Part shown: in pieces, positions 1 to 64,000 of the stretch | Numbering within the stretch: position 1 is the first letter of the stretch | Layout: each line of letters begins with the position of its first letter | Assembly (NCBI GenBank): GCA_024614665.1 | Contig: GCA_024614665.1_4861.1 | Strand: one strand, 5' to 3' | Length of the DNA: 64,000 nucleotides | Source: a phage | The notes under the pieces: model-generated | Told to the model about the DNA's origin: nothing | The model's database searches: none | What the model saw: the letters and a program-made list of their open reading frames with translations, nothing else | Position numbers and translations under genes: made by a program

Positions 1-945
1 TCAGGGTGTCTTTGAACACACGCTGGCGGATATTGTAATCATCGAAGTCACCGCCCAGCTGAGCAGTCAGATCGTCGATAGTTTCTTGAGAAACCACCAT
101 AACCGAAGACGCGTTGTTGATGGATGGGCTCAGTGTCAGCAGGCCAGACAGCCAGTTGGCGTTTTTCTTTTCCATCATCTTGCGGTAATAACCGGACTTA
201 TCACGGAAGCGGTTCTTACGGTATTCTTCGATGAGGTCATTACACAGCGCGATATCTTTCGCATAGCTGAGAGAGCCTACCTTCGCACGCAGTACGCGTT
301 CCCAGAATGTTTTGGTCTGATCGCTGAACGCAATCAGTGTCTTCATTTCATCGGTCGGCAGAGACTTCACATCAAGACGCAGACGCATCGGCAGCTCGAC
401 TTTATTACCGTCACGTTCGAAGGTAACAGAGAACACTTTACCGTTGGACAGACCTTCTTGATCATGCAGGAGCTTCAGCGTGTTGTTCGGCAGCACAGAA
501 CCTGCGGACGATTCAGTCGCTACTTTGTTATCGGATTTCTGGCGACGGGATTCACCGACCGCAAGCCCGATTTTATCGTATGACGGCAGCGCGTGACGGG
601 AGGACTCGCCGATAGCGAAAGACGCTAAGCGAGAACCCGAACGTGCAGCCGCGTCGAGGGCATTACGACGGGTGCTAACCTGGTCAAGCGTACCAAGGAT
701 ATCAACCTCAGGAACACCTACCAGAATTGAGATGGCGGTAAGTTGGTTGCCCGCGAGCAGGATTTGGATTTTCTCCAGAATACCTGGCAGGTAATCTAAG
801 CCCAACAGACTTTGTTCAACCAGCGTGGTGTGCTCGTTGTACAGCACAGAGTTGAATTCTTCCGTCGATTCCGCCCGCTGGCGAAGCAGCATGGGAAACT
901 TAGAAAGAAAGGAGACGAGCGATGTCTCAAATGTTTTTTCTGCCA
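1..945 (-). CDS. hypothetical protein (3' end probably beyond window start)
   Basis: ATG at 945 on minus strand with GGAG-like SD upstream; long minus-strand frame with protein-like composition; plus-strand ORF 86..583 is R/H-rich and looks antisense. Confidence 0.5.
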
Positions 946-968
946 TTTTTAACTAAACTCCGGAGTTA

Positions 969-2231
969 ATGATGAGTAACGAGACCGATAAGAACGATCC
1001 GGGGTATGACCCGAATACCGACTACGACAATTCGTATCAAAACCCGAATAATATCGATGCAGTACCATCGGTCGCCGACTACTTTGACCGTCGACTGTCC
1101 GATGCGAAACCCACCACGGCGTACAACGTTAATGATGAGTTATCGGGTTGGAATGACCGTATCCGTCTTACGTTAGGTTTGGGTCTGGCTGCGCAGCGTG
1201 TGACCAACCCCTACATGGGGTTCAACCATATGATGGCGTCGAACCCGACGCCTGTTAACCGTGAGTACGGTGGCCTAACCTTCATTACCCGCCCTGACTT
1301 CAACTTGTGCTTTGACAACATTGCCAACTCGCGCAAGATGTCGAACATGGCTTCTCAGCCGAAATCGTCACTCGACTATTCCATTCTGGCAGCGTTAGAC
1401 CCAGATTTTGAATTGGGGTTCTCTGATTCACCGATGGAAGATGGGCGAAGAAAGAACCGTTTGGGCACGCCATTCATGAAGGACATTATGTTTGACAATC
1501 TTCAGGCATTCATACCATTGCTGAGTACGCAGATGCTGAGCCTCTCGGGGATGCCTGACCAGTCTGTCGATAACTGGATGTCTGAAGAAGGTTTAATGCG
1601 CGAACAGTGGGGTATGGTTGACTCCACACATGAAATCAATAACCAGTACAGCATGTCAATGTCGCTGAACAACCCATACGGCAACCCCATCATGCGAATG
1701 ATGGGCGTGTGGCTGGAATATATGTCCGGCATTAAGATGGGTAAGTTCAAACCGAAGATGCGTAATTCCATCCAGCGTCGCATTGACTACCAGTCGAGGA
1801 TGTACGGGTTTAAATACGATGCGCTCGGAAACATCACTCGTTTCTGGACAGCGTGTGTTTGTTGGCCAATGAACGATAACGCCGGTCAAATGGCGAATGT
1901 CGATAACACCAAGCCTCAATTAAATGACGACACCACAATTAACCTCAACTGGCAATGCATCGGGGCGCGCTTCGATGACCCATTGTACATGGAGATGTTC
2001 AACTTGACGGTGTCTATGTTTAACCCGGATATGATGCCGCAACCAGGGAGCGTTGCAGCGGGCAACTTTATCCCGATTGCTGAAGACCAGCTTGTGCCGA
2101 TTGCACCACAGCTACTACCGCTGTTCAACTACTACGGCTATCCGCACATCGACTCCCTGCGTCGTAAACTGACCTGGTATGTTTATCAGGCAGATTACCA
2201 ATTCATCCTTAAACGAGCGGGCTTACTGTAA
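969..2231 (+). CDS. hypothetical protein (420 aa)
   Basis: Long ORF, SD GGAG before ATG, stop overlaps start of next gene. Confidence 0.7.
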   Translation: MMSNETDKNDPGYDPNTDYDNSYQNPNNIDAVPSVADYFDRRLSDAKPTTAYNVNDELSGWNDRIRLTLGLGLAAQRVTNPYMGFNHMMASNPTPVNREYGGLTFITRPDFNLCFDNIANSRKMSNMASQPKSSLDYSILAALDPDFELGFSDSPMEDGRRKNRLGTPFMKDIMFDNLQAFIPLLSTQMLSLSGMPDQSVDNWMSEEGLMREQWGMVDSTHEINNQYSMSMSLNNPYGNPIMRMMGVWLEYMSGIKMGKFKPKMRNSIQRRIDYQSRMYGFKYDALGNITRFWTACVCWPMNDNAGQMANVDNTKPQLNDDTTINLNWQCIGARFDDPLYMEMFNLTVSMFNPDMMPQPGSVAAGNFIPIAEDQLVPIAPQLLPLFNYYGYPHIDSLRRKLTWYVYQADYQFILKRAGLL

Positions 2232-5191
2232 TGACTACGAAAACGTACGACGCATTATCGAAAGACTTGCTACTGATGGCACATAACCCATCAGCAATGC
2301 AGTCGTTAATGCTGAACCAGCTCCAAGACGTGCAGGACGCCGACGGGCAAATCCTGCTACGTGACCCGACCGACCCGGTGGTCTACATGACCGAAGTCGG
2401 AATTACGATGGGCCACACGATTATCCAGGGCGATCGGGACACCATTCCGAAAATGTTCCCCTCTATGGCACAAACTCACGATGATCTGTTCCGCCACATG
2501 TCTGACGTGGATTATGTCGATGTTTTTGCCCAGCCATCACAAGCGACCTTACTGCTGCTTCTAGATGTCGACTCTCTATTAGCGAAGGCGATGCCATTAA
2601 ACGTGGCAGGTATTCGTAAAGTCGTGATTCCACGGGATACCGTCTTTACTGTTTCAGGTTACAACTTTGCCATTCAGTATCCCATCGAAATTCGAGTGCT
2701 GCCGTATGGTACCGTTGATAATCCAGCTTTCCAAGTCTTGTGGATTACCGAAACCCAGTCACCGATATCGCCCGTAACCACTAACGCGTTGGACTGGGAA
2801 CTGACAAGTGTTCCCAGCACACCGTCGCAGATACTGGCTATCCGTATTCCGGTGATGCAGTACAGTGTAAAGGACGAGAACGATACGTTGTTGGGGCAGA
2901 ACACGTTTGTGATGACGCGCACGTTCACCAACAAGTTCTTCTACGCACGGGTGTGGAATAAACCGTCCAATTCAAACACCTGGACAGAAATCCATCACAC
3001 GCACAGTCGTGACGTTTACGATCCAAACACACCTACGGCGCTGATTCAAGTCGTTAACCAGTCCATTCGCTGTACGATACCGTCTATCTACATGGCGAAG
3101 AACCTGGTAAGTGGTGAAATCCGCATGGACGTATATACGACCATCGGGCCACTCGACCTCGACGTTTCTGCATTTCCGGCGGACGAGTACACCTTCTCAT
3201 TGCGCGACTTGAACGGTGAATACGATGCGGGATACATCAACCCGTTGAAATCATTCTCCATCAAAATGTTGGTTGCGGAAGAAGGCAGTTACGCCACTGG
3301 GGGGCGTACACAACTTTCGTTTGATGAGTTGCGTGACCGTGTGGTAAACAATGCAGTGGGGATTCGCAAACTGCCAGTAACAGAGAAACAGTTAGAAGCC
3401 ACAGTATCGGATTACGGCCTGACCTTGTCCAAGCCGAACGATTACGTAACTGGGCGTACTTACTTCCTGACTGCGCCGATGCCGGAGTCCACGTTATCTA
3501 AAGTGAGTTCCCCTATCGGGACCATCACCGCCCCGCTGTACTTTAGCTGGGATGAACTGGTGAAACTGCCGACGGTCCGTATTAACGGCAACCGTTTGAC
3601 GATTGAGCCGGATACGCTGTATCGCTTTACGGATACCAGTCTGCAAATCGATGCGGAGATGACCATCCTTGCGAAGACCATGCGTAAAGAAGATTTGGTT
3701 AACGCGGGTAACACTAACCGTTACCTGTTCACACCGTTCCATTACGTGGTGGACATTAACAACAAATCTTGCGATGTTCGTATTTACCAACTCGATAAAC
3801 CGCAGTTGAACTCAAAACGTTTCGTTAGCACCAACGTGACAACGGAGCTGAGTGTTGTCACTGCAGATTATCAGATTGAGAAAACGAGCGAAGGTTATAT
3901 CCTGCGCACTGTGACTAAGTCAGAACCGCCATACCAGGCGTTAAGTGATGACCAAGTCTTTGCGCAGATTTCCTTCTCGCCACGCAACGCAGACGGTAAG
4001 TTGGCGTACATCAACGGCACCTTAGTGGGTCGTCAAGGTTCGGAGCGTGTATGGGAATTCTTGTTGAAAACCAATCTCGATGTTGACCGTAACGATGAGC
4101 TGATTATCAACAACACCCGAATCACCACCGAAGTGGATGTGGACACACCTGCACCGTTGTTAACCGAGTATAACGTGTTCTACGGCTGTACGGGTTACTA
4201 CCCCGGTAATTACGAACGCGCTGAAATGGATACAATGATTGTACCGCCTGCGCGCGATGGTATTGGGATTACTCATGAGATTTTCAAAATCGAGCTGGGT
4301 AAAGCCATGTCCTATTACTGGCGAAAAGCACGTGCAGTAACGGACAGCATCAACTACGAATACTACCAGAAGGACGTTCTGGCGTATTGGGAAAAGGATG
4401 TTATTAAAACCAAAGAAGATGGTGTAACGCCTGAGTATACGTACGACCCTAATGCTGTTCCACCGTTGCAAATCACGTACCTGCATCGCAAAGGCGATCC
4501 GAAAATAGACCCGGTCACCGGTGAACAAGAAATCGCACACCACGTTGGGGAGCAAATCTTCGACGGGAACGGTCAGCCTATTATTGCGAAACCGCGCAGT
4601 ATTAAGTTCCGTAGTGAAATGGCTGTCTTTGATGCCCGTTATAAGTTCGCAACCTCGAAGGCGGTTAAAACGTACCTTGATAGCGTAATTGACAACATCA
4701 TCAACTATGTTACGGTGGTACTGCCTAATCTGAAACCGCTGCTGTTGGAGCAAACTGAAGGCTTCTTTGTTCCTATCACCACGATGGGTTATATCGACGT
4801 ACGTACCGAAGACGGGGTTGTGTCACCACTGCCTGCTGAAAACCAGTTCACTGTCAAATATTACCTCACGGCAGCGAACCGCGCAAACAGCGAGCTTCTG
4901 GCACAAATCCGGAAACGGACTTCGCAAGTCATTAACGATTATCTGTCAACACATCTGACCGTTTCAGCAACCGAGATTGGTAATGCGCTACGCACCACGC
5001 TTAACGATGCCATTATCGGTGTTGAACTCGACGACATGGGGCCAGATAAAGACCTGCGACTGTTCACTGTCATTACCGAAGCGGCACGTGCCACGATTGG
5101 TAAGAAGCTCGATATCGAAGCCAATGGCGACATCGGTTTGAAAGATGACATCGTACTGTCGTACAACCGTCACGATACCGAAAAAGAATAA
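2231..5191 (+). CDS. hypothetical large protein (986 aa), possibly virion-associated
   Basis: Long uninterrupted ORF coupled to upstream gene; followed by stem-loop terminator. Confidence 0.75.
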   Translation: MTTKTYDALSKDLLLMAHNPSAMQSLMLNQLQDVQDADGQILLRDPTDPVVYMTEVGITMGHTIIQGDRDTIPKMFPSMAQTHDDLFRHMSDVDYVDVFAQPSQATLLLLLDVDSLLAKAMPLNVAGIRKVVIPRDTVFTVSGYNFAIQYPIEIRVLPYGTVDNPAFQVLWITETQSPISPVTTNALDWELTSVPSTPSQILAIRIPVMQYSVKDENDTLLGQNTFVMTRTFTNKFFYARVWNKPSNSNTWTEIHHTHSRDVYDPNTPTALIQVVNQSIRCTIPSIYMAKNLVSGEIRMDVYTTIGPLDLDVSAFPADEYTFSLRDLNGEYDAGYINPLKSFSIKMLVAEEGSYATGGRTQLSFDELRDRVVNNAVGIRKLPVTEKQLEATVSDYGLTLSKPNDYVTGRTYFLTAPMPESTLSKVSSPIGTITAPLYFSWDELVKLPTVRINGNRLTIEPDTLYRFTDTSLQIDAEMTILAKTMRKEDLVNAGNTNRYLFTPFHYVVDINNKSCDVRIYQLDKPQLNSKRFVSTNVTTELSVVTADYQIEKTSEGYILRTVTKSEPPYQALSDDQVFAQISFSPRNADGKLAYINGTLVGRQGSERVWEFLLKTNLDVDRNDELIINNTRITTEVDVDTPAPLLTEYNVFYGCTGYYPGNYERAEMDTMIVPPARDGIGITHEIFKIELGKAMSYYWRKARAVTDSINYEYYQKDVLAYWEKDVIKTKEDGVTPEYTYDPNAVPPLQITYLHRKGDPKIDPVTGEQEIAHHVGEQIFDGNGQPIIAKPRSIKFRSEMAVFDARYKFATSKAVKTYLDSVIDNIINYVTVVLPNLKPLLLEQTEGFFVPITTMGYIDVRTEDGVVSPLPAENQFTVKYYLTAANRANSELLAQIRKRTSQVINDYLSTHLTVSATEIGNALRTTLNDAIIGVELDDMGPDKDLRLFTVITEAARATIGKKLDIEANGDIGLKDDIVLSYNRHDTEKE

Positions 5192-5198
5192 AAAGCAC

Positions 5199-5234
5199 TA
5201 CCCTCTCCCGAAGGAGAGGGTAGCCTTTTATTTT
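5199..5234. terminator. bidirectional intrinsic terminator
   Basis: Hairpin CCCTCTCC-CGAA-GGAGAGGG with A-run before and T-run after. Confidence 0.7.
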
Positions 5235-6966
5235 ATTCGCCGTCAAGCATATTTTTGCGATTATTGCCTTTCACCAACGGGTTACGTTTGGCCAGGTTCA
5301 GTATCGTCTGCAGTGTAGCGGCAGCACCGCAACAACGCCGCACCAAAGACAGGTTACGTCGCAAGCCGACGAAGAGGTCTTCATCCCCGTCTGGGGAGAA
5401 TAACACCATCGAGAGTTCACGACCGTCGGTACGCAGGCCAGAAGGCTGATTAAGCTCATTCATGATGACTTCGCTAATCAGGTTAACGTATTCAACGTTA
5501 TCCTTGGTTGCTTTCTGGAACTGCTCCAACACTTTAATCGTGTTGTTAACCGCCTTATCCAGTGCACTGTAACGATTCAGGTTAGTCGCAGCGGTGTCGT
5601 TGGTAAAGCCTTGTTTACCTAACGTTACCACTACAGCCAGCAACTCACGTTCGTCACCAACCGATAACGTGCCTGCCTGACGCATTTGCTCTAAGCACTC
5701 GCGTCCCAAGAACGCAGATGCTTGTGCGTTGACCAATACCTTACCAGGCACGAAGTCCACACCATCGTCATGACCCACCAAACCACGAACTTTGTTTTCT
5801 GGGATAACGACCAAAGGTGCAGTAGCGTATTCGAATCCTTTGCGGGAAACGTCGCTGATGATGAAGTTCATCGTGGTGTTCAGCTGCGCTAACGCCTGAC
5901 CGAAAATAAGCGCGGTGTCGTGTGCTGCTTTGTTAACTTGCTTACCGTTGTGCGTGGTGGTTGAACCTTGCTGATTCTTAAAACCTTCGGCGACGCTTGG
6001 GTCAATCATCGCTTTAAAGGCACTCTGGAGCGAGCCAAAGTAACCGATAAGTTCGCTGGCAACATTCGACATCTGATGGAAGTTCAACAGGTTCGGAATA
6101 CGCACACCGGCTTCGCGAGCAGACTTCGGTAACGCCTGCCAGGCTTTCTTACCCACTTCAATCGGGTAGATACCGTACGTCACGTTGTGTTGTAACAGGG
6201 TGTCTAACAGATCGTGAATAACCTGCTGGCTTGACTGACGTTTCTTAGTGTAGCCTTTGAACAACTCAGTGAACGGCGAACGACCCAGCGCGCTGCTCAA
6301 GTCGTTCAGATACTCTTCCGCGTTCATGTTCGTAAACACTTCGTCGGCCATCGCGATAGCCAAGTTCAGGTTTTCCAGATCACGACCTTTCAGACCCTTA
6401 GAGGCTTCGATGTATGCATCTTTCACTGCGCTGATTTTCAACTGACCGATGATAGTGTTTTCGGTCTGGGAGAAACTCTCTGCTTTTTCGCCGACTTTCT
6501 CAGCGTAACCTTCGCCGTCGAATTCGCCATTACCAGCAAACCCGTTACCGTTGCTGATAATCCAACCGATGATTTTGATAATCGCGGTCATGATCAACAC
6601 AACCAATCCCACTTTACCTGCATTTGCCCAGGATTCGAGCGCAACAATAGTCTCTTTCTGGTGCGTGCGGGTATAGTTCGAAGTCAGGATTTTGCGAACG
6701 GCTTCGGGAATTGTACCTGGGCGAGAAGATTCAACAGCGACAGCGACATCTTTCGACAGACCTGCGCGACGCACTTCGTCAAGAATCGCGTCAATTTGCA
6801 GAATCAGTCGAGAGCCGTAGATTAAGTCAGCTTCGTTGCGTTGCATGTACAGATTGAGCTGGTTGACAGAATCAATACGCTCGGTCATACGTGAACGCAG
6901 GACTTCACCGATCTCCCCCAAACGCCATTTGGGGTGGGTGGCGTTACCTGTCATTTCCATGCTCAT
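5233..6966 (-). CDS. hypothetical protein with hydrophobic segment
   Basis: 577-aa ORF; hydrophobic stretch LVVLIMTAIIKIIGWII; terminator downstream. Confidence 0.7.
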   Translation of the reverse strand: MSMEMTGNATHPKWRLGEIGEVLRSRMTERIDSVNQLNLYMQRNEADLIYGSRLILQIDAILDEVRRAGLSKDVAVAVESSRPGTIPEAVRKILTSNYTRTHQKETIVALESWANAGKVGLVVLIMTAIIKIIGWIISNGNGFAGNGEFDGEGYAEKVGEKAESFSQTENTIIGQLKISAVKDAYIEASKGLKGRDLENLNLAIAMADEVFTNMNAEEYLNDLSSALGRSPFTELFKGYTKKRQSSQQVIHDLLDTLLQHNVTYGIYPIEVGKKAWQALPKSAREAGVRIPNLLNFHQMSNVASELIGYFGSLQSAFKAMIDPSVAEGFKNQQGSTTTHNGKQVNKAAHDTALIFGQALAQLNTTMNFIISDVSRKGFEYATAPLVVIPENKVRGLVGHDDGVDFVPGKVLVNAQASAFLGRECLEQMRQAGTLSVGDERELLAVVVTLGKQGFTNDTAATNLNRYSALDKAVNNTIKVLEQFQKATKDNVEYVNLISEVIMNELNQPSGLRTDGRELSMVLFSPDGDEDLFVGLRRNLSLVRRCCGAAATLQTILNLAKRNPLVKGNNRKNMLDGE

Positions 6967-7406
6967 GAAATTTGCCCTTTCAGTTCTGCCATGTAGAAAC
7001 CAACCACTTCCATAAAGCGGCTAATCCACAAACCGACGGTTTCCCAGATATCTTCACCGAGCGCCTGGTTGAAGATTTCACGAACAGAGAAACTTTCCAG
7101 GGCTTTAGCGCCGCCATACACGTTGCAGTAACGATTGCAGTACAGACCCACGGTCATGTCCTCAATCACGCCTAAATCAACACAGTACAGCTCGTTAACG
7201 TCGGAGACGATATTACGCATTACCGGACGTAAAAACGTCCCAGCGGCCTCTGCAGCGCCATATTGGCCATTATCAGCCAGTACCGCGTTATACGCCAGTG
7301 AGAAAGCAACCAGACCAGTCAAAGCACGCTGGGCGTGTACGCCTTTCCCTTCGTTGGTACGTTTGAAATCCAGTACCAGGTTATTTAAAGAAACTTTGTG
7401 CGTCAT
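6963..7406 (-). CDS. hypothetical protein
   Basis: 147-aa ORF, 4-nt overlap with downstream gene. Confidence 0.6.
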   Translation of the reverse strand: MTHKVSLNNLVLDFKRTNEGKGVHAQRALTGLVAFSLAYNAVLADNGQYGAAEAAGTFLRPVMRNIVSDVNELYCVDLGVIEDMTVGLYCNRYCNVYGGAKALESFSVREIFNQALGEDIWETVGLWISRFMEVVGFYMAELKGQIS

Positions 7407-7421
7407 GTTAAGTACCCTTAC

Positions 7422-8774
7422 TTAGGAAGAAGTCGCCTGACTAAGCTTCGCAGAAGCCACACGCAGGTCATTAGAAAGATAGCGCTCCATCGTACGCTGA
7501 TAATCCACCCCAGCACGCTCACGGCGACCGCCAGGGGTCAGCGTTTTCATGATGAAGCTAAAGACGTTGTCTTTGTCTTTCACGGTTTTCAGTAGTTCGT
7601 CGATAGACGCAATGCCCTGCAGAATACGTTTACGATGTTCGTTCGCTTCTTTCGTGGTGCTGCCTTTTAAGGTGTTCAGCTCCTCCACTAAGTTACGGCG
7701 CATCGTCTCAAAACGTTCCTGCGGCGGATCGTAGATGGTGTTGCGTGGGTCGTTCACAATCAGGCCGAACGCGACTGAGATAGTCGTGAAGAACAGACCA
7801 ACTGGATTAGTCGAAGCCACAATCAGCAGCGAAACGTTAAGCATCTCCAGCATCAGATGTACACCGTAGTTCATGTACGACGCGTTCCGGCAGAGATAGA
7901 ATTGGGACGTTTCGATTTTGTACAAGGCTGACGCCAGGTACGGGGCTGCACCAAAGCGAGCTGCGAAGTCATCTGCAGCACGTTCCCAGGTACGGTTAGC
8001 GAACCCTTCCGAACCGGTAACAAACGGACGCTCAAGCAGAATGTCTGTCACCAGATGCATGTAGATGTTCTCTTTAGACATCTCTTTGCAGATAGTTTCC
8101 GGCTGATTCACTTTGGTGTTCAGCATACGTTCAACGTCTTTTACGACTTTTAAACGCACTGTCGGGTCTTCTGTTTGCATCATGCGGTTCGCTGCAGCAT
8201 CCGCAATCAGGTTCGTTACCACCGTACGCATCAAGGTACGGAAATAGTAATAGACGTGACCGACTTCATGTAGAATAATCGCCGCGACTTCTAAATCCGT
8301 TAACTCGATACCTGTCAGTAGTTTCGGGGTCAGCCAAAGTGGGGACGGCACCTTGCTGAGTTCGCCTGAAAGCTTCGCATTTTTATCGTCGAACTCGCCG
8401 TTCAGCTCGTTCTCTTTTAAGAACTTACTGTAGACATCCAGGTCGGTGTTACCCTGCACCATCTTGCGTTGCAGGTCGGCGATGATTGGGTTGTTCGCGT
8501 CGAGCTTCGGTGGCTCCACACCCGCAAACACAACGTCCGCCACACCTAAGTCGGACCCGTTACGAGGCAGGACTGTAATACCGTTGTTGTCAAAGACCCA
8601 GGCAGCAATACCAGAACTCTGATAACCCGCTGGCGAGAAGTCGCCCGCATCACGGAACTTACGTACCACTTCCGCCAAAGAGGCGAGTTTCTTTTTATCT
8701 TGGAATCCGATGGACTCCGAGGCCACGGCTTTCGCGTCGGCCAACGAGGTTATGTGCTTTTGCCAGTGTCCCAT
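7422..8774 (-). CDS. putative membrane-associated zinc metallopeptidase
   Basis: HExxH motif (ILHEVGHVYY) plus hydrophobic segment LLIVASTNPVGLFFTTISVAFGLIV. Confidence 0.55.
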   Translation of the reverse strand: MGHWQKHITSLADAKAVASESIGFQDKKKLASLAEVVRKFRDAGDFSPAGYQSSGIAAWVFDNNGITVLPRNGSDLGVADVVFAGVEPPKLDANNPIIADLQRKMVQGNTDLDVYSKFLKENELNGEFDDKNAKLSGELSKVPSPLWLTPKLLTGIELTDLEVAAIILHEVGHVYYYFRTLMRTVVTNLIADAAANRMMQTEDPTVRLKVVKDVERMLNTKVNQPETICKEMSKENIYMHLVTDILLERPFVTGSEGFANRTWERAADDFAARFGAAPYLASALYKIETSQFYLCRNASYMNYGVHLMLEMLNVSLLIVASTNPVGLFFTTISVAFGLIVNDPRNTIYDPPQERFETMRRNLVEELNTLKGSTTKEANEHRKRILQGIASIDELLKTVKDKDNVFSFIMKTLTPGGRRERAGVDYQRTMERYLSNDLRVASAKLSQATSS

Positions 8775-8844
8775 TTAGACGTTCCTTTTAGAAAATACGT
8801 TACCCACAAATCAGTATAGCAGACACCATATTTGAGAGTAGACC

Positions 8845-10629
8845 ATGGAAATCAATACCTATTACGCACCCGAGGATGTCATCGCTAAAGAGTGCAAGCA
8901 CGTCGCTTATGCGACGGACGAAGAAAAAGAAAATGACTTTGTCCTCATCAAAGAGGTCATCCATACTAAGGATGGCAGGCTTATCCCGCGCTTGGTAATG
9001 CGTGAGAATTTAAAGCGTCCGGTGTACGTTACCCGTGAAGAATATCGTAACCACCAGGAGAAAAAGGAGTTCGAAGAAAAAGGAAAATGTCAAGAACTCT
9101 GGACTACTGATGCGCAGATGGCGAAGACGTTGCAGATGGGTTTAGGTGCACGTTTCCCTGACCCGAAAAAGAACCTGAGGCGTGTTTGTACTAGCCCGTA
9201 CGTTTATTGGGCCGACTTACCGATTACCAGCTGGATTAAACAGAAATACTTAAAGCGTTGGCCAAACAACATCAGTCCTAACCGTCTTTGTGTATACGAC
9301 GTAGAGACCAACGAAATGGACGGCACGAAGGAACCGTGGATCGTGTCATTTATCTTAGACGACGAAATCCATTTCTTTGGTGCTAAGAACTACATGGACC
9401 GCATCGGTAAAAACGCGGAAGAAGTCATTCTCAAAAAAGCGCAGGAACTCTTAAGCAAAATCGAATTCGATGAGAAAGACAAAAAGACTGGCGAAAAGGT
9501 GACAAAGACCAAAGACATTATCAGTGGTTATAAAATCTTCACCTATACCTGCGCTACAGCAGGGCAGTGCATCGTCAGGATGTTCGAAGAAATTCATCCG
9601 CGTCTTCCTGATTTGCTGGTCGCATGGAACCACCAGTTCGATATTTCACGCATGTTAGAAACCTTGCAGAAAGAAGGCATCGATCCACTGGGCGTCTTTA
9701 ACCATCCGGATGTGCCGGAGAAATACCGTCGTCTGTGGTTTAAAGAAGACCAGGCGAACAAAAAGACAGAATCCAAGTCACTCACCAAAGCACCGTCACA
9801 ACAGTGGCACGTACTCTACTGTACTGCGTCTTTCTACTGTGTGGATGCCATGGTGTTATTCCGTTCGTTGCGTGTCCACGAAGGCCAACGTCCTTCGTAC
9901 AAGTTATCTGCCATACTGTACACCGAACTCGGTTTACACAAACTCGACATTCCTGGCCTGCCGTATGAAGATAACCTGCAATGGCACATAAAAGCACAAC
10001 GGGACTACCCTGCCGAATACGCCGTATACAACATGATGGATAACTTGTTAATTGTGTTGTTGGATAAGAAGACGAACGACTTGTCTTCAGCAATATCCAT
10101 TCTGGCAGGTTTCTCGATGTACGATATCTTCCCGTCGCTACCAAAACGTATCTGTGTGGCCTTTACCTATTATCTGTATGACAAAGGATACGTCATCGGC
10201 TCCGTAGGATCTGCAATGCGTAACGATTACGATGAAGAGGTTATCGGTACAGACGGTTGGATTGTTACCCTGACAGCATGTATGAATGCTGAGAACGGTC
10301 TGAATAACATTCTGGAGGAGATTGACGAATATTACTCTGCGTTCCGTGGTCAAACTGCGGATGCGGACTTAACCCAGGCCTACCCTTCGGCCACAAACAT
10401 GATGAACCAGTCTCGTGAGACCACACTCATTGAACTGCTGTCCATCAATGGGGTTAGTGAAGAGATTCGACGTCGCACGGGCGTCAACTTAACTGCTGGG
10501 CGAGTTAATGCCATGGAAATAGCGACAGACTTCTTCTGCTTACCGGACAAAGACACTGTCCTGTCTACGTTCTTACGTAAGCAAGGGGAAGTAGTGACAG
10601 AGCCTATGGAGTACATCTGCGGGTTCTAA
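8845..10629 (+). CDS. DEDDy 3'-5' exonuclease domain protein (family-B DNA polymerase N-terminal-like)
   Basis: Exo I-like YDVETNE, Exo II-like WNHQFD, Exo III-like YNMMD in correct order and spacing. Confidence 0.6.
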   Translation: MEINTYYAPEDVIAKECKHVAYATDEEKENDFVLIKEVIHTKDGRLIPRLVMRENLKRPVYVTREEYRNHQEKKEFEEKGKCQELWTTDAQMAKTLQMGLGARFPDPKKNLRRVCTSPYVYWADLPITSWIKQKYLKRWPNNISPNRLCVYDVETNEMDGTKEPWIVSFILDDEIHFFGAKNYMDRIGKNAEEVILKKAQELLSKIEFDEKDKKTGEKVTKTKDIISGYKIFTYTCATAGQCIVRMFEEIHPRLPDLLVAWNHQFDISRMLETLQKEGIDPLGVFNHPDVPEKYRRLWFKEDQANKKTESKSLTKAPSQQWHVLYCTASFYCVDAMVLFRSLRVHEGQRPSYKLSAILYTELGLHKLDIPGLPYEDNLQWHIKAQRDYPAEYAVYNMMDNLLIVLLDKKTNDLSSAISILAGFSMYDIFPSLPKRICVAFTYYLYDKGYVIGSVGSAMRNDYDEEVIGTDGWIVTLTACMNAENGLNNILEEIDEYYSAFRGQTADADLTQAYPSATNMMNQSRETTLIELLSINGVSEEIRRRTGVNLTAGRVNAMEIATDFFCLPDKDTVLSTFLRKQGEVVTEPMEYICGF

Positions 10630-10637
10630 AACAAAAA

Positions 10638-10680
10638 AAGAAAGGCCTCTCTACCCTAGGGTAGAGAGGTACTTTTATTT
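10638..10680. terminator. bidirectional intrinsic terminator
   Basis: Hairpin CCTCTCTACCC-TAG-GGTAGAGAGG flanked by A-run and T-run. Confidence 0.7.
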
Positions 10681-11180
10681 AGCCGCCAAAGGCGTGCATA
10701 ACCAGCGAACGGAGGTCCGGGTCGTTCAAGCGACGGGCCAGACGGTCAACATCGTTGGTATCACGGAAACGACCTTTATCGGCGCAGCGTGCGTAACGAA
10801 TCAGCATGTTAATAAAGATAACGAAGACTTCACGCTCGTCACGATTCGGGAAGTTCTCACTGATACGGTTATTAGCAGCCGGTGCGTAGAAAATACCGTT
10901 ACGGTGCTTATTAGCCGCTTCTACAAAGGCGTAGAAACCATCCAGGAAGGCCTGACCGCGCAGTTTAAACAGCTCACGGAAAGAGTGATGCAGCTTATTA
11001 TACGCATCTTTCTCAGCCTGGGTACCAGATGCTTTACGTGGGCCGGCGTTGTTACCTGCTTCATCGAGCATCGTGGTGATCAGTTTAACACGATATTGGT
11101 CGTCGTTGCTGTAAGAAGCGCTATCACGGACCACGCCTTCTGTACGCGGGTCAAGGGTAGTAGTGTCTTTCTTAGTCATG
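10679..11180 (-). CDS. hypothetical protein (possible RNAP beta-prime distal fragment)
   Basis: ORF 10679..11254 trimmed to ATG at 11180 just after upstream stop; weak resemblance FRELFKLRG to beta-prime trigger-loop region. Confidence 0.45.
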
Positions 11181-11192
11181 AGGAAACAATCC

Positions 11193-12491
11193 TTAGGTGA
11201 TGTGGAATTTAGGGATGTACTCTTTAACCACGGTTTCACGACCGTGCATCGCACCCATTGCAGTGGTCATAACGTTCGAGAAGCCGGATGAGATATCCGC
11301 AGCGATTGCCCGTGGCTCTTCTGCTTTGTGTGCAGAGGCGCACGCCGCACAACAGTCTACGTGACCTTGCTGACATAAGATGGGTCGGCGGAGTCGAACA
11401 ACTTTACCGAATTGCGTTTTCAAATACTCTTCGGTGAGTTGGGTAACTTTACCGTTAATCATCGCGTTCATGCCAACATAACGCTTGTAGTTATACTGGT
11501 TAATTACAAGTGCATGAGTCAGTTTTGTCCCGCAATCTCCAGGCACGATTTTGTGGTTCTGGAAGATCATCTGGATGATACGTACCTGCTCACCACCCTT
11601 AGCGGTTTCTGCACCACGCATGAAGGAACCTTCACGAGTGTCATTGAACTTCTCTACCAGGTACTTCATCCCGGTCTGATCAACTTCCATCAGACTCGTT
11701 GGGATTAAGGTAAAATCTGCACCTTCTTTAAAAGCGGTCTGAATACCATACATCAGCATCAGCTTACGGCGACGCATACGCGCTTTAGGCGAGCTGTAGA
11801 ACTCAACGGACTGGTCGCCACTCAACCACTCTTTATCAAGTTCGTCGAGAGCTTTTTCAATCATAACGATAACCGCAGGGTTATCCAGTTCGTCTTTGTG
11901 CTTCAACAGCAACGCATCACGTACCTTATACGCGTCAGGATGCGTTGTAAGGCTTCTAATTGTTCCTGTTGGGGCAATCCCACGACACAACGGAGCAAGC
12001 TCGTGTAGACCCCCTACAAAGCGTCCTATCATGTATGGCCGAATCGCGTCTTCGTTGTCTGGATCGGTGTCATCGTATTCCACACATCGTTCGTACATCT
12101 CCTTACGGTAGGCTAGCGGGTCACGGGACTCTGCCAGATACGGGAGACGGGTACCGAATGCGTAATAGATAGCAATCCAGTTAAAGACATAGCGACCCAC
12201 GGTAGTCGGAATGGGACCAGCTAGACCTGGGTACATCTCAGGACGCAATTCAAACTGCTCTTCCGGCACGAACAGCTCTTCATCTTTTTTGCACCCTTCA
12301 ATCGGCACCCATTTAATTTCTTCGTTTTCCCAGTAGTGGGGCAAGCCGTCAATGTAGTTCAGGTCGTATTGCTCAGGTGGCTCACCTTTTTCATTAAAGA
12401 TTGCCACGTTGAAAACCGCAATACGCCACACCAGTCTACGCCAAGCTTCTGCTTTACACGCAGCGACCAGATAATCAATCTTGTTCATCAT
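11193..12491 (-). CDS. RNA polymerase beta-prime-like fragment
   Basis: GDCGT motif preceded by bridge-helix-like segment and followed by CAAC...AIAADISSGF...MTTAMGAMHG resembling the trigger-loop start; ends shortly after. Confidence 0.5.
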   Translation of the reverse strand: MMNKIDYLVAACKAEAWRRLVWRIAVFNVAIFNEKGEPPEQYDLNYIDGLPHYWENEEIKWVPIEGCKKDEELFVPEEQFELRPEMYPGLAGPIPTTVGRYVFNWIAIYYAFGTRLPYLAESRDPLAYRKEMYERCVEYDDTDPDNEDAIRPYMIGRFVGGLHELAPLCRGIAPTGTIRSLTTHPDAYKVRDALLLKHKDELDNPAVIVMIEKALDELDKEWLSGDQSVEFYSSPKARMRRRKLMLMYGIQTAFKEGADFTLIPTSLMEVDQTGMKYLVEKFNDTREGSFMRGAETAKGGEQVRIIQMIFQNHKIVPGDCGTKLTHALVINQYNYKRYVGMNAMINGKVTQLTEEYLKTQFGKVVRLRRPILCQQGHVDCCAACASAHKAEEPRAIAADISSGFSNVMTTAMGAMHGRETVVKEYIPKFHIT

Positions 12492-13359
12492 CTACCTCCG
12501 CGTCCCCACTAGCGTATATGACTTTCAACGCTTCCAATCCTTTCCGCAAGATTTCTCCAGGCGGGACGTTGTCGACGTTCAACAGGGCAAGGTTCTTTTC
12601 TAAGTCACCGTAAGCCCCATCAAACTCCGCATGAGGAATAATCGATAAGCCCACCGCATACATCGTCAGCAAATCAATTTCGCTAACATCTTCTACGCGA
12701 AACTCTAACGACTGCTGCACCACCGTTAAGTCTGGCTCAGCAGGCAGATTCATAAAGACAAACGCTGACGGGTTCTCAGGGAACAACCGCAAGTAAGCGA
12801 CGATACGCTCTTGGCGCTCATCGTCGCTGTTTCGTTTCTGGCTTTCCAACGACTCTGCTGCTAAGAAGTTTTCCATCACGGTAAGCACGCGTGGGCTGAC
12901 AACAGTAATCAGGTCTTCGAAGTGCAGGTTTTCGTCACCGTAAACATAACGACACATGTTCTCCAGGATATACTCTGGTGTCTCACCAGAGGAGACAATC
13001 CCGTAAAGGGCATCACTGTCTTCGAACTCCTCGAAGGCTTCCAACACACCGTGAAGGATACGTACGGTTTCTTTCGGTTTCTGGAAGACGATTTGTGGAT
13101 TAAGTCCGATACCGAGGCGGTTGCCTAATCCAACCGCTACCTTCACGATAATGGATTCCAGACGGACAGTTTCGTCCGCGTGGTCAGACAACGGGTTGCT
13201 ATAAACATCGGATAACGCCACATCGTAACCGTAATCCATACCGAGCGTCACTAAATCTAGCATCGGTGCTGCACGACCTTCGTGACGGTTGACTGTCAAT
13301 ACAGCCGCATAGTCGGTATAAATATCAATCATGGCTCTGTTCCATAGTGAAAAGGGCAT
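12475..13359 (-). CDS. hypothetical protein
   Basis: 294-aa ORF in same operon as beta-prime-like fragment. Confidence 0.65.
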   Translation of the reverse strand: MPFSLWNRAMIDIYTDYAAVLTVNRHEGRAAPMLDLVTLGMDYGYDVALSDVYSNPLSDHADETVRLESIIVKVAVGLGNRLGIGLNPQIVFQKPKETVRILHGVLEAFEEFEDSDALYGIVSSGETPEYILENMCRYVYGDENLHFEDLITVVSPRVLTVMENFLAAESLESQKRNSDDERQERIVAYLRLFPENPSAFVFMNLPAEPDLTVVQQSLEFRVEDVSEIDLLTMYAVGLSIIPHAEFDGAYGDLEKNLALLNVDNVPPGEILRKGLEALKVIYASGDAEVDDEQD

Positions 13360-13374
13360 TCATACCAAGGCGAA

Positions 13375-13410
13375 TAAAAAAAAAGAAAACGGGGCCGAAG
13401 CCCCGAATTT
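13375..13410 (-). terminator. intrinsic terminator
   Basis: Hairpin GGGGC-CGAA-GCCCC with A-run on plus strand (T-run on minus). Confidence 0.6.
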
Positions 13411-13413
13411 CTA

Positions 13414-13785
13414 TTAATGTCCCGTCAGATCTTTCTCCAGCTCTTTTAGCGCACGTTCACCTGCCACCTGTTCGCCGGCTTTGGCGATAATCGCTTTGCG
13501 ACGACGGATATTGTCGAGCATCAGCAGTATCTGCCAGCGGGGGCGGTCGAGGAACTCGTCTATCGACATCCGGTAGTTTTCACCGACCTCTTCACGTAAG
13601 TAAGTGGCGTACCAGATATCGTAAAGACTACCGTATACCGGGTTTTCAAAATCCGACAATCCTACCTGATGGTCGCCGGTATTAAGAGCCAGTGTACGGT
13701 CATACGCTTCCAGAAGCTCGTTATGGGCTTCCTGATACGTAATAGGACGTGTGCTACGCTGCTTGAAGAGAGAGGTGGTATCCAT
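13414..13785 (-). CDS. hypothetical protein
   Basis: 123-aa ORF followed by stem-loop terminator. Confidence 0.6.
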   Translation of the reverse strand: MDTTSLFKQRSTRPITYQEAHNELLEAYDRTLALNTGDHQVGLSDFENPVYGSLYDIWYATYLREEVGENYRMSIDEFLDRPRWQILLMLDNIRRRKAIIAKAGEQVAGERALKELEKDLTGH

Positions 13786-13829
13786 CTTGAGCGTTGTAAT
13801 GATTTGCTCGGACGGAACGTCTTCCTGGT

Positions 13830-15800
13830 CTAGCCAATATCGGCGTATTGATCCAGCAAGAATTTCTGAATCTCGGACACCACTCGAGAGAGCACGAAAA
13901 AAACCCTGTCCGGACTGATGGTAACAATACCACGATACAGACCGTCTTTCTCGCCGTGTGTTTTACCACACGCCGGGCAGCGTTTACCCATGTAACCGAA
14001 TACCGCTAAACGTGTACGTTCGTTGTATTCAGCAATCGCGTTTTCAAACTGACCAACGTAGATACGGTCGGAAGACAGCTCTTCCAACATCTCAACGATT
14101 TTCGCTGTGTCGGTTTCAGTTTGTGGGATAACCTGCATTTCACCGTTTACTTCACGTTGCTCATTAACGGTGATAGATTTCACCATGTGAGCGTAACGCG
14201 TTAAGCGACGGGCTTCTGCAGTTAAACGCATATGGGATTCACGTTCACGCTCGGTAGCAAATTCAGACAGCGCTGCCGTAGTTGACGCGTTAACGTCTTC
14301 AATCCACTTCTCGGTGGAGTCAAAGAAGCTACCCAGGGTAGAACGGCCAAATTCAACACGCACGTCGTGGTATTCAAATACCGAAGATGGGTCAACCTGA
14401 TGCGCCGCGATATATTCGCGCTGTTCTGCAATAGAAATCACTGGACGCTCAGTACCGCGTTGACGTGCCCACAATTGTTTCTGCAGGTCGCTAAACAGAC
14501 CGGAACCGAAACGGATACAGCGTGCGATATTCAGCTTCACATCTTCCTGCTGAGTACAACCGTCCTCACCACACATCAGCGTCCAAGGAATACCAGACGG
14601 CCACTTCGCCTGCAACGGACCCAGAATAACCAACCAGTAGTCAGCCAGATCAATGGTATCCAACAGCACCGTACGCAGATCGTTTCCCGCACAATCGATG
14701 GTTGCTTCGGTAACAAACTGAAGTGCGAATTCAACCATGTGGCGCATGTACACGCCAGACGACGACGACAGCATCAATCCGTAGGTCTGCATACCGATGG
14801 TCGCAGTTTCCAGCGTTAGACGCATGTCGAAGTCACAAAGGTCGCGTTCATGCGGTGCGCGGAAGCCCACGTAGATACCTGTGGCCGGCAACCAAACCAT
14901 GTTCGGAATACCCGATTTACGTACACGACGCAAAGCAGCCAGCGCGCCAGTGTGCATATTGTCACGCGGTGCAATAGCACCAGATGCCTTGCCGTCCGGC
15001 AACATCACGCGCTGTTCCCAAGCGGTATCACCACGGTCCAGTGCACCCGCGAATGCCGGTACGCCGTCCTGTAGACGTGGCGGGGTCATGTTCAAAGCAC
15101 GATAGATGTCGTCGTAAACCTGTTGCTGTTCAGGGCTTTCGAATAGCAGCCGGCCGTCTTTCGGTGAACGTTTAATATTACCGAGGAACTTTTGCAGGGA
15201 GTCTGCAATGATGTTAGGGTCTTGTTTCAGACCAATCAACATCTTCGACTGTGTCAGAATACGATCGGCTTCATCTTCACCCATTTCGGCGGTTTCAGCT
15301 AAATGGGTATTACCGAAGTCAATCTCACGCATCTGTTGTTGTTCCGGAACCTTCGGTGCTGCATCTTCCATTTCTTTTACAGCCGGCTGTGCCGGTGCAA
15401 CCGCTTCTGGAGCTTTTGGCTGCGGAGCAGGTTCTACCGCAGGCGCTTTCTCTACCACCGGTTCCGGGGCACGATGCAAGTGCTCCTGCACCTGTTCAGA
15501 GAAAGTCTGAGCTGCCGGTGATACAGGAGCAGCAGGTTCAGGCAACGCCTCTTCTACAAACGTCGGACGCTCAAGCTTAGGCTCCGGACGATGGTAGTGT
15601 TGGTGATAAACTTCTTCTGCACGGGCAAAAGAAAAATCGGGATTGGCTTGTTTAATAGCCATGATGATTGCATCCGAGGTCGCGTCATCAGGCACGGTCG
15701 GAAGAATCATCTCTTGTTGGGTAGCAGCCGCCACAGGGGCTGGCTGGTCGGGATTAGGGCGACGGGCATTACCCGGACGCTGATCTTGGATCTCAGACAT
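13830..15800 (-). CDS. hypothetical protein with Pro/Ala-rich N-terminal region
   Basis: 656-aa ORF; low-complexity PEPxxAP segment; CPACGK near C-terminus. Confidence 0.7.
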   Translation of the reverse strand: MSEIQDQRPGNARRPNPDQPAPVAAATQQEMILPTVPDDATSDAIIMAIKQANPDFSFARAEEVYHQHYHRPEPKLERPTFVEEALPEPAAPVSPAAQTFSEQVQEHLHRAPEPVVEKAPAVEPAPQPKAPEAVAPAQPAVKEMEDAAPKVPEQQQMREIDFGNTHLAETAEMGEDEADRILTQSKMLIGLKQDPNIIADSLQKFLGNIKRSPKDGRLLFESPEQQQVYDDIYRALNMTPPRLQDGVPAFAGALDRGDTAWEQRVMLPDGKASGAIAPRDNMHTGALAALRRVRKSGIPNMVWLPATGIYVGFRAPHERDLCDFDMRLTLETATIGMQTYGLMLSSSSGVYMRHMVEFALQFVTEATIDCAGNDLRTVLLDTIDLADYWLVILGPLQAKWPSGIPWTLMCGEDGCTQQEDVKLNIARCIRFGSGLFSDLQKQLWARQRGTERPVISIAEQREYIAAHQVDPSSVFEYHDVRVEFGRSTLGSFFDSTEKWIEDVNASTTAALSEFATERERESHMRLTAEARRLTRYAHMVKSITVNEQREVNGEMQVIPQTETDTAKIVEMLEELSSDRIYVGQFENAIAEYNERTRLAVFGYMGKRCPACGKTHGEKDGLYRGIVTISPDRVFFVLSRVVSEIQKFLLDQYADIG

Positions 15801-16413
15801 TGGCCGCTTCCTCGGTTTCTACTACAACGTCGTTGTGATCGACGATGGCGTTTTTAGGGAGTTCTTTCGAATTATTAGCCAGAGCTTCAGCCAACAGAAC
15901 CTCGGCTTGTTCCACGGTATGACCGTTATTCAGCGCCTGCTTCACGAACTTCACTTTCGCGTTATACGTGGAGAAGATTTCGATACTGGTGCCCTGAATA
16001 TCCATCGCAAGCATGTTTGTCTGCTGGTCAATCAGGGACAGTTCGGTGTGGTCGACGTGGAACTGGTCTTTGATTTCTTTCCACGTTTTGCTGTTATCGT
16101 TCAGCATGTCAAACACCGGCACAGCCTTAGCATCTGCCTCAACAATCAGTTTACCGAACAGCTCTTTGCCTTGCTGACACATGCCAAGGAAAGCCGCCTG
16201 TGCTTCATCCAGCGCTTTCAACGTAAAGGCTTTCAGCTCTTCGTGCGTAATGGCTTCAGTTACTTCACGCTCCCGATCAATTTTGCCTGACAGGAATTCG
16301 GTACTTTCGATAAACACAGCTTGTTTTTTCAACACAGACTGCATCATAGCCTTGACGAAATCGCGGGCGTCTTTACGTGGGTTATAAGCGGGTTTCTTTT
16401 TGCGACGACTCAT
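15793..16413 (-). CDS. hypothetical protein with basic N-terminus
   Basis: ORF trimmed to ATG (MSRRKKK) preceded by AAAGGA SD. Confidence 0.6.
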   Translation of the reverse strand: MSRRKKKPAYNPRKDARDFVKAMMQSVLKKQAVFIESTEFLSGKIDREREVTEAITHEELKAFTLKALDEAQAAFLGMCQQGKELFGKLIVEADAKAVPVFDMLNDNSKTWKEIKDQFHVDHTELSLIDQQTNMLAMDIQGTSIEIFSTYNAKVKFVKQALNNGHTVEQAEVLLAEALANNSKELPKNAIVDHNDVVVETEEAANV

Positions 16414-16437
16414 CGTAATAATCCTTTTGAAATTAGG

Positions 16438-16466
16438 GGTTGGGTGTATACACAATATACACCCAA
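16438..16466. promoter_or_regulatory. perfect palindrome GGGTGTATACACAATATACACCC (candidate operator or stem-loop)
   Basis: Inverted repeat between genes 16474..16857 and 15793..16413. Confidence 0.35.
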
Positions 16467-16473
16467 AACGTGA

Positions 16474-16857
16474 TTAACTTGCATCGTGTGGAACAGTCAC
16501 CCAATCGTGCCATTTTTCAGAGTAAAGACGATAAGCCATCTTTGGATTCTGATCGACACTACCGGCCGGGTTCTCATTCCACAACACGTACGTATATAAC
16601 TCGTACGACGAAGTGTTACGGATACTTGACGTGCGGGTGACGTAGTACGTCAACCCGCGTTGGTTAAGGAACAGGCCGCTGTAATGTTCAGTGACCATGT
16701 AGTAGTGAAACGCCTGGTTGATAGTGGCGTCGGTACAGAGTTTCTTAGCGACGTCTTCTACGCCGGGATACGCCTTTAGAATGTTTTCGAGAAAACTTGC
16801 TAAAGTCATTCCGATGTAGGGTGGCAGCGGCTCTGCTGGACGCGGCGGAGTGAGCAT
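16474..16857 (-). CDS. hypothetical protein
   Basis: 127-aa ORF with AAGGA SD before ATG at 16857; overlaps 3' end of helicase ORF. Confidence 0.5.
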   Translation of the reverse strand: MLTPPRPAEPLPPYIGMTLASFLENILKAYPGVEDVAKKLCTDATINQAFHYYMVTEHYSGLFLNQRGLTYYVTRTSSIRNTSSYELYTYVLWNENPAGSVDQNPKMAYRLYSEKWHDWVTVPHDAS

Positions 16858-18451
16858 GTGATTTCCTTACAACGTAGGGGGATGTCGCGATACGGAACGA
16901 CAATACGACATCCTTGAGTGATTTCTGGCGGGCATTCAGGTAATTGCAATGCTTCGGTACGTTATACGCATGGAATAACCACACCGTTGGGTCTATTTCA
17001 CCCCATTCGTTGTGGAGAATCTTACGTGGACGACCGGCCATCTGTTCGTTCAGTTGCTGGTCTTCTACCGGGGTTGAAATGTACATGTGTACCAACCCAG
17101 GTTTATCGACCGCAGTCCCCGCTTTCCCCGGTGTGGAGATAGAGAAGTCTGCTTGGATAAAGTCGTCATACGAATCGCCTGCATTATATTTCGCCACCAT
17201 CAACGGATGGAATACAGGGTCACGCGATAACTTATCTTTCACATACTCGGTAAAGAACTCACACATCGCTACCGTAGCAAAGAGTATCAAACATTTTTGG
17301 CCAGGTTGATACCGTTTAAGGAACGATTTCTCAACCACATCCCAGATCATGTTTGCGTATTCTAAATGCATGTTCTCTTTAATCAGCTTCCCTTCGAAGA
17401 GTTTGTGGTTATACGGCGTCATCTTCGATGCCCACCACGCAAACTTCTTATCATCCAGTCGATAGTACAACGCCTTCACGTCAACTACCGGAACGATAGG
17501 GATACTGATACGGCACTCCATTGGGAAACGCTCCATGTACCGTTCGGCGATAAACGCTTTACTGGAGCCAGGAGTTAACGTTGCCGACATTTCAATGCTT
17601 GGCGGCGGGTTAAGCATTACACCTGCCATGTAGACCAGGTGGAAATGCTCATGTACCTCATCCATTCCCAACAACCCGATACCCAGCACGTCGTAAAACG
17701 TATCCAGGTCCACAGGGTTAGTTGCAGCTGTGTTGATATACTCCTTCAAGAAACGTTGTAGCGTCACCGTAGGGAGGATTATCAGCTTAATCCCACGTCT
17801 ATCCAACTCACCCGATTTACCCATCTCCAGGGCCTCGTAGATGGCCTGTACGCCGGTACAAACCAGCACGCCATCGCGAGATTCCCTTAAGCCAGTCGGG
17901 TCATCAGTGGTATCGAATATCCACTTCGGAACATAGGTCGGTCGAATGATAAGACCTGTCCTAACGCCCTTCTTAACAACCACTTTCATGAAGCTCTTAG
18001 ATTTCCCGGCTCCGGTCTGGATGGCAAATATCGTCTGTTGTCGACCTGGGGTCATCGCCGCTTCGCTAACTTCGTTCTGATAATAGAAACGTGAGTTAGG
18101 ATCGGTGACCTCGAGGTCGAATCCGTAATTATCAAACGTGCACTTATAAGGTGTTCCTCGTACAGGATGGTGCTCTGTTAGCTTGTACTGAAAAGCGTAT
18201 TCAATTGCTGCTCGTTGGAGGATATGTTTAATCTTCTCAGCGAACACTTTATGGAAAATGAACGTCCTTAAAGACGGAATGTGAGCGTAGTACGCGTCAC
18301 CGCGTTCCGTAGTTATTCGTCCATGTTGCTTGCCCATCTTTGGGGCGTGCATATTCTCTTCGGCCCACGCGAGTATGGCCCTTTCAGCCTGGCGGATAGG
18401 GACTTCAACCCGTACCCCCATACTCGTGTAAGTCATTTGAATTTCTACCAT
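16745..18451 (-). CDS. superfamily 2 helicase (DEAH-type)
   Basis: Walker A TGAGKSKS, DEVH box (LGMDEVHE), motif VI-like QMAGRPRK; start set at MVEIQ after upstream terminator hairpin. Confidence 0.8.
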   Translation of the reverse strand: MVEIQMTYTSMGVRVEVPIRQAERAILAWAEENMHAPKMGKQHGRITTERGDAYYAHIPSLRTFIFHKVFAEKIKHILQRAAIEYAFQYKLTEHHPVRGTPYKCTFDNYGFDLEVTDPNSRFYYQNEVSEAAMTPGRQQTIFAIQTGAGKSKSFMKVVVKKGVRTGLIIRPTYVPKWIFDTTDDPTGLRESRDGVLVCTGVQAIYEALEMGKSGELDRRGIKLIILPTVTLQRFLKEYINTAATNPVDLDTFYDVLGIGLLGMDEVHEHFHLVYMAGVMLNPPPSIEMSATLTPGSSKAFIAERYMERFPMECRISIPIVPVVDVKALYYRLDDKKFAWWASKMTPYNHKLFEGKLIKENMHLEYANMIWDVVEKSFLKRYQPGQKCLILFATVAMCEFFTEYVKDKLSRDPVFHPLMVAKYNAGDSYDDFIQADFSISTPGKAGTAVDKPGLVHMYISTPVEDQQLNEQMAGRPRKILHNEWGEIDPTVWLFHAYNVPKHCNYLNARQKSLKDVVLSFRIATSPYVVRKSHAHSAASSRAAATLHRNDFSKFSRKHSKGVSRRRRRR

Positions 18452-18464
18452 GCTGCCCCTCTTC

Positions 18465-18494
18465 GCACAAAAAAAGAGGGGCGCAAGGCCCCTC
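18465..18494 (-). terminator. intrinsic terminator after beta-prime-like gene
   Basis: Hairpin GAGGGGC-GCAAG-GCCCCTC followed on minus strand by T-run. Confidence 0.65.
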
Positions 18495-18497
18495 GGT

Positions 18498-20603
18498 TTA
18501 CAACTCAATTACCACAGCGGCTCCTAGGTCATCGTACAACGATGCCGGGATTTTGTACTCGGTATAAAAACCAACGCGATCGATATTCCCCTGCTGTCCT
18601 TCAAACAACAACATCGGAATTGCCGAGCGCAAACTAATGAGCGTGTTGTGATCGACAAACCGTTTCCCGGTGGCATTAGTAGAATCCTCACTGTCAAATC
18701 CTACTGCCGGGAACGGGTTGGTTGGTGACTCTACACGAGATATCGCCAACATAATCGCAATATGCGTCATCGGTATACCACTCAGCTTACGCTGGATATA
18801 CTTAAACGTGTCCATCAATGCATAAGTACACTGTTTCTCTGTAGCACCACCCATTTCAACCAACGTTACCGGTTTCACACGACCTTGTTTCTTGTTCAGC
18901 TTCACAGTCGAGGCTGTGTTGATGATTTCCACAATGTCTTCGTTCTTATCGGCAGCAATCGAACGGAGCTTGGTTTCTAAGCCGGCTACGAACTCTGCCA
19001 TCGATTCAGAACGGTTGGTGTAGACCAGGACCGGGTGTTTCGGGTTCCATCCTTTTAAGGGGATTTCTACCGTCTTCTTCTCGATACGAATGTTCGCTCG
19101 TTGTTTCAAGAAGTAGTGCAGGAACGGTTTAGAGAAGTTCCCACAAACACCCATTCGCACATCGATAGAATCCGCAGCGATTATCTGCCCATCTTCTAAA
19201 CGACGTTGGAAAGTTAAGTCGGTGATTTCTGGTAATGCCGTTTCATCAATTGCATCGAGATCTTCATGATACGCAATCTGGCTCAGCTCCGAATAAACTT
19301 TGTCGGTAACAACCAACTCGTATTCTGACCAATTCCCACGCTGTGGTTTTGGCAGCAAGCACAACCCTTTCAGAGAGTTATGTTTGTATTCGGTCATATA
19401 CTCACGCATACGTGGGGTGAGTACCAGGTTGAGCAGATAACGCAAGAAGTCAAGGTGCTTGGTAGAGAGAATTCCCTGTGTACCCTTTTCCGAGATGGAC
19501 GTGGATGCCAGGTGACCTGGTGACGTACCTTCAGAGAGGTTATAAATCAAATCCCCCATACAGGTCGCACAGATGGACTGATTCGCCATCTCTTTACAGG
19601 TCATGGCACTACGGAAGACCAGCGGTTTACCAACCAGGTCAGCGTATCCACCTTTCTCAAATCGCAACCACGGACCGTTATCGCCCTCTAAACGATAACG
19701 CATTCCCACCATCGCTTTATAGGCACGCTCATCCAGCTGCGTATCCTTAAACGTGTAGCGGTGTGCGTGTGTTGTACCGCAGTCGTCGTACGTGAAATAC
19801 ATCAGTACGTTTGCTGCCAGCTGCAGTTTACGTGAGGCGTATTCTGCTTCGGCAATCTTGTCAGTGTTGTACAAGTGGGAACGTGAAGTTGCACCGGATT
19901 CTTTCAAACGCGAAATAACCGAATGCATCCCGGTAAAGAAGCCTTCCCACACCTGATTGGTGTATACGCGCGAGTCAATTTCTGACGTTTTACCACGCAC
20001 GAAGGCTTGCAGTACCTGGTTCATCTTCACGGTACCGTCCAGTACCGACATTACGACTGGGTTATACCGCAGCGCAGGGTCTTTGAAGATTTTCTCGATA
20101 AGCTTATACGCTTCTTCAACCATATCCTGACCATCTTCATCGTAGCCAGTAGGATACTGCACTTCCCACTGACGGATGAGTTCGAAGTTCGGGTGGTCGT
20201 AGATCTCCATCATCGTATCAAAGTCGATTGTCGTACAATAGGACAGCAAGTTCTTCACTGTCATGTTGAACGCATCGGCGTAGACATGTTGACTCAGGAT
20301 ATAACGCGTTTCAGCAAGGTCGACACCTGCTTTACGGGCCAGTACCGCTGCTTCCGACATAAAGTCCAGATGCAGGTCATCTGTTGCTACCTGACCTGGA
20401 CGATACGCCATGGTCGATGGAGTGGGCACCTGCGGATACAGACGCGACACACCCCAATACGGCCAGCTGAGTTTGATGTGGCGACTAGACATTTCCAACG
20501 ACTTACCATCGTCGAAAGTCACGTAATAACGCCCGCGTAGTTTCCACACCTGATCAGAGTTAAGCATACGCAAATCACGTACGTGTACAGAACGACCCGC
20601 CAT
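18498..20603 (-). CDS. RNA polymerase beta-prime-like subunit, C-terminal part
   Basis: YDDCGT and CATC...SEKGTQGILSTKH resembling E. coli RpoC DDCGT and GEPGTQLTMRTFH trigger-loop region. Confidence 0.75.
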   Translation of the reverse strand: MAGRSVHVRDLRMLNSDQVWKLRGRYYVTFDDGKSLEMSSRHIKLSWPYWGVSRLYPQVPTPSTMAYRPGQVATDDLHLDFMSEAAVLARKAGVDLAETRYILSQHVYADAFNMTVKNLLSYCTTIDFDTMMEIYDHPNFELIRQWEVQYPTGYDEDGQDMVEEAYKLIEKIFKDPALRYNPVVMSVLDGTVKMNQVLQAFVRGKTSEIDSRVYTNQVWEGFFTGMHSVISRLKESGATSRSHLYNTDKIAEAEYASRKLQLAANVLMYFTYDDCGTTHAHRYTFKDTQLDERAYKAMVGMRYRLEGDNGPWLRFEKGGYADLVGKPLVFRSAMTCKEMANQSICATCMGDLIYNLSEGTSPGHLASTSISEKGTQGILSTKHLDFLRYLLNLVLTPRMREYMTEYKHNSLKGLCLLPKPQRGNWSEYELVVTDKVYSELSQIAYHEDLDAIDETALPEITDLTFQRRLEDGQIIAADSIDVRMGVCGNFSKPFLHYFLKQRANIRIEKKTVEIPLKGWNPKHPVLVYTNRSESMAEFVAGLETKLRSIAADKNEDIVEIINTASTVKLNKKQGRVKPVTLVEMGGATEKQCTYALMDTFKYIQRKLSGIPMTHIAIMLAISRVESPTNPFPAVGFDSEDSTNATGKRFVDHNTLISLRSAIPMLLFEGQQGNIDRVGFYTEYKIPASLYDDLGAAVVIEL

Positions 20604-30837: not shown

Positions 30838-31492
30838 CGATCCCTACGATTGGCTGCGTTTGAGCTGGGGCTTGCACCGAAGTCTCTGCAGCTGTCGCCG
30901 TGTTTTTACCGCCGGTAATTTTATCGACGTATTCAACCAACCCTTCCGGATATGGCAATTGACCACCCACACCGTAGCGTCGGAAAATCCAGTTCAGCAA
31001 GTCAATAATGTACTTCGCACGAACTGAATTTTCAGCCAGAGACATATTTTCGATCCCGGTTAAGGTGTAATCGATCATCTTGTACATCTGGGTTTCACCG
31101 ACGGTTGCAATCACATCAACCTGACGACGGATGTACTCAGTCTCATCAGAGAGGGAAGGTTCGCCGTCAACGGTGATTAACGAGCGGCCGGTGTTCAGCA
31201 GAGCGGGGATGGTAAATAGCAGTTTGCTATTATCAGCATCGTCCACAATCTGTAGGGGTACAAATGGACTTCCTACGTAAGCCGTCCAGGTCTCTTCGTT
31301 AAAAGTACCATCAAGCATCCCGGACAACAGTGGTAAGCCCTGACGTCGGAACTGTGCTTCGGTGAAGACGCTACAGACGTTCTGGCTTTCCGCCAAATCC
31401 TTTTCAATCTCTTTGAGTTTGTTATACTCAAAGCGCATCTGCTCATTCATCTGACTTAACGGTACACCGTTAAATGTAGGTTCCTGGCTCAT
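30818..31492 (-). CDS. hypothetical protein
   Basis: 224-aa ORF in operon. Confidence 0.7.
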   Translation of the reverse strand: MSQEPTFNGVPLSQMNEQMRFEYNKLKEIEKDLAESQNVCSVFTEAQFRRQGLPLLSGMLDGTFNEETWTAYVGSPFVPLQIVDDADNSKLLFTIPALLNTGRSLITVDGEPSLSDETEYIRRQVDVIATVGETQMYKMIDYTLTGIENMSLAENSVRAKYIIDLLNWIFRRYGVGGQLPYPEGLVEYVDKITGGKNTATAAETSVQAPAQTQPIVGIGDGEDY

Positions 31493-31938
31493 TACATATC
31501 CTCAATCGCACTCGACTCGGTATCCACGTACCGCTCAACATCGTACCATTCACCGTCTGCAACTTCTTGCACACGGACACTAATGAAGATGCGGTAGCGC
31601 ACATCTGAATCTTTTAAAAACTCCCAGCTGGTTTCAACTTCAACGCCAGCAGGAAATACGTTCCCGTAGAGGTTCTCCAAATCCATTTTAATCTGGGCAA
31701 CCATCCCGTCGGGATCTTGTGCAAACACAGCTTGCGTATACGCAAGTGATTTAATGTTCCCACGATAAACTACCGATTGGCTATAGCCTGATTCGGTATA
31801 ATGGTTCATCAGCTCACGCGCCTTTTCCTGGGGTGTACGTGCCCAGCCACGTGTGGATAAAGTTCCTACCGCAATCATGTTAGCTCCTGTCAAATTCAAG
31901 GACGGAAATGTAATATTTGCCCGGTCGATAGTCCGCAT
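31492..31938 (-). CDS. hypothetical protein
   Basis: ORF in operon; true start may be internal ATG near 31878. Confidence 0.6.
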   Translation of the reverse strand: MRTIDRANITFPSLNLTGANMIAVGTLSTRGWARTPQEKARELMNHYTESGYSQSVVYRGNIKSLAYTQAVFAQDPDGMVAQIKMDLENLYGNVFPAGVEVETSWEFLKDSDVRYRIFISVRVQEVADGEWYDVERYVDTESSAIEDM

Positions 31939-32305
31939 ACTTAACGGTGTCGACTTGATGGTAAACTTTTACACCCCGAAATGTTAACCAATGATATTTG
32001 ATACTCAGCTTACGGCTAGCGATATACTCTTCGTCTAACCGCCAGGCTTGTTCAGGAGGCACATCTAATCCAACGAGCAGATCCTTCTCATCTATCTCGA
32101 GATACGCACCGTAATCACCAACCACCACACGGTTCCAACGTAGGCACACAGACACGCCACCTATTGTAGCAGTCCTTACCTTATCGAACCCGTTTAAGTG
32201 TTGCTGATAAACTGACAAAGCTTCTTCACGCACTTTCTTGGGCAATGGTCGGTATCGATACCGTGCTGCCAAGCCCTCGATATACGCCAATATAGGATGC
32301 TGCAT
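31880..32305 (-). CDS. hypothetical protein
   Basis: 141-aa ORF downstream of terminator hairpin. Confidence 0.65.
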   Translation of the reverse strand: MQHPILAYIEGLAARYRYRPLPKKVREEALSVYQQHLNGFDKVRTATIGGVSVCLRWNRVVVGDYGAYLEIDEKDLLVGLDVPPEQAWRLDEEYIASRKLSIKYHWLTFRGVKVYHQVDTVKYADYRPGKYYISVLEFDRS

Positions 32306-32320
32306 ACAGCCCCCAGTGAA

Positions 32321-32352
32321 GAAAAAAAGAGGGGCCGAAGCCCCGTCTTTTT
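32321..32352 (-). terminator. intrinsic terminator
   Basis: Hairpin GGGGC-CGAA-GCCCC with A/T-run flanks. Confidence 0.65.
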
Positions 32353-32932
32353 AACACGTCGCGCCAAGTTCCGAACAGGGATCACCATCTTCCCAGTCGA
32401 AAGCTGACATGCGTGCCCAGTTAAGTTGAATATCCACTTTATCGATTCGACTCAGTCGTACTGCACGATCTTCATTGGTAGCCCATTGCCAAATCTTATC
32501 TTCATCGTACTTCGTCGAAATGCCCGATGTTGCTTCGCGGAAGTGGTCATCGGTACGCATATACGCATTCCCTTTGAACACATCCAACCGCGAAAAGCCG
32601 TTCTCATAACCAGTCGCCATACCGTCATTATACAACTTACGATATTCCGGCATGGCAACGAGGAATGGCTGTAAAGCAGCATTGGCGAACTGGAATTCAC
32701 CCAACTCTTCGATCTGTCTTACCATCTCCACCGCATCGCTATAACGTAATTTACGTGCGGTACTGAATGTTTCACGGAAACGCTCCAGTGAGATTAAGTC
32801 CTGACAATGTTCTTTTACACGGTCAACGAGATCGGGTGCCAGGCTAGACAGCGAAAACGATTCTTTGAATACGCTGAGTGCCCCGCTACCTTCGGTCTGT
32901 TTCGTCCACACCGTGCTACCTTGTAGCCACAT
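32351..32932 (-). CDS. hypothetical protein
   Basis: 193-aa ORF followed by CGAA-tetraloop terminator. Confidence 0.7.
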   Translation of the reverse strand: MWLQGSTVWTKQTEGSGALSVFKESFSLSSLAPDLVDRVKEHCQDLISLERFRETFSTARKLRYSDAVEMVRQIEELGEFQFANAALQPFLVAMPEYRKLYNDGMATGYENGFSRLDVFKGNAYMRTDDHFREATSGISTKYDEDKIWQWATNEDRAVRLSRIDKVDIQLNWARMSAFDWEDGDPCSELGATC

Positions 32933-32945
32933 TACAATACTCCTA

Positions 32946-33185
32946 TTAGCCCATCACCGCTTCCAACGGAATGCCTTCTTCATCGTCCTCATCTGCCTCA
33001 ATAAGGAACTGGTTCTGCATACTGATTAGCTCGTTATGTAAAACCATGCCGTGTTCTACGCGGTCCACATCAGTAGAAGACATAAAGCCGTTATCTGGAC
33101 GGAATTGGAGCGCCAACTTCATCTCAGTTTCATCGACTGGCAAACGTACCTGGAACTGGTCACCATCGAAATCCTGTTTGTCCAC
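32946..33185 (-). CDS. RNA polymerase beta-prime N-terminal-like subunit, putative exon 2 (DFDGD catalytic loop)
   Basis: Encodes VDKQDFDGDQFQV resembling NADFDGDQMAV; no SD before the GTG; in-frame stop upstream at 33216-33218; exon boundary inferred. Confidence 0.55.
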   Translation of the reverse strand: MDKQDFDGDQFQVRLPVDETEMKLALQFRPDNGFMSSTDVDRVEHGMVLHNELISMQNQFLIEADEDDEEGIPLEAVMG

Positions 33186-33394
33186 CGTACACCGTTTCCG
33201 TATACAGCAGGTGTGCTAAGACACCCTCCTTATCTCTCGACAAGGCACAGACTATATCTTCACCATAGCTTACGCCTTAGGTGTTCTCCCACTTCGAAGT
33301 CCACTAGGACCCCTACTCGCATTTCAGCGATAGTCGTTGAACATTCCTCTCACGAGGCTTCGCTGCTGATTACCCATTATCACAACCCTTAGCA
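33186..33394 (-). other. putative intron in beta-prime-like gene (boundaries uncertain, may span about 33200-33600)
   Basis: ORF-free gap between beta-prime N-terminal homology and the DFDGD segment; no ORF inside. Confidence 0.45.
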
Positions 33395-34897
33395 CTATTG
33401 TTTAGCATAGGTCATCGTATCTGTTGTTTCAGACTTTCGTCCCCATTTCTGGTAGATACGCTTTAGGGTTTCCCAGCAATTCAGGAGAATACACATCGGA
33501 GGTTTCCCGTCCGATGGGGCTCTTTTCGAACCGTTAGCCATCTTTATCACACGGTCAGAGATACGCAGCGAACACTGGTTAACATCGGTAACAACTTCGT
33601 CGATGAACAGCGTCTGAATAGACAACTGTACCAGCGTTGGGTTACGTAGCGGTATAACCATGATCCCAAGACCGCCTGGGGATTCACGAATCAGTTCTTT
33701 AAAGATTTCGTCTACAAGCGGGTCATACTGCATTGCCGCTTTTGCGACGATACGTTCACACTGCCGCGACGAATAACCCCGGCGTAGCAGTTTGTTCTCG
33801 ATGTGGGTCGACATCAACCCAACCATCCAACGCCATGGTGCTTTTAACTTCCAGGCATCGTGTGGTTCTGAGATAGGTGAGATGGTTGCACGACCACCGA
33901 ACGGAATATGGGTGGAACCCAATTTCGCACGATAGTCACCCGGTTTACCTTCCATAGACTCACGACGGAAGTCCATGTGGAAGTACGTTAACTGACGGTT
34001 CGCTTTCAAAGCGCGACTAATCAGAAAACGCGGTTCGATCGCTTTACGCCGCGTATAAAGTAACGCGATATTTTTCACCGCATCAATAGCACCCGTGAAC
34101 ACTGGGTCTACCATGACACCACGACGACCTTCCTCAGTAACGATAAGTTTAGAGGAGATTAGCGGTAAGTGTCTTGGGAAGAATGCATGGCGTTGCGTTT
34201 CGAATAGCTCCTTCCATTGTAAACGTAAGCGTTCGCCTTCAGCGGCGTTATGCCGATTAGGTGCGAAGATTTCCTTCCAGGCTTCTGGCGTGGTAAGGAT
34301 GTTAAAGATACTAACGTGGTTATCAACCAGATTGCGCAAGCCACGAACGAAACCATGTTCTTCCAATACACGTTTCACAGCATGTGCGCGTTTACCGTCT
34401 GGTTCTTCTATAAGGTAATACGGGTCAATCATCCACATCATCAAGTCATTACCGCGTTCGATAGTGACCTTGTTACGTTCAAACTTCTTCAACTTGCTAT
34501 TAAAGAAAGCATTGAACATTGCCCAGAATCGTGGGTTGACGAAGTTACCCATTTCATCAGGTGCACGTAACCATACATCGGATTCAATTCGATGTTCAGT
34601 TACAACATAGCCACACGTCGGACACTTACAACCGAGATTGTAACGATGCGCGATCGGTGCCGGACAATCCAAACTACAAATCGGTGCAGAGTTCAGTTCT
34701 TCGTCAACGATTCTGTTCTGTACCATGCGATCGATAAGTTCAGCAACCTCGATCGCATCCCCGTTAACAGCGACATCGTTAATAATAGTGGGTGGTTTAA
34801 TACCTTTGGCAGCAGCTTCTATTTGCAAATCGGACAAATAGTTATCCTGACTAACCAACCGGCCGGATATTCCGTAGAATTTTGGTACCTTTCTCAC
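33395..34897 (-). CDS. RNA polymerase beta-prime N-terminal-like subunit, putative exon 1
   Basis: Zn-finger-like CSLDCP...CKCPTC; LRNPTLVQLSIQTLF resembling RpoC NRQPTLHRMSIMAF; catalytic DFDGD absent from this ORF. Confidence 0.65.
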   Translation of the reverse strand: MRKVPKFYGISGRLVSQDNYLSDLQIEAAAKGIKPPTIINDVAVNGDAIEVAELIDRMVQNRIVDEELNSAPICSLDCPAPIAHRYNLGCKCPTCGYVVTEHRIESDVWLRAPDEMGNFVNPRFWAMFNAFFNSKLKKFERNKVTIERGNDLMMWMIDPYYLIEEPDGKRAHAVKRVLEEHGFVRGLRNLVDNHVSIFNILTTPEAWKEIFAPNRHNAAEGERLRLQWKELFETQRHAFFPRHLPLISSKLIVTEEGRRGVMVDPVFTGAIDAVKNIALLYTRRKAIEPRFLISRALKANRQLTYFHMDFRRESMEGKPGDYRAKLGSTHIPFGGRATISPISEPHDAWKLKAPWRWMVGLMSTHIENKLLRRGYSSRQCERIVAKAAMQYDPLVDEIFKELIRESPGGLGIMVIPLRNPTLVQLSIQTLFIDEVVTDVNQCSLRISDRVIKMANGSKRAPSDGKPPMCILLNCWETLKRIYQKWGRKSETTDTMTYAKQ

Positions 34898-34911
34898 TCT
34901 GTCAACCTCAA

Positions 34912-34950
34912 CAAAAAAAGAGGGAAGGACGGAGGCGTTAGCCCCCGTCC
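34912..34950 (-). terminator. intrinsic terminator after the 617-aa protein gene
   Basis: Hairpin GGACGG-loop-CCGTCC followed on minus strand by T-run. Confidence 0.6.
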
Positions 34951-34979
34951 GTTTCCTAACTACTCAGTAACCGATTCGA

Positions 34980-36833
34980 TTACAGTTTGAAGTTGCTCAG
35001 AGACACGCCCAGACCGAAATCGGAACCGCTTGCAGACAGGCCGTTGCCAGACAGCGTGAAGTCTTCCCCACCGTTGTTGAAGAACAGAGAGGTCGCCATC
35101 GTGTTGTAGGCATTTACACCAGTCATAGACCAGGTGCAGTTGTTACGGACGAAGTCCAGCAGGCATTTACCGAAGATCGGGTTGATAGCCATATCCAGAG
35201 ATTCACCGGTAGCTTGCGGTGCTTTGGATGCGAACAGAGAAGCGGCCAGTTTCAGCATGTAGATACGCTGCTGACGCTCGTTCAGTTCACGGTGGCTGTA
35301 GGACTGTGCGTTCAGGTAGCTATAGACGTCGTTCGCGTTATCACCCAGTTTGGTAACAACGGAAATCAGGTCCATATCCTGGAAGCTGCGTTTCTGTGCA
35401 GTACCGGTGTAAACACCGGAAACAGTCGGTACGGCTGCTTTCACGATGTGGCTGCAATGGATGGTACCATTGAAGGCATCGCCCAGCTGTGCTTTCAGTG
35501 CAGAAGCAAATACTGCAGTGAAGCTGGTCGCTGCAACAACTTCGCCGTTCTGATCACGCGGGGACATGGAATTCAGAATAGCGAGCAGCTGTTTCAGAGA
35601 GTTGTCGTAACCGACCGCAATTTCAGACAGCATAGTAGACAGACCACCCAGGCCGTTACCGGCACGATGGCTAACTACCAGTGCTGCTTCACGCGGTGCG
35701 AACATATCCAGGCAACCTTCGATAGCTTCACGGCTACCGTCGATTTTGGATACATCAGGACGAGCGTCAGCACCCCAGGACAGGTATTCTGCCACACGGG
35801 AGAACTTGCGATCTTGTTTGTTCAGGCGTTTCACAAACAGGTCACGCCAGCCACCGATTGCCGCGATTTCTGCAAATGCAGCCAGCAGCAGCAGTTGACG
35901 TTCATACGGTGCCATTGCACCTTCAGTTTGAGAATCGACCAGACTTACTACGATTTCAGCCTGCAGCTGTTTCAGGTCGTAGACGCCGTTAACGACAGGT
36001 TTCTGACCGGTGAAACGCATATTGACGAAACCGGTACCGGATACACGCGGATACACCTGTACCTGATTGGTGTCCAGCAGAGTCGGAGTGGCATCGGTTA
36101 CGTTGCTTGGGCTGTGCTCAACGGTGATTGCGAAATCAGCACGCTGTGCGTGGCCGTTAGCATCCACAACCGCGCCATCTTCCAGCGGCATTACTGAGGC
36201 CTGATAACGGTCATGCTTACGCAGGTTCAGTGTACCCAGGTAGCCTGCGATACGACCGAAGATACCCATCATCATCTGACCCATCAGGGTACGTGCCCAC
36301 TCAGCATCCAGAACTTTACCCAGGTCTGGTACGGAGTTGATGATCATGAAGTTCGCATTGGTCAGACCATGCGCTTCCATGATGTTTTTCTGTACTACTG
36401 CCAGCACGTCTTTGTTGAACAGTTCAGTGATGGTGTAGTAGTCTTCCTGGCCGTTGTTGGTAGTTTCTTTCAGACGCAGAGACTGACCGCGTTCAAAGAA
36501 GATGATACCGTACAGCCAGTGGCCCTGCCATTGGCCTGCGACGTACGCCGCGGAACCCATTTCGTTACCCACGCCGACGATGGTGCCCCAGCGGAATGCG
36601 TTGAGGTATTCGTTGCTTTTCTTCAGCTCATCCAGGAGGTTGGTGAAGTGCATTGCATAAGTGCTGATGTTGCGGATGCCAAATGCGTTATCGAATTGGC
36701 TGACAGTAGAAGTACCCGGCACAGCAGTTTGCACTTTTACAGTCTCGTTGCCCAGACCGCCCAGTGGTGCGGTGTCTTGAGTCTGAGTGTTGTTCTGCTG
36801 AGCGTTGTTGTTAGAGTCAACGATTTTTACCAT
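34980..36833 (-). CDS. abundant 617-aa protein (major capsid protein or nuclear-shell protein candidate)
   Basis: Strong highly-expressed-type codon bias, AAGGAA SD, motif upstream, terminator downstream. Confidence 0.75.
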   Translation of the reverse strand: MVKIVDSNNNAQQNNTQTQDTAPLGGLGNETVKVQTAVPGTSTVSQFDNAFGIRNISTYAMHFTNLLDELKKSNEYLNAFRWGTIVGVGNEMGSAAYVAGQWQGHWLYGIIFFERGQSLRLKETTNNGQEDYYTITELFNKDVLAVVQKNIMEAHGLTNANFMIINSVPDLGKVLDAEWARTLMGQMMMGIFGRIAGYLGTLNLRKHDRYQASVMPLEDGAVVDANGHAQRADFAITVEHSPSNVTDATPTLLDTNQVQVYPRVSGTGFVNMRFTGQKPVVNGVYDLKQLQAEIVVSLVDSQTEGAMAPYERQLLLLAAFAEIAAIGGWRDLFVKRLNKQDRKFSRVAEYLSWGADARPDVSKIDGSREAIEGCLDMFAPREAALVVSHRAGNGLGGLSTMLSEIAVGYDNSLKQLLAILNSMSPRDQNGEVVAATSFTAVFASALKAQLGDAFNGTIHCSHIVKAAVPTVSGVYTGTAQKRSFQDMDLISVVTKLGDNANDVYSYLNAQSYSHRELNERQQRIYMLKLAASLFASKAPQATGESLDMAINPIFGKCLLDFVRNNCTWSMTGVNAYNTMATSLFFNNGGEDFTLSGNGLSASGSDFGLGVSLSNFKL

Positions 36834-36870
36834 TTTAAATATTCCTTAATAGTGATTGCAATCATAGTTC

Positions 36871-36885
36871 GGTTCGCAGAGATAA
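36871..36885. promoter_or_regulatory. palindromic motif AGATAATATCTGCCT
   Basis: 38 bp upstream of start of the abundant 617-aa protein gene. Confidence 0.5.
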
Positions 36886-36972
36886 TATCTGCCTGTAATT
36901 TCATGGAATGCAAGTATGCCGTCGCTTACTTACAAGGCACATAGTCCAGACATTTCTCAGGAACTGTCACAT

Positions 36973-36987
36973 AGATAATATCAATCT
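36973..36987. promoter_or_regulatory. palindromic motif AGATAATATCAATCT
   Basis: 53 bp upstream of plus-strand start 37040. Confidence 0.5.
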
Positions 36988-37039
36988 GAGATATTTTTGA
37001 CTGTGACTGACTTCCTATGTGGAATCTAAGGAGTCTGCC

Positions 37040-38107
37040 ATGTTCAGCCAAGCCGAGTTAAACCAAGTGGCCATAAAGGGTCACAGCACGGACCCCTCCG
37101 CTATAACATTAGCGGCTCACGTAAAAAACAACAGCCAGCGTATACGCAACTACTTCGAACAGCTTAATCGCAGTGCTGGTAATGGCCATTTGTTGCAACA
37201 GGTGTTGTCTGCCATCGGCTATGCCGGTGAACCAGAGTACGAAGACATCGAATGGGCTTGCCGTCGCAAGCTTGTTCAGATCGGTAACGCCTTACGCTTG
37301 ACGTCTGTTGGTGAGTACGGTCAAATCTTTAATAGCAAGTTTATCCAGGGCCAAGATGAGGTAATCTCTCTCGTAGCCCGCCCAGTAAATCCAGACCTTT
37401 CGTTCCGCGACTACACCCCCGCCCGTTACCTCTACCATGAGTATACCAACCTCAATTGGAAGTTCGGTGACGGACGGCCCCGAGGTGTTACGGTGATCGA
37501 AATCAACCTGGTTGCTTTGCTTTGGCAATATGTCAAAGGCCAGCAGCACTACAGTCGCGGTACCGAACCTATTGCCACACCTGTGTATCTCCAACGACAT
37601 GTGATCTCTCGCATGTTGCCGAGCTACATGGATATCGCCTTTGTAAATATACATCGTGCGATAGCCTTCGGGAAAGAGATTGAACCGGATGAAACATTAC
37701 GTGTCATTCCTGTTCCGCCGCTTCAAGCTTTAGCTGTGAAGCACGCAAAAGGCATCCGTAGTAAACTACTGGCTGCCAACCCGTTACCGGGACAAGTCTT
37801 AAACAACATCCCATTGTTCTTCCAACACCCTGATGAAGAAGGCCACACTGCACTGGAACTGATTGTCTTTCGAGAACCAGGTCAAACACTGCAGAACACC
37901 TGGCACCAGAACATGGTGAACTGGTACTGGGCACTGTTTTGTCTTCAATACAACCAGGGGAATATGGAGAAACACAAACGTACGATGTTGGTTGATTTGG
38001 CGCGTTATGTGGACTCTAAAGTCCTCACACGTTTGACCAAATCCTTCTATAACTTCATCCAACGCGATTTGATTATCCCGTTGATGACAGAGCTAGAAGA
38101 AAAATAA
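37040..38107 (+). CDS. hypothetical protein
   Basis: Start set at ATG 37040 with AAGGAG SD; motif upstream; terminator downstream. Confidence 0.7.
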   Translation: MFSQAELNQVAIKGHSTDPSAITLAAHVKNNSQRIRNYFEQLNRSAGNGHLLQQVLSAIGYAGEPEYEDIEWACRRKLVQIGNALRLTSVGEYGQIFNSKFIQGQDEVISLVARPVNPDLSFRDYTPARYLYHEYTNLNWKFGDGRPRGVTVIEINLVALLWQYVKGQQHYSRGTEPIATPVYLQRHVISRMLPSYMDIAFVNIHRAIAFGKEIEPDETLRVIPVPPLQALAVKHAKGIRSKLLAANPLPGQVLNNIPLFFQHPDEEGHTALELIVFREPGQTLQNTWHQNMVNWYWALFCLQYNQGNMEKHKRTMLVDLARYVDSKVLTRLTKSFYNFIQRDLIIPLMTELEEK

Positions 38108-38160
38108 GACTTACTCTCTCCTCGCGAACACTCTTTCGAGTATTCATACTATATACAAAA

Positions 38161-38198
38161 ACTACACACTTCGGTGTGTAGTTCTTTTTTTTATTTTT
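38161..38198 (+). terminator. intrinsic terminator
   Basis: Hairpin ACTACACAC-TTCG-GTGTGTAGT followed by T-run. Confidence 0.7.
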
Positions 38199-38208
38199 TG
38201 TCTGTCTA

Positions 38209-38406
38209 TTATTTTATCGTCTCCGTAAAATCACTTGCGTATGGTTTACCCCACACAGTGATTTTACGTTTCCGTTTGGCATCCAATGCCGTGATATGCA
38301 CCGTTTCGCCTGCCTGATGTAACTCAATATCCACGCAACCCCGTTCTTCGAGGTCGCGACGGATTGCGGTTATCATCTCTGTGGACTTCCCGCTATTTCG
38401 ATACAT
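38209..38406 (-). CDS. hypothetical small protein
   Basis: 65-aa ORF. Confidence 0.35.
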   Translation of the reverse strand: MYRNSGKSTEMITAIRRDLEERGCVDIELHQAGETVHITALDAKRKRKITVWGKPYASDFTETIK

Positions 38407-38674
38407 ACCCTTCCACCCGCACGTTTAAACCACCTATTGCTGCAAACCAACCGTCGAGAGGATTGTCAAATTGCTTGTCAATAGACACAACCGGTTTCAT
38501 GGTTTTCCAACGATCATCGCGTGGCGACACCGAACCTTCACACGATGCCAGTGTTTGAAACTGCGTTGGCAAAGACAACACATGCTGCCGTACCAGGTTA
38601 GGCTGGCTGTGCAAATAGAGCTGTCGCCAGCCCCAGTTATTTGCTTTACTGTTTCGTTTCGACACAATGTTCAT
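38393..38674 (-). CDS. hypothetical small protein
   Basis: 93-aa ORF. Confidence 0.35.
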   Translation of the reverse strand: MNIVSKRNSKANNWGWRQLYLHSQPNLVRQHVLSLPTQFQTLASCEGSVSPRDDRWKTMKPVVSIDKQFDNPLDGWFAAIGGLNVRVEGYVSK

Positions 38675-38778
38675 CCTTTAGATAAGATAACCAAAGATTG
38701 AGTAGCGCCGTCGGTACCGGTGCTGGGTCCACCCACGTAACGGTTATTGTTTGTGGTACACACGATCGTGACTTATTC

Positions 38779-41058
38779 TTACTCCTCCGCTTCTTCCCCA
38801 TCTTCTTCCTCTCCATCACGTTCAGATTTCTTAACGTACTCACCACTACCTAATTCTTCCTTGACGGAATCTACAGACTCACCGTAGTAATCCGAAAGCA
38901 GACGAGTTCTGTTCTTGTCCATCATGAACACACCCAGACATTCCAGAATGTGATAGTAAGGTTCTACTGTGGAGAATGCGCTTCGACGTGTGTCTGCAGC
39001 ATCAATCAGCTCCGGCGGAATACCGAAGTTTTCCACCAGGAACTCTGGCAGTATCAGAGTGCGATAGGTACGATAGTTGTTTTCTTCGAACCACCGTGTT
39101 GCGGTGGTCTTAATCATCGGGTCTTTAATGTTTTCCAGCCACTCTTTAACGGCTGTTTTGTTCTCCAGGTTTACCGGAAGTTTCACGGCGTCATAAGGCG
39201 GTTCGTCCAGGTAGCCGTACTTCGGTCCAAAGATAGCGTTGTACATGCGGTGGTAATGGTAACTCTTTTCATCATCTTCAGAGTACGCACTACGGTCTTT
39301 GACGTTGGTTGTTTTCAGGTAGCCTGCTTTACCAGCGCGAATAGAATCCACCACAACGTGCTCAATTGCAGCAACCTTTTCCAGCAGAGGCAGAATCTTA
39401 ATCTTGTCACCACGTGCCACGATCTCACAGAGTTCTTTAATCGTGCGTTTGAACTCTTTCATGACCACCGGAGGAATGTTCGACGTACGTAAAGACACGC
39501 CCTTAACTTCTAACTCAGGGTCAGACTTCAACTGCCCTTCCTGGCCAGTGATGATGGAGAAATAGTGTTTTGCTTTCGTGGTTAACGCAAAGGAGTCGAA
39601 CTTAAATTCGTTCTTCATTGCGTACAAAAACAGACGCTCTTTCGCCACACCGATATTCGCCGACATACTCGCCATCAGATGACGTAAGTGCTGGGTTGCG
39701 ATATAAATCATCGCATCCGATACGCGCGTAGCTTCACGACCGTAATGTTGACCGGTATACCACTGCGCCCACCACTGTGCAGTCATCATCGTGGAGTCGG
39801 TATCAGATACCACGCCAACACGACGAACCACGTCAGGCATCCTGGCAATGTTGATTGGCAGGTTTTTGGTGGTCAGGATATTACGAATCAAGCACGCGTA
39901 CTTACCGATGGTTTTCTGCAGATACACAGCTGAGCGAATCAGCTCTTTGTATTTTTCCTGCTTATCCCACGGTTCCGCTTTGTTCGTGTTTTCGTCTTTG
40001 AGTTTAACGTCAGAGAACGACTTACCTAATGGCACGATATCAGTACGGAACTGCGAGATAATGATCTGCATGTCACCGTCGATAGAGCGCTCAGCAGCAT
40101 CCCAATCAGTGATCTCGTCTTCCATCTCCTCGGCAATCAGCGCACCGATAAATCCACGCATGAATTCATCGTTATATTTCGCCAGGTGGTAGAAGTCACC
40201 CATGTAGACAAACGCTGCACGTACCAGCGGGCTACAATTACCGACGTAGTGACGAATGAACTCCACCCCTTCCTCGTTACGGAAGTAAAACTCTGCAGAG
40301 TACATAACCACTTCCATAACCTCGTCCACAGTTGGGTAGTGGAGGTTATAGAGTTCCATACACTTCTTGAACTCCGCAAAGTTAGTCAGTGTACCGATAG
40401 AGAGTAGGTGGTCGATGACACGAGACGGCGTGTCGTAGTGACGATTACCGCCCAGTAGTCGTTCGTTGCCCGCATTACCGAATGATGTAGCTGTACGGCA
40501 GGTTGACGTCAATACAGAGTGTGAAGACTGGTTAAAGATTACCGTGTACGGTGATGAGAATGCACCCGACATCCCGTTGTTCAACGTCTTAACAGCGTTC
40601 TGTTCGTTCTTTTTGTTAATACGTAAAACTTCGTTTCCTGCAGCACCGGCTGCATACATCTCTTTCTTAACCACCGCACGCTTACGCACGTTCTCTGCCG
40701 TAAATTCAGCAAGCTTAGAACGCTTGACGTGTTCCGGCAAATAGAAAGTCAACGACGGTGCAGAAATGATCTGCTTATCAATCACTGTACGGAACAGTTT
40801 ATCTACCGTGGTGTATTTTTCTTCGCGATCGCCGGTCTTTTGATTGCGCACCCACATCTTACACACGGGGAATTCGTGTACTAACTCACCACCAGGTTGG
40901 AACATTTCTTCGACCTGCTGTCGACAGAACTCCAAAGAATATTTCCCGTTGGTGACGGTATGAATGTAGAGCGCCAGTTGTTCGTAGTACGCATCGATAA
41001 CGTCAATGTCGCGATGATACTCGTCTTGACTAAGACGAAATGGTGAATTGTAGTCCAC
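38779..41058 (-). CDS. polymerase-like protein (possible family-B DNA polymerase catalytic part)
   Basis: VVSDTDS (motif C-like), KTLNNGMSGAF (motif B-like), KAKHY (KxY-like); acidic C-terminal tail. Confidence 0.5.
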   Translation of the reverse strand: MDYNSPFRLSQDEYHRDIDVIDAYYEQLALYIHTVTNGKYSLEFCRQQVEEMFQPGGELVHEFPVCKMWVRNQKTGDREEKYTTVDKLFRTVIDKQIISAPSLTFYLPEHVKRSKLAEFTAENVRKRAVVKKEMYAAGAAGNEVLRINKKNEQNAVKTLNNGMSGAFSSPYTVIFNQSSHSVLTSTCRTATSFGNAGNERLLGGNRHYDTPSRVIDHLLSIGTLTNFAEFKKCMELYNLHYPTVDEVMEVVMYSAEFYFRNEEGVEFIRHYVGNCSPLVRAAFVYMGDFYHLAKYNDEFMRGFIGALIAEEMEDEITDWDAAERSIDGDMQIIISQFRTDIVPLGKSFSDVKLKDENTNKAEPWDKQEKYKELIRSAVYLQKTIGKYACLIRNILTTKNLPINIARMPDVVRRVGVVSDTDSTMMTAQWWAQWYTGQHYGREATRVSDAMIYIATQHLRHLMASMSANIGVAKERLFLYAMKNEFKFDSFALTTKAKHYFSIITGQEGQLKSDPELEVKGVSLRTSNIPPVVMKEFKRTIKELCEIVARGDKIKILPLLEKVAAIEHVVVDSIRAGKAGYLKTTNVKDRSAYSEDDEKSYHYHRMYNAIFGPKYGYLDEPPYDAVKLPVNLENKTAVKEWLENIKDPMIKTTATRWFEENNYRTYRTLILPEFLVENFGIPPELIDAADTRRSAFSTVEPYYHILECLGVFMMDKNRTRLLSDYYGESVDSVKEELGSGEYVKKSERDGEEEDGEEAEE

Positions 41059-41104
41059 GTCTGGCCCCTTGGTTTTTACTCAGCTATAAGACTTGCGGGA
41101 TACG

Positions 41105-41142
41105 TGAAAAAAGAAAAAAAATAACCCACTCCGAAGAGTGGG
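41105..41142 (-). terminator. intrinsic terminator
   Basis: Hairpin CCCACTC-CGAA-GAGTGGG, T-run on minus strand. Confidence 0.65.
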
Positions 41143-41148
41143 CTTACT

Positions 41149-41559
41149 TTAACCGGCAATACTCTCAACGATTTCAAAATCGACATCATTGAAACCGTTG
41201 GCAGCCAGGGCGCGCTTAAGGTCGTCAATCTCCTGTTTGTTATCCAGGGTGACGGTAAAGCGCACTTTCGTGTTTTCGATAATCTGAACATCACGAATCC
41301 AGGCATCAGCAGCGACTTTGGGTTTGCCATCAACACCTTTAAAAATCAGATACGTGTATTTGTTCACGTTATCTTCTGGCTGAGAAACAATGGAAGAGTA
41401 GATATTCTTCTGCTCCGCCATCACATCCATATAGCTTTTGGCCATTTCATAGCCAACGCCGGTTGCCAGAATAATTACACGCGTCTCTTGCCCTTTCAAA
41501 GGGGTGTCGTAAACAATGTTAACTTTTTGCCCAGCGACCAGTGTGCGTAAATCGAACAT
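41149..41559 (-). CDS. hypothetical protein
   Basis: Member of a 9-gene minus-strand operon with overlapping stop/start codons. Confidence 0.6.
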   Translation of the reverse strand: MFDLRTLVAGQKVNIVYDTPLKGQETRVIILATGVGYEMAKSYMDVMAEQKNIYSSIVSQPEDNVNKYTYLIFKGVDGKPKVAADAWIRDVQIIENTKVRFTVTLDNKQEIDDLKRALAANGFNDVDFEIVESIAG

Positions 41560-42158
41560 TATTCCTCCTCAGGAACATCAATAAGCAGCCTCATATCCAA
41601 AGCATTGGTTAACGGTGTCTTCGGGAAGTCCACCTTCAGAACCAACGTACGGATAGCGCCATTATGCGCCTCTAAGAACATCTTCACCGGCTCAACATAA
41701 TGCGCCATAACTGCCTCCGTTACGGCGGTCGCCATTAGATCCAACGTATAGTGCTTGAGCGTGGCCCAGTGTGAGCTGTCTTGCTCTTTGTACATCAACG
41801 CTAAATCTAACAATGGTGTCAGCCCGTTAAAATGTGACTCAGTGCTGGCTTCCATTGCAACATTAAACTTCCACCGACGGTACTCGTCAGTCAGTAACGT
41901 AAAGAAGTCGTGCAAGAACGTAAGGTCGGTGCGAGCCAACATGCAACGAAACTCGTACGTGTAGCTGGTCAGCGTTTCACGTATAAGTTCGTGCATCTCG
42001 TCCTGGTCCAATTCTTTTACAGGTATCTCCACGGTGATACGCGGTAGGCGGACTACGGTGTCAACCACCAAATCCAAAAACCGCATACCGTCCGGAAGAT
42101 ACCCCACGACCCCCAAGTCCACATTAATCAAGTGGTTGGCGATCACCTTGTAGATCAT
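41559..42158 (-). CDS. hypothetical protein
   Basis: Operon member, start/stop overlap. Confidence 0.6.
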   Translation of the reverse strand: MIYKVIANHLINVDLGVVGYLPDGMRFLDLVVDTVVRLPRITVEIPVKELDQDEMHELIRETLTSYTYEFRCMLARTDLTFLHDFFTLLTDEYRRWKFNVAMEASTESHFNGLTPLLDLALMYKEQDSSHWATLKHYTLDLMATAVTEAVMAHYVEPVKMFLEAHNGAIRTLVLKVDFPKTPLTNALDMRLLIDVPEEE

Positions 42159-42167
42159 TCGTACTCC

Positions 42168-42599
42168 TTAACATTCAACACAGATGAGTGCGTTGCCAAT
42201 TTCATTCATAAGGAGTGAAACCTTTGTCTTTTTTGCTCCGTCTTCTGGAGTCAAGCCAGCCATGCCCCACACACGTTCTATCACGGAAAGGATTTCATAG
42301 AACCGAACTTCATCCTTAATCCCACTGCTCATGTTGTAGCAGTTTAGAGGCAGTACCTTTTCAGTACCCCACATCCCGCGCAACTGTTCCAGTATCAACG
42401 CAGGGTCTGGGGGAATAAAAGTAAGAAAGTTCTCACCCTTACCTAGCCCATTAACAATAGAACGTACCGTTAATTCGGCGTAACTGGCCAGAAACAAATA
42501 AGCGACAGCGGGCTCGATCTCGCTAGTATCAGCAATCTCGGCCCGTGCCAACAACGACTCATATTTGAAGACTTCGCCTATGGTCATGTACAGTTTCAT
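42168..42599 (-). CDS. hypothetical protein
   Basis: Operon member. Confidence 0.6.
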   Translation of the reverse strand: MKLYMTIGEVFKYESLLARAEIADTSEIEPAVAYLFLASYAELTVRSIVNGLGKGENFLTFIPPDPALILEQLRGMWGTEKVLPLNCYNMSSGIKDEVRFYEILSVIERVWGMAGLTPEDGAKKTKVSLLMNEIGNALICVEC

Positions 42600-43084
42600 T
42601 CGCAGATTAACACCACATCGTTAAAACTATCACCTACATACGTTTGATATCGCCCCGGATACAGCGACTCTATCAGTCCAGCAAAACCAGTTAAGTTTGT
42701 TAACTCTTCGACCAGCAAACTTACTGCAGCGCCGAAGGCTGCTTGATGTTGTTCGGACGAACCTTGTGCTGCCAGAAACGTCGTATCGACGGACGTTTCC
42801 TTAGCGAACTGGTCAACGGACAGACCATCGGTCACCAGCTCCCAATTGCCCAGAGGTTCAAGCGTGTCTTCCTGTAACAAATCAACCATCGTCGAAGGGT
42901 CACGAGTTTTCACACCGATGATATACGCAAACGCAAAACGTTGATAAAAATCACGTATCTGTGTTTCATCAATCTCCAGGTTACTGGCTTCCAGTACACG
43001 CAATGCCGCTTCACGAACATGCTCGTAAAACCGAGTCGCGCTATATTGGTTCGCAATATCCGCCACATCAAACAGAACGCTCAT
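42596..43084 (-). CDS. hypothetical protein
   Basis: Operon member, 4-nt overlap. Confidence 0.6.
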   Translation of the reverse strand: MSVLFDVADIANQYSATRFYEHVREAALRVLEASNLEIDETQIRDFYQRFAFAYIIGVKTRDPSTMVDLLQEDTLEPLGNWELVTDGLSVDQFAKETSVDTTFLAAQGSSEQHQAAFGAAVSLLVEELTNLTGFAGLIESLYPGRYQTYVGDSFNDVVLICE

Positions 43085-43590
43085 ACACGACCTCCGAGAT
43101 TACCGATAAGCAAATCGATAACAGGCAGAAGTTGTGGGGTGATTCGCTCGTACGCTTCCTGGCTGGCAAACTGTGGGAATTTATCACCACCATTATAGTC
43201 CAGTAAGAATTCGACATCCGCCGGATTATGCATTGTGTATTGTGCACCGACCCAACGACCGTAGTGAGTAAACCAATAAGGAGACTGCGCTACGGCAGTC
43301 ATATACGCTCGGCCGATGTTTTGAATTGCAGTGCCGTAGGTGATTACTTGCTCATTTTCCAGCACAACGCCGTGTGCATTCAGTGTACGAGAAACAAACC
43401 CAAAGGTGTTGTTCATCATAAACTTTAACTCACTACCAATGGTTCCACGTTCCACGAAGCTCATGGCGGTATTGATTATCGAGTTCAAATCGTCATTCAC
43501 TTCGCGGAGCACATCGTTTGGCGAAAACTCCGTTAACGGCCCAGCCAATAACTGATAGCCGGGGATATAAAAATGAGATCGCTCAATCAT
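43081..43590 (-). CDS. hypothetical protein
   Basis: Operon member, 4-nt overlap. Confidence 0.6.
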   Translation of the reverse strand: MIERSHFYIPGYQLLAGPLTEFSPNDVLREVNDDLNSIINTAMSFVERGTIGSELKFMMNNTFGFVSRTLNAHGVVLENEQVITYGTAIQNIGRAYMTAVAQSPYWFTHYGRWVGAQYTMHNPADVEFLLDYNGGDKFPQFASQEAYERITPQLLPVIDLLIGNLGGRV

Positions 43591-43990
43591 TGTAAGTAAC
43601 CCCTGTAGTCAACATTTTCCAAACACCGTCTCCTACATGCCAGAGGAGAAAGTCGGATTGTGGTAAATAAGTCATGTCCTCGTCGATTGCTTGCCAGATG
43701 CAATCGGTGTCCCGTATCAACAACTCAAATCGACAAAGAGCCCAATATTTTGCCGATGTGGTTGGAGTAATGATTGGGTTATCGTGAACATACTCCATAA
43801 AGAACTGGCGTATCATGCTATCGATAACGCCATATTTTTTCCGCAGAACATGCAACCGAACAATTTGCTCGATATAGTCGTCAAGCTCTACCGCAGCATC
43901 CTGGTAATCGATGCCGAGATTCTCTTTGACGAGAGCGGTGAGTCGGCAAGTCAATCGCACGAACTCAGTATAAACCGTCATCATAGACAT
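43583..43990 (-). CDS. hypothetical protein
   Basis: Operon member. Confidence 0.6.
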   Translation of the reverse strand: MSMMTVYTEFVRLTCRLTALVKENLGIDYQDAAVELDDYIEQIVRLHVLRKKYGVIDSMIRQFFMEYVHDNPIITPTTSAKYWALCRFELLIRDTDCIWQAIDEDMTYLPQSDFLLWHVGDGVWKMLTTGVTYND

Positions 43991-44432
43991 CTGTTACCTT
44001 ACGTGGAATGAAACGGAGAATTCTGTCTGCCTGATTATAATGATACCGATACCCTTTCGGAGGAATGCCCATTTCCTCACAGATAGCACGATGAACGTGT
44101 GACGCGATGGTGTGGATTTCCCGCGAATGACTTCTGGGACGATAACACCTAACAATCAGTGAGACTGTTTCTGTGTCCCACGCACCGTGTTCTGTAAATG
44201 TCGGAATCATGTATTCGAGCATACAGAGAATGATATGCTTCAACCCCGTGTTAACATCATACATGCTGAACATGATGTCGCTGGGGTCATTCAATATCCT
44301 GACGTATGCCGTCGAGGCAATGTGATCGATCAGTACCAGACGGACGATATCGTTTGTTTGGGAAGCATTGGCGGTAGTGGATGAATCTGATGTCTTCTCC
44401 AATTTGTAACTCCAGAGATTGCACCTGCCCAC
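43965..44432 (-). CDS. hypothetical protein
   Basis: Operon member; start uncertain (internal ATG at 44273 possible). Confidence 0.55.
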   Translation of the reverse strand: MGRCNLWSYKLEKTSDSSTTANASQTNDIVRLVLIDHIASTAYVRILNDPSDIMFSMYDVNTGLKHIILCMLEYMIPTFTEHGAWDTETVSLIVRCYRPRSHSREIHTIASHVHRAICEEMGIPPKGYRYHYNQADRILRFIPRKVTDVYDDGLY

Positions 44433-44850
44433 GACGGGTTATGTGTGGTTCCAGTTTAATCGTCGCATAACGATTAAACGGGTGTTTGGCGGCCTTCACA
44501 GCATTCTCCACAAGCGCATGGATACTGTCCAGGAAACTGTTGTAACAGTCTTCGAATGCCAATCCGATAAGATATTCGGTAGAACGTAAAATCGCTACGG
44601 TCTCCTTCGTCTTATTAACCGGAGTACCCAAACCGCCGCTGGAAACGTGTGTACGTTCCACAGGAACTGTTTTCGGTGGAAGTATGATCTGGTCAGCCAC
44701 CAACATCATCGTGAGATTAAAAGCGTCAGTATAAGGTTCCAGCAAAGGTTCCATACGTGCATTAGGCATTTCCGGAACGGAGTAAAAGATATCTTCGAGC
44801 GCAGTGTGTAACAGTTGTACAGTTAACATCTCGCGTTCTTTTTGGCTCAT
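44287..44850 (-). CDS. hypothetical protein
   Basis: Start set at ATG forming ATGA overlap with upstream stop. Confidence 0.55.
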   Translation of the reverse strand: MSQKEREMLTVQLLHTALEDIFYSVPEMPNARMEPLLEPYTDAFNLTMMLVADQIILPPKTVPVERTHVSSGGLGTPVNKTKETVAILRSTEYLIGLAFEDCYNSFLDSIHALVENAVKAAKHPFNRYATIKLEPHITRRGQVQSLELQIGEDIRFIHYRQCFPNKRYRPSGTDRSHCLDGIRQDIE

Positions 44851-45167
44851 CCGCAGAGCGGTAGCGTACTGGGAAGCATCGACAGGCCCCCAGAAGCTAG
44901 AATGAACCGCAGCTGGTTCGAGGTATATTCTGACCACGTTTGCACAACTCCATTTTTGTAATGAAAGGGATAGCTATGGTTTCGGCCCAACGCCGAAATA
45001 ACAAACCACGCTTCCGTGCCAAAATAACTTTCGGCAATGCGTATCCACTCGCGTGGAAACTCATGCGTGCCGGGATAAATGACTTCTTGTATCGCGCACA
45101 GTAACGTGTCCGCAGGCACAATCTGTTCATTTGTCCCTGGAGAGAAATTAAAGAACATGCGCGTCAT
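44847..45167 (-). CDS. hypothetical protein
   Basis: First gene of operon; motif 31 bp upstream. Confidence 0.6.
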   Translation of the reverse strand: MTRMFFNFSPGTNEQIVPADTLLCAIQEVIYPGTHEFPREWIRIAESYFGTEAWFVISALGRNHSYPFHYKNGVVQTWSEYTSNQLRFILASGGLSMLPSTLPLCG

Positions 45168-45197
45168 CGAGAAATGCTCCTTAAGGATAATTCACGA

Positions 45198-45212
45198 AGA
45201 TAATATCTATGC
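45198..45212. promoter_or_regulatory. palindromic motif AGATAATATCTATGC
   Basis: 31 bp upstream of 9-gene operon start 45167. Confidence 0.5.
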
Positions 45213-45330
45213 AAAATTTCTTCGAGTATGGTGCGCACATAAAGGTCGTAAAACGTATTTTAATGTCAGGTAATGGGATAGCATTACCCGATGGTATGAG
45301 TTGTCCTACGAGCTTCATAGGAGCCTTAGA

Positions 45331-46143
45331 ATGAATGTTATCGACTACTGCCTGCGTAAAATCAGACAGCATATCCCTGCCCCGATTCTACAGGCGGCTT
45401 TTGTTCCAGAAAACCTCAAGTTACTGGGAATTGCAAGCTCTGTAGATAACGAAATTCAACAACGCGTTATTCGTGAAATTCTGGTCCCTGAAATCTCCAG
45501 AATGGGGCAGTATCAAGAAGTAGATTTGCAAGGTGTTCCTTGGGATAACGACACGCAAGATTATTTCAGTCGCGTGTACTATCTCGACGACATCAAAACA
45601 GGCGGTCGCCCTATTCTGGACGCCCATATCTCTGTAACACCTGTTGCCGGGCAGGCGTACACCATGCCACCTGCCGGTTCGTATCTGGACGGTGCAACCT
45701 CCGGTGTACTGGCGTCCACTCAACAAGTGGTTGATAGCCAATCGGCGATGCCACGTATCGCCTCGCCAGAAGTTGAGGTGCTCGGTCCGAATACCATTCG
45801 TATCAAAGACCCAGGCATGTTCGTTTACTCTACCAAACTCGTGGTGAAGTACGAACTGTCCCAGGAGATGAACGAAATCAAACCAGCATTCTATCCGGTT
45901 GTAGGTGAGCTGGCAGTCATGGCTGTTAAGCAATATATCTACAACACCATGATCTTCGACATGGACTCTGGTAAACTGGAAAACGGTATGGAGTTCGGTG
46001 CCTTCAGAAACGTTATTGAAGGTTACTCGGACGCAGGTCAAATGTTCGAAGACACCTTGCCGAAAATGCAGCGTTGCCTGGTCCACAACGACAACATCGG
46101 AAACCGTTGGAACTACATGAACGGTGGACGCTTCAAGTCGTAA
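45331..46143 (+). CDS. hypothetical protein
   Basis: Start set at ATG with AGGAG SD; bidirectional terminator downstream. Confidence 0.65.
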   Translation: MNVIDYCLRKIRQHIPAPILQAAFVPENLKLLGIASSVDNEIQQRVIREILVPEISRMGQYQEVDLQGVPWDNDTQDYFSRVYYLDDIKTGGRPILDAHISVTPVAGQAYTMPPAGSYLDGATSGVLASTQQVVDSQSAMPRIASPEVEVLGPNTIRIKDPGMFVYSTKLVVKYELSQEMNEIKPAFYPVVGELAVMAVKQYIYNTMIFDMDSGKLENGMEFGAFRNVIEGYSDAGQMFEDTLPKMQRCLVHNDNIGNRWNYMNGGRFKS

Positions 46144-46200
46144 CAAAAAAAAAAGAAAGATTCCGTACCTCTACGCAAGTAGAGGTACTTCTTCTTTTTT
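46144..46200. terminator. bidirectional intrinsic terminator
   Basis: Hairpin GTACCTCTAC-GCAA-GTAGAGGTAC with A-run and T-run. Confidence 0.7.
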
Positions 46201-46588
46201 AACCGGCAACACCCAGCACATCCTTAAGATGATGGGTAATACCTGACGTCCACGCCTCACCTTCACGCACGATTTCCGGTTGAGCGTTAACCAGTCGGCG
46301 GAGAGAAATTGTGTGTTCCGCTAAACCCGCTACGGGAAACACAGGTGGAACGGTGGCTTGTTTGACATAATCGACGACATCGTTGAAGCCTTCGTTAGAA
46401 GACCAATCAATTTCTACACCGTCGCAGACATCTAATTGACGCGTGTTATTCTCTTCATCGGGGTGGAAAGTAAAACCCCATTGAATTGTATCCAGGAGAC
46501 CACGGTCAAGTTCGTTGACCACTTTAATTTTCTTGAGGGTATCCGGATGCGCCATAATCACGTCCAGCGGACGCAGTTTGTTTTTCAT
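46199..46588 (-). CDS. hypothetical protein
   Basis: 129-aa ORF. Confidence 0.6.
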   Translation of the reverse strand: MKNKLRPLDVIMAHPDTLKKIKVVNELDRGLLDTIQWGFTFHPDEENNTRQLDVCDGVEIDWSSNEGFNDVVDYVKQATVPPVFPVAGLAEHTISLRRLVNAQPEIVREGEAWTSGITHHLKDVLGVAG

Positions 46589-46655
46589 CGAGCATCTCCT
46601 TTGGAATCTATTACAGCACAGACTCCCTACAAGATAGGTGCCTGCCGTAAAAAAG

Positions 46656-47072
46656 TCAGTGTAAGGTTCCGAGGGTTTTATAGTGTTTATAATTCATTGC
46701 GTGGATGCTGTCTAACACAATGGCGAATACTTCCTCATAAGGTAGTCGTTTCTGCATAACTGCAGCACACATCGAATCGAATAAAGAAGGCATTAATTGC
46801 GGCATTTCATTTAACGCCGATGATTCGCTACGGGATAAACACTCGCTTGTGTTTATTGTTGGTGTGTTTGGCCCAGTGTAGATAGCCACAGCCTCTACCA
46901 CATCTAGTGAGTCGAGCCACGGCTGGAATTGGGGCAACTGCATTAGCACTGGAAAGACCTCACTTGCAAGTATTCTTGAATAACTGCACTGCGGTCTTAA
47001 AGTCGTGGGTAATTTATTTTCTTCCAATGCTTTAAATAAATCTTTCGTCTGGTAGTAGCACTGCGTAATCAT
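46656..47072 (-). CDS. hypothetical protein
   Basis: 138-aa ORF; terminator upstream. Confidence 0.6.
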   Translation of the reverse strand: MITQCYYQTKDLFKALEENKLPTTLRPQCSYSRILASEVFPVLMQLPQFQPWLDSLDVVEAVAIYTGPNTPTINTSECLSRSESSALNEMPQLMPSLFDSMCAAVMQKRLPYEEVFAIVLDSIHAMNYKHYKTLGTLH

Positions 47073-47104
47073 GGTAACTTCCTCCTATAAGATTCTGAGG
47101 CAGT

Positions 47105-47143
47105 CGTGAAAAAAGAAAAAAAAGAGGGAACCGAAGTTCCCTC
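47105..47143 (-). terminator. intrinsic terminator
   Basis: Hairpin GAGGGAAC-CGAA-GTTCCCTC, T-run on minus strand. Confidence 0.65.
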
Positions 47144-47157
47144 AAAAGCATCGACTA

Positions 47158-48105
47158 CTAATCAAACTGAAAATCGTACACGCTAAGCCATTGCTCACGT
47201 GGAAACAAATTATAAACTTCCTCAGGGATGTGGAGTACCAACCATCTAGCTCCGTTACCGCCAACGTACCAGGAAGCGTACGGATATATAGAATCCTTCG
47301 GTGGTGCTAACGGAGAAGGTAATTGCTGAGCCCCATAAACGATGCTACCGACCATCTCGCCGTCCGGTAGGACTGCCGCAACCATCCAATTCGCGGGATA
47401 ATAGGTTCCAGCATCGGGAGTCGCTAAATAACGCAAGTATAAGTTATCTGGCTCAAACCGCTTGCGTAGAGTTAAGAATAAACACAACTCATACGGTTCG
47501 ATGTTCAATCTGGTGTTCGGGAGACTGTGCTCTTTATACCAGTTTGCATAACCTGCCTGCAGTGCTCTGATTGCCAGGATTGGTTTGTCTATATCCACAG
47601 GTAGCTGGAGTGGTGTAACGTTCAAATCTGCGGCGGTTGGAAACATTACCGGTTCAGGATTGATGAGCTGGTTATACGCTTCCCGTAAACGATTCATCTT
47701 GATGCGTAATGCACCGTTCGTTAACACCAGCCTACGTCCATGGTTTTCATCTGCCGCACGTTCCGTAAAAAGTGCATCGCCGAAGTGGCGAACAAACTCA
47801 ATGCTTAGGAACTTGGTGTGGTACGTAGGTGATGTGTACTCAATGAACTCATTCTGTCTGAATCCAAAATGGTGGAGCAATTCGCCGTTGGTCCATTTGA
47901 ACACAAATCGGAATTCGAAGTTCTTGTACTGTAGCGCATCTTTTACAGCACGTATCGCTTCCCAAGCGTCGAAGTTCGTTCTGTATAACGAACCAAAAGG
48001 GAAGAATCTGCGAGGTAAGAAAGGTCGAATGCGGGTTGCTTCTGCGAGGCTGAAGCCATCCTGGTTTAATCCTTCGATAGCGCTAGGATTACTTGGTCTG
48101 TACAT
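47158..48105 (-). CDS. hypothetical protein
   Basis: 315-aa ORF; motif variant 61 bp upstream; terminator downstream. Confidence 0.7.
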   Translation of the reverse strand: MYRPSNPSAIEGLNQDGFSLAEATRIRPFLPRRFFPFGSLYRTNFDAWEAIRAVKDALQYKNFEFRFVFKWTNGELLHHFGFRQNEFIEYTSPTYHTKFLSIEFVRHFGDALFTERAADENHGRRLVLTNGALRIKMNRLREAYNQLINPEPVMFPTAADLNVTPLQLPVDIDKPILAIRALQAGYANWYKEHSLPNTRLNIEPYELCLFLTLRKRFEPDNLYLRYLATPDAGTYYPANWMVAAVLPDGEMVGSIVYGAQQLPSPLAPPKDSIYPYASWYVGGNGARWLVLHIPEEVYNLFPREQWLSVYDFQFD

Positions 48106-48165
48106 GATGCATACCTTTTATAGTCGAGTTGGGAGAATTCAGATGAGGATTTCTCATCTCACTTA

Positions 48166-48180
48166 GGTAATATCTATCTG
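48166..48180. promoter_or_regulatory. palindromic motif variant AGGTAATATCTATCT
   Basis: 61 bp upstream of minus-strand start 48105. Confidence 0.45.
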
Positions 48181-48196
48181 TGGATATTTGGAATGC

Positions 48197-48240
48197 AAAA
48201 AAAAATAAAAGAGTTGTCCTCACTCCGAAGAGTGAGGACT
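48197..48240 (-). terminator. intrinsic terminator
   Basis: Hairpin GTCCTCACTC-CGAA-GAGTGAGGAC, T-run on minus strand. Confidence 0.65.
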
Positions 48241-48329
48241 TCCCTGGTGTTGGCATGTAAATCTACAAGGTCTTACAAGGTCAGACGAGGGCTAATCGTC
48301 AGGAACATAGCTACTGGGCGTTAGCTAAT

Positions 48330-49151
48330 TCAGCGAAGGGCGTCGGTAGTCTTACCGTGAGAGTTAACCACGTAGACTTCGTCGCCTTTATAAAACAGTT
48401 CGTACAACGCACCGGTACTGATCTGGTTATCAGGATCGTATCCAGATTCTTCTTCGATGCACATTGCGCCAATCAGTTCATCGACTGACCGGTCGCCAGG
48501 GCGAGCGCCTTTTAAAACAGTGACAACGCACTCACCATTAACCCATTGTGAGTGTTCCTGGACATCAGTGAACTCGATAGATGGACCAGGCTCTAATTTG
48601 GCTTGTTGCAGTTCTTCCTGAGTGTAGACAATAATCGCCATGTCGCTATCAGGAGACGGCTTGTACCAACCTAATTTTTCTAAGGGCGTACCGAAACCAA
48701 CGAGTTCGCCGCAGATACTATCCATGGCTTCCGGTTCACATAAATTTGTCGCCAGTACCAAGATAGCGTTGCCCTTATTATCTAGCACGTAGCTAATAAA
48801 CTCGCGTGCGTTGCAGTTAAACACCTCGACCGTTTCCAAATCGGGGATAATAAGGTTGGGGAAAAGCTGCCTCAGGTATACGTGAGCATAAAGCTGACTT
48901 GTAGACAGGCGCTGCTGCCAGCTACAATAATCAGACAAATGCATGGTGTTCGGATCAGGCACATCAGGGGCAACGCGTTTTAACCCCGGATTAAGGGCTA
49001 ACTTTTCATCACCGACAACGATGTCGAAGCGCTCGTTCTCGAGCATTTTTAATGCCTCGCGGAATACACGAGACTTACGGTCACCGATACGAACCTTTTC
49101 ATGTTCGGTAATGATACGGTCACCATCAATCACACGTTTAACTGTAAACAT
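48330..49151 (-). CDS. hypothetical protein
   Basis: ORF 48330..49523 trimmed to ATG (MFTVKR) with AAGGAAAG SD; the longer N-terminal extension is low-complexity. Confidence 0.6.
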   Translation of the reverse strand: MFTVKRVIDGDRIITEHEKVRIGDRKSRVFREALKMLENERFDIVVGDEKLALNPGLKRVAPDVPDPNTMHLSDYCSWQQRLSTSQLYAHVYLRQLFPNLIIPDLETVEVFNCNAREFISYVLDNKGNAILVLATNLCEPEAMDSICGELVGFGTPLEKLGWYKPSPDSDMAIIVYTQEELQQAKLEPGPSIEFTDVQEHSQWVNGECVVTVLKGARPGDRSVDELIGAMCIEEESGYDPDNQISTGALYELFYKGDEVYVVNSHGKTTDALR

Positions 49152-49529
49152 GTTGCTTTCCTTCTTACTACTATTGCTGCTTCTATTGGTAGTCCACGAC
49201 ATATCCCTCGTGGGTGGGTTCGGTGTGTAACCGAATAAGTTTTTCTGTTCCCAGGGCAACGCACCAGGCTTAATTGATTTAGTTGGCAAACCAGGAACAG
49301 AAAAGGGTGAACAGACCAGGGCGCGAGGTGGCTCTGTAAGGATGCGTAAGAAAAACCCAAACGGCCCTGGTCTGTAATTTGGCCCGAAGTCACCGTGTCG
49401 GAGGACAGCCCATGCAGGTAGGCGGCAATGGACACGGTGACCGCGGAAGTGGTTCGTGTTACCCTTGACCCGTGTGTGGATACGCGTCTTATTTCGAATG
49501 CCTTCGGGATAAGGATAACACAAATGGGG

Positions 49530-49605
49530 CGAGCAAACGGACGGATTCGAACCGTCGAAATATCCGATTATGAGTCGGGTGTTAATTCCTCTAACTTCGC
49601 TGCTC
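49530..49605 (-). tRNA. tRNA-like, anticodon CAU (Met or Ile2), imperfect acceptor stem
   Basis: T-arm GACGG-TTCGAAT-CCGTC, anticodon loop CTCATAA, D-arm GTTA..TAAC; acceptor pairing imperfect. Confidence 0.5.
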
Positions 49606-49606
49606 T

Positions 49607-49675
49607 TGCTTTGACCGGTCTCGAACCGGCGACCTTCCTCAAAGAGGTTGCTCTACCTACCTGAGCTACAAAGCC
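49607..49675 (-). tRNA. atypical tRNA-like element (about 69 nt), anticodon uncertain
   Basis: Acceptor GGCTTTG/CAAAGC, D-arm TAGCTCAGGTAGGTAGAGC, T-arm GCCGG-TTCGAGA-CCGGT; anticodon/variable region 3-4 nt too short. Confidence 0.4.
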
Positions 49676-50450
49676 ATTGTAAGGTGCCGGTGCATCCCGG
49701 CGTGTGTTAGTGCAGTCAGCTCCCTCGGGCCTATCTGCGGCAACACGTTGCCCGGCGCACCGACATATACCACAGTAACCTCGTAAAGTCACTCTGGTAT
49801 TGTTCGTTGCATATTACTAAGTTATCACGTAAACGATTTCACCACTTCCAATAATTAACCTAAATTCATTTCTGAATGCAGGTGATGGACTTCTTCTTCT
49901 GAGCCTGGCCATAAGGTCAGGTCTTAGCGTCTCCAAGCACCACCCGCTATCACGTACATTCGTGGCGTACCGGCCGTATGAGGTACCGCGCCTACGGTGA
50001 CACACAGTCACCCTAACACTGGGAACTCAATCCCATTTGATTATCAGATTGTGGATTTACAGGCGTAGCGTAGCGGCTTAATGGGCCGGTGCTTGCCTGT
50101 CCCCTAGGGACGGTTGTCGTGGAGACGCCAGTCTGTAAGTGGGGCCCTTACGGGAAAACCCATCGCCTGTAAACCAAACATGACTGAATACCCAGAACCG
50201 GACGTTTGAAATCAACATCCTGATGTACTGGAGTATTTCATGCATAAACGTGTCTCGTATCGAATGAGGTTATGACCGGTCAGATACCCAGCATCCTGTA
50301 CAAGCGACCTGGTGCTTTGTGTACCTGGCTGCTACGGATTTATCGGTTTACCGTAGGTCTGAGCTGCTACCGGCTCATGCGGGACATCAACCCGCACAAT
50401 CTGAGTAAGTATCATGGCTCGAATAGGGTTAGTGGGCCGAAGCCCACTGT

Positions 50451-50693
50451 TTAGCCAGCATTGAACGATTCATGAACGACGGTCCCAGCAGGATAGTGCG
50501 TAGTGCCGATAAGAGTAACGGTCAGGGTAAGCCCTTCATCCCAGCGCTCTTTCGGTAACCAGCGGCAGTCCATCCAATGACCACAGTCGGGAGGAATTGC
50601 ACACGCGGCTTGCTCCGTAGGAGCCGCCACGATTATGGAATCAAATTCATCGTACCCGATATCGTCAGTTCGTTCTAGCAAGTACAAATTCAT
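50451..50693 (-). CDS. hypothetical small protein
   Basis: 80-aa ORF with GGAGAA SD, just downstream of tRNA-Trp. Confidence 0.5.
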   Translation of the reverse strand: MNLYLLERTDDIGYDEFDSIIVAAPTEQAACAIPPDCGHWMDCRWLPKERWDEGLTLTVTLIGTTHYPAGTVVHESFNAG

Positions 50694-50757
50694 GTTGTTC
50701 TCCTACAGTTGACAAATCTGTGTCTTCTGTGTTGAACCTGAATTCGTTGGCTAAATG

Positions 50758-50834
50758 TGGCGGGGGCACGAGGTTTCGAACCTCGAACCTTCGGTTTTGG
50801 AGACCGGTGCGCTACCAATTGCGCCATACCCCCA
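50758..50834 (-). tRNA. tRNA-Trp (anticodon CCA)
   Basis: Minus-strand GGGGGTATGGCGCAATTGGTAGCGCACCGGTCTCCAAAACCGAAGGTTCGAGGTTCGAAACCTCGTGCCCCCGCCA: canonical cloverleaf, loop CTCCAAA, 3' CCA encoded. Confidence 0.85.
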
Positions 50835-50926
50835 GAATTCTTTAAACGTGTTTATACGGATGCGCTACCCCGTTATCGCAGGCGATTGATGGGGTCAAGC
50901 TTGCGTGCTTCTGACTCCCGCATGAT

Positions 50927-51418
50927 TCACCTCCGTAGTTCGTAAGTGCTAATCTCACCACCGGTGTAGATATCGCATTCGGACGCAATCTCAACAGCAC
51001 GAACCGCATTCGCGCCCATCTTCATCGCACCCAACGCGTACTCGTAACCGCTTCCGGTTGCCAGAGGTGGTGTGGCTTCACTCCACCACAACGACACGTC
51101 GTCTTCACGCTTCCCACCGACTATCGCTTTCCCTGAGGCCAGAAGCATCAGGAAAGTAAAATCCATCTTCGCAGGTAACTGCGAGCTTTGTGTTAACCCC
51201 TTGTAGCCGGGTCTCAAGCGGATAGTTTCCAGCAGGGCCAATTGTCCTGTGATGTCGCCGCTTACCCCGAACACCACAATTCGTTCACCGGTAATCCACC
51301 ACTCCTCGTCAGGAGGACAGACGAATAACTTCTGGGTATTCAGGTTGCAGATATTCGACCCACGGGTTAACTGGCCGTCAGCAGCTAAGACTTTTCCATC
51401 GAACGCTATCGTGGTCAT
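50927..51418 (-). CDS. HslV-like N-terminal-nucleophile peptidase
   Basis: MTTIAFDGK..AADGQLT..VFGVSG..TGSGYEYA..ASECDIYTGGE resembles E. coli HslV including Thr directly after initiator Met; GGAGA SD. Confidence 0.7.
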   Translation of the reverse strand: MTTIAFDGKVLAADGQLTRGSNICNLNTQKLFVCPPDEEWWITGERIVVFGVSGDITGQLALLETIRLRPGYKGLTQSSQLPAKMDFTFLMLLASGKAIVGGKREDDVSLWWSEATPPLATGSGYEYALGAMKMGANAVRAVEIASECDIYTGGEISTYELRR

Positions 51419-52388
51419 GATTTAATTCTCCGTTTGGTTTATCATACCTCACGCAGAATCTGTAAATTTTAATCAGCCAGGTACCGTCGTTTCTCAACGG
51501 GAGTACCCACCCCTCTCGTCTGTTCCGAGCCGCCAAGATTTGGACCAACCTCCTCGTCGGAGTTATCCCCCAAGTCTGCGGTTCTACACGCAGACCCCTT
51601 TTCGACGCAACGCCGAATTCGAATCAGTTTTGGCCCGACGCCAGAGCGGAATCAGCGATAACTATCGGAGGTAAGTTCAACGACGTCTCTCCGCTGCCCA
51701 GTCCTCTGGCGCTGCCACGGTCAACTCGGATTTTGTCATGGGTGCGCAGTCGACTTTCTCGACACTCTCGCAAACCGAACTACGCCCGACGTAGCACCGT
51801 CGGCAGGTCGGTTATTTACCGAGTACCTGAATGGGTGGTGATTGTCGGAATCCCCGCCGACGCTCACCGGTTCTGTTCCACGGCGAAAGTTTTCCAGAAC
51901 ATAATAAATCACGCAGTGTTAGATTGCGCTTTGTCGAAGACACCACGGTAGGTATTTTCGAAAAAGCGTCCTGGGTAACAATCCCAGGACTTGGAGCCCT
52001 AGCGTGCAGGGTTTAAAAGTGATTGGACCATTGGCGCGGTCAATCGCTATTCGCATATAACAACAAACTCACGTAATCAAAAAATTACCGGCTCGAGGCG
52101 TAGGCGTCCAGGAGCCGGTGAGTCACACAGCAGTGAGTCCCTCTGCGGGGATTTTCGTGGAGCTTGTCGTTGGAATAAAAATCCGTCCCCGGACGGGTTG
52201 GTGGTGTGGGTCGACTTGTCAGAGTCTGCCGTCCAGGGAGGCGGCCACCGAAGCTATGGGTTTTGGACATCGAGTGGTGGTCTGAACACACGATAGGGAA
52301 ACCACGTAAAAAATACACAGGGTACCCAAACCAGGACGTCTGTCCGATCACGATCTCTTAATAAGGATCACGCGCGCGCCCGCACGCG

Positions 52389-52497
52389 TTTTAAGATCTT
52401 AATATATTAATATATTTATTTATATAAATAATTATAATAATTAAATATAATACCTAAAGGTATTATTATATTTAATATTATTATATATTTTAAAAGA
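52389..52497. repeat. 109-bp almost pure AT island with internal palindromes, flanked by alternating CG tracts and ATAAGGA direct repeats
   Basis: Perfect 16-bp palindrome TTATTTATATAAATAA at 52416-52431; CG tracts 52369-52388 and 52511-52532; ATAAGGA at 52361-52367 and 52533-52539. Confidence 0.7.
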
Positions 52498-53124
52498 TCC
52501 TGGAGGATACGGGTGTGCGCACGCGCACGCGTATAAGGAAAGGGTCTTCGACCCGATCCACAGGATCGATCTAAAAAACAATCTAAGTGATTGTTTTAAA
52601 AAGAAATTTTGAGAATTAGATTAAATTATCCCCTAAGGGGGATTTTAGAGTGAGTTAAACAACCCAAAGAACTCGTAAGTAACCGACAGTGTGTGTCGGT
52701 TACAGAACGATCCAGTTTTCACCCAGACATGGCACGAAGTGCTACCCAACGTGTGATCGTCGTCGCCGGCCGCGACCGTCACCTCGGAGCCGAAACGGGA
52801 ATGGCACTCTCGCGCTCTCAACGGCCCGCTGGCGCGATTTTCCGGTAGGGGGAACCCAAGTGTACTGGGTCAGGTATAAATCTCGTTCTAGCGCTTTCTA
52901 GAGCGTTTTTAATAACTGGTTAAAAAACATACAATCCTGAATCCACATTCCCTGAATTTCCTCGCCCCGACAAAAATAAATTCTCTGTCTCGATACATAA
53001 CCCCCTCTAAAACGCACGTAACCGACCCTAGAAAACGATAAACTGCCAAAAACGAGCTACCCTACATCCAGACCACTTAATCGTTTTCTGACGTCTCCTA
53101 GACCCCCTTTAACCGGCCGGTTAA

Positions 53125-53184
53125 AAAATAATCAAAAAAAAATAAAAAAAATAAGATTGGCGTACTCCCCGAAGAGAGTACGCC
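53125..53184 (-). terminator. intrinsic terminator
   Basis: Hairpin GGCGTACTC-loop-GAGTACGCC followed on minus strand by long T-run. Confidence 0.65.
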
Positions 53185-53191
53185 TAGTGAC

Positions 53192-53701
53192 TTAACACTT
53201 GATGGTATAGCCATCAAGGCCAAGGTGTACTGGTTTTATCCATAACCCTGGCTCCCCGAAAATATTCAGGTCGTAAGTTTGGTAATGCATGATCTTTGCA
53301 GGAACATGCACACCCATGCGCTGCAGAAATTCCCAGACGGCGATGTAGCGTTCACGTGTGATGAACATTAACCCGGAGTCGAACCCGGAACCGATGTCTA
53401 AGAAATTACCAAGAGAACTGTCAAAACTTGACACACCATCTTGAGTAAGTGCGACCAACCCTTTAGTTAAATCTCTGTGGTTGTCAATGAAGTTACAGAG
53501 ATCTACGATGGTTATTTGACCGTAAATACGACGGAGGACGGCAGCAACAGCCAAAATCTCGCTGGTATTTCCGTAGTCACCTAAAGGGTTATGGTCCATC
53601 ATCGCAGTAATTATGCTTGTGTCACAGAGGTCGATTAACCGCTGGTCGTGTACCACCAGGTTAAGACCTTGCCCCACCCGCATGGTTGGCGCAGTAAACA
53701 T
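53192..53701 (-). CDS. hypothetical protein
   Basis: Start set at ATG (MFTAPTMRV) with AAGGAG SD; terminator downstream. Confidence 0.65.
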   Translation of the reverse strand: MFTAPTMRVGQGLNLVVHDQRLIDLCDTSIITAMMDHNPLGDYGNTSEILAVAAVLRRIYGQITIVDLCNFIDNHRDLTKGLVALTQDGVSSFDSSLGNFLDIGSGFDSGLMFITRERYIAVWEFLQRMGVHVPAKIMHYQTYDLNIFGEPGLWIKPVHLGLDGYTIKC

Positions 53702-53711
53702 AGGATGCTCC

Positions 53712-54845
53712 TTACGTTTTGACTGACTGTGAAGGTAATCTGGCATCGTACATTAAAAAGATTTCCAGCAGGCTCATACCCGTCGCGTAAAAGATTTGGT
53801 CTGTGATGACACTCACTAACGCTTCCGGGTCTATTGCATCTACCGCAAAATCACTGTCGAACTGCCAGAACTCGACGTCATCCCCCTTTTCAAACATTGC
53901 GGCATATAGTCCAGGTTTTACACCACGCCGGAACGAAAAGAGTTTTGCGTCAGACTCAGTGTCCTTACCATAGATTTCCCCATCAGTCCGTGTGATCGCT
54001 GCACGTTTACACCGAGTTACCGTAAGGAGCGCACGGTTTGCAGATGCTTGCGATTTAAACGGATAGGGGCCATCGTATGTCGGGACATTCTGGTCGCCTA
54101 AGGCATCAAGTGCCTTACTCCGATAGACTACCGGAGACTTAAAATTACACAGTCGATTCCCTTCGGTAAACATTGTGTATTCGACCTTAACGTCGGTACC
54201 GACGAGGTCAGCAGGGGACACTTTGTAGTGTGCTAATTGTCCCTGCACGCGGCGAGAAAGCATCGATGCCAGGAACGTGTGGTTGCCCTGTGTGCGCAAG
54301 ACATACCCAAACTCTGTGCAGTCGATGATACGAGCGTCCATACGTCGTACAGGCTCCAGCCGGTAAGTCACATCATTCGCTTCGATAAGAAACTGACTGA
54401 TGCTAACATCGCGAGATCGATGTTTGATTGCTTCAAACACTTCACCCGCTTCCAGAATGGCTGGTTCAATTACATTGACCTGGAATGGGAGGGGTTTCGT
54501 CGGCCGTTGACCCATTGTTGTCACTGTCATCGAACGTAGCCATGGATCGTCCTCGCTAGGGTCATTGGAAAGCCAATGTGTTAACCAGCGAGAAAGGTTC
54601 TGTGGAATCGTTGCGGTAGAATATAAAATCACGGTACCCATTATGCCTGCATCGGCCAGCAAGCGTGCGAGTACCGTGTTCATCGAATCGTATTTACCAT
54701 TTCGAAGAATAGGTAATCCTCCGACCTGGACCATTTCGCAGATGACGCCGTGCGGCAGCACCCACATCTTCACTTGTTGGGCAGAATGTATCTGTCCCGT
54801 GCGTAGCTTTTCCTGCCACGCGTGCTTACGTTCATAGTTCATCAT
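53712..54845 (-). CDS. hypothetical protein
   Basis: 377-aa ORF. Confidence 0.7.
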   Translation of the reverse strand: MMNYERKHAWQEKLRTGQIHSAQQVKMWVLPHGVICEMVQVGGLPILRNGKYDSMNTVLARLLADAGIMGTVILYSTATIPQNLSRWLTHWLSNDPSEDDPWLRSMTVTTMGQRPTKPLPFQVNVIEPAILEAGEVFEAIKHRSRDVSISQFLIEANDVTYRLEPVRRMDARIIDCTEFGYVLRTQGNHTFLASMLSRRVQGQLAHYKVSPADLVGTDVKVEYTMFTEGNRLCNFKSPVVYRSKALDALGDQNVPTYDGPYPFKSQASANRALLTVTRCKRAAITRTDGEIYGKDTESDAKLFSFRRGVKPGLYAAMFEKGDDVEFWQFDSDFAVDAIDPEALVSVITDQIFYATGMSLLEIFLMYDARLPSQSVKT

Positions 54846-54917
54846 TGGGTAAAATCTCCTTCAGGTATACTCTCAGTATGATAACATATATCCGTAAATT
54901 TTTAGAGGTTTAGCGCC

Positions 54918-56294
54918 ATGTCTGAATTGGTTTATGATTTCAGTGCCGGTTGTTATCGTGATACCGGAGCGAAGGTTGCCGTCGAATCATTCGGACGTGA
55001 CCCATTCTTCGACGATGACACGTATTCTACGGGCTTGTATTACGACTATGGTTTTGGCGGTTACGTTCCGATGGGGCTGGTAGTTGCTGCAGAAGCCATG
55101 AAGAATGACCGATTACGTAAAGTGTTTGACGAATGTTTTAAACACGTCGTTATCGATCGTCGTTTTGCAAAGCAAATTCAACTTCACGTGGATAACATTC
55201 TTAAACGTGAAGGCAATGTGGAGTGGCTAGGGTCTAATCTATTAGGCGTCCACACCATTCGTTTCTACGATTCTGACCGTAACCGCTTTTTTGAAGATGT
55301 CTTGAAAGTGGATGAAGATTATCTGTTCGAGATGATTAAAGAATCAGGTACGATTAACACCGACTGGGCAGTGGCGGGTGATCCGTATAACCTCTCTACG
55401 GTGTATACTCTACATCGAATGATGTCGAAATTCGCCGATCGTGAAATCCACGCCGCGGCGGTATCGTTAGTAACGCTTCTGCAATTCAAATTCTACTCCA
55501 GTATATATTATCACTTCTTCCCCAAGCCGGTCGACATGGCCGCTGCCGACGCCGCATACTCGATGTTGTCGTTAAAGTTCGATATCCGTCGTTTAGGCAA
55601 CTGGGGTCTGCACATGCAGGAGCGTTCAGAATACTTCTGTTCTCCGGAGTACCCAAACTACGACGCGGTTAAACGTTTTGATACGCCAGACCTGGTATTG
55701 CGTTTTATCACCGACCTGAACACCCGTACCAAACAAACCGTGAAGGACTATTACGCGGTGCTGGACAAAGTGCGTCGTGATAACAGTCGTGTGATTACGC
55801 AGTCAACCCGAATTGAGTTAGACGGCGAATCGATTATCCGTGACAAAGTGGGTGCACTGGATATCGCTAAGCAGAATCTGTTCGATGCGTCTTACGATAT
55901 CAACAATCTTTACAAAGAGCAATTAGCAAAAGTGGTGTTGGAGCTAGTACCCAAAGCATCTCCCGCGGCACTGAAAACTTTGCTGGCGTATATTGCAAGT
56001 CTACCGCTTGGCAAAAAGCGCGATGAGATTAACGCTATCATGGAGGACACGCTATCGCACGCGTTCGACGAAATTGTTACTTCTCGTCTGAACTTTAACG
56101 ATGCGAGTACGGTTCTACTGCGTATGCGTTCGTTGTACCAGGCTTCGAAGTCCCCCAATCCGTACGTGTTATCGTTACGTGAACGTATTGAGAAACTGGC
56201 TGCACGAGAAACACATATCCGCCATGAAGCCGCATTGGCCGCTTTGCGTAATGCGTTGTTGTTGTACTTCTTGATCCGCTCTTTGCAGAAATAA
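54918..56294 (+). CDS. hypothetical protein
   Basis: 458-aa ORF followed by terminator. Confidence 0.75.
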   Translation: MSELVYDFSAGCYRDTGAKVAVESFGRDPFFDDDTYSTGLYYDYGFGGYVPMGLVVAAEAMKNDRLRKVFDECFKHVVIDRRFAKQIQLHVDNILKREGNVEWLGSNLLGVHTIRFYDSDRNRFFEDVLKVDEDYLFEMIKESGTINTDWAVAGDPYNLSTVYTLHRMMSKFADREIHAAAVSLVTLLQFKFYSSIYYHFFPKPVDMAAADAAYSMLSLKFDIRRLGNWGLHMQERSEYFCSPEYPNYDAVKRFDTPDLVLRFITDLNTRTKQTVKDYYAVLDKVRRDNSRVITQSTRIELDGESIIRDKVGALDIAKQNLFDASYDINNLYKEQLAKVVLELVPKASPAALKTLLAYIASLPLGKKRDEINAIMEDTLSHAFDEIVTSRLNFNDASTVLLRMRSLYQASKSPNPYVLSLRERIEKLAARETHIRHEAALAALRNALLLYFLIRSLQK

Positions 56295-56302
56295 AATAAA
56301 AT

Positions 56303-56346
56303 GCCACCTCTCCAGTTTCGGAGAGGTGGCTACGTCGTATTTTTTC
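56303..56346 (+). terminator. intrinsic terminator
   Basis: Hairpin GCCACCTCTCC-AGTTTC-GGAGAGGTGGC followed by T-run. Confidence 0.7.
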
Positions 56347-56360
56347 GAGTTAAAGTTGAT

Positions 56361-56603
56361 TCAGGCGAGTGCTCCCGATACGGCAACTTGATGTAGGGTA
56401 TACACAACGTGTAGCCCCGCGGTCGATAGTCCACCGATAAGCAATACGCCAAAGCTACAGGTGATCTGTCCGAGCCGCATTGTGCGTGTGCAGACATCGT
56501 GGCTTTGTGCGTGGATGCGTATTACTTCGATGGTGTGGCGTAAGCCAAAGTACAGGCAAATCCACATTACCATCACGATTGCATAGTAGAGTTGAGTCAT
56601 CAC
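56361..56603 (-). CDS. small membrane protein (two hydrophobic segments)
   Basis: 80-aa ORF with segments YYAIVMVMWICLYFGL and FGVLLIGGLSTAGLHVVY; 4-nt overlap with terminase stop. Confidence 0.5.
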   Translation of the reverse strand: MMTQLYYAIVMVMWICLYFGLRHTIEVIRIHAQSHDVCTRTMRLGQITCSFGVLLIGGLSTAGLHVVYTLHQVAVSGALA

Positions 56604-58711
56604 TTCATCCTCTGTCGTTGGATTAGCTCTTTCAAGCTTTCCATCGATGCGACGTTACGAACGTCAGTGTTGAGTTGAGAGACGAGCGCTTGAATACGAT
56701 TCTTGTACATGAGCTGTTGTACCGGGTCGGCTACAACTTGACTCTGTCTAATCATCGTTTCAATTTGCCCCATCAGTTGTTGTTGCTTTTCTTCTTCCTC
56801 GACTGCAGCCTCTTCATCGAATTCACCTGCCATGCCCCCGAGCATATTGCGGTTGCGCATCATCAGTCGGCTGTTACTTATACCGTAGTGGCCTAAGTTG
56901 TTGCCGAACAGAAGTAACCACATTGCCAGAAGCCAGGATATTACCAGGTCATCGTGACCGGATGCACGGTGGTCTATGCGCCCGTTTCGTTCGACGAGAC
57001 CGAGGATTTGGTCGATCAATTCGCCTGACCGCAGTAAGTCCGCAGAAAGACGCAACGCCGTGGTAAATACTTCACCATACAACTTACGGCGTTTATCCTG
57101 GTCGGTTGAGAAACCGATGTATTTACGGAATTTGTCCCAGAAGCGCTCTGGACTGCCCACAGGGCCACGATGGAACTCTTTGTAAAGTTCATCGTTCCTT
57201 GAGTAATCCTGGGTCACTTTCACGTACAAACGACGATGCAAATCGCGAACCTTAGATTGCAGCTGCAGTATGATGGCATCTGCTACCGAGGAGCCGGTAG
57301 ACCGTCGTTCCAGAATGAGTACCGTGTTCGGATATTCGATCATGAAGTCTGCTAAGTGAATCGCAAACCCGATGACGTTCGTTTCGTTCACGGTGAGCTT
57401 GCCGGCATATTCGGCAGTGACAGAGTTGACGATTGACATGGCAATGGCGTCACGTCCAACGGCTTCGGAGGTATCCAAACCGATGATGTGGCGGTCTTGC
57501 ATTTTAACCAGCATCTGTTCTTCAGTGTAATACCAATCCGTTACGTAGTTGGAAGCAGAGATAATTTTCTGTGCTGCCCGAATACGCGAGGCGTTCATAC
57601 GTCTTGCATCATCGCCTGAGAACGGTTTGTTGTAACCACCGGTTGTCCATTCACCACCGAAGTCACGGCGGATTTGGTCTGGTGTACCTGGGGCGTTCGC
57701 AATCATATCTGCGAGTTCTTCGTCCGTGGTACCGAGTTGGCGGTGGTTGTATTTCACGTAGAACATGATACGTGGAATCTTCGCAGTAGAGCCTTTGCGA
57801 ATCATGTCAATCAGTTGTGCACGAGTCGGAATGTCGATATACCGTTCATCCCACGAAATCCCCGACGTCATCAGGCTGTACATGTACTCACCTTCTTCTG
57901 TCGCCAAATCCCCAGGTGTTGTTGCGAAGACGTTGCCGTATGGAACACCTTCGGCTTCGTTAATACGACGCGCCGCAGTACCCGATGCTAGTGCAGCGGG
58001 GAGGATATGGTGGATGTTGTTGGTAAACGGTCCTTCATCCGAGAACAGGCGTCCGGCTGTGAGTCCACGGCCTACCCCGTTCGCAGCTTCCTTATCGTTT
58101 TGACCGATGCCGGTGATAAGTTTGTTACCCTGCGCTAGACATGCAAACGTCTCACGGTTATCAGGATCGTCCGGATGATGAGGCCAGAGGTAATCCGGTA
58201 ACGCGTTACGCAGTTGTTTCATTTTGTTGATAGTTTCTTCACGCAGGGCAGGACCCTTCGTGATAAGAATCGTACGTGAGTTCTCCAGGAAGCGCATCAG
58301 CCACAATAGCAATGCGGACATCCCGACAGTTTTACCATGCTGACGGAGAAACTCGATAGCGGCGTCGATGTTGTTGAAGAAAATCCAATACATCGAAAAG
58401 TTACCGCGGTCTAGACGAAACGGCATCCCGTTTTTTACACCATCCGCAGGGACACGGACACATTCACGGAAGAAGTACCATGGGTTTTCCGCGCACTCCG
58501 TAACAATCATCGCTTTTTGTTCGAGTGTTAAATCCGGGCTAAATGGATCAACACCACGGAGTTCGGGATTGTGTAATGCCAGGTGGACGTACCAATGCTG
58601 GACACCTAATCCTTGTAGTGTTGTGGCGAACTGAAGGAAGTGCACATTTGGTGTGACATCGTCAACAATCGCGCCAGGATAGTGTCGCCAATCGTTTTTT
58701 CGCAGTATCAT
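56600..58711 (-). CDS. terminase large subunit
   Basis: Walker A-like RQHGKT (T4 gp17 has SRQLGKT); C-terminal nuclease-like IIGLDTSEAVGRDAIAMSIV; GGAGA SD. Confidence 0.75.
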   Translation of the reverse strand: MILRKNDWRHYPGAIVDDVTPNVHFLQFATTLQGLGVQHWYVHLALHNPELRGVDPFSPDLTLEQKAMIVTECAENPWYFFRECVRVPADGVKNGMPFRLDRGNFSMYWIFFNNIDAAIEFLRQHGKTVGMSALLLWLMRFLENSRTILITKGPALREETINKMKQLRNALPDYLWPHHPDDPDNRETFACLAQGNKLITGIGQNDKEAANGVGRGLTAGRLFSDEGPFTNNIHHILPAALASGTAARRINEAEGVPYGNVFATTPGDLATEEGEYMYSLMTSGISWDERYIDIPTRAQLIDMIRKGSTAKIPRIMFYVKYNHRQLGTTDEELADMIANAPGTPDQIRRDFGGEWTTGGYNKPFSGDDARRMNASRIRAAQKIISASNYVTDWYYTEEQMLVKMQDRHIIGLDTSEAVGRDAIAMSIVNSVTAEYAGKLTVNETNVIGFAIHLADFMIEYPNTVLILERRSTGSSVADAIILQLQSKVRDLHRRLYVKVTQDYSRNDELYKEFHRGPVGSPERFWDKFRKYIGFSTDQDKRRKLYGEVFTTALRLSADLLRSGELIDQILGLVERNGRIDHRASGHDDLVISWLLAMWLLLFGNNLGHYGISNSRLMMRNRNMLGGMAGEFDEEAAVEEEEKQQQLMGQIETMIRQSQVVADPVQQLMYKNRIQALVSQLNTDVRNVASMESLKELIQRQRMK

Positions 58712-58755
58712 ACAATCTCCATACCTCCACCCCCGAAGGGGTGGAGGAAGGTTTG

Positions 58756-60399
58756 TTACTCGATGTGGTGCGCCAGCATTGGCGTAGCCGCGAGGTTAAG
58801 CGTATCCGTAGGAGTGCGACGAATCCAGCGAATAACTAACGAATCGTCCAGAGCGATACGATAATCTACCGTTTGCTCATTTAACCACTCATCGATGCTG
58901 TGGGTGTAAACCTTACCACCGACATGCACCTCAAAGTGTGTAGGCTCGGGAGCCTCAGATTCATTACGACGATCGTAGAGTGGATAAACCGGCTCATACA
59001 ACGCTTTAAGCCACTCGGCTTTAGAGGCACAACCACAACGAAGGTTCAGCGTGGAGTAGTTGACGTTAGAGTATTTGAACTCTGCCCAAATTTCATTACC
59101 ATAGACCAGCCCATCAGGCAGGTACTCGATAAGGAAGTTGGTGTTCAACTCGTTACCTGGGTTAACCAGTGTGATAGCGAAAGACTGCGCCTGGATGAAT
59201 GCACGGAACTGTGGATTCACTTTGCTGATATCCACCTGCACGTTCAGACGCTGTTTCACACCCATCAATAGTGGGTCGAAAGTAGTCCCTGTGGTGTACT
59301 GGATGTTTGCGGTCGCGTCGTAGACTTGGCCGCGAGTCAGGTTGTACAATAGGAACGACAGACGATAGCCACGGTTCGCATCCAACCAACGCGGAACCAC
59401 AAACAGCTTCATGGAGTACGCCCCATCAACAGTTTCGGTCACAGCGGTATAGTCTTTGACAATCGTATCTTTAACGATATCGGTGCCACCGTAGGTTTCA
59501 CCACGGGCCAGCTGATAGCTTAACTGGCAAGGTAACTCATTACCGGCGTTTGACGCAATGTAGAATGTGTCGTGAGCACCAGAGTTGCGCAGACCGTTAA
59601 ACTTCACACGCGAGCCATCAATAGGTAGGCGTTTGGTTCCGTCGCTGTACTGGATGTCACACCACAGCGGAATAGATTCCAGCGGGATGTTAATCGGCAG
59701 CGTCAGCGTAGTACCGTTGTCGTCTACCAGGAACGGAGAAACCAGTTTAATACCTAGCACAGTGCGAGACGGAGTCTCTTGCGCCATCACCAGATTGGTC
59801 TTGATGATGTGACCGTGAGCGATCTGAACAACGTTACCGACGTCGGAGTAGACTAGGAAGGTACACTCTTCGCCGTTACTGACTTCGGCCAGGCAGCTCC
59901 CAGGAATCGCTTGCTTCACCACGGTTTCTGCGTCAGCCGCACTGATAGTCTGCACCGGCAGATAGTTCTTTTTCAGAACCCCGTCTTTGTAATAACCAGA
60001 CAGGATTTCCGCATCATCGTTTACAGATGAGCCACGCAAGATACGCACACCGTCGATATCGGGACCGTTGAAAGTGACGGCATCATCGATGACCATCGTC
60101 GGTGGAAGTTTGGTGCTGTCCACGTAGACGCGATATCTGTCAGAGCGTAGTGGGTAGTGACCATTAAGACGCCCGTCTTGGTTTGCCACACCAACGCCAC
60201 CGAACGGTTCTGTTTCCCACGACGGTACCGAATAGTTTACGCTAACCACACGGTCAAAACCGGAGGTCATGTCGTTCACGATAAGGTCACGTGGGTTAGG
60301 TACGTAACCTGTTGGTTTGTTTGGTTCGTACAATTCACTCGGGTCCCAGACTTCGAACCCGCGATCCTTGTCGATTAATTTGGACGCAATCTTCGCCAT
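58756..60399 (-). CDS. hypothetical protein (possible virion structural protein)
   Basis: 547-aa ORF rich in T/N/G/V. Confidence 0.7.
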   Translation of the reverse strand: MAKIASKLIDKDRGFEVWDPSELYEPNKPTGYVPNPRDLIVNDMTSGFDRVVSVNYSVPSWETEPFGGVGVANQDGRLNGHYPLRSDRYRVYVDSTKLPPTMVIDDAVTFNGPDIDGVRILRGSSVNDDAEILSGYYKDGVLKKNYLPVQTISAADAETVVKQAIPGSCLAEVSNGEECTFLVYSDVGNVVQIAHGHIIKTNLVMAQETPSRTVLGIKLVSPFLVDDNGTTLTLPINIPLESIPLWCDIQYSDGTKRLPIDGSRVKFNGLRNSGAHDTFYIASNAGNELPCQLSYQLARGETYGGTDIVKDTIVKDYTAVTETVDGAYSMKLFVVPRWLDANRGYRLSFLLYNLTRGQVYDATANIQYTTGTTFDPLLMGVKQRLNVQVDISKVNPQFRAFIQAQSFAITLVNPGNELNTNFLIEYLPDGLVYGNEIWAEFKYSNVNYSTLNLRCGCASKAEWLKALYEPVYPLYDRRNESEAPEPTHFEVHVGGKVYTHSIDEWLNEQTVDYRIALDDSLVIRWIRRTPTDTLNLAATPMLAHHIE

Positions 60400-60401
60400 G
60401 A

Positions 60402-62915
60402 TTAACCCTTGATTATCAGATACTGATTAAGCTGCACTTCGCCATTCAGATAACGTTCATTGACGCGGTCTAAGAAAGCAAAGCCAAGTTCGTTGATTTC
60501 TACCGTTTCGTACTTCACATGCGGATGCAGTTTCACAAACGCTTTATCGTAACCGATATAGGCCGGGTCAAACGGCAGGAGGTCTTTATAACGCTCCATG
60601 ATGTTATCCAGCTGTGACGTCGAGATACGATACTCTGGATCGTCTTCCCGCAGAATCAGAATACCTTGCAAGTAGTCCCACAAGATCTTGTTCAGGGTTG
60701 GCGAATAGAGGTGATACAGATACGGCAACGGTACCGGGTTAACCGGTGGGGGTGTCGGGAACCAGTTAGACAGATAAGCCTCGACGCGTGTATCCAAATC
60801 ACGGGCAGTGTCGCGCAAGTCGTACGTATCGCCGCTTACCAGCGTCCGCAACGGAATAGTCGGATCGTCGACCGAGTATGGGAACCCGTCTTGTACGATG
60901 TCGACACCTACAGTGTTGTCTTCACGGAACACGACTTCGTCACGCAATAGCAGTGAACCACCACCCACGACACGAATCACTTTGTCGTCACGGCAATCAA
61001 ACTGGCTGTTATTAGACAGCAGTCCGCTTGACACGAAACCGTGTTTAGGAATACGGAGTTCACCGGTCACGCCACGACAACGCACTGAGATTTTATTTGT
61101 ATCCCCGTCCGCCATCCATGCTTTACAAACCACCACGATTTCCGGCCAGCGGGTGTGGTAATCGATACCGTGCACCAGTGGGTGGTTGTTCAACCACACT
61201 TCAACCGTTTCCATCGGTAGCCACAGCGTGCGCTGCTGCCCGTCTTGGTTACGTGCTACAATCGGAATACGTATCTGACCTTCCGACACCTTAACATCTA
61301 CTTCGAAGAACAGATGGAAGTCGTCGTAAATCACTGTCGGGTGACGTCGTGTCCGATCTACGGTCCAGGTGATTTTATTTCCGTCGCGGGTATAATCCGT
61401 TCCTTCCTCGGCTTTGTAGTAGTCGTTAGTTGGAACTTCCCCGACGACCATTCGAATCCAGAGCCCAACGTTTGAACCTGGCTCAATTTCAAAGTCAGGT
61501 GCGTTGTCAACAACCTTCACCGCATCCGAGACTTCGCCTGCAATAGCCTCGATGATTCGTGCTTCTGGATTGCGAGGGATGTAAACATCGTAGCCTGCAT
61601 TACGGTGATGTTCTAACAGCAACCCATCGGCATCGTACTCGTATACAGTTGACAGCGTTGCCAGTAAGTCGGGCAGAGTACCACGATAACCACCGGATGT
61701 AAGTTCCAGACGCTGTGGAGTGTCGGCACTGTAACGTGCGGCGGCATTGTAGCCGTACGCGTCAGTGCAGAGATCGCGTGTGATGTTCCGGAGTTTGGCT
61801 GCCGCTAACCGATTCGCTGCCGATTCTTCGAGCGCTGCTGCGGTCCACTCCGGTACGTTGGAGTTTGCCCCCACCATCGCACCGATGATTTGCTCGTCGT
61901 TAAGACGATAGAGATCGTGCGTGTGGGTGGAATTATACAGCGGCTTCAGGTCAAGGAAATCGTCACGTATCAATAAACGAATCGTTAGTTCGTCGATATC
62001 ATTCATCGGGGTATTGAACGCGGTGCGGTACTTCGAAATCCGCATCGAAGGAATCGATAGATCGTTCCACGTCAATTGTCGTACGGCCAGATGGCGGTGA
62101 CGATGGTAGTAACGCCCCTCACCTTTCCACAACAACTGAATTTCACAGTCGTTGTTGAAAATCCAAACGCCGTCCCCTTTTGGAATGTGCAGCAAGTATT
62201 TTCGTGTTTGGTCAAGCGTTGAGTAGAACGTTTGCAAATCCCCACAACGGTATTCAACCACACGACGAATACGTCCATCGACACGGATTTCAACATCATC
62301 CCATGCTTTGATATCCCCAGGTTTAGGATCGACAATCATCTTTCCGTTTACCCAGAAATCGACATAGCCGATTTTCTGGCTCTTCAATAGATTATAACGG
62401 TCTAAGACGATCTGGATCTGTTGTGGGTTCGGCGGATTATACGGTTCGATGAACGTCGGTTTAACAACAGGAGCGTTTTCACCGCCATCATTACCGGCAT
62501 AAATGCGCAGATAACATGGCGTGTCGTCTAACCACTTGTAGCGTTCCGTTTGCGGAATCGCCATGTAAATCTGACCAGAGAGTGTCCGCCAGAAATACAC
62601 AGAGTTCGACGGGATAATTGTCCCATCTTCGTTGTACACCTGCATCCACGCATGGAAGTTATTTACACACGTAGTAAGTTTCTTCCAGCGCTCAAGAGGG
62701 ATGCTCAAGTTGCCGTAGTTGAGGTGGAGCTTGTCAATTACAAACGCGTGCCACCACCCCTCGCCCGGTAAAGGAATCGGATTACGCCCGTGCTTGAAAA
62801 ACCCGATCGCTCCGGTCTTTTCAGTTAATCGAAAAGGCGCAATGTTCAACACCCCATCGAGGTACGGACGCTGCCACGCATTTTTAACGGCGTGAGCGAC
62901 CAGCCAGTTCTCCAT
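60402..62915 (-). CDS. hypothetical large protein (837 aa)
   Basis: Long ORF with AAGAGG SD. Confidence 0.75.
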   Translation of the reverse strand: MENWLVAHAVKNAWQRPYLDGVLNIAPFRLTEKTGAIGFFKHGRNPIPLPGEGWWHAFVIDKLHLNYGNLSIPLERWKKLTTCVNNFHAWMQVYNEDGTIIPSNSVYFWRTLSGQIYMAIPQTERYKWLDDTPCYLRIYAGNDGGENAPVVKPTFIEPYNPPNPQQIQIVLDRYNLLKSQKIGYVDFWVNGKMIVDPKPGDIKAWDDVEIRVDGRIRRVVEYRCGDLQTFYSTLDQTRKYLLHIPKGDGVWIFNNDCEIQLLWKGEGRYYHRHRHLAVRQLTWNDLSIPSMRISKYRTAFNTPMNDIDELTIRLLIRDDFLDLKPLYNSTHTHDLYRLNDEQIIGAMVGANSNVPEWTAAALEESAANRLAAAKLRNITRDLCTDAYGYNAAARYSADTPQRLELTSGGYRGTLPDLLATLSTVYEYDADGLLLEHHRNAGYDVYIPRNPEARIIEAIAGEVSDAVKVVDNAPDFEIEPGSNVGLWIRMVVGEVPTNDYYKAEEGTDYTRDGNKITWTVDRTRRHPTVIYDDFHLFFEVDVKVSEGQIRIPIVARNQDGQQRTLWLPMETVEVWLNNHPLVHGIDYHTRWPEIVVVCKAWMADGDTNKISVRCRGVTGELRIPKHGFVSSGLLSNNSQFDCRDDKVIRVVGGGSLLLRDEVVFREDNTVGVDIVQDGFPYSVDDPTIPLRTLVSGDTYDLRDTARDLDTRVEAYLSNWFPTPPPVNPVPLPYLYHLYSPTLNKILWDYLQGILILREDDPEYRISTSQLDNIMERYKDLLPFDPAYIGYDKAFVKLHPHVKYETVEINELGFAFLDRVNERYLNGEVQLNQYLIIKG

Positions 62916-62925
62916 AGTGGGCCTC

Positions 62926-63831
62926 TTACTTGATGTTCAGTGGTTTGGTGTTTTGATTCAACAGAAGGTTGTAAGTGAATTCAAACTTATCGCGTTTCTT
63001 AGCGGTGTCTGACTTCTTCACAATCCCACCTAACCGACTGCGGTTAAACATGTTATTATCCAGACAAGCCTTAATCATAACGAAGAGGCTAGGCGGATAT
63101 TCGATGGCGCTAGTAGCGAGTTGTTTTTCATAACTCACCCCGAAGAAGCTGGTATTCAACATCTGCTGCAGAGACAGAATGCTCAGGTCACGCACCCGCG
63201 GAGTGATATCTGCAGCCTGCACCATTTCGACGAATTCTGCGATATTACGCGGGAAAAGATATTCTGTGTGGCCTGTCACTGATTCAAACAGTTCCGCAGG
63301 TAAGCCTAATTGCTGCTCCAGCATCTGCTGCAAACGTAACGCTTTCACGTCATCTTCGACGTGGTTATAGAACTGCCCCACTGAGAATAATGCAGCCAAC
63401 GCTTTGATTTGCCCACTTTGATATGGAGCAAGTGCAAACGTGTGGGTAATCGCATCCGACACCCATTTGCTGAAAATCTCATGGTGGTAGGGCATCTGTG
63501 CCATCAGTGCAGCAAGCTTACCATTACTCCGTTTCCACACCAATTCCCAGCGAGCCTGGTCGAGACGCAATGCGTGTTCGACTGGGTTTCGTATTTTTAG
63601 CTCGTTGGTCTTATCCAGCGTGGTAAACGTGGCTGCGTATACATAAACGTCGTCGCCGATAACAATCGGCAAAGGAAACGGTTTTACATCAGCGGTCTCA
63701 ACAACGTAATGAACTTCATCGGACTGCGAGACAGTTTGGTTAAGTTTACGGGCTAATTCCAGGTCTGCCTTGGTGCGAGTAAGGTCGATTGCATTAAAGG
63801 GATTACCGCTGTAAGCGTTTTCGAGTGCCAT
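62926..63831 (-). CDS. hypothetical protein
   Basis: ORF 62926..63993 trimmed to ATG (MALENAYSG) with AAGGAT SD. Confidence 0.6.
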   Translation of the reverse strand: MALENAYSGNPFNAIDLTRTKADLELARKLNQTVSQSDEVHYVVETADVKPFPLPIVIGDDVYVYAATFTTLDKTNELKIRNPVEHALRLDQARWELVWKRSNGKLAALMAQMPYHHEIFSKWVSDAITHTFALAPYQSGQIKALAALFSVGQFYNHVEDDVKALRLQQMLEQQLGLPAELFESVTGHTEYLFPRNIAEFVEMVQAADITPRVRDLSILSLQQMLNTSFFGVSYEKQLATSAIEYPPSLFVMIKACLDNNMFNRSRLGGIVKKSDTAKKRDKFEFTYNLLLNQNTKPLNIK

Positions 63832-63896
63832 GAGTATGATCCTTAGTATGACCATCAGGTCTTTAAGACGAATATATGGAGACGTTCCATGACTTT

Positions 63897-64000
63897 TATT
63901 CCACGAAACGGCGCGCCGTTGAATAACAAGCAAGGTTGGCAGGATAACTCTGTCCCCGAGCTTGTGCGTACCCCTACGGGTGACGCAATTCATAAGCCGC
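63897..64000 (+). CDS. hypothetical protein (5' fragment, continues beyond window)
   Basis: ATG at 63897 with GGAGACG SD; open frame to window end. Confidence 0.35.

Follow-up and report, generated by a model that had tools for sequence, protein, structure and literature searches.

Two genes that lie 28 kb apart on opposite strands of a 64,000-nucleotide stretch of phage DNA (the window, analysed as a whole) raise the question of how one family-B DNA polymerase (PolB) may be divided between two polypeptide chains. An earlier note on this DNA had suggested that their products, here called P1 and P2, are the proofreading and the catalytic halves of a single enzyme. Both open reading frames were found where that note had placed them, with the distance and orientation it had described:

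8845..10629, plus strand: P1 (594 aa, ATG start), with a PolB N-terminal domain, a 3'-5' exonuclease domain, a first palm segment with motif A, and a junction tail
38779..41058, minus strand: P2 (759 aa, GTG start), PF20286 divDNApol, with a junction head, fingers, a long helical insert, a second palm segment, and a thumb

The window is ~99% identical to the Salmonella jumbo phage SPN3US, and the P1 and P2 proteins are ~99-100% identical to SPN3US gp44 (orthologue YP_009153338) and gp18 (orthologue YP_009153312), both of which carry the RefSeq label 'DNA polymerase'. The pair gp18 and gp44 has been named 'a split subunit DNA polymerase' (PMC5694885, PMC5105663), the phiKZ-like case of a split polymerase was described in PMC3201878, and YP_009153312 serves as an exemplar in PMC7824862. 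Judged by sequence, the phage is an SPN3US-like jumbo phage related to phiKZ, and its family-B DNA polymerase consists of two chains, P1 and P2. This enzyme is already published; the two-gene polymerase as first flagged is a rediscovery of a known feature of phiKZ-like phages and brings nothing new. The sole new point is where the cut appears to lie: inside the catalytic core, rather than at a boundary between proofreading and polymerase halves.

The exonuclease-bearing chain carries a predicted motif A

The reading of three DEDDy exonuclease motifs in P1, arranged in order, was borne out, and two further features were located C-terminal to them:

9292..9312, plus strand: ExoI, VYD152VE154TN, corresponding to RB69 D114/E116; invariant, aligned by HMMER and hhalign
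9625..9648, plus strand: ExoII, WNHQFD266IS, D266 corresponding to RB69 D222; N262..D266 invariant, aligned to RB69
10018..10044, plus strand: ExoIII, Y392AVY395NMMD399N, with Y395/D399 corresponding to RB69 Y323/D327; invariant, aligned to RB69
10348..10434, plus strand: putative motif A block, GQTAD506AD508LTQAY513P514SATNMMN521QSRET526TLIE530; 7 of 29 columns invariant, matched to RB69 404-431 in both the HMMER and the hhalign alignments
10435..10626, plus strand: C-terminal tail, residues 531-594, without RB69 counterpart; candidate docking element at the split junction

The ExoI DxE, ExoII NxxxFD and ExoIII YxxxD patterns, occurring in this order, predict a family-B exonuclease, and all five catalytic residues are invariant among 33 family members, down to ~30% identity. 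P1 matched phrog_3011 ('DNA polymerase') over its full length (E=4e-251, model positions 1-574 of 576); it was covered by no Pfam or NCBIfam model. Chains of the P1 type are often entered as 'hypothetical protein' in GenBank records. When the P1 family profile was compared with RB69 gp43 by hhalign, P1 144-528 aligned with RB69 106-431 (probability 97.7%, E=1.4e-12); the alignment ran unbroken through ExoI-III and motif A up to P1 residue 528, the last one aligned, and HMMER paired the two proteins in the same way.

In this alignment P1 D508 corresponds to the metal ligand D411 of RB69 and P1 Y513 to its steric gate Y416. The family-B motif A pattern (DxxSLYPS, which includes the catalytic Asp and steric-gate Tyr) is accordingly predicted on P1 and not on P2, as D508LTQAY513PS, equivalent to RB69 D411-S418. 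Residues D506, D508, Y513, P514, N521, T526 and E530 are invariant in the 33 members and are kept even in gp051 of the very divergent phage EL. Invariant columns make up 10% of the P1 segment 465-554, versus 4.8% of the exonuclease domain.

It could be argued that this motif A is a frozen, functionless relic left from a full-length ancestral polymerase, and that P1 acts as an exonuclease only, or in some other pathway, independently of P2. The block is indeed predicted to be disordered in isolation (pLDDT <50 when P1 was folded alone with AlphaFold), and a low pLDDT of this kind would be equally expected from a flexible non-functional tail, against which conservation argues. A relic, however, would not remain invariant across lineages less than 30% identical, and no stretch of P1 is more conserved than the motif A block; moreover, the P1 and P2 genes strictly co-occur and have a unique upstream element in common, as described below. 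We consider a relic very improbable. The tail that follows the block was modelled by AlphaFold as low-confidence helices.

The second chain comprises fingers, palm and thumb

The earlier note had allowed for the outcome that P2 belongs to a non-polymerase family. Instead, P2 matched Pfam PF20286 'Divergent Family B DNA polymerase' with E=4.6e-284 and 944.5 bits, versus a gathering cut-off of 25.7 bits, over model positions 3-705 of 705. At the sequence level, the match of both P1 and P2 to polymerase families is far beyond chance. The following parts of P2 were located:

40843..41058, minus strand: N-terminal head, residues 1-72, without RB69 counterpart; candidate docking element
40564..40602, minus strand: motif B, Q153NAVK157TLN160N161GMS164G165, second fingers helix; invariant, from PF00136 and Pol zeta alignments
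39859..40521, minus strand: multi-helical insert between motifs B and C, residues ~180-400; clade-specific
39787..39822, minus strand: motif C, RVGVVS418D419T420D421S422T423M; invariant, D421 corresponding to EL D398
39562..39582, minus strand: KxY motif, TTK495AK497HY499, with K497/Y499 corresponding to RB69 K706/Y708
38782..38907, minus strand: TRLLSDYY, residues 718-725, then a variable acidic tail; clamp-binding-like motif at the P2 C-terminus (noted in PMC3201878)

The polymerase motifs that had first drawn attention to P2 (VVSD419TD421S, K157TLNN161GMSG165 and K495AKHY499) are all present and invariant in 31 members. K157TLNNGMSG165 represents the family-B motif B (KxxxNSxYG), with invariant K, N, N, S and G and with Tyr replaced by Ser, and the invariant S418DTDST423 the family-B motif C (DTDS). 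The KxY motif K497HY499 equals RB69 K706RY708, and the fold of the P2 model matches RB69, Pol alpha and Pol delta, the thumb included. As had been noted, there is no exonuclease domain in P2: profile and model match the PolB fingers, palm and thumb only. The full-length PF20286 match, the long helical insert ahead of the motif C hairpin and the lack of a fused exonuclease are as PMC7824862 describes for this family. For P1 and P2 taken together, all of the family-B domains (N-terminal, exonuclease, palm, fingers and thumb) were found.

The P2 alignments are collinear with RB69 from residue 427 onward, i.e. from where the P1 match stops, so that the two chains tile RB69 gp43 collinearly. P2 residues 73-150 aligned with RB69 427-505 (E 0.16, individually weak) and residues 497-545 with RB69 706-754; the fingers aligned with Pol zeta from profile residue ~82 (E 0.017) and with PF00136 from residue 94 (E 0.0014). 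Outside the KxY block the P2-RB69 alignments are individually weak, and the N-terminal boundary of homology in P2 rests on three weak, mutually agreeing results.

One may ask whether P2 is a self-sufficient polymerase, with P1 a separate proofreading subunit that merely associates with it, as Pol III epsilon does with alpha. In PMC3201878 both active-site aspartates (EL D229 and D398) were placed in the polymerase chain, and in PMC7824862 it is only a fused exonuclease that the polymerase lacks. P2 folded confidently alone (pLDDT 83.5, pTM 0.79), with helices at 115-139 and 143-166 in the motif B region and with residues ~180-400 all helical, and this insert holds a further invariant acidic residue, D288 in YxGD, which could conceivably reach the active site. 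However, EL D229 corresponds to SPN3US N226 in P2, in a non-conserved Asp/Asn column downstream of motif B, where a motif A would break the universal A-B-C order. No equivalent of motif A was found in P2, either in the P2 family alignment or through the mapping of EL D229, whereas the canonical motif (D-x4-Y-P-S...N.S.ET) is invariant in P1 and equals RB69 D411-T429 within the 97.7%-probability alignment. Homology of P2 to PolBs begins only past motif A, and when P2 is modelled alone, the region around motif C is without a beta-hairpin and of lowered confidence. A self-sufficient P2 appears unlikely.

The active site is probably assembled from both chains, because motif A lies on P1 and motifs B, C and KxY only on P2. 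The cut would then fall inside the catalytic domain, as P1 holds motif A and the first palm segment and P2 is without motif A. Of the earlier proposal, the part that stands is two chains of one family-B enzyme; the division into a proofreading and a catalytic half is not supported.

The two genes co-occur and have an upstream element in common

Phage records with P1 numbered 295 and those with P2 302, and within each genus the two counts were identical; the phrog_3011 chain and the polymerase chain go together. No P1-P2 fusion was seen among 94 P1 matches, among 120 listed P2 matches, or in the best 150 of 1461 cluster representatives. The earlier note had also raised the possibility of a full-length polymerase elsewhere, and whole-genome annotation and a six-frame HMM scan revealed no other DNA polymerase encoded in the genome. 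A third CDS named 'polymerase' is not a DNA polymerase; it is an RNA polymerase subunit (phiKZ gp123).

The two chains could in principle be rejoined into one polypeptide, at the RNA level or by split-intein protein trans-splicing as in the Nanoarchaeum equitans PolB. Split-intein-rejoined PolB genes have precedents (PMC4104785), and both chains bear junction-specific extensions of ~65-70 residues. Yet these are too short for an N-intein of ~100 residues plus extein, the P1 tail, which ends in ...EYICGF, varies in both its length and its sequence, and the P2 head starts with MDYNSPF. The Hint blocks and the terminal HN with a nucleophile at the junction that would mark a split-intein PolB were not recognised: there are no intein block residues, no conserved Cys/Ser/Thr at the extein junction and no terminal HN, and Pfam detected no intein or Hint domain in P1 or P2. 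We regard rejoining as extremely improbable.

The surroundings of the two genes contain the following elements:

8797..8820, plus strand: upstream element ACGTTACCCACAAATCAGTATAGC, ending 24 nt before the P1 start codon
41083..41105, minus strand: upstream element ACGTATCCCGCAAGTCTTATAGC, ending 24 nt before the P2 start codon
41114..41144, minus strand: intrinsic-terminator-like hairpin and T-run, between the SH3DP gene and P2
41149..41559, minus strand: SH3DP gene, PF20287 'SH3 fold domain associated with phage DNA polymerases' (E=3.2e-35), directly upstream of P2

The 23-24 nt upstream element is common to the P1 and P2 genes and otherwise absent from the 240 kb genome; it may co-regulate the two. 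P2 has the PF20287 neighbour gene of a phiKZ-type PolB polymerase chain, as noted in PMC7824862, and the adjacency is kept in phage EL (gp020/gp021). The SH3DP product is a possible third subunit.

A model of the two-chain polymerase

The best explanation, which we consider likely, is that P1 and P2 form a two-chain replicative PolB with an active site drawn from both chains. P1 (gp44) would provide the N-terminal domain and the DEDDy exonuclease for proofreading, as well as the first palm segment; in the motif A of this segment, Asp508 would bind metal and Tyr513 would select the sugar. P2 (gp18) would provide the fingers with motif B, the helical insert and the thumb, along with the second palm segment, which holds KxY and the motif C residues Asp419/Asp421. 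Neither chain alone would have a complete polymerase active site. In the putative heterodimer, the motif A strand of P1 would complete the palm sheet beside the motif C hairpin of P2, and the P1 tail and the P2 head, both specific to the junction, probably mediate the docking.

Comparison with other divided polymerases

P1 and P2 belong to the phiKZ-related split PolBs (EL gp021 and gp051; OBP; SPN3US gp18 and gp44; PF20286 'divDNApol'; the PolBr-PhiKZ cluster of Kazlauskas & Venclovas), with which they have in common the unlinked genes, the SH3DP neighbour, the helical insert and the C-terminal TRLxSDYY. The difference concerns only the map: motif A and the first palm segment are assigned here to the exonuclease chain, whereas PMC3201878 assigns motif A to the polymerase chain (EL D229).

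The split gp43 of T4-related phages (gp43A/gp43B; Petrov et al. 2006, 2010; PMC3061061) is likewise described as encoded by two genes, cut inside the polymerase domain and with catalytic motifs spread over two chains. According to the description in PMC3061061, its cut lies within the fingers domain and only 2 bp to 3 kb separate its genes. In the P1/P2 enzyme, by contrast, P2 holds both helices of the fingers, and the break comes after the post-motif-A helix but ahead of the fingers; the genes are separated by at least 28 kb, and each chain has its own extra junction extension. The split PolB of Methanothermobacter thermautotrophicus, for which isolation and characterisation as a split B-type enzyme have been reported (Kelman et al. 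1999), also consists of two chains from unlinked genes (85 kb apart) with the cut inside the palm domain. That enzyme is archaeal and is described as a presumed product of faulty intein excision (PMC4104785); its cut is placed in the second palm segment, ~83 residues beyond the Pfu 467/468 fingers position towards the C-terminus. In Nanoarchaeum equitans the halves of PolB are rejoined by a split intein, of which P1 and P2 bear no features.

The PolB of Rhodothermus phage RM378, with a predicted cut between the N-terminal and palm domains, has a true 'exonuclease | polymerase' layout, unlike P1/P2. E. coli Pol III alpha-epsilon keeps polymerase and proofreader on separate chains, as in the model of the earlier note; there, the active site of the polymerase chain is complete and the exonuclease chain bears no polymerase motif, whereas P1 carries motif A.

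Implications

In its broadest form, the proposal would extend to all phiKZ-like (nucleus-forming) jumbo phages: an obligate two-chain polymerase with its catalytic centre completed in trans, junction extensions as a docking module, a P2 that alone is catalytically dead and, in SPN3US-like phages, a dedicated upstream element co-regulating both genes; the maps in PMC3201878 and PMC7824862 would then be wrong. We put this forward tentatively, as a real possibility that on balance we doubt.

If the refinement is true, it has practical consequences for work on jumbo-phage replication: gp18 (PF20286), annotated as 'the' polymerase, would need co-expression with gp44 to be active, and a mutation in gp44 would affect both synthesis and proofreading. 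The exonuclease-bearing chain merits annotation as a polymerase catalytic subunit. The junction would also be a fourth natural cut position among PolBs that tolerate a break inside the catalytic domain, which would be of interest both for polymerase engineering and for the origin of such splits.

Identity of the two genes

Both open reading frames described in the earlier note were present in the window, on opposite strands:

8845..10629, plus strand: P1, the exonuclease-bearing chain, 594 aa
38779..41058, minus strand: P2, 759 aa, start codon GTG

The window DNA was about 99% identical to that of Salmonella phage SPN3US (genus Seoulvirus, a phiKZ-related jumbo phage), in which the RefSeq proteins YP_009153338 (P1) and YP_009153312 (P2) are both named "DNA polymerase". 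P2 proved to match a polymerase family and not a non-polymerase one: the Pfam family PF20286, "Divergent Family B DNA polymerase", spanned the entire protein (E=4.6e-284). Among the PHROG families, phrog_3011 "DNA polymerase" matched P1 end to end (E=4e-251) and phrog_2927 was the match for P2. No family was found for P1 in Pfam or NCBIfam and no NCBIfam model for P2, and searches of PDB sequences with either protein as a single query gave no useful match, so that profiles were required. In the GenBank records of SPN3US-like phages the naming of both chains is inconsistent ('hypothetical protein', 'T4-like DNA polymerase', 'DNA polymerase II' and 'putative DNA-directed RNA polymerase beta subunit'), and in Aeromonas phage LAh10 the P2 orthologue is labelled 'putative tubulin like protein'.

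A full-length polymerase was looked for elsewhere in the 240 kb SPN3US genome, both in the annotation and by a six-frame scan with HMMs of the two families and with RB69 gp43, a family-B DNA polymerase (PolB); none was found, and each family was represented in the scan by exactly one copy, with no other match. The annotation held one further CDS named "polymerase", which was rejected as a hidden DNA polymerase, as it encodes a homologue of gp123, one of the subunits of the phiKZ non-virion RNA polymerase; it matched PDB 7OGP chain E with E=3e-20. The string 'YDTDSIV' at 70.8 kb of SPN3US was likewise rejected: it falls antisense to the capsid gene, and no polymerase HMM matched it. This major capsid gene (SPN3US 70105..72405, plus strand) is outside the window, and its antisense strand has 785 codons without a stop (SPN3US 70084-72438), in phase with the sense codons. 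The frame is open most likely because the sense gene, with its extreme codon bias, has no in-frame TTA, CTA or TCA, and it is likely an effect of that bias and not a real overlapping gene.

The two-gene polymerase is an object already known. The divergent PolB of phiKZ-like phages was first detected by Kazlauskas & Venclovas (PMC3201878), who concluded that it consists of two polypeptides, one with exonuclease and the other with polymerase activity. Iyer et al. (PMC7824862) used YP_009153312, i.e. the P2 protein, as their exemplar, and described its long helical insert, the neighbouring gene for an SH3-fold protein and the separately encoded exonuclease. The idea of the earlier note was therefore right in outline but not new, since the split had been published (PMC3201878, PMC7824862).

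Placement of the family-B motifs on the two chains

P1 was aligned with 32 relatives, down to about 30% identity. In this alignment the DEDDy exonuclease residues D152, E154, D266, Y395 and D399 were invariant, and so was a C-terminal block (D506, D508, Y513, P514, N521, T526 and E530), the spacing of which is that of PolB motif A. A search of PDB sequences with the P1 profile matched RB69 gp43 (E=1e-6) in three collinear pieces, in the third of which the P1 consensus "rtqvaDlDvtsaYPtaeailNlskeTt" was paired with RB69 404-430. With hhalign, the P1 alignment and full-length RB69 gp43 gave a single unbroken alignment of P1 144-528 with RB69 106-431 (probability 97.7%, E=1.4e-12), in which P1 D508 was paired with the metal ligand D411 and P1 Y513 with the steric gate Y416. 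The last 64 residues of P1 had no RB69 counterpart.

The predicted model of P1 had a pLDDT of 82.7 and was very confident for residues 1-460, with pLDDT below 50 at 465-492, 498-532 and 548-554. Motif A lies in this low-pLDDT segment, which is more conserved than any other part of P1, with 10% invariant columns versus 4.8% in the exonuclease domain; in the motif A core the proportion was 24%, similar to that around P2 motif B (26%) and motif C (22%). High conservation of a segment predicted not to fold alone would be expected if it folds against a partner.

In the P2 family the invariant residues were those of motif B (Q153, K157, N160, N161, S164 and G165) and motif C (S418-D-T-D-S-T423), together with K497/Y499 and E517/K519/G520. 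Nothing like motif A was found upstream of motif B in the family alignment, and the similarity of P2 to canonical PolBs started only after motif A. This boundary appears to be marked by three weak but concordant matches: P2 73-150 with RB69 427-505 (E 0.16), P2 profile positions 82-164 with Pol zeta 1017-1098 (E 0.017), and P2 residues 94-189 with PF00136 positions 98-190 (E 0.0014). A further weak match paired P2 497-545 with RB69 706-754 (E 0.0018); both RB69 matches are among the weak local alignments that hhalign gave for the P2 family with the single RB69 sequence. The first ~72 residues of P2 had no RB69 counterpart. The predicted P2 model (pLDDT 83.5, pTM 0.79) had a pair of long helices in the fingers (115-139 and 143-166), as well as a wholly helical insert at about 180-400; with P2 modelled in isolation, motif C formed no beta-hairpin.

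Position of the cut and a proposed composite active site

Together, the strong alignment of P1 and the weak, collinear and agreeing matches of P2 tiled the whole of RB69 gp43, the junction falling near RB69 residue 430, past the helix that follows motif A and ahead of the fingers. The sequence evidence gives good support to a putative composite active site in which motif A belongs to the exonuclease chain, and the P1 and P2 models are consistent with it; we infer that the two chains assemble to form that site. The claim of the earlier note that one polymerase is encoded as two chains was borne out, and its division into a proofreading and a catalytic half was not, motif A being placed on P1. 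The position of the cut is a departure from that note as well as from the maps in PMC3201878 and PMC7824862.

For phage EL, Kazlauskas & Venclovas (PMC3201878) placed both active-site aspartates on the polymerase chain, as D229 and D398. In EL gp021, the P2 orthologue, D398 is the second Asp of DTD and corresponds to P2 D421. D229 (in QFADRDL) was aligned with P2 N226. The family has a mixture of Asp and Asn in this column, which is situated after motif B, within the helical insert. EL gp051, the exonuclease-bearing chain, kept all the P1 invariants, including the motif A block "SSDIDVEGAYPHATLALNVGNRTT", and the correction is therefore valid in the very genome of the original assignment. The 'split subunit' description goes back to Cornelissen et al. 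2012 as its primary source, and the map with motif A on P1 may already be found there.

Natural splits of PolB are known in several systems (PMC3061061, PMC4104785). Pfu polymerase, for its part, is active with a split engineered into the fingers, so a break inside the catalytic domain is viable. On the alignments, the predicted cut between the post-motif-A helix and the fingers is unlike all of these: in some T4-related phages PolB is cut within the fingers, whereas P1 and P2 are separated before them; in Methanothermobacter the cut is in the second palm segment, in phage RM378 between the N-terminal and palm domains, and in Nanoarchaeum at a split intein. No intein features were found in P1 and P2 by the Pfam search or in the two family alignments.

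Distribution of the split

By tblastn, 302 phage records were found to have P2 and 295 to have P1, and the counts of the two were identical in each genus (Pseudomonas 81, Erwinia 62, Vibrio 23, Serratia 21, Aeromonas 20, Klebsiella 16, Ralstonia 13). Tens of kilobases lay between the genes in every genome for which both positions were listed; the distance is, for example, about 93 kb in Goslar and about 34 kb in EL, and Asesino and CR5 share the 28 kb of the window. No fused P1-P2 ('Rosetta stone') protein was found among 94 P1 relatives or the 120 P2 relatives listed, nor in the best 150 of 1461 cluster representatives (50% identity). The split seems to go back to the ancestor of the entire clade.

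The one long outlier among the P2 relatives, the metagenomic protein P0261 (967 aa), was rejected as a P1-P2 fusion, as it carries a 5'-3' exonuclease and not P1. At its N-terminus a 5'-3' exonuclease / T4 RNase H-like domain (PF02739 + PF09293) precedes the PF20286 chain, a Pol I-like pairing of flap nuclease with polymerase. A second P2 relative, P0352, has DUF4326 at its C-terminus. In phiKZ-like Pseudomonas phages the P1 orthologue was matched in two tblastn pieces across about 1.88-1.96 kb, a pattern that points to an insertion, intron or frame change within the gene in this lineage.

Gene surroundings and a shared upstream element

The following features flank the two genes:

7422-8774, minus strand: divergently transcribed neighbour of P1, SPN3US 'putative virion structural protein 1'
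8797-8820, plus strand: upstream element ACGTnnCCCnCAAnTC(n1-2)TATAGC, P1 copy, ending exactly 24 nt before the start codon
41083-41105, minus strand: upstream element ACGTnnCCCnCAAnTC(n1-2)TATAGC, P2 copy, ending exactly 24 nt before the start codon
41114-41144, minus strand: hairpin (9 bp stem, TTCG loop) and T-run, between the SH3DP gene and P2
41149-41559, minus strand: SH3DP gene, PF20287 'SH3 fold domain associated with phage DNA polymerases' (E=3e-35)

The SH3DP gene lies directly upstream of P2, an adjacency kept in EL (gp020/gp021), and its product may be a third polymerase subunit. Because of the strong hairpin and T-run between them, P2 probably has its own transcription start, without co-transcription with the SH3DP gene. 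The neighbour of P1 had a sub-threshold match to Peptidase_M48 (E=0.0034, 17.7 bits versus a cut-off of 20.3), centred on 'AAIILHEVGH', an HExxH-like motif.

The pattern of the upstream element (23-24 nt) had exactly two occurrences in the window, and exactly two also in the 240 kb SPN3US genome as a whole, a count which is not an independent test because the pattern was built from the P1 and P2 copies themselves. Nevertheless, it is notable that both copies are equally far from their start codons and that the genome has no third one. The TATAGC core at the 24-nt distance was found at no other true gene start in the genome, and TATAGC was rejected as a general upstream element. No sigma-70 promoter was found upstream of P1 or P2. 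The element was largely conserved before both genes in Erwinia phage Asesino and had shrunk to a TAGT(A/T)TAG core in CR5. The element may be a promoter or operator dedicated to the two chains of the polymerase, which would be co-regulated through it.

Follow-up and report, generated by a model that had tools for sequence, protein, structure and literature searches.

Jumbo phages of the SPN3US type are known to possess two multisubunit RNA polymerases, a virion and a non-virion one (vRNAP and nvRNAP), and the assignment of gp42 as the middle β' piece of the virion enzyme, which is our main finding, is already published. The vRNAP is made of five polypeptides versus a four-polypeptide core for the nvRNAP, and neither alpha nor omega partners are known for jumbo-phage RNAPs (Sokolova 2020, PMC7598289). 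β' comes in three pieces in the virion enzyme and in two in the non-virion enzyme (Thomas 2016, PMC5105663; Sokolova 2020, PMC7598289). It is cut after the double-psi beta-barrel, a split common to cyanobacterial RpoC1/RpoC2, and the N-terminal β' split site is shared by the virion and non-virion enzymes (Sokolova 2020, PMC7598289).

In SPN3US, gp42 was named β'M, the middle β' piece of the five-polypeptide vRNAP (Thomas 2016, PMC5105663). The published subunit map places the catalytic NADFDGD loop in the N-terminal piece, gp240 (N-β'), and gives gp244 as the C-terminal piece (C-β'), the latter with a weak HMM match (E=0.05); both lie outside the DNA studied here (Thomas 2016, PMC5105663). Virion proteomics and genetics located gp42 in SPN3US heads (Thomas 2016, PMC5105663; Ali 2017), where published mass spectrometry found it abundant (107-125 spectra), and three different SPN3US amber mutants lacked it along with gp218, gp240, gp241 and gp244 (Thomas 2016; Ali 2017). 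The Goslar vRNAP includes gp78, a homolog of gp42.

We analysed a stretch of phage DNA of 64,000 nucleotides, hereafter the window, which is ~98.8% identical to the Salmonella jumbo phage SPN3US. It holds a set of three genes, gp41-gp42-gp43, all on the minus strand and with confirmed ORFs, bordered by two hairpins:

13390..13405, strand unassigned: GC-rich hairpin and T-run between gp40 and gp41, at the upstream edge of the gp41-gp42-gp43 cassette
12475..13332, minus strand: ortholog of SPN3US gp41, 285 aa (phrog_7807); its end overlaps the gp42 start by 14 nt
11193..12491, minus strand: ortholog of SPN3US gp42, M-β' of the vRNAP (maps to SPN3US_0042; phrog_2962; PDB β' profile; AF2/Foldseek)
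10679..11179, minus strand: ortholog of SPN3US gp43, 166 aa (phrog_7825; profile match to Goslar gp77)
10645..10670, strand unassigned: hairpin, terminator-like on both strands, between the convergent gp43 and gp44 (DNA polymerase part)

The upstream hairpin reads, on the minus strand, CGGGGCTTCGGCCCCG then TTTTCTTTTT. The downstream one is built on a stem of 10-11 pairs, including 6 G-C pairs, and on both strands a T-run comes after it. A search for sigma-70-type promoters gave no enrichment (2 found versus 4.0 expected). Such promoters are unlikely to matter, as the phage uses its own polymerases.

The best explanation, to which we give a probability of about 0.9, is that this is an SPN3US-type minus-strand cassette in which gp42 is the M-β' of the vRNAP, gp43 is not a polymerase component and gp41 is the counterpart of phiKZ gp79. 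Its grounds are, from our own analysis, homologies in sequence and fold, invariant residues and gene order, and, from the literature, virion location, subunit co-dependence and early transcription.

The ORF 11193..12491 encodes 432 aa. The start annotated in SPN3US is the second ATG, at 12488, which gives 431 aa and is preceded by GGAGG 6 nt upstream, and this ATG is probably the true start. The window protein shares 99-100% identity with the gp42 proteins of SPN3US-type phages, and its residues 2-432 match positions 1-433 of 433 in PHROG 2962, 'RNA polymerase beta subunit' (phrog_2962, E=4.4e-175). Homologs of the gp42 family were found in 315 phage records.

Single-sequence searches of the PDB with gp42 and gp43 returned matches at chance level only, so family profiles were needed. 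Pfam gave no match for gp41, gp42 or gp43, its RNA polymerase models missing gp42. A profile comparison of the 11193..12491 product with RpoC-type proteins was the check on which a preliminary description of the window, made from the raw sequence, had staked its β' assignment. As a matter of fact, hmmsearch of the gp42 family profile against the PDB found β' chains, with a best E=8e-11. There were 79 matches at E<=10, and the best 60 of these 79 were all β'-type RNAP chains (E 8e-11 to 5.1e-6). Profile positions 86-329 aligned with residues 657-902 of M. smegmatis β' and 361-389 with 958-985, while 242-321 matched E. coli β' 739-818 ungapped; the HMM alignment to β' runs to about residue 391-401. 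The fold agreed. Indeed, the AF2 model of gp42 (pLDDT 78.6) had 258 Foldseek matches in the PDB at E<=1e-3, and the best 50 of these 258 were β'-type chains of bacterial, plastid and phage RNAPs. The C-β' chains of the phiKZ and AR9 nvRNAPs (chain D) were among the Foldseek matches. TM-scores were low (0.28-0.36), as expected because an extended fragment was modelled alone. Collectively, these data support gp42 being a β' fragment with the bridge helix, the second zinc site and the first trigger helix, which ends inside the trigger loop.

The following elements of gp42 could be placed:

11559..11660, minus strand: bridge-helix segment, aa 278-311 (a single long helix in the AF2 model; profile alignment)
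11340..11534, minus strand: four invariant cysteines, C320 (in GDCGT), C373, C381 and C384 (the last two in CAAC)
11241..11309, minus strand: first trigger helix, aa 395-417 (AF2 helix 395-415, then a disordered tail)

The GDCGT motif (aa 318-322, 11526..11540), the bridge-helix-like segment and the stretch from CAAC (aa 381-384, 11340..11351) to MTTAMGAMHG (aa 408-417, 11241..11270), on which the preliminary description had based its β' assignment, are all present, and the β' resemblance is far beyond chance. The profile segment REGSxxRGAETAKGGEQVR aligned with the bridge-helix region of mycobacterial β', and T296, A297 and G300 within this helix are invariant in the family. C320, C373, C381 and C384 are conserved in 32/32 members. 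Profile position 317, which corresponds to gp42 C320, falls on E. coli β' residue 814, and C373, C381 and C384 align with the three Cys of M. smegmatis β' 958-985. The alignment thus predicts that the four cysteines form the second zinc site of β', which we take to be Zn site II (E. coli C814/C888/C895/C898). In the trigger helix, the family motif is M-x-x-(M/F)-H-(G/D), in which M412 and H416 never vary and M408, M415 and G417 hardly do. By motif alignment, M412 and H416 presumably correspond to M932 and H936 of the E. coli trigger loop. The position equivalent to E. coli Arg933 is occupied by G, A, S, K or Q.

The variability of this position, together with the silence of the Pfam polymerase models, could be taken to mean that gp42 is a decayed, inactive paralog, a pseudo-subunit instead of a working part of the polymerase. 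The ORF is intact, however, and down to 19% identity there is no change in the zinc ligands, in the bridge-helix residues or in the Met and His of the trigger loop. Moreover, a decayed copy fits badly with the abundance of gp42 in heads and its co-dependence with essential vRNAP subunits. We rejected this reading on conservation and abundance, and leave it next to no probability.

Besides gp42, three RNAP subunit genes lie in the window, and all three belong to the non-virion enzyme:

18498..20603, minus strand: gp35, non-virion C-β', 701 aa (phrog_3015, E=5.8e-241; SPN3US_0035, phiKZ ORF074)
20603..22840, minus strand: gp34, non-virion beta fragment (phrog_3295, E=3.6e-268; SPN3US_0034, phiKZ ORF071)
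33395..34897, minus strand: gp23, non-virion N-β', probable by position (phrog_2987, 'RNA polymerase beta subunit', E=5.6e-154)

SPN3US gp23 maps to phiKZ ORF055. The proposal of two RNAP sets in the window was thus right in that both enzymes are represented, but two full sets are not there, since three non-virion genes (gp23, gp34 and gp35) accompany a single virion one (gp42). The paralogy proposed between the 11193..12491 product and the 701-aa β'-like protein was borne out, gp42 301-388 aligning with gp35 255-352 (hhalign E=1.6e-5). The cysteines of gp35 sit in DCGT (aa 274-277) and then at C335, C345 and C348. The two proteins had also been expected to belong to a virion and a non-virion enzyme, with one β' split further than the other; published work places gp42 in the virion enzyme and gp35 in the non-virion one, and it is the virion β' that has the additional split (PMC5105663, PMC7598289). 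The gp35, gp34 and gp23 proteins would then all belong to the non-virion polymerase, whose β' is split just once.

As had been noted from the raw sequence, gp42 terminates at the start of the trigger loop, its stop codon lying 15 codons after H416. The same holds in the whole family: the stop comes 15-18 residues after the invariant trigger-loop His in 32/32 homologs. Since every homolog examined ends in this way, the mobile catalytic element must be built from two polypeptides, and we infer that the N-terminus of gp244 completes it. The gp244 family (215 phage records) was itself without β' signal in our tests: its 11-sequence profile found no β' match in the PDB, its comparison with gp35 gave a probability of 0.3%, and BLASTP was also negative. 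The assignment of gp244 as the third fragment thus rests on genetics, proteomics and the weak published HMM match. The PDB copy that we searched yielded no structure of a jumbo-phage virion RNAP, and the trigger loop goes unmentioned in a review of phage RNAPs (Sokolova 2020, PMC7598289). Placing the second cut of the virion β' within the trigger loop goes slightly beyond the published accounts consulted.

The part of β' that comes after the trigger loop had been sought in the gene just downstream of gp42, on account of a FRELFKLRG segment with a weak resemblance to this region. The bounds proposed for this gene, 10679..11180, give a translation with 25 stops in frame; the gene starts at 11179, and 10679..11179 gives a clean product of 166 aa. 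FRELFKLRG is present in it (aa 67-75, 10955..10981), but the comparison of the gp43 family with gp35 gave an hhalign probability of 0.3% (E=0.19), FRELFKLRG lying within the best chance alignment. Likewise, no β' chain was among the PDB matches of gp43, whether by profile or by Foldseek. The idea that gp42 and gp43 are one C-terminal half split in place draws on gene order, gp43 beginning 13 nt past the gp42 stop on the same strand, and on the fact that a protein stopping inside the trigger loop must have its continuation somewhere. Since the accepted C-β', gp244, fails the same tests, the negative profile result for gp43 is not decisive alone. Other observations also speak against the idea. 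The 166 aa of gp43, including a disordered N-terminus of 19 residues, are too few for the ~265 missing β' residues (PMC5105663). The gp43 family is detectable in 75 phage records, as compared with 315 for gp42 and 215 for gp244. Published lists of what SPN3US mutants lose along with the vRNAP do not include gp43, and it is just a trace component of virions. Finally, gp43 has a positive match elsewhere, described below. We consider it very improbable that gp43 is the end of β'.

This match was obtained with the gp43 family profile, which found the Goslar protein 11fg_A, 'Capsid Decorator gp77', in the PDB (E=9.9e-7). By hhalign, gp43 reached probabilities of 89.5% against Goslar gp77 and 88% against residues 338-468 of phiKZ gp81. 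An exhaustive search gave 29 representative homologs, all of 64-222 aa. The AF2 model of gp43 (pLDDT 84, pTM 0.75) is an all-helical globule following the disordered N-terminus. In BFVD, it matched predicted chimallivirus 'virion structural proteins' with TM 0.53-0.85, and against a PDB Foldseek library extending to 8 April 2026, in which no Goslar entry was listed, its best match had E=0.38. We conclude that gp43 belongs to the family of the Goslar gp77 capsid decorator and the phiKZ gp81 C-terminal domain, and is not a β' fragment. Goslar gp77 lies on the outer capsid surface, where it was modelled in capsid maps, with its density between protomers of the major capsid protein, and is found on empty capsids as well.

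By homology, gp43 would decorate the SPN3US capsid. Its trace level, however, fits badly with the stable attachment of a decoration protein: in purified SPN3US virions and heads, gp43 gave 0-5 spectra per replicate and was labelled 'Non-virion' (published mass spectrometry), and it went undetected in the 2016 data (Thomas 2016, PMC5105663). A possibility was that the likeness of gp43 to Goslar gp77 and phiKZ gp81 stops at a common fold or domain and that its role is a non-virion one, for instance in helping head assembly or scaffolding without being kept in the particle. The wide variation of the family in length and N-terminal extension, from 166 aa to 473 aa in phiKZ, would agree with this as well. 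Yet, those homologs for which data exist are virion proteins: Goslar gp77 is one, and the annotation as a virion structural protein is carried by phiKZ gp81 as well as by its relatives in 201phi2-1, Noxifer, Phabio and Psa21. In addition, whole virions and tailless heads alike gave trace spectra, as would suit a surface protein that is loosely attached and lost during CsCl purification. We regard the helper role as a real but lesser possibility. Whichever holds, the 'Non-virion' gp43 of SPN3US now falls into one family with a capsid decorator of defined structure.

Upstream of gp42, the longest ORF of gp41 starts at 13359 and the annotated start is at 13332, which we favoured because homologs are 283-287 aa long. 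At first, gp41 compared only weakly with phiKZ gp79 and with Goslar gp79 (BLASTP E 0.017 and 0.034; hhalign probabilities 8% and 1%). Once both families had been broadened with more distant members, the link with phiKZ gp79 became significant, and only then: hhalign gave a probability of 93.2% (E=3e-7) over 233 collinear columns. Goslar gp79 stayed weakly linked, at 17% and 38%, and the gp41 family profile had no match in the PDB. The upstream gene overlaps the M-β' gene in phiKZ, 201phi2-1, HPP-Temi, Phobos and CR5, and adjoins it without overlap in Goslar and pVa-21. Judging from its sequence, gp41 is a distant homolog of phiKZ gp79, and gene order makes it the positional ortholog, a link that published comparisons do not draw.

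In the literature, phiKZ gp79 groups with RNAP subunits in Grad-seq, and its co-precipitation with gp178 is reported (attributed to Ceyssens 2014). In published proteomics, SPN3US gp41 was absent from two vRNAP-minus mutants, from which gp38, gp98 and gp157 were missing too; since gp41 is of low abundance, its absence from these particles could be detection drop-out. Like its counterpart phiKZ gp79, gp41 is a minor head protein, and it may accompany the virion polymerase as phiKZ gp79 is reported to do. By analogy, one might go further and view the gp41/phiKZ-gp79 family as a conserved sixth vRNAP component, acting either as an adaptor for assembly or packaging or as the missing factor for promoter specificity, comparable to gp68 of the nvRNAP. 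We put this forward as a tentative idea that we would not bet on. If it were true, the co-sedimentation and co-precipitation of phiKZ gp79, the loss of gp41 with the vRNAP and the remote homology would fit together. The homology ties separate hints and yields a testable candidate for a vRNAP accessory factor.

On our best explanation, gp42 brings to the assembled enzyme the bridge helix and the second zinc-binding site, together with the trigger loop as far as its first half, in which the catalytic histidine lies. The N-terminal β' with the active-site loop is gp240, and the C-terminal β' is gp244, both encoded elsewhere in the genome. These three pieces and the beta fragments gp241 and gp218 assemble before being packaged into the head, and the vRNAP is injected with the DNA and transcribes early genes.

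The value of the gp42 identification lies in its having been the right call from raw sequence. Three smaller points, namely the trigger-loop split, the gp43 family and the equivalence of gp41 with phiKZ gp79, go slightly beyond the published accounts consulted and leave the overall picture unchanged.

Compared with bacterial RpoC, gp42 corresponds to regions E to G (about E. coli 590-940) and has in common with it the bridge helix, zinc site II with its four cysteines, and a first trigger helix that contains the conserved Met and His. The fold match extends over ~340-390 aligned columns, with an identity of just 12-17%. The differences are that gp42 is a separate polypeptide of 431 aa, cut after the double-psi beta-barrel and again inside the trigger loop, and that the Arg933 equivalent is not conserved in its family. 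The C-β' proteins SPN3US gp35, phiKZ gp74 and that of AR9 are paralogs of gp42 with the same pattern of DCGT plus three cysteines. In gp35, however, a single 701-aa chain continues through the complete trigger loop and on into the C-terminal clamp regions, whereas gp42 ends inside the trigger loop.

The closest relatives, SPN3US gp42, phiKZ gp80 and Goslar gp78, form one family, the Chimalliviridae-type M-β', with the same end point inside the trigger loop, and phiKZ, Goslar and pVa-21 have the same neighbours around their gp42 counterpart as the window. On the downstream side, Goslar gp77 and the phiKZ gp81 C-terminal domain come, like gp43, directly after the M-β' gene and have the same layout of a disordered N-terminus followed by a helical globule. 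At 166 aa, gp43 is shorter than Goslar gp77 (212 aa) and phiKZ gp81 (473 aa) and, unlike Goslar gp77, is only a trace component of purified SPN3US particles; its position on the capsid is putative. On the upstream side, phiKZ gp79 has 285 aa, a 14-nt overlap with the M-β' gene and a place among the minor head proteins, all as gp41, with a pairwise identity of just ~22%. As for the SPN3US reference itself, the window phage differs by ~1% at the DNA level and otherwise in nothing of substance.

The gene at 11193..12491, gp42, encodes a beta' fragment, the middle one (M-beta') in the RNA polymerase carried by the virion (vRNAP). The feature is real and the central interpretation of the preliminary description was right, but it had already been published for Salmonella phage SPN3US itself. 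In a megablast search with window positions 10000-14000, 54 records matched, 33 of them from Salmonella phages, and SPN3US was 98.8% identical over the full length. Genes were mapped from the SPN3US annotation and are listed here with two hairpins, one probable subunit gene and a vRNAP gene lying elsewhere.

Features of the region
8845..10629, plus strand, gp44, annotated as DNA polymerase part
10645..10670, strong terminator-like hairpin, GC-rich with a T-run, between convergent gp43 and gp44
10679..11179, minus strand, gp43, annotated as hypothetical
11193..12491, minus strand, gp42, M-beta' of the vRNAP
12475..13332, minus strand, gp41, annotated as hypothetical
13390..13405, strong terminator-like hairpin, GC-rich with a T-run, between gp40 and gp41
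18498..20603, minus strand, gp35, annotated as beta'
20603..22840, minus strand, gp34, annotated as beta subunit 2
33395..34897, probable N-beta' of the non-virion enzyme (nvRNAP), phrog_2987 match
L006:9024-9746, gp244 of SPN3US, outside the window

The open reading frames claimed earlier were all present in the window. The downstream one had been given a start at 11180, one base off: translation of 10679-11180 contains 25 stops, and 10679..11179 yields a clean 166-aa protein. Translation of gp42 probably begins at the second ATG, 12488, because GGAGG lies six bases upstream and the 431-aa annotation agrees. The span first described also took in 12475..13359, that is gp41, left undiscussed there; its start is most likely 13332, not 13359, since homologs measure 283-287 aa.

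Window position 10000 corresponds to SPN3US 41853 in reverse orientation, and by extrapolation the window passes SPN3US position 1 near ~51850. Beyond this point lie genes from the record's other end, for example that of the terminase large subunit (56600..58711, minus strand). As the window crosses the ends of the SPN3US record, the source genome is circularly permuted or numbered otherwise than the reference. Two separate genes matched DNA polymerase PHROGs, 8845..10629 (plus strand, phrog_3011) and 38779..41058 (minus strand, phrog_2927). In LR535901-LR535917 (Salmonella phages SPFM1, 5, 6, 8, 9, 10, 12, 14 and 20), the gp41, gp42 and gp43 genes came out as 3-8 broken tblastn pieces and the predicted proteins had odd lengths and low identity, a pattern more suggestive of assemblies rich in frameshifts than of biology.

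gp42 had no Pfam match, and a single-sequence search of the PDB returned noise only. It matched PHROG 2962, 'RNA polymerase beta subunit', from end to end (E=4.4e-175). We gathered 69 homologs and aligned 32, with identity down to 19% (alignment A1). In the PDB this profile matched beta' chains of bacteria, with E=8e-11 for the best, in which positions 86-329 fall on M. smegmatis beta' 657-902 and 361-389 on 958-985; positions 242-321 matched E. coli beta' 739-818 without gaps. The result is the opposite of the one named beforehand as refuting the beta' reading, an absence of RNAP beta' hits in profile searches. The AlphaFold2 model (pLDDT 78.6) has helices at 278-311 (34 residues) and 395-415, the second leading into a disordered tail. 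Foldseek found 258 PDB matches to it at E<=1e-3; among the matches listed, every one was a beta'-type chain, and chain D from each of the phiKZ and AR9 non-virion polymerases was there.

The motifs first noticed by eye were located at aa 318-322 (GDCGT), 381-384 (CAAC) and 408-417 (MTTAMGAMHG), and the bridge-helix-like segment was borne out by profile alignment, in which R286 to Q311 falls on the bridge helix. C320 (in GDCGT), C373, C381 and C384 (the last two in CAAC) are the four invariant cysteines of the family. C320 corresponds to E. coli beta' residue 814 in the ungapped match, and C373, C381 and C384 each fall on a cysteine in M. smegmatis beta'. We take the four to be the zinc site II ligands of beta' (E. 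coli C814, C888, C895 and C898), an alignment that would make GDCGT and CAAC parts of one predicted zinc site, not catalytic motifs. Judged by motif, M412-x-x-M415-H416-G417, with M412 and H416 invariant in the family, would be the first trigger helix with the catalytic histidine. By motif, G413 (window 11253..11255) is the counterpart of E. coli beta' Arg933; this position is unconserved among M-beta' proteins (G 13, A 5, S 5, K 5, Q 4; n=32), next to the invariant Met and His. gp42 does terminate at the trigger loop, its stop lying inside it, 15 codons past H416. The stop falls 15-18 residues past the histidine in 32/32 homologs, and ending inside the trigger loop is therefore a family trait, no accident of this genome.

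The proposal of two RNA polymerase sets with paralogous subunits was upheld, and is likewise already published. By hhalign, gp42 and gp35, the 701-aa non-virion beta'-C, are paralogs (E=1.6e-5; gp42 301-388 on gp35 255-352). A DCGT and three additional cysteines also occur in gp35, whose chain then runs through an entire trigger-loop-like segment and ~300 residues beyond it. Thomas et al. 2016 (PMC5105663) described gp42 as beta'M of the virion enzyme, alongside gp240 (beta'N), gp244 (beta'C candidate), gp241 (betaN) and gp218 (betaC), and assigned gp35 to the non-virion one; their Table S1 pairs gp42, gp35, gp34 and gp23 with phiKZ ORF080, ORF074, ORF071 and ORF055, respectively. Knockout of gp241, gp218 or gp244 removes all five virion subunits from SPN3US particles, and reviews count five polypeptides in the vRNAP and four in the nvRNAP core. 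With the probable N-beta' at 33395..34897, the window thus holds three non-virion and one virion subunit genes. The gp244 family, present in 215 phage records, showed no detectable beta' similarity with an 11-sequence profile, against the PDB or gp35; genetics and proteomics are the grounds for calling it beta'.

The downstream gene, gp43, is not beta', contrary to its earlier reading as the region after the trigger loop. Its family profile (alignment A3, 28 sequences) reached a probability of 0.3% against gp35, and the best chance alignment fell on the FRELFKLRG segment (aa 67-75). It matched instead PDB 11fg_A, 'Capsid Decorator gp77' (E=9.9e-7), with hhalign probabilities of 89.5% for Goslar gp77 and 88% for the phiKZ gp81 C-terminal domain (338-468); pairwise BLASTP against phiKZ gp81 was collinear (E=0.001). 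The Goslar gp77 gene lies directly downstream of the M-beta' gene gp78. In a preprint (10.64898/2026.04.21.720040), gp77 is a small globular protein that sits between two protomers of the major capsid protein on the capsid's outer surface, and gp78 one of five vRNAP subunits. PDB chain 36za_7, 'Inner-peripheral baseplate spoke gp220' (147 aa), aligned with exactly the same residues as 11fg_A, suggestive of a mislabelled or misassigned chain in the composite Goslar model.

The gp43 family is small: 11 clusters in an indexed search, 29 relatives of 64-222 aa when 1.84 billion representatives were scanned exhaustively with HMMER, and 75 phage records by tblastn versus 315 for gp42. Its AF2 model (pLDDT 84, pTM 0.75) shows a disordered N-terminus, then a helical globule. 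Foldseek gave no significant match in a PDB library that predates the Goslar entries; in BFVD it matched chimallivirus proteins (TM 0.53-0.85) annotated as virion structural (201phi2-1, Noxifer, Phabio, Psa21) and others. gp43 is missing from the 2016 SPN3US virion data, and has 0-5 spectra per replicate and the label 'Non-virion' in those of 2023. Since the published beta'C gp244 failed the same profile tests (PDB and gp35), the rejection rests mainly on the positive identification, the narrow distribution and proteomics. There is good support for homology between gp43 and the decorator family, and the protein may decorate the SPN3US capsid.

The stretch holds 10 terminator-like sites, against 4.0±1.9 in shuffles. 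The hairpins bracketing gp41, gp42 and gp43 suggest that these form one transcription unit. Further on, gp45 (7422..8774, minus strand) is a phiKZ gp84 homolog and an abundant SPN3US head protein (73-128 spectra). It carries an HEXXH-type motif (…AAIILHEVGHVYYY…) and a sub-threshold match to Pfam Peptidase_M48 (E=0.0034; 17.7 bits vs 20.3 cutoff); this is possibly a head-packaged zinc metalloprotease domain.

gp41 overlaps the start of gp42 by 14 nt. Published comparisons list it without a phiKZ homolog, and first comparisons with phiKZ gp79 were weak. With both families widened from phage records (A6, 13 sequences; A7, 6), hhalign gave 93.2% (E=3e-7) over 233 collinear columns. SPN3US gp41 is now ranked a minor head protein, and particles of two vRNAP-minus mutants lack it; phiKZ gp79 clusters with RNAP subunits in Grad-seq and is reported to co-precipitate with gp178. 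As a candidate vRNAP-associated protein it is a lead only, because low abundance permits drop-outs.

Our additions are minor refinements: the second beta' split, inside the trigger loop, as a family invariant, and the links of gp43 to the Goslar gp77 family and of gp41 to phiKZ gp79. According to reviews, the first split site is common to phage polymerases and cyanobacteria. phiKZ gp79, a 285-aa protein annotated as structural head protein, overlaps gp80 by 14 nt, the arrangement of gp41 and gp42. The upstream gene also overlaps the M-beta' gene in 201phi2-1, HPP-Temi, Phobos and CR5, whereas in Goslar and pVa-21 it adjoins the M-beta' gene without overlap.

Follow-up and report, generated by a model that had tools for sequence, protein, structure and literature searches.

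The stretch of DNA analysed here (64,000 nucleotides, hereafter the window) comes from an SPN3US-like (Seoulvirus) jumbo phage, a giant Salmonella phage. Its minus strand carries the gene for the beta-prime N-terminal subunit of its non-virion RNA polymerase (nvRNAP), a homologue of phiKZ gp55 and SPN3US gp23, interrupted by what is very probably a group I intron. The upstream neighbour (34980..36833, minus strand), which identifies the locus, encodes a protein of 617 aa that is homologous to the nuclear shell protein of phages (phiKZ gp54 or chimallin; phrog_8316, E 5e-302), and the equivalent neighbour is labelled 'nuclear shell protein' in phiKZ, Goslar, Vibrio phages and PS119XW. As the preliminary description had reported, two minus-strand ORFs in the ORF list cover the polymerase gene: one of 500 aa (33395..34897), containing CSLDCPAPIAHRYNLGCKCPTCG and LRNPTLVQLSIQTLF, and one of 79 aa (32946..33185), with a GTG start and the translation (V/M)DKQDFDGDQFQV. 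The small ORF shows no Shine-Dalgarno-like sequence in the stretch read upstream of its GTG and has an in-frame stop 13 codons upstream (in the equivalent JN03 frame), both in agreement with that description; its first four codons (VDKQ) are intron sequence.

Exon 1 (33530..34897, minus strand) comprises 1368 nt, or 456 codons, from a GTG start to the 3' end ..AAG AUG GCU AAC GGU, and is collinear with SPN3US 17704-19071 at 98.5% identity (blastn). Exon 2 (32946..33173, minus strand) runs from GAU UUC GAU GGU GAC CAG to UAA (75 codons plus the stop), opens with the codons of the Mg-binding DFDGD motif and is 99.6% identical to SPN3US 19072-19299 (blastn). The intron that lies between them (33174..33529, minus strand; 356 nt) starts with UCGAAAAGAGCC and ends with GGACAAACAG, with its terminal G at 33174, and is the exact segment absent from SPN3US, SEGD1, MET_P1, SPFM19 and SPLA1a. 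Its junctions were set to the base by the intron-less SPN3US, against which blastn gives an insertion of exactly 356 nt, and these limits replace the gap of about 33186-33600 proposed at the outset. The accompanying statement that no ORF occurs in the gap holds only in part, since 44 codons of the 500-aa ORF and the VDKQ codons overlap the intron. The former make up a read-through tail (33395..33529, minus strand; SKRAPSDG..YAKQ plus TAG) outside the mature protein, beyond which the ORF list contains no ORF in the 356 nt. The last base of exon 1, at the 5' splice site, is U (..AAC GGU/, the slash marking the site), and that of the intron, at the 3' splice site (..AAACAG/GAU UUC GAU GGU GAC), is G. 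The two best junction placements give an identical protein, and only one of them satisfies the canonical rule, which asks for a U at -1 and a terminal G in the intron.

Joining the exons restores a stop-free CDS of 1596 nt encoding 531 aa, identical to SPN3US gp23 at 530 of 531 residues, with L162R as the sole change in addition to the start codon. Across the junction the protein reads ..KMANG-DFDGDQ.., with DFDGD at residues 457-461, and the interruption thus falls one codon before the active-site motif. Only the spliced product holds the DxDGD (NADFDGD) metal-binding loop in one polypeptide, and the 500-aa unspliced ORF lacks it. The junction peptide of the spliced subunit would be MANGDFDGDQFQVR, and a read-through product would give peptides from SKRAPSDGKPP.. 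or SKRAPSDGKPPMCILLNCWETLK. The spliced protein matched phrog_2987, 'RNA polymerase beta subunit' (PHROGs, E 9e-179), and PDB 7OGP_A, phiKZ gp55 (E 2.1e-38, residues 52-494), in an alignment that runs through the junction (IKMANGDFDGDQFQV vs LKAPNADFDGDQLNL); bacterial beta-prime chains were matched at E values of ~1e-4 to 1e-5. The family was identified only in this way, through the spliced protein, PHROGs and PDB; Pfam searches with each of the two ORFs alone gave no match. Altogether, these matches to SPN3US gp23, 7OGP and phrog_2987 bear out the earlier suggestion of an RNAP beta-prime N-terminal-like gene broken before DFDGD, and the conceptual spliced product aligns with the phiKZ-family subunit in the comparison that had been proposed as a check.

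A covariance-model search of the minus strand, which had been proposed as a check, matched the Rfam family RF00028 (Intron_gpI) over its full length (model positions 1-253) at 33228..33537, with 65.5 bits and E 9.5e-16 against a curated gathering score of 50. The helices follow the order P1, P2, P3-P6, P7, P7.1, P7.2, P3', P8, P7', P9, P9.1 and P9.2, all on the minus strand. The P1 hairpin that holds the 5' splice site (33518..33532), found independently in the MFE fold, pairs the exon GGU (33532-33530) and the intron UC (33529-33528) with the internal guide sequence GAGCC (33522-33518) around a 5-nt GAAAA loop, leaving the splice-site U opposite G in a U.G wobble. It is a short helix of 5 bp, of which the exon supplies only 3. 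P3 (33489-33483 with 33290-33284) closes a region (33284..33489) that takes in P4 (33478-33473/33369-33364), P5 (33468-33466/33375-33373), the P5 extension helices (33460-33383), P6 (33363-33341), P7.1 (33330-33317) and P7.2 (33313-33296). P7, the guanosine-binding helix, forms a pseudoknot (33250..33335) between GACUA (33335-33331) and UAGUC (33254-33250), with P8 at 33283-33261 inside it, and the peripheral 3' helices (33185..33245) are P9 (33245-33228, with a GAGA loop), P9.1 (33226-33209) and P9.2 (33207-33185). Subgroup IA is defined by two extra hairpins that follow the 5' strand of P7 and precede the 3' strand of P3, and the presence of P7.1 and P7.2 at that position gives the intron an IA-type architecture.

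This structure is conserved through covariation in an alignment of seven related introns from four lineages (425 columns). Over P1-P9.2 and the P3/P7 pseudoknot, 93.0% of the cells are paired, where slid controls reach 36-44%, compensatory changes on both sides affect 44 of the 95 pairs, and none of 500 shuffles reached the observed value. P3 is 100% paired with compensatory changes in 4 of 7 pairs, P7.1 has 3 of 4 and P7.2 has 5 of 7, while P7 is paired in 100% of cells among 6 distinct sequences, with one compensatory change from U-A to C-G. RNAalifold independently finds P2-P6, P7.1, P7.2, P8 and P9.1, and the MFE z-score of the intron is -4.99. Moreover, changes in the exon codon are matched by changes in the guide sequence across the four lineages, with the U.G wobble kept in each: GGU/UC pairs with GAGCC in the window, GGU/AA with UUGCC in Proteus phage 7, GCU/AA with UUGGC in Raoultella (for the Raoultella/Klebsiella relatives) and GAU/AG with CUGUC in the Vibrio relatives. 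The terminal G (omega-G) was present in all 14 related introns examined. The compact group I intron first proposed is thus upheld by the RF00028 score, the base-exact junctions, the restored frame and the covariation.

Among 34 close relatives, six have the same short intron (96-97% identity), two or three carry a 1404-nt version with an HNH endonuclease, and the remaining ones examined are intron-less, with a single continuous 1596-nt gene. A comparison at the one exact site took in five intron-less, five short-intron (the window and four more) and two long-intron alleles, whose exons are ~98-99% identical across the three states. The empty site of SPN3US reads GCAAATGGA followed by GATTTC, and the exon flank of the intron allele joined without the intron, a synthetic target, reads GCTAACGGT followed by GATTTC. 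Three synonymous third-codon sites at -7, -4 and -1 (33536, 33533 and 33530, within 33530..33536 on the minus strand) give GCU AAC GGU in 7/7 intron alleles and GCA AAU GGA in 5/5 intron-less ones. These are the only exon sites among 77 variable columns to co-segregate with the intron; -15 and +7 do not. As a possible mark of co-conversion with the intron, the co-segregating tract is very short, and its -1 change is also needed for P1, a pairing that leaves the synonymous changes at -4 and -7 unexplained; a longer P1 that would account for them was ruled out by the opposing bases, C/C and A/C. The long intron of Proteus phage 7 / SaP7 (Seoulvirus) shares the site, the flank GCU AAC GGU/GAU and the ribozyme architecture, but it has an ORF for a 286-aa HNH + NUMOD1 (I-HmuI-like) endonuclease inside the P1 loop. 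Its ribozyme core is 79% identical to that of the window and the exons ~98%, which makes the two separate intron lineages and not a recent deletion pair.

Searches for other elements covered the whole window. No homologue of three related intron endonucleases was detected by tblastn in the 64 kb (best match E 0.008, 38 aa, 5337-5429), no second intron was found at Rfam gathering thresholds, and the remaining polymerase-subunit genes of the window have no other insertions with respect to SPN3US. An antisense ORF of 113 aa that overlaps the intron (33051..33392, plus strand) was set aside as fortuitous, since on the minus strand the sequence is constrained as RNA. As for previous descriptions, none of the intron-containing Seoulvirus GenBank records examined has an intron marked; they list a truncated polymerase subunit, to which most add a spurious small protein or a 'subunit 2'. 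We found nothing specific in the literature on introns in SPN3US-like phages. In the SPN3US essential-genes paper, the sole mention of the word 'intron' is in a figure legend, where it labels introns within a drawing of homologous vRNAP subunits (SPN3US, phiKZ and 201phi2-1), and the text holds nothing on the intron-bearing nvRNAP gene.

From its sequence, the nvRNAP beta-prime N-terminal gene is thus very probably interrupted by a 356-nt IA-type group I intron that is predicted to splice. Following the standard of the family, P1 of the pre-mRNA (GGU and two intron bases with GAGCC) would place the splice-site U in its U.G wobble, an exogenous guanosine docked in P7 would attack after this U of the exon, and the freed exon 1 would then attack after the terminal G (33174). 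Ligation of ..AAC GGU to GAU UUC GAU GGU GAC would yield the 531-aa subunit with its catalytic loop NGDFDGD, and translation of an unspliced transcript would end 44 codons into the intron, giving a 500-aa protein without the metal-binding aspartates. With no homing endonuclease of its own, the intron of the window is unable to mobilise itself, and it represents the ORF-less state of a mobile element, possibly after loss of that enzyme.

In this regard, the absence of an endonuclease ORF implies an element that has left the mobile phase of its homing cycle, and one may ask if the insert is a decayed relic that no longer splices and the gene a pseudogene in the window phage, as splicing itself is something that we infer. 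We regard this as highly unlikely, since the subunit holds the catalytic aspartates of the nvRNAP on which middle and late transcription depend in this phage group (PMC5105663, PMC8287921), every core helix is intact, as are the U.G wobble and the terminal G, and the 356 nt are kept in seven independent genomes at 96-97% identity, with exon changes that are synonymous or rare. Still less probable is a genuine split of the gene, in which a protein of 500 aa would assemble with a DFDGD peptide of 79 aa (GTG at 33185) without RNA splicing. The beta and beta-prime subunits of jumbo phages are naturally split at other places (PMC7598289), and in several GenBank records the locus is given two CDSs, 'beta subunit 1' and 'beta subunit 2'. 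In intron-less siblings, however, one uninterrupted gene encodes the same residues to either side of the site, the DNA between the exons forms a covarying ribozyme above the Rfam threshold, the small ORF lacks a Shine-Dalgarno and takes its first four codons from conserved intron sequence, and such a split would part the catalytic loop from the beta-strand leading into it. A stand-alone DFDGD gene in homologous phages, which the preliminary description had named as evidence against an intron, exists only as the annotation artefact of those 'beta subunit 2' CDSs.

Inteins, programmed frameshifts and translational bypasses are each known to bridge interrupted phage genes, but any of them in place of an RNA intron is here a negligible prospect, which both the stop codons and the RNA model refute. 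The exon frame meets TAG after 44 codons, which makes an in-frame intein impossible, and 356 nt is not a multiple of 3, with no frame open across the insert, in line with the initial argument that stops in the gap do not fit an intein or a frameshift. A bypass of 356 nt would exceed the T4 gene 60 hop about sevenfold in length, and the segment scores as a group I ribozyme.

With the group I intron as the preferred reading, some wider consequences follow. The missing annotation means that the catalytic subunit is misdescribed in therapy-candidate Salmonella and E. coli phages. One site found in three states among close relatives (empty, ORF-less and HNH-bearing) offers a natural test set, suited to enterobacterial hosts, for intron endonucleases as weapons between co-infecting nucleus-forming phages and for immunity through ORF-less copies; the endonuclease of a PhiPA3 intron has been shown to be a weapon against phiKZ (PMC11620839). 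It is conceivable, although we put it forward only tentatively, that the intron of the window is one branch in a family of HNH-mobilised group I introns that has radiated into at least seven NADFDGD positions, and whose ORF-less copies may persist because an occupied site is closed to the intron nucleases that co-infecting relatives bring. If so, the intron would serve as an immunity allele when phages compete by interference, and would not be inert selfish DNA. Moreover, transcription is physically apart from translation in these phages (PMC12908238), and the intron must therefore fold and splice without help from ribosomes, unlike the T4 introns, which require translation according to work cited in PMC10914365.

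Group I introns are ordinary phage elements, and one was known before in the same gene of phiKZ, although it is unannotated in the present phage group. The phiKZ locus (gp55/gp56/gp56.1) is the orthologous nvRNAP beta-prime N-terminal gene, also adjoining the nuclear shell gene, and its group I intron (RF00028, 75.6 bits), which Mesyanzhinov 2002 and Ceyssens 2014 had predicted (cited in PMC11512511 and PMC10914365), likewise lies just before the DFDGD codons, with an exon ending in U and an intron ending in G. The core of the window intron has ~76% similarity to those of phiKZ-like phages over a 100-nt stretch. The phiKZ insertion is placed 3 nt (one codon) upstream, AAU/GCU GAU in comparison with GGU/GAU in the window, and measures 1372 nt, of which the 5' part encodes the HNH endonuclease gp56; the intron of the window has 356 nt and no ORF. 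The numbering of mature phiKZ gp55, 417-DFDGD-421 (PMC8287921), is possible only after splicing of the 415-codon exon 1. A long-read transcriptome of phiKZ gave no evidence for splicing of the predicted introns under the conditions used (PMC10914365), and mature gp55 contains the exon-2 motif despite this negative result.

The orthologous gene of the E. coli chimallivirus Goslar (RefSeq NC_048170) has an annotated 'Intron_gpI' ncRNA and an adjacent HNH endonuclease, but this intron sits inside a Phe codon (UU/C), with the ribozyme core 5' of the endonuclease ORF. Goslar also has a second, unannotated insertion of 334 nt after a 13-nt micro-exon, for which Rfam gave a partial match only (16.7 bits); a second insertion in Raoultella/Klebsiella had no Rfam match. 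Across chimalliviruses we count at least seven insertion points within the 22 nt that code for NADFDGD. Some phages have a pair of putative introns there, and these double insertions leave micro-exons of 12-13 nt, as in Goslar and phiKp_32. In PhiPA3, an HNH-bearing group I intron occupies the conserved aspartate codons of another chimallivirus RNAP gene, gp210, and has been shown to act when co-infecting phages compete (Birkholz et al. 2024, PMC11620839). It differs from the intron of the window in its host gene, the virion RNAP beta (homologue of phiKZ gp178), and in its active endonuclease, which the latter lacks. The T4 introns in the essential genes td, nrdB and nrdD (sunY) belong to subgroup IA2 in the classification of Michel and Westhof, and show the same helix order as the window intron, with P7.1 and P7.2 between P7 and P3'. 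They differ in host gene and phage family, and their ORFs, located in different loops, specify GIY-YIG or His-Cys box enzymes and not HNH endonucleases.

The preliminary description had read an RNAP beta-prime N-terminal-like gene as probably split by an intron just upstream of its DFDGD motif, and both ORFs on which that reading relied are present: one of 500 aa (33395..34897), with a cysteine cluster and LRNPTLVQLSIQTLF, and one of 79 aa (32946..33185), which starts (GTG)DKQDFDGDQFQV. The suspected intron was borne out by a covariance-model check, as the sole Rfam match in 32500-35200 was the group I intron model RF00028 (33228..33537, minus strand; 65.5 bits for a gathering score of 50, E 9.5e-16), which was spanned whole and also passed in an Rfam scan of the whole window. 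Megablast retrieved 34 phage genomes as close relatives, and 356 nt were missing from SPN3US and many others of them; blastn aligned positions 1-1420 and 1778-2051 of the window gene to uninterrupted SPN3US sequence. When the 356-nt deletion was slid across the junction with SPN3US, two neighbouring placements were equally good, and only one of them satisfied the group I rule of a U preceding the 5′ splice site and a G closing the intron. On the minus strand, exon 1 thus covers 34897..33530 (ending ..AAG AUG GCU AAC GGU), the intron 33529..33174 (UCGAAAAGAGCC....GGACAAACAG) and exon 2 33173..32946 (GAU UUC GAU GGU GAC CAG...), and the intron therefore includes the final 44 codons of the 500-aa ORF as well as the VDKQ that opens the small one. 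The conceptually spliced CDS of 1596 nt is stop-free, and its 531-aa product is identical to SPN3US gp23 except for L162R. That a group I intron interrupts the polymerase gene is an identification we regard as secure, with very little room for doubt.

Among PHROG families, the spliced protein hits 2987 ('RNA polymerase beta subunit', E 9e-179). A comparison with phiKZ-family beta-prime subunits had been suggested in the preliminary description; the closest solved relative is phiKZ gp55 (7OGP chain A, E 2.1e-38), in an alignment that is continuous through the junction (IKMANGDFDGDQFQV vs LKAPNADFDGDQLNL). In the non-virion RNA polymerase (nvRNAP), gp55 serves as the N-terminal beta-prime-like subunit, and its DFDGD coordinates catalytic Mg2+ (PMC8287921).

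Related introns were found at or beside this site in JN03, Proteus phage 7, Raoultella phage VB_ZK_P1, Klebsiella phage phiKp_32, Vibrio phage 2 TSL-2019 and Photobacterium phage PDCC-1, with RF00028 scores of 52-69 bits for the six. From a 7-sequence alignment, RNAalifold recovered P2, P3, P4, P5 with its extension, P6, P7.1, P7.2, P8 and P9.1, in a structure where 39 of 84 pairs were compensatory; the P7 pseudoknot, P9, P9.1 and P9.2 were added manually before pair counting. The cells of this alignment were paired in 93.0% of cases, against 36-44% with partners slid by 1-3 columns, a margin that is still large for a structure somewhat favoured by its partial derivation from the 7 test sequences. 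P3 and P7 were 100% paired, both sides had changed in 44 of 95 pairs, and the observed covariation was reached by none of 500 shuffles. In the single-sequence minimum free energy fold of the window intron, P1, P2, P5a, P5b, the P6 hairpin, P7.1, P7.2, P9 and P9.2 form independently (z = -4.99). The predicted P1 pairs GGU/UC (the slash marks the splice site) with GAGCC through a GAAAA loop, with a U.G wobble at the splice site, and among the related introns the guide sequence follows the exon: UUGCC for GGU/AA in Proteus phage 7, UUGGC for GCU/AA in the Raoultella and Klebsiella phages and CUGUC for GAU/AG in the Vibrio phages. Between P7 and P3′ the window intron has two hairpins, an arrangement shared with subgroup IA introns, T4 td among them.

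The window is collinear with the Salmonella phage SPN3US, a nucleus-forming jumbo Seoulvirus: 1853-52603 corresponds to SPN3US 50000-1 (97.6-99.4% identity), and 52661-64000 to the opposite end of that phage's record. Within the aligned ~50 kb (1853-52603), just two insertions are conspicuous, the intron and an unrelated 391-nt segment (31902-32292; ORF 31880-32305, minus strand). SPN3US lacks this segment, which recurs at ~98% identity in SPLA1a, SPLA3 and the SPFM phages; its 141-aa ORF matched no PHROG or Pfam family. On the minus strand, the polymerase subunit gene immediately follows that of a 617-aa nuclear shell protein homologue (phrog_8316, E 5e-302), an order also found in phiKZ (gp54, gp55), Goslar, the Vibrio phages and PS119XW. 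Between both genes, a 10-bp GC-rich hairpin (34912-34950, minus strand; GGACGGGGGC TAAC GCCTCCGTCC, then TTCCCTCTTTTTTT) looks like a terminator, missed by the consensus terminator scan because its T run begins late. Both Rfam and ARAGORN call a tRNA-Trp (CCA) at ~50758-50833 (minus strand), and two adjacent weak Rfam tRNA matches (49532-49603 and 49606-49675, minus strand; 30.6 and 38.1 bits) received no ARAGORN call. In the corresponding region, SPN3US carries a 'tRNA-OTHER' annotation.

The same 356-nt intron occurs in 6 of the 34 relatives (JN03, SPLA5c, SPLA3, EC001, Lh1B and 1252) at 96-97% identity. An intron of 1404 nt occupies precisely this site in Proteus phage 7 (2922-4325 of its sequence L003) and SaP7, and probably in SPFM1 as well; the examined remainder is intron-less. 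The long intron encodes a 286-aa HNH + NUMOD1 endonuclease similar to I-HmuI (phrog_59, E 5e-28; Pfam NUMOD1, E 4e-15), with its ORF (3119-3979 in Proteus phage 7) placed in the P1 loop, after the 5′ splice site and ahead of the guide sequence; the window intron is ORF-less, and nothing homologous to the related intron endonucleases was found in the 64-kb window. Since their ribozyme cores are only 79% identical within exons that are ~98% identical, long and short introns are distinct lineages.

Twelve alleles (7 intron-containing, 5 empty) were compared over 77 variable exon columns, and only 3 of these were linked to the intron, all of them synonymous third positions of the last three exon-1 codons, which read GCU AAC GGU in 7/7 intron-containing and GCA AAU GGA in 5/5 empty alleles. 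The U at -1 is needed for P1; the other two silent changes may represent a minimal co-conversion tract or an effect on nuclease recognition. The remaining polymorphisms are mosaic, with blocks common to alleles in varying combinations (window 32946-34897 vs 11 Seoulvirus alleles), which indicates frequent recombination among Seoulvirus phages, independent of the intron state. In SEGD1, exon 1 has lost 1 nt (alignment column 748), and its record leaves the gene wholly unannotated. No intron is annotated in the examined GenBank records of relatives (SEGD1, L002, L012-L015), which give a truncated polymerase CDS, mostly plus a separate small one ('beta subunit 2' or hypothetical). Literature searches found no paper on a Seoulvirus intron. 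This three-state polymorphism in easily handled enterobacterial phages is useful and apparently undescribed.

Conceptual splicing across 12 orthologues of the nvRNAP beta-prime gene restored (N/G)(A/G)DFDGD in all of them, and every intron at the loop has a T just before it and a G at its end. At least 7 distinct insertion points, in different phage genera, fall in the 22 nt encoding N-A-D-F-D-G-D-X: between N and A (phiKZ); between A(G) and D1 (Seoulvirus and intron 1 of the Raoultella and Klebsiella phages); between D1 and F (Vibrio 2 TSL-2019 and PDCC-1); inside the Phe codon (Goslar intron 1); between G and D3 (Vibrio 5 TSL-2019, the EL-like HHBS47_1, pEa_SNUABM_54 and Raoultella/Klebsiella intron 2); between D3 and Q (PS119XW); and one codon after D3 (Goslar intron 2). 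The loop has no interruption in Aeromonas phage D6, Erwinia phage Asesino and SPN3US. The two insertions of VB_ZK_P1 (L004 2483-2847 and 2860-3170) and phiKp_32 (L005 1418-2847 and 2860-3170) flank a 12-nt micro-exon, GATTTTGACGGT (DFDG). The upstream one clearly belongs to the group I introns (59-64 bits), with a 339-aa HNH ORF in the phiKp_32 copy; the other, of 311 nt, starts with a P1-like hairpin (GGU/AA ACGUA UUGCC) and has a terminal G, with no Rfam match even at E<=10. The Goslar orthologue also shows two apparent insertions (L018 3739-5178 and 5192-5525), with a micro-exon of 13 nt, CGACGGTGACGCT, between them. Annotation covers the first alone (Intron_gpI + HNH endonuclease); the second, of 334 nt, gave only a partial RF00028 match (16.7 bits, E 0.06). 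These second insertions, putative ribozymes, open with convincing P1 hairpins. This crowding of insertion points at the catalytic loop, a hot spot, is also useful and apparently undescribed.

The kind of element and its mechanism are textbook, and interruption of the same gene is known from phiKZ, where the orthologue is annotated as gp55, the HNH endonuclease gp56 and gp56.1, with an RF00028 score of 75.6 bits. The phiKZ splice model (AAU/.../GCU GAU UUU GAC GGC GAU) gives an exon 1 of 415 codons followed by A416 and D417-D421, in agreement with the published numbering of mature gp55, 417-DFDGD-421 (PMC8287921). Later papers (PMC11512511, PMC10914365) trace the prediction of introns linked to phiKZ gp56, gp72 and gp179 back to the phiKZ genome paper, and one long-read study obtained no spliced reads for the phiKZ introns (PMC10914365). 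The Goslar RefSeq record marks 'Intron_gpI' in the same gene, and homology links the endonucleases encoded by Proteus phage 7, phiKp_32 and phiKZ with one another (E 1e-14 to 1e-19). For PhiPA3, Birkholz et al. demonstrated that the HNH intron interrupting its virion RNAP beta gene plays a part in competition between phages (PMC11620839).

What the first reader, a model, noticed from the sequence alone, without database searches (positions are those of the whole stretch)
34980..36833. Strongly codon-biased 617-aa gene with dedicated promoter motif and terminator
This gene has the most pronounced highly-expressed codon usage in the window, a strong SD, a motif copy 38 bp upstream and a terminator downstream, consistent with a very abundant protein. 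The size fits either a major capsid protein or a nuclear-shell (chimallin-like) protein; I cannot distinguish them from sequence alone.
Basis: inference. Interest (0 to 1): 0.55.

Follow-up and report, generated by a model that had tools for sequence, protein, structure and literature searches.

The report
Phage nuclear-shell protein gene (chimallin)
This gene encodes chimallin, the abundant protein that SPN3US-like giant Salmonella phages use to build a nucleus-like shell around their DNA; it is not the capsid protein, and it is already described in the literature.

Summary
The ORF is real: 34980..36833, minus strand, 617 aa. It is the most codon-biased gene in the window (Nc 34.4; next lowest 40.2; Fop 0.80 against a mean of 0.55).

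The window is an SPN3US-like Seoulvirus. The protein is 99.8% identical to SPN3US YP_009153316.1, called gp22 in GenBank and gp244 in RefSeq. Laughlin et al. 2022 list that protein as a diverged chimallin (ChmA).

Tests run here agree:
- A two-step profile search reaches PhuN (E 3e-18).
- The 64%-identical, syntenic Asesino gp39 forms a GFP ring around phage DNA.

Two tandem copies of an AT-rich motif lie upstream of the gene, and a hairpin plus T7 terminator lies downstream. Both are conserved across the relatives examined, and the terminator stem shows compensatory changes. The Shine-Dalgarno site is only average.

The finding is already known, so interest is low.

Side finding: a 356-nt ORF-less group I intron splits the downstream nvRNAP beta' gene at its catalytic DFDGD motif.

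The parts
34980..36833 (-). chmA coding sequence (617 aa plus TAA stop): chimallin, the phage nuclear-shell protein
   Evidence: ORF. 99.8-100% identical to SPN3US/SaP7 proteins. Chimallin fold. Profile homology.
36702..36833 (-). N-terminal tail, aa 1-44. A conserved MVKIV start is followed by a variable Q/N/T-rich low-complexity stretch. It is the counterpart of the dispensable N tail (aa 1-47) of 201phi2-1 chimallin.
   Evidence: pLDDT 25-34. Column conservation 0.31 for aa 9-44. Alignment. 201phi2-1 anatomy from PMC9365700.
36654..36701 (-). Candidate NTS (aa 45-60, SQFDNAFGIRNISTYA): a conserved segment just before the folded core, at the same position as the intra-tetramer docking segment (aa 48-61) of 201phi2-1 chimallin
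   Evidence: Conservation 0.69 with marginal model confidence. The docking role is inferred by analogy.
35103..36653 (-). Folded two-domain core (aa 61-577): an alpha/beta N-terminal domain plus a GNAT-like C-terminal domain
35040..35102 (-). Candidate CTS1 (aa 578-598, TMATSLFFNNGGEDFTLSGNG): predicted disordered in the monomer but conserved
   Evidence: pLDDT below 50 from aa 578. Conservation 0.71. The profile alignment extends to 201phi2-1 residue 615, which covers its CTS1.
34983..35024 (-). Candidate CTS2 (aa 604-617, SDFGLGVSLSNFKL), following a variable 5-aa linker
   Evidence: pLDDT about 30. Conservation 0.64 against 0.40 for the linker.
36843..36847 (-). Shine-Dalgarno AAGGA, 9 nt before the ATG. 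Conserved in relatives but of average strength.
   Evidence: Sequence. Rank 19 of 44 by anti-SD duplex energy. Conserved in SPN3US, Asesino, STsAS, Caitlin and Machina.
36872..36894 (-). Proximal promoter-motif copy P1 (AGGCAGATATTATCTctGCGAAC). It ends 38 nt before the ATG. Inferred early promoter for the virion RNA polymerase.
   Evidence: Conserved at the same position in six relatives. The class is described in PMC7598289.
36965..36987 (-). Distal promoter-motif copy P2 (AGATTGATATTATCTatGTGACA), about 130 nt before the ATG. The core is nearly palindromic, so a weaker plus-strand reading (36969..36983, 3 mismatches) faces the divergent gene.
   Evidence: Conserved in six relatives.
34913..34956 (-). 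Intrinsic-terminator-like hairpin (GGAA..GGACGGGGGC TAAC GCCTCCGTCC TTCC) followed by a T7 run, lying between chmA and the nvRNAP beta' gene
   Evidence: Fold. Conserved hairpin plus T7 in 6 phages, with 4 of 11 stem pairs showing compensatory changes.
32946..34897 (-). Downstream gene: non-virion RNA polymerase beta' subunit. Exon 1 is 33530..34897, a group I intron is 33174..33529, and exon 2 is 32946..33173. It starts 16 nt after the terminator T run with no motif copy of its own, so it is probably expressed by read-through from the chmA promoters (inference).
   Evidence: phrog_2987. Alignment to SPN3US. Rfam RF00028. The spliced product is 531 aa with 1 mismatch to SPN3US gp243. Orthologue Asesino gp040 is nvRNAP beta'1.

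Best explanation
The gene is chmA. It encodes chimallin, the major protein of the phage nucleus in an SPN3US-like Seoulvirus of the family Chimalliviridae.

Proposed mechanism, with each step marked as shown or inferred:
1. After injection, the virion-packaged RNA polymerase starts transcription at two tandem AT-rich early promoters upstream of chmA. This is inferred from motif statistics, position and conservation.
2. Host-optimal codon usage allows very high translation. The bias is shown here; the abundance is reported in the literature for the identical SPN3US protein.
3. The 67-kDa protein folds into the two-domain chimallin core. This is shown by model and fold search.
4. It polymerises into a flexible square lattice, using a conserved N-terminal segment and two conserved C-terminal segments that dock on neighbouring protomers. 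[quoted passage not shown]
5. The lattice encloses replicating phage DNA and excludes host nucleases. This is established for the family, and the 64%-identical Asesino orthologue localises as a ring around phage DNA.
6. A conserved hairpin plus T7 terminator after chmA probably stops most transcripts and lets a fraction read into the nvRNAP beta' gene. This would give much more shell protein than polymerase (inference).
For: Identity: 99.8% to SPN3US YP_009153316.1 and 100% to the SaP7 protein. Laughlin et al. 2022 list that accession as a chimallin homologue and link it to the square lattice seen in SPN3US lysates.

Sequence: the family profile finds only 24 representatives among 1.84 billion proteins. 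A profile that includes the distant ones hits phiPA3 PhuN at E 3e-18 and 201phi2-1 chimallin at E 5e-6. One distant member passes Pfam PF25677 Chimallin_Phikzvirus, and that family is precomputed on nine close homologues.

Architecture: disordered tails at aa 1-53 and 578-617 contain conserved blocks where NTS, CTS1 and CTS2 lie in 201phi2-1 chimallin.

Context: the order DNA polymerase, divergent 362-aa gene, chmA, nvRNAP beta' is kept in the six related phages examined (SPN3US, STsAS, Asesino, Caitlin, Machina, CR5), which span several genera.

Experiment on an orthologue: GFP-tagged Asesino gp39 forms a ring around phage DNA.

Expression: codon bias, promoter motif, terminator. SPN3US gp22 is abundant in infected cells and absent from purified virions.
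Against: Direct one-step sequence searches find nothing: Pfam, phmmer against PDB, and the close-family profile against PDB. Identity to solved chimallins is only 12-14%, so the assignment rests on a predicted structure and on transitive profile homology.

There is no localisation or lattice-composition experiment for this phage or for SPN3US itself. The protein in the SPN3US tetragonal sheets has not been identified by mass spectrometry in the papers read.

SPN3US gp22 co-purified with protease-deficient proheads through two gradients, which led its discoverers to propose a scaffold role.

Promoter function, transcription start sites and terminator read-through are all inferred and not measured.
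Confidence: 0.95

Rival explanations
1. It is the major capsid protein, an HK97-fold protein that builds the T=27 head.
For: Size around 600 aa and very high expression signals. In protease-mutant particle preparations it is as abundant as the capsid protein.
Confidence: 0.01
2. [quoted passage not shown] This was the earlier proposal for SPN3US gp22.
For: gp22 is abundant in doubly gradient-purified protease-mutant prohead preparations and absent from mature heads (PMC7411985). The prohead protease of phiKZ cleaves its own chimallin (PMC9365700).
Against: The fold is chimallin, not a helical scaffold. The orthologue forms a ring around the phage DNA. Large square-lattice sheets exist in the same SPN3US mutant lysates and could co-sediment with proheads. 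The stringent SPN3US protease motif A-X-E occurs only once in the protein (AIE at aa 370-372), inside the folded core, and the tail has only a G-G-E that is not invariant.
Confidence: 0.03
3. It is an active GNAT-family acetyltransferase or toxin-like enzyme rather than a structural protein.
For: [quoted passage not shown]
Confidence: 0.01

Closest known systems
SPN3US chimallin homologue YP_009153316.1 (GenBank SPN3US_0022 = 'gp22' of the Thomas laboratory; RefSeq ACQ60_gp244 = 'gp244' of Laughlin et al. 2022)
   Same: 99.8% identical over all 617 aa, with the same flanking genes and the same promoter and terminator sequences. It is the same gene in a sister isolate.
   Different: One amino-acid difference. 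In this window the downstream nvRNAP beta' gene carries a 356-nt group I intron that SPN3US lacks.
Erwinia phage Asesino ChmA (gp39)
   Same: 64% identical, same length class, same synteny, same tandem promoter motifs and same terminator. The GFP fusion forms a ring around phage DNA.
   Different: Different genus (Erskinevirus) and host. The low-complexity N tail has diverged.
Structurally solved chimallins: 201phi2-1 gp105 (7SQQ-7SQS, 8IGG), Goslar chimallin (7SQT-7SQV), phiPA3 PhuN gp53 (8FNE)
   Different: Only 12-14% identical, and undetectable by single-sequence or close-family profile searches. The tail sequences are unrelated at sequence level, so the docking contacts cannot be transferred residue by residue. 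The C-terminal tail is about 10 residues shorter.
Early (virion RNA polymerase) promoters of phiKZ-like jumbo phages
   Same: A roughly 10-nt, highly conserved AT-rich element upstream of presumed early operons, as described for every RNAP-encoding jumbo phage (PMC7598289). Here it is GATATTATCT, strongly over-represented and intergenic.
   Different: The sequence is specific to this clade. No transcript mapping was found for it in the papers read. Two tandem copies in front of chmA, conserved in all six related phages examined, are not described in those papers.

Membership tests
Chimallin (ChmA / PhuN) nuclear-shell protein family | Two-domain core fold: an alpha/beta N-terminal domain plus a GNAT-like C-terminal domain | tested here: met
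Chimallin (ChmA / PhuN) nuclear-shell protein family | Detectable sequence homology to established chimallins | tested here: met
   Not met in one step. Met in two steps: the family profile recruits distant representatives at E 1e-13 to 7e-4, and the widened profile hits PhuN at 3e-18 and 201phi2-1 chimallin at 5e-6. One recruit passes Pfam PF25677 at 35.4 bits against a cut-off of 27. PF25677 is also recorded on nine close homologues.
Chimallin (ChmA / PhuN) nuclear-shell protein family | Flexible N- and C-terminal segments (NTS, CTS1, CTS2) that dock on neighbouring protomers | tested here: inconclusive
   Tails at aa 1-53 and 578-617 are predicted disordered. They contain blocks as conserved as the core (0.64-0.71, against 0.31-0.40 for the spacers), at the positions of NTS, CTS1 and CTS2 in 201phi2-1. 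Docking itself could not be modelled because no multimer prediction was available.
Chimallin (ChmA / PhuN) nuclear-shell protein family | Self-assembly into a square lattice that encloses phage DNA during infection | not testable with these tools
   Literature only. A tetragonal lattice is present in SPN3US lysates (PMC7552025) and is attributed to this protein by Laughlin et al.. The 64%-identical Asesino gp39 forms a GFP ring.
Chimallin (ChmA / PhuN) nuclear-shell protein family | Encoded in a Chimalliviridae genome with split multisubunit RNA polymerases | tested here: met
   The window is a Seoulvirus. The nvRNAP beta' gene lies immediately downstream. Another RNAP beta-like gene is at 20603..22840 and the DNA polymerase gene at 38779..40905. 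Synteny is kept in all six related phages examined.
Chimallin (ChmA / PhuN) nuclear-shell protein family | Very abundant non-virion protein | not testable with these tools
   Indirect evidence here: the strongest codon bias in the window. Literature: gp22 is abundant in infected cells and absent from purified virions.
HK97-fold major capsid protein | HK97 fold | tested here: not met
HK97-fold major capsid protein | Located in the head-morphogenesis module and present in virions | tested here: not met
   The gene is flanked by DNA polymerase and nvRNAP genes. The major capsid protein is gp75 in SPN3US and gp091 in Asesino. gp22 is absent from purified virions (literature).
Jumbo-phage early (virion RNAP) promoter | A roughly 10-nt conserved AT-rich element recurring upstream of genes, on the same strand | tested here: met
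   14 matches against 2.9 expected. Six of 7 copies are intergenic, P about 2e-5. All face a downstream start codon. Positionally conserved upstream of chmA in six relatives.
Jumbo-phage early (virion RNAP) promoter | Element centred near -10 of a mapped early transcription start site and used by the virion RNAP | not testable with these tools
   No transcript data for this phage group were found. The class description comes from PMC7598289.
Intrinsic (hairpin plus U-tract) terminator | GC-rich stem-loop followed by a U run, with structure maintained in evolution | tested here: met
   10-14 bp stem plus T7. The hairpin and T7 are conserved in six phages, with compensatory changes in 4 stem pairs. 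Termination by the phage RNA polymerases is untested.

The most novel reading that the evidence does not exclude
Two readings go beyond the published one.

(a) The chmA unit may be a conserved expression valve. Two tandem virion-RNAP promoters drive a host-optimised chmA gene, and a leaky terminator meters read-through into the promoter-less nvRNAP beta' gene. This would fix a high shell-to-polymerase ratio at the moment the nucleus is founded.

(b) In this clade chimallin may also take part physically in head assembly or capsid docking. That would explain why SPN3US gp22 stays with protease-deficient proheads through two gradients.

Neither reading is excluded by the evidence, and neither is tested.
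Probability: 0.12. Interest if true: 0.45.

Novelty: already known. Interest (0 to 1): 0.15.

Why it matters
Chimallin is the defining protein of nucleus-forming phages. Its shell keeps CRISPR and restriction nucleases away from the phage genome. Calling it correctly in a raw window separates a chimallivirus from other jumbo phages and prevents a mis-annotation as capsid or scaffold protein.

For this gene the assignment is already published, so the value here is confirmation by independent fold and profile tests. Two modest additions follow. The tandem promoter and terminator architecture is conserved in all six related phages examined. The two gene-numbering systems for SPN3US have already led to a wrong accession being cited as 'SPN3US chimallin'.

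Tried and rejected
- Direct Pfam scans of the protein and of three close homologues gave no meaningful hit, even at E <= 10.
- PHROGs gave only an unnamed family, phrog_8316.
- phmmer against PDB sequences found nothing.
- A profile of 27 close homologues against PDB found nothing at E <= 10.
- phmmer of two distant recruits (P0045, P0046) against PDB found nothing. The bridge to solved chimallins therefore exists only at profile level.
- The consensus promoter/terminator scanner found no more sites than shuffled sequence and missed the real hairpin. A sigma-70-like TTGCAA-18-TAAAAT overlapping the start codon was rejected as a chance match.
- I considered a prohead-protease cleavage site in the linker before CTS1, as in phiKZ gp54. 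The tail has only G-G-E, which is not invariant, whereas the SPN3US protease prefers A-X-E. This is not supported.
- The long plus-strand ORFs inside the gene (35214..36197 and 36213..36944) are rejected as genes. They lie in the exact mirror frame of the chmA codons and stay open only because TTA, CTA and TCA are almost unused (0, 0 and 1).
- The Weintraub 2019 proteomics paper could not be read.
Full report
**1. The observation**

The ORF is exactly as described: 34980..36833 on the minus strand, ATG start, TAA stop, 617 aa. The first residues, MVK, are conserved in nearly all of the 27 aligned homologues, so the start codon is sound.

The codon-bias claim holds quantitatively.
- The effective number of codons is 34.4, the lowest of 52 ORFs. 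The next lowest values are 40.2 and 41.2, both in much shorter ORFs.
- The fraction of classical enterobacterial optimal codons is 0.795, against a window mean of 0.555. That is about four standard deviations above the other genes.
- The codon table is the pattern of host ribosomal-protein genes: CTG for 55 of 58 leucines, only CGT/CGC for arginine, and GGT/GGC for 53 of 54 glycines.

The bias also explains the two long plus-strand ORFs inside the gene (35214..36197 and 36213..36944). They lie in the exact mirror frame of the codons. They stay open because TTA, CTA and TCA, whose reverse complements are stop codons, occur 0, 0 and 1 times. They are artefacts.

**2. The signals around the gene**

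*Promoter motif.* The core GATATTATCT has six exact copies in the window, all on the minus strand. With one mismatch allowed there are 14 matches against 2.9 expected, and no shuffle reaches 14. The extended consensus is AGATAGATATTATCT, often followed after two bases by GTGA.

Six of the seven good copies are intergenic in a window that is at most 12% intergenic (P about 2e-5). Each of these six lies about 30 to 140 nt upstream of a start codon on the same strand.

The chmA leader has two copies:
- P1 at 36872..36894.

Both copies sit at corresponding positions upstream of the orthologous gene in SPN3US, STsAS, Asesino, Caitlin, Machina and, more degenerate, CR5.

A review of jumbo-phage RNA polymerases states that every such phage has a conserved, roughly 10-nt AT-rich motif upstream of early operons. 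It is centred near -10 and taken to be the promoter of the virion-packaged polymerase (PMC7598289). I therefore read P1 and P2 as tandem early promoters. No transcript mapping for this clade was found, so this is inference.

*Terminator.* The hairpin is GGACGGGGGC-TAAC-GCCTCCGTCC, extensible to 14 bp, and is followed by T7 (34913..34956). The simple scanner missed it. All six phages examined keep a hairpin plus T7 at this position, and four stem pairs show changes on both sides that preserve pairing.

*Shine-Dalgarno site.* The sequence is AAGGA with a 9-nt spacer. It is conserved, but it ranks only 19th of 44 by duplex energy. It is present but not notably strong.

**3. What the protein is**

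The window is an SPN3US-like Salmonella jumbo phage of the genus Seoulvirus. The protein is 100% identical to that of phage SaP7 and 99.8% identical to SPN3US YP_009153316.1.

Databases of named families say nothing directly:
- Pfam gives no hit.
- PHROGs gives only an unnamed family.
- Neither the single sequence nor a profile of 27 close homologues finds any PDB sequence.

Structure decides the question. An AlphaFold2 model built on that alignment has pTM 0.78, a confident core (aa about 55-577) and unstructured ends (aa 1-53 and 578-617).
- Foldseek against the PDB returns nine significant hits, and all are chimallin/PhuN: Goslar, 201phi2-1 and phiPA3 (E 6e-21 to 1e-15, target-normalised TM 0.65-0.71). 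The tenth hit has E 0.08.
- No HK97-fold capsid protein appears among the listed hits.

Sequence homology can be recovered in two steps. The close-family profile finds only 24 representatives among 1.84 billion proteins, the last ten at E 1e-13 to 7e-4. A profile that includes them hits phiPA3 PhuN at E 3e-18 and 201phi2-1 chimallin at E 5e-6.

One of the distant recruits passes Pfam PF25677, 'Chimallin_Phikzvirus'. That accession is also precomputed, with a later model version, on nine proteins that are 48-66% identical to the query.

**4. Anatomy compared with solved chimallins**

In 201phi2-1 chimallin the layout is as follows (PMC9365700):

| Segment | Residues | Role |
|---|---|---|
| N tail | 1-47 | dispensable |
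| NTS | 48-61 | intra-tetramer docking |
| Core | 62-581 | two folded domains |
| Linker | 582-589 | unresolved |
| CTS1 | 590-611 | inter-tetramer docking |
| Linker | 612-621 | unresolved |
| CTS2 | 622-631 | inter-tetramer docking |

The protein here has a matching layout:

| Segment | Residues | Column conservation |
|---|---|---|
| Variable Q/N/T-rich N tail | 9-44 | 0.31 |
| Conserved block (candidate NTS) | 45-60 | 0.69 |
| Folded core | to 577 | 0.66-0.70 |
| Conserved block (candidate CTS1) | 578-598 | 0.71 |
| Variable linker | 599-603 | 0.40 |
| Conserved block (candidate CTS2) | 604-617 | 0.64 |

Segments that a monomer model leaves disordered, yet which are as conserved as the core, are what docking peptides should look like. 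I could not model a multimer, so this feature is consistent with chimallin but not proven.

**5. Context and experiment in relatives**

The gene order DNA polymerase, small genes, a divergent gene of about 355 aa, chmA, nvRNAP beta' is kept in SPN3US, STsAS, Asesino, Caitlin, Machina and CR5.

Asesino gp39 is 64% identical to the query. It was tagged with GFP and forms a ring around the DAPI-bright phage DNA. The next gene, gp040, is the nvRNAP beta'1 subunit (PMC11724907; annotation).

For SPN3US the relevant literature reports the following:
- The protein is called gp22 by the Thomas laboratory. It is abundant in infected cells, and in protease-mutant particle preparations it is comparable to the capsid protein. 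It is absent from purified virions (PMC7552025, PMC7411985).
- Those authors proposed a scaffold role.
- Large tetragonal sheets were seen in the same kind of lysate.
- Laughlin et al. later identified YP_009153316.1 as a chimallin homologue with about 10% identity to 201phi2-1 chimallin, and attributed the sheets to it.
- The major capsid protein is gp75.

**6. Mechanism**

The best-supported account is given under Best explanation. The fold and the family membership are shown here. Abundance, shell localisation and the function of the lattice come from the literature on identical or orthologous proteins. Promoter use by the virion polymerase, tail docking and terminator read-through are inferred.

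The read-through idea rests on three points:
- The nvRNAP beta' gene starts 16 nt after the T run.
- It has no motif copy of its own.
- In 201phi2-1 the orthologous beta' gene, gp107, also has no promoter of its own, and the nearest early promoter is about 3 kb upstream (PMC11512511).

**7. Verdict**

The gene and its function are already in the literature, so novelty is 'already known' and interest is low.

The additions from this analysis are modest:
- independent confirmation by fold and profile searches;
- tandem promoter copies and a covarying terminator, conserved in all six related phages examined;
- the side observations in section 8.

**8. Side observations**

*Group I intron.* Relative to SPN3US, the window has a 356-nt insertion in the nvRNAP beta' gene. 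Rfam calls it a group I intron above the gathering score (RF00028, 65.5 bits, E 2e-14).
- With boundaries 33529..33174 on the minus strand, the 5' exon ends in U and the intron ends in G.
- No ORF lies inside it.
- Splicing restores a 531-aa protein that differs from SPN3US gp243 at one residue.
- The intron sits between codons inside the catalytic motif MANG|DFDGDQ.
- Introns in chimallivirus RNA polymerase genes are a known phenomenon (PMC11620839, listed).

*Gene numbering.* RefSeq numbers SPN3US genes in the reverse order of GenBank. The 'gp244' of Laughlin et al. is therefore the 'gp22' of the Thomas laboratory. The Thomas 'gp244' is a small virion RNAP piece, which is RefSeq ACQ60_gp022, YP_009153538.1. 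A 2025 preprint cites YP_009153538 as 'SPN3US chimallin'. That appears to be this mix-up.

Noticed in passing
window 33174..33529 (minus strand), inside the nvRNAP beta' gene 32946..34897: A 356-nt ORF-less group I intron (Rfam RF00028, 65.5 bits) that SPN3US lacks. It is inserted within the catalytic MANG|DFDGDQ motif. Splicing restores a 531-aa protein with one mismatch to SPN3US gp243. The 500-aa ORF listed at 33395..34897 is exon 1 running into the intron. In the same 6-kb interval JN03 seems to share the insertion, and SaP7, EC001 and Lh1B carry further insertions of about 0.7-1.0 kb.
   Followed up: yes
SPN3US records (L001, L002, L008): RefSeq locus tags (ACQ60_gpNNN) run opposite to the GenBank tags (SPN3US_0NNN). 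Chimallin is therefore 'gp244' in Laughlin et al. but 'gp22' in the Thomas-laboratory papers, where 'gp244' is a virion RNAP piece. Preprint 10.1101/2024.12.31.630880 cites YP_009153538 (ACQ60_gp022, a 240-aa virion protein next to the head protease) as SPN3US chimallin, apparently through this mix-up.
   Followed up: yes
window 35214..36197 and 36213..36944 (plus strand): Two long antisense ORFs (327 and 243 aa) lie inside chmA, in the exact mirror frame of its codons. They exist only because TTA, CTA and TCA are almost unused in chmA, so they are artefacts of the codon bias.
   Followed up: yes
window 36969..36983 (plus strand) and gene 37019/37040..38107 (plus strand): The motif core is nearly palindromic, so the distal copy also reads, with 3 mismatches, towards the divergent gene of about 355-362 aa (phrog_3938, no Pfam hit). 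That gene is the divergent neighbour of chmA in all six related phages examined. It could share a bidirectional promoter region and be functionally linked to the nucleus; its function is unknown.
   Followed up: partly
window 26614..26628 (minus strand): One perfect 15-nt motif copy lies inside an ORF (26361..27995, phrog_3209), about 265 nt upstream of the next gene's start at 26348. It may be an internal promoter.
   Followed up: no
window 22871..22885, 28030..28044, 45198..45212, 48165..48179 (minus strand): Other motif copies sit 30-60 nt upstream of an RNAP beta-like gene (20603..22840, phrog_3295) and of three genes of unknown function. These genes are candidates for the early regulon.
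   Followed up: partly
window 49532..49603, 49606..49675, 50761..50833 (minus strand): Three tRNA genes are called by Rfam at gathering threshold. Two of them are adjacent.
   Followed up: no
window 28131..28826 and 10679..11179 (minus strand): These are the next most codon-biased ORFs (Fop 0.69 and 0.685; Nc 40.2 for the first, which matches phrog_3284 of unknown function). They may be other highly expressed proteins.
   Followed up: no
proteins P0028-P0031 (SPFM phage records) and hit H40: In several SPFM Salmonella phage records the chmA product appears as shorter proteins that match the profile in 17-24 separate stretches, or covers only 12% of the query by tblastn. This suggests frameshifted or low-quality sequence in those assemblies.
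   Followed up: no

Follow-up and report, generated by a model that had tools for sequence, protein, structure and literature searches.

In the jumbo phage phiKZ, the orf43-orf49 block contains orf47 and orf48, which encode Imp2 and Imp4, cargo-specific nuclear-import factors that have been tied to import genetically. Imp4 is required for import of the host topoisomerase TopA. Transposon insertions were absent from orf43, orf47, orf48, and orf49, in contrast to orf44, orf45, and orf46, where 6 to 11 were recovered. The last gene of the block encodes PHIKZ049 (gp49), dimers of which form the hexagonal ring HR1 of the baseplate in the phiKZ atlas, and the main text of this 40-protein atlas does not mention gp43 to gp48 as components of the virion. 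As for transcription, published reviews and dRNA-seq data indicate that a conserved AT-rich motif in jumbo phages that encode an RNAP is the mark of early promoters of the virion RNA polymerase, and the phiKZ chimallin gene has been reported to have a promoter of this type.

We analyzed a window of 64,000 nucleotides (the whole stretch of DNA under study) from a Salmonella jumbo phage that has 98-99% identity to SPN3US and SaP7. Nine consecutive minus-strand ORFs at 41149-45167, which had been predicted from the sequence, are indeed present and correspond to gp9 to gp17 of SPN3US (annotated SPN3US_0009 to SPN3US_0017). The predicted overlapping or abutting stop and start codons were found at all eight junctions, within a range of −26 to +9 nt. 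From gp9 to gp17 the junctions measure, in order, −4, −8, −26, −8, −4, −4, +9, and −1 nt; seven are thus overlaps of 1-26 nt and one is a 9-nt gap. The size range given in the original prediction (106-216 aa) had to be revised. Reassessment of start codons revealed that the 216-aa and 155-aa ORFs were over-extended, and after trimming (gp10 most likely to 187 aa and gp11 to about 99-124 aa) the real size range is about 100-199 aa. The products of the block are acidic (pI 4.2-6.4). The run is the longest with tight junctions in the window, followed by runs of 5 and 4 genes. Since 21 of the 37 same-strand junctions in this genome are 10 nt or shorter, however, compactness alone is only mildly unusual, and the colinear conservation of the nine genes described below is stronger evidence for a unit. 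With a single promoter motif at its head and a single terminator at its end, gp9-gp17 is, from its gene layout, one tightly packed, putatively translationally coupled unit.

The putative promoter, CATAGATATTATCT (45198..45210, minus strand), heads the unit and lies in the intergenic region shared with the divergent gp8 gene. The motif copy predicted at 45198 was confirmed as an exact minus-strand match to AGATATTATCT at 45198-45208, which leaves 30 nt to the ATG of gp9. The window has five exact minus-strand copies of AGATATTATCT. When up to two mismatches were allowed, 37 matches were obtained, versus 12.2 ± 4.3 in shuffled sequences, and no shuffle reached 37. Gene starts lie downstream of four of the exact copies and of near-exact copies at 36973 and 48165, and the chimallin gene is among the genes with the motif upstream; the fifth exact copy (26614) falls within a coding region. 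No additional copy with one mismatch or fewer was found within the gp9-gp17 block. The chimallin gene is preceded by this motif too, which makes early recognition by the injected virion RNA polymerase most likely. By analogy with the published promoters, CATAGATATTATCT is probably an early promoter recognized by this enzyme. At the other end, a strong predicted intrinsic terminator, AGCCCACTC-UUCG-GAGTGGGTT followed by T8 (41113..41144, minus strand), separates the unit from the DNA polymerase gene. The terminator scan placed the hairpin at 41144-41123, in agreement with the terminator predicted at about 41105-41142; its 9-bp stem carries a UUCG loop, and eight T residues follow. Other terminator-like matches of the scan within the block had no proper T-run.

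Inspection of related genomes revealed that all nine genes are colinear in Seoulvirus, Erskinevirus, Machinavirus, Wellingtonvirus, and Derbicusvirus, and that the motif, the gene order, and the terminator are kept across five related genera. In SPAsTU, Asesino, Machina, and Kwan the motif again lies about 30 nt before the gp9 homologue, and CR5 has a variant of it. In SPAsTU, Asesino, Machina, CR5, Kwan, phiKZ, BRkr, BUCT660, Simmy50, and RisingSun, the SH3 gene is likewise followed at the equivalent site by a hairpin, of different sequence, and the one in Miami is annotated as a terminator. Motif and terminator are thus kept in relatives although the rest of the intergenic DNA has diverged. 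In all nucleus-forming phages sampled, the slot runs in the same order from the head-tail adaptor gene through the small genes, the SH3 gene, and the terminator to the genes for DNA polymerase and chimallin. The equivalent arrangement is present in phiKZ, BRkr, Noxifer, Phabio, BUCT660, Simmy50, Centimanus, RisingSun, Miami, pVa-21, and Ralstonia FLC1-1B, and also at 80 IMG/VR loci. In the window, gp8 belongs to DUF7484 and matches PHIKZ042, the head-to-tail adaptor (equivalent of phiKZ gp42); gp18 is the divergent family-B DNA polymerase, equivalent to phiKZ gp50, and the nuclear-shell gene is located a few genes away.

The small genes themselves, all on the minus strand, were then compared. 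The first gene, gp9 (44847..45167; 106 aa), has a Shine-Dalgarno sequence AAGGAG upstream and belongs to phrog_9874, a family of unknown function; it is colinear in relatives, with identity from 75% (SPAsTU) down to 29% (CR5). The gp11 gene (43965..44294; about 99-124 aa; phrog_8134) is kept in relatives, and is missing from the SaP7 annotation. Its candidate starts are TTG at 44294 and ATG at 44273 or 44264, and N-terminal alignment put the ancestral position at CTG 44339. The fastest-evolving member is gp12 (43583..43990; 132-135 aa), which has 48% identity to its SPAsTU counterpart, where the polymerase has 92%, and 18% to that of CR5. The best conserved among gp9-gp16 is gp13 (43081..43590; 169 aa), with a homologue detectable in Vibrio phage pVa-21. 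ATGA overlaps connect gp14 (42596..43084; 162 aa; pI 4.2) to gp13, and gp15 (42168..42599; 143 aa) to gp14. The gp16 gene (41559..42158; 199 aa) starts 9 nt after the gp15 stop with AAGGAG upstream, and its product has an invariant E-x-R-x-W inside a DEYRRWKF motif. PDB sequence searches gave no match for gp13 or gp15, and Pfam, PHROG, and sequence searches found no homologue of known function for any of gp9-gp16. The gp16 model was confident (pLDDT 82); its three significant Foldseek matches in BFVD were all from its own family, with no Imp4-like, Imp2-like, or other out-of-family protein among them. Comparison of gp9 and gp11-gp16 with the phiKZ-group families yielded no sequence or profile link, every hhalign probability being below 10%. 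Between the window and CR5, identity is 69% for the polymerase, 53% for gp8, 44% for chimallin, and 18-35% for gp9-gp16. Except for gp10, gp9-gp16 are clade-restricted, and they diverge faster than the polymerase, the adaptor, and, in most cases, chimallin.

The exception, gp10 (44287..44850; 187 aa), most likely starts at the ATGA overlap with gp9, at 44850, and is probably a member of the family-wide phiKZ gp43 family. Its assignment rests on an HMM chain and a short invariant motif. The transitive chain from gp10 to gp43 runs through clusters 4, 74, 14, and 13, with E-values of 1.2e-5 (4 to 74), 1.0e-4 (14 to 74), and 2.3e-10 (14 to 13); the 4-74 and 14-74 links were obtained with a set of 1176 proteins and 130 models. 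The gp10 family has an invariant D-x-R in the motif G-E-D-I-R-x-x-x-Y, and across 32 diverse members neither D153 nor R155 varies, within G-x-D-[IYW]-R-x-x-x-[YW]. In 79 members the gene is located at rank 5-7 upstream of the SH3 gene. Direct hhalign comparison of gp10 with gp43 was weak (22% probability over 132 columns and 11.5% over 62 columns). The AF2 model of gp10 was poor (mean pLDDT 60.4), and a Foldseek search with it against BFVD returned same-clade proteins, the best outside match being a Serratia jumbo-phage protein with an E-value of 0.056. phiKZ gp43 has a C-terminal extension of about 180 aa, whereas gp10 has none.

Such small, acidic, fast-evolving, and clade-restricted products behind a probable early promoter could be early host-takeover or anti-defence proteins that disable host factors or immunity, their location being incidental. 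The failure to find homologues of known function, the gp16 fold without neighbours, and the three genes of the equivalent phiKZ block in which transposon insertions are tolerated, a common trait of accessory genes, agree with this idea. It predicts poorly, however, that the genera have kept the number and order of the genes, as has, by position, the whole family, since arms-race cargo is usually gained and lost. The probable gp10 relatives are family-wide and include an insertion-free phiKZ gene, and the syntenic phiKZ block holds import factors and insertion-free genes rather than known anti-defence genes. We therefore consider a takeover or anti-defence function of gp9-gp16 unlikely.

Although no product of the block had been expected to show a recognizable motif, the last one does. 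The gp17 protein (41149..41559, minus strand; 136 aa), whose gene is joined to gp16 by a TAATG overlap, is an SH3-fold protein that matches Pfam PF20287 (SH3DP) with an E-value of 3.2e-35 and 120.9 bits (cut-off 25), residues 8-124 being aligned with profile positions 2-122 of 122. An iterative HMM seeded from gp17 of the SPN3US clade recruited the protein from all 17 sampled phages. For the PDB search, a family profile was built from 13 sequences with all Pseudomonas phages excluded, which avoids circularity. This profile matched 9xqs (PHIKZ049) with an E-value of 2.6e-23 and 11lx/36za with 4.4e-25. PHIKZ049, with about 18% identity, was not reached by phmmer from the single gp17 sequence. 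In published mass spectrometry of SPN3US virions, gp17 was represented by 6 peptides (48% coverage) and had no head mark. Judged by homology, gp17 is a tail-baseplate protein, the homologue of PHIKZ049. It resembles PHIKZ049 in its full-length profile match, equal size, equal gene position, and presence in the virion outside the head; the difference is that the ring has been seen in phiKZ structures, whereas the baseplate place of gp17 is read from homology and virion mass spectrometry. The original prediction named homology to baseplate or tail modules as evidence against it, and one of the nine genes, gp17, shows such homology.

Pfam describes PF20287 as 'associated with phage DNA polymerases', and a polymerase-associated subunit was an idea raised by Iyer et al. 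On this basis, gp17 could be an SH3 subunit of the polymerase and gp9-gp16 replisome factors, so that the block would encode replication accessory subunits. The block lies directly upstream of the divergent PolB gene in every genome examined, these phages have no recognizable clamp or primase, and phiKZ Imp4 is needed for TopA import. The polymerase partner implied by the Pfam name is not supported by the phiKZ structures, however. Gene neighbourhood is the sole support for an association of gp17 with the polymerase, and a conserved terminator stands between both genes. We regard the replication reading as quite improbable.

Whether gp9-gp16 enter the virion is answered by the published SPN3US proteome, in which gp8, gp17, and gp21 of this locus are present and none of the eight proteins gp9-gp16 is. 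The list comprises identifications at 100% probability and extends to proteins as small as gp17 (15.3 kDa), which is similar in size to gp9-gp16, and one of 7 kDa. The gp9-gp16 proteins, which are small, acidic, and soluble, are thus non-virion proteins. SPN3US does package many small proteins, and gp8, gp17, and gp21 are virion neighbours, but the proposal that gp9-gp16 are virion-internal or ejected proteins, which was part of the original prediction, is contradicted by the proteome, and is at odds with the phiKZ atlas, where the main text does not name gp43-48 as virion components. We hold it to be hardly credible. Taken together, the interpretation that accompanied the original prediction is partly supported.

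Virions typically contain no assembly chaperones, just as they contain none of gp9-gp16, and these could help to assemble the baseplate or neck as non-virion chaperones or scaffolds that are co-expressed with gp17. The coupling of gp17 to gp16 and the divergent neighbour gp8, a head-tail adaptor, would fit. Structural genes are scattered in these genomes, however, so adjacency to gp8 and gp17 carries little weight. In phiKZ, the genes adjoining the gp17 homologue are genetically tied to nuclear protein import, and the putative promoter is common to chimallin, an early gene. A role in assembly is accordingly rather improbable in our view.

We favour, tentatively and with somewhat less than even confidence, the explanation that gp9-gp17 is an early-transcribed unit for eight non-virion accessory proteins of the nucleus-based infection and one baseplate protein. 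In the SPN3US clade, the block would represent a transcription unit that is kept at this location in all sampled Chimalliviridae. Transcription would start at AGATATTATCT, 30 nt before gp9, and end at the hairpin after gp17, and ribosomes would move from gene to gene across the overlapping stop and start codons, for co-ordinated synthesis. The gp9-gp16 proteins, which fill the slots of phiKZ gp43-gp48 including Imp2 and Imp4, may then serve the nucleus-based cycle as accessory factors inside the infected cell. Several points count against this explanation, among them the failure to link gp9 and gp11-gp16 to phiKZ-group families by sequence or profile, the gp16 model with no Imp-like match, and the weak direct gp10-gp43 comparison. 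It is odd that a baseplate gene ends a unit with a putatively early promoter, and gp17 might have an internal promoter of its own. In addition, phiKZ orf44, orf45, and orf46 tolerate insertions.

In phiKZ, where an unannotated ORF lies upstream of orf43-orf49, and in the equivalent blocks of other Chimalliviridae, the adaptor gene is also on the opposite strand, with about nine small overlapping genes on one strand, an SH3-fold gene at the end, a hairpin terminator, and a divergent PolB gene, then an opposite-strand head protein, chimallin, and an RNAP beta subunit. The last gene is clearly homologous to gp17 and the second (gp10/gp43) probably homologous, whereas for six or seven of the nine proteins no similarity to the phiKZ group was detected in sequence or profile. 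In other clades PhuZ is encoded in or near the locus, and it is absent here. Counting upstream from the SH3 gene, gp16 comes first and gp15 second, the positions of Imp4 and Imp2 in phiKZ, and both are likewise small, non-virion, and clade-restricted. They differ in size (143 and 199 aa for gp15 and gp16, versus 178 and 127 aa for Imp2 and Imp4), and hhalign against superclusters s7 (Imp4) and s9 (Imp2) gave probabilities of 1% or less and no HMM link. Positional equivalence with the phiKZ genes does not prove functional equivalence. Large virulent phages also carry small early gene clusters, such as the early 'host-takeover' genes of T4. The gp9-gp17 block resembles these clusters in its short, dense, fast-diverging ORFs of unknown function behind a putative early promoter, but differs from them in the constant number and order of its genes from genus to genus, in its structural last gene, and in its anchorage in the core locus of the family.

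Across its full length, the stretch from 41000 to 45400 shares 98-99% identity with the Salmonella phages SaP7, SPLA3 and SPN3US and with about 30 Seoulvirus relatives. The nine consecutive minus-strand ORFs of the original prediction (41149-45167) are present as claimed, and correspond to SPN3US_0009 to SPN3US_0017 (gp9 to gp17 in the original SPN3US numbering), all of which are publicly annotated as 'hypothetical protein'. Upstream of them lies gp8 (45331-46143, plus strand) and downstream gp18, a 759-aa ORF (38779-41058) encoding a divergent family-B DNA polymerase. Two of the predicted sizes, those of gp10 and gp11, were too long owing to over-extended ORFs. For gp10 the likeliest start is the ATG at 44850, where an ATGA overlaps the gp9 stop; the SaP7 and SPAsTU annotations place it there too, and the product has 187 aa. 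The actual start of gp11 is uncertain from the sequence, because the ancestral start position, ATG in SPAsTU, Asesino and CR5 and GTG in Machina and Kwan, reads CTG in the window (44264-44339, minus strand). The next candidates on the same strand are TTG at 44294, ATG at 44273 and ATG at 44264, and the product would be about 99-124 aa; a 99-aa product is annotated in SPN3US, and the gene was left out of the SaP7 annotation. A programmed frameshift between gp10 and gp11 was considered and set aside, since gp11 is in frame +1 rather than the classic -1 and relatives have ordinary start codons there.

The tight stop/start junctions were borne out, the eight distances being -4, -8, -26, -8, -4, -4, +9 and -1 nt, and the sole spacer contains AAGGAG. 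This genome has many such junctions (21 of 37 same-strand junctions are of 10 nt or less), and therefore compactness by itself is weak evidence. The gp9-gp17 run is nonetheless the longest tight run, the runners-up comprising five and four genes. The nine genes are each kept, without change of order, in SPAsTU, phiEaH2/Asesino, Machina, Kwan/Wellington, CR5/Derbicus and same-clade IMG/VR contigs. Judged by sequence comparison, all nine ORFs are real genes. They encode acidic (pI 4.2-6.4), non-hydrophobic proteins. In the LR5359xx records (SPFM5, 6, 8, 10, 12, 15 and 20; matching 41149-42158), the homologues of gp16 and gp17 appear broken, with tblastn matches in 4-6 pieces and deposited proteins of 132-185 aa with partial identity, which likely reflects assembly or basecalling frameshifts.

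Inspection of the flanking DNA located the predicted motif copy at the head of the unit, where AGATATTATCT is exact at 45198 on the minus strand. Exact copies number five, all on the minus strand (22871, 26614, 28030, 36880 and 45198). When up to two mismatches were allowed, 37 matches were found versus 12.2 +/- 4.3 in shuffles, none of which reached 37. Gene starts follow four of the five exact copies and the near-exact ones at 36973 and 48165; one of the genes concerned encodes chimallin, the nuclear-shell protein (34980-36833). The copy at 26614-26624 (minus strand) lies within the coding region of a 544-aa gene (26361-27995), some 266 nt before the following gene begins, and may be an internal promoter. 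In the divergent region between chimallin and gp21 (36834-37018), two near-palindromic copies (36880 and 36973) face one gene each; the gp8/gp9 divergent region has one copy, possibly acting both ways. The gp9 homologues of SPAsTU, Asesino, Machina and Kwan have CATAGATATTATCT about 30 nt before their ATG, CR5 has a variant of it, and the intergenic DNA has otherwise diverged. The transcription signals of the unit are under selection.

According to a review on the RNA polymerases of jumbo phages, the early promoters of the virion RNA polymerase are marked by a conserved AT-rich motif, about 10 nt long, which precedes presumed early operons, and dRNA-seq of phiKZ found the early-promoter motif before the chimallin gene. 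Because the SPN3US motif likewise precedes chimallin, it is by analogy most likely an early promoter. No sigma-70-type promoter was found at the head of the unit, as is expected of a phage using its own polymerases. The predicted terminator at the other end was located at 41144-41123, with a 9-bp stem, a UUCG loop and eight T residues. A hairpin followed by T residues also closes the last gene throughout the same clade and in phiKZ, BRkr, BUCT660, Simmy50 and RisingSun, the stem sequences being unrelated; the Miami record lists it as a terminator.

Just two copies of a second shared element, made up of a T-run, then CACG, N13-14 and TCTTATAG, are present in the window (41084-41112 and 47085-47114, both minus strand), each directly 3' of a UUCG-loop terminator, one copy upstream of the DNA polymerase gene and the other upstream of gp6. 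In Machina, Kwan and Serratia phage BUCT660, too, a TATAG(A/C)TGA element stands ahead of the polymerase gene. The shared element is a candidate middle or late promoter. Elsewhere in the window, an extremely AT-rich stretch of about 75 nt (ATATAATAATACC...TTAATATATTAAG; ~52352-52470) precedes a small ORF and, by coordinate arithmetic, lies near the start/end of the SPN3US GenBank record; tRNA-like sequences occur at ~48.1-50.9 kb.

The claim that none of the nine proteins shows a recognisable motif failed for gp17, the only one recognised by Pfam, which matches PF20287 with an E-value of 3.2e-35. This family, defined from gene neighbourhood, is named 'SH3 fold domain associated with phage DNA polymerases'; Iyer et al. 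had pointed to a small SH3-fold protein, such as phiKZ AAL82950, encoded ahead of the divergent PolB, and raised the question of a polymerase subunit. The family is now represented in the PDB by PHIKZ049 (9xqs) and by entries called 'SH3 fold domain-containing protein' (11lx, 36za). As a single sequence gp17 is too diverged to reach any of these three. A profile built from 13 family members, all Pseudomonas phages left out, matched PHIKZ049 at 2.6e-23 and 11lx/36za at 4.4e-25, nearly full length. In the 2026 structural atlas of phiKZ, gp49 is placed in the baseplate, where twelve gp49 dimers form the hexagonal ring HR1, and the SPN3US virion proteome contains gp17 (15.3 kDa, 6 unique peptides, 48% coverage) with no 'head' label. 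The profile match, the position of gp49 in HR1 and the presence of gp17 in the virion together make the 'polymerase-associated' name misleading; gp17 is better described as a baseplate ring protein, and can be annotated as such in SPN3US-like phages. That gp9-gp16 are replisome accessories, as their place beside the polymerase gene might suggest, we regard as very unlikely.

On the other side of the unit, gp8 is a DUF7484 protein that matches PHIKZ042 in the PDB (3.3e-25). The phiKZ atlas describes gp42 as the dodecameric head-to-tail adaptor, and gp8 is present in the SPN3US virion with the label head. The head protein gp21 is encoded on the opposite strand, beyond the polymerase. With an adaptor gene and a baseplate gene bounding them, gp9-gp16 could be assembly factors of the baseplate or neck, which we consider doubtful. 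Homology to baseplate or tail proteins, the finding that the original prediction said would count against it, extends to gp17 only (one of nine genes) and not to the other eight.

None of gp9-gp16 is among the proteins identified in purified SPN3US, where detection reached down to 7 kDa. The proteomics thus contradicts the suggestion that they are virion-internal proteins, a reading that is now hardly tenable. The text of the phiKZ atlas makes no mention of phiKZ gp43, gp45, gp46, gp47 or gp48. Searches of gp9-gp16 against Pfam and NCBIfam gave no match, and sequence searches of the PDB with the gp10 family profile, gp13 and gp15 gave none either; in PHROGs all nine proteins fall in small families of unknown function. 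Duplication of a single ancestral gene was ruled out, all hhalign probabilities among gp9-gp16 being below 6%. The word-indexed homologue searches returned 11-16 proteins each, which limited the alignment depth. By HMM, supercluster profiles and hhalign, gp9 and gp11-gp16 showed no link beyond the clade, except that gp13 is detectable in Vibrio phage pVa-21. In comparison with CR5, identity is 69% for the polymerase, 53% for gp8, 46% for gp17 and 44% for chimallin, versus 35% for gp13, 31% for gp14, 29% for gp9, 28% for gp11, 25% for gp10, 20% for gp15 and gp16, and 18% for gp12. By this measure the eight non-virion proteins evolve faster than the surrounding core proteins. Host-takeover or anti-defence functions, also raised by the original prediction, are for gp9-gp16 an unlikely reading, if a somewhat better one than assembly of the baseplate or neck.

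The predicted model of gp16 is good (pLDDT 82.3, pTM 0.78), and in it both termini build a four-stranded sheet packed on long helices. Foldseek against BFVD gave three significant matches, all of its own family, whose TM scores of 0.83-0.88 support the model, and nothing like Imp4 or Imp2, or like viral proteins of other families. When the gp16 profile was run in full with HMMER against 1.84 billion representatives, only 20 proteins were retrieved, again all of its own family, and the profile enlarged with distant metagenomic members still gave no link to other families. As far as tested, gp16 is a clade-restricted protein whose predicted fold has no recognisable neighbour. An invariant acidic-aromatic-Arg motif occurs in both gp16 (DEYRRWKF; 41559-42158) and gp10 (GEDIRFIHY; 44287-44850), at different positions in the two proteins, which show no profile similarity to each other; the likeness is probably a coincidence.

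We compared the locus across the family using the SH3 protein and the polymerase as anchors; the SH3 alignment was too divergent for the related-locus search, and the polymerase alignment was used instead. Every Chimalliviridae genome examined has the same arrangement: the adaptor gene on the opposite strand, the tubulin gene PhuZ in some clades, between six and ten small genes that share a strand, the SH3 gene and a hairpin, followed by the polymerase, an oppositely oriented head-protein gene, chimallin and the RNA-polymerase beta subunit. Clustering of 1176 proteins from about 90 loci showed that only the SH3 protein (84 members) is family-wide at the BLAST level. PhuZ lies between the adaptor gene and the small genes in several other clades (L015, L016, L018, L019 and L020). 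It is absent at this locus in the window (45168-45330), in agreement with the report that Asesino, of the same clade, forms a nucleus without PhuZ.

By our ORF calling the phiKZ run also comprises nine genes: an unannotated ORF, gp43, gp44, gp44.1/45, gp45, gp46, gp47, gp48 and gp49. Transposon sequencing of phiKZ recovered no insertions in orf42, 43, 47, 48, 49 or 50, and 6, 11 and 9 in orf44, orf45 and orf46, respectively; thus in phiKZ the slot mixes insertion-intolerant and insertion-tolerant genes. Iterative HMMs built on the 1176 proteins reached phiKZ-group families only via gp10 and gp17, and supercluster profiles added no further links. The gp10 chain starts from its own cluster (cluster 4), passes through the pVa-21/L039 proteins (cluster 74) and then cluster 14, and ends in the phiKZ gp43 family (cluster 13); all four hold the same rank upstream of the SH3 gene. 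In a MAFFT alignment of 32 diverse members, an Asp and an Arg (gp10 D153 and R155) are invariant within the motif G-x-D-[IYW]-R-x-x-x-[YW]. Because direct profile-profile comparison of gp10 with the gp43 family is weak (22% and 11.5%), membership of gp10 is only probable, not proven; unlike phiKZ gp43, gp10 lacks the C-terminal half. The predicted gp10 model is too poor (pLDDT 60.4) to infer a fold from, and Foldseek against BFVD found only same-clade proteins. The tentative link ties gp10 to a phiKZ gene without transposon insertions.

What can be said most safely is that gp9-gp17 form one conserved unit, probably early and translationally coupled: its final gene encodes a baseplate protein, and the products of the other eight remain in the cell. 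There is still a tension in finding a baseplate gene at the end of a unit whose putative promoter is of the early kind. The motif may not be strictly early, gp17 may also be served by a late promoter that lies unrecognised within the unit, or gp17 may simply be made early. For gp9-gp16 we favour accessory roles in the nucleus-based infection cycle, because the slot is fixed in the core locus beside the polymerase and chimallin, because gp10 probably matches a phiKZ gene without transposon insertions, and because the occupants of the slot that have been characterised are all import factors. Taken as a whole, the unit together with these roles is a tentative proposal, its chances a little short of even. 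The phage, its genes and the family identity of gp17 are already in public records and recent papers; new here are the revised interpretation of gp17, the constant position of the unit across the family, the tentative gp10-gp43 link and the negative but informative structural result on gp16. A misleading label is thereby corrected, the 'polymerase-associated SH3 protein' being a baseplate protein, and the small genes between the adaptor and polymerase genes emerge as a positionally conserved unit across nucleus-forming phages. Eight named non-virion proteins of a genetically tractable Salmonella phage become candidates for nucleus-related functions, including protein import.

A role specifically in import is a good deal less probable than the broader reading. 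Kokontis et al. showed that in phiKZ orf47 (Imp2), itself imported, is needed for nuclear import of Nlp1, and orf48 (Imp4) for import of host TopA, and both were described as conserved only among Pseudomonas phiKZ-like phages. On a conjecture to which we give a similarly low probability, gp11-gp16 would be the enterobacterial-clade counterparts of these import adaptors and of other gp44-gp48-type factors. Each chimallivirus clade would keep, at this fixed locus, a quickly diverging cassette of adaptors that license particular phage and host proteins, such as topoisomerase, for entry into the phage nucleus, and through divergence or replacement in situ the proteins would no longer be recognisable by sequence or fold. 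If true, this would explain the diversification of import specificity among nucleus-forming phages, and Imp2 and Imp4 would be one case of a universal, positionally conserved 'import-specificity cassette', not specialities of Pseudomonas phages.
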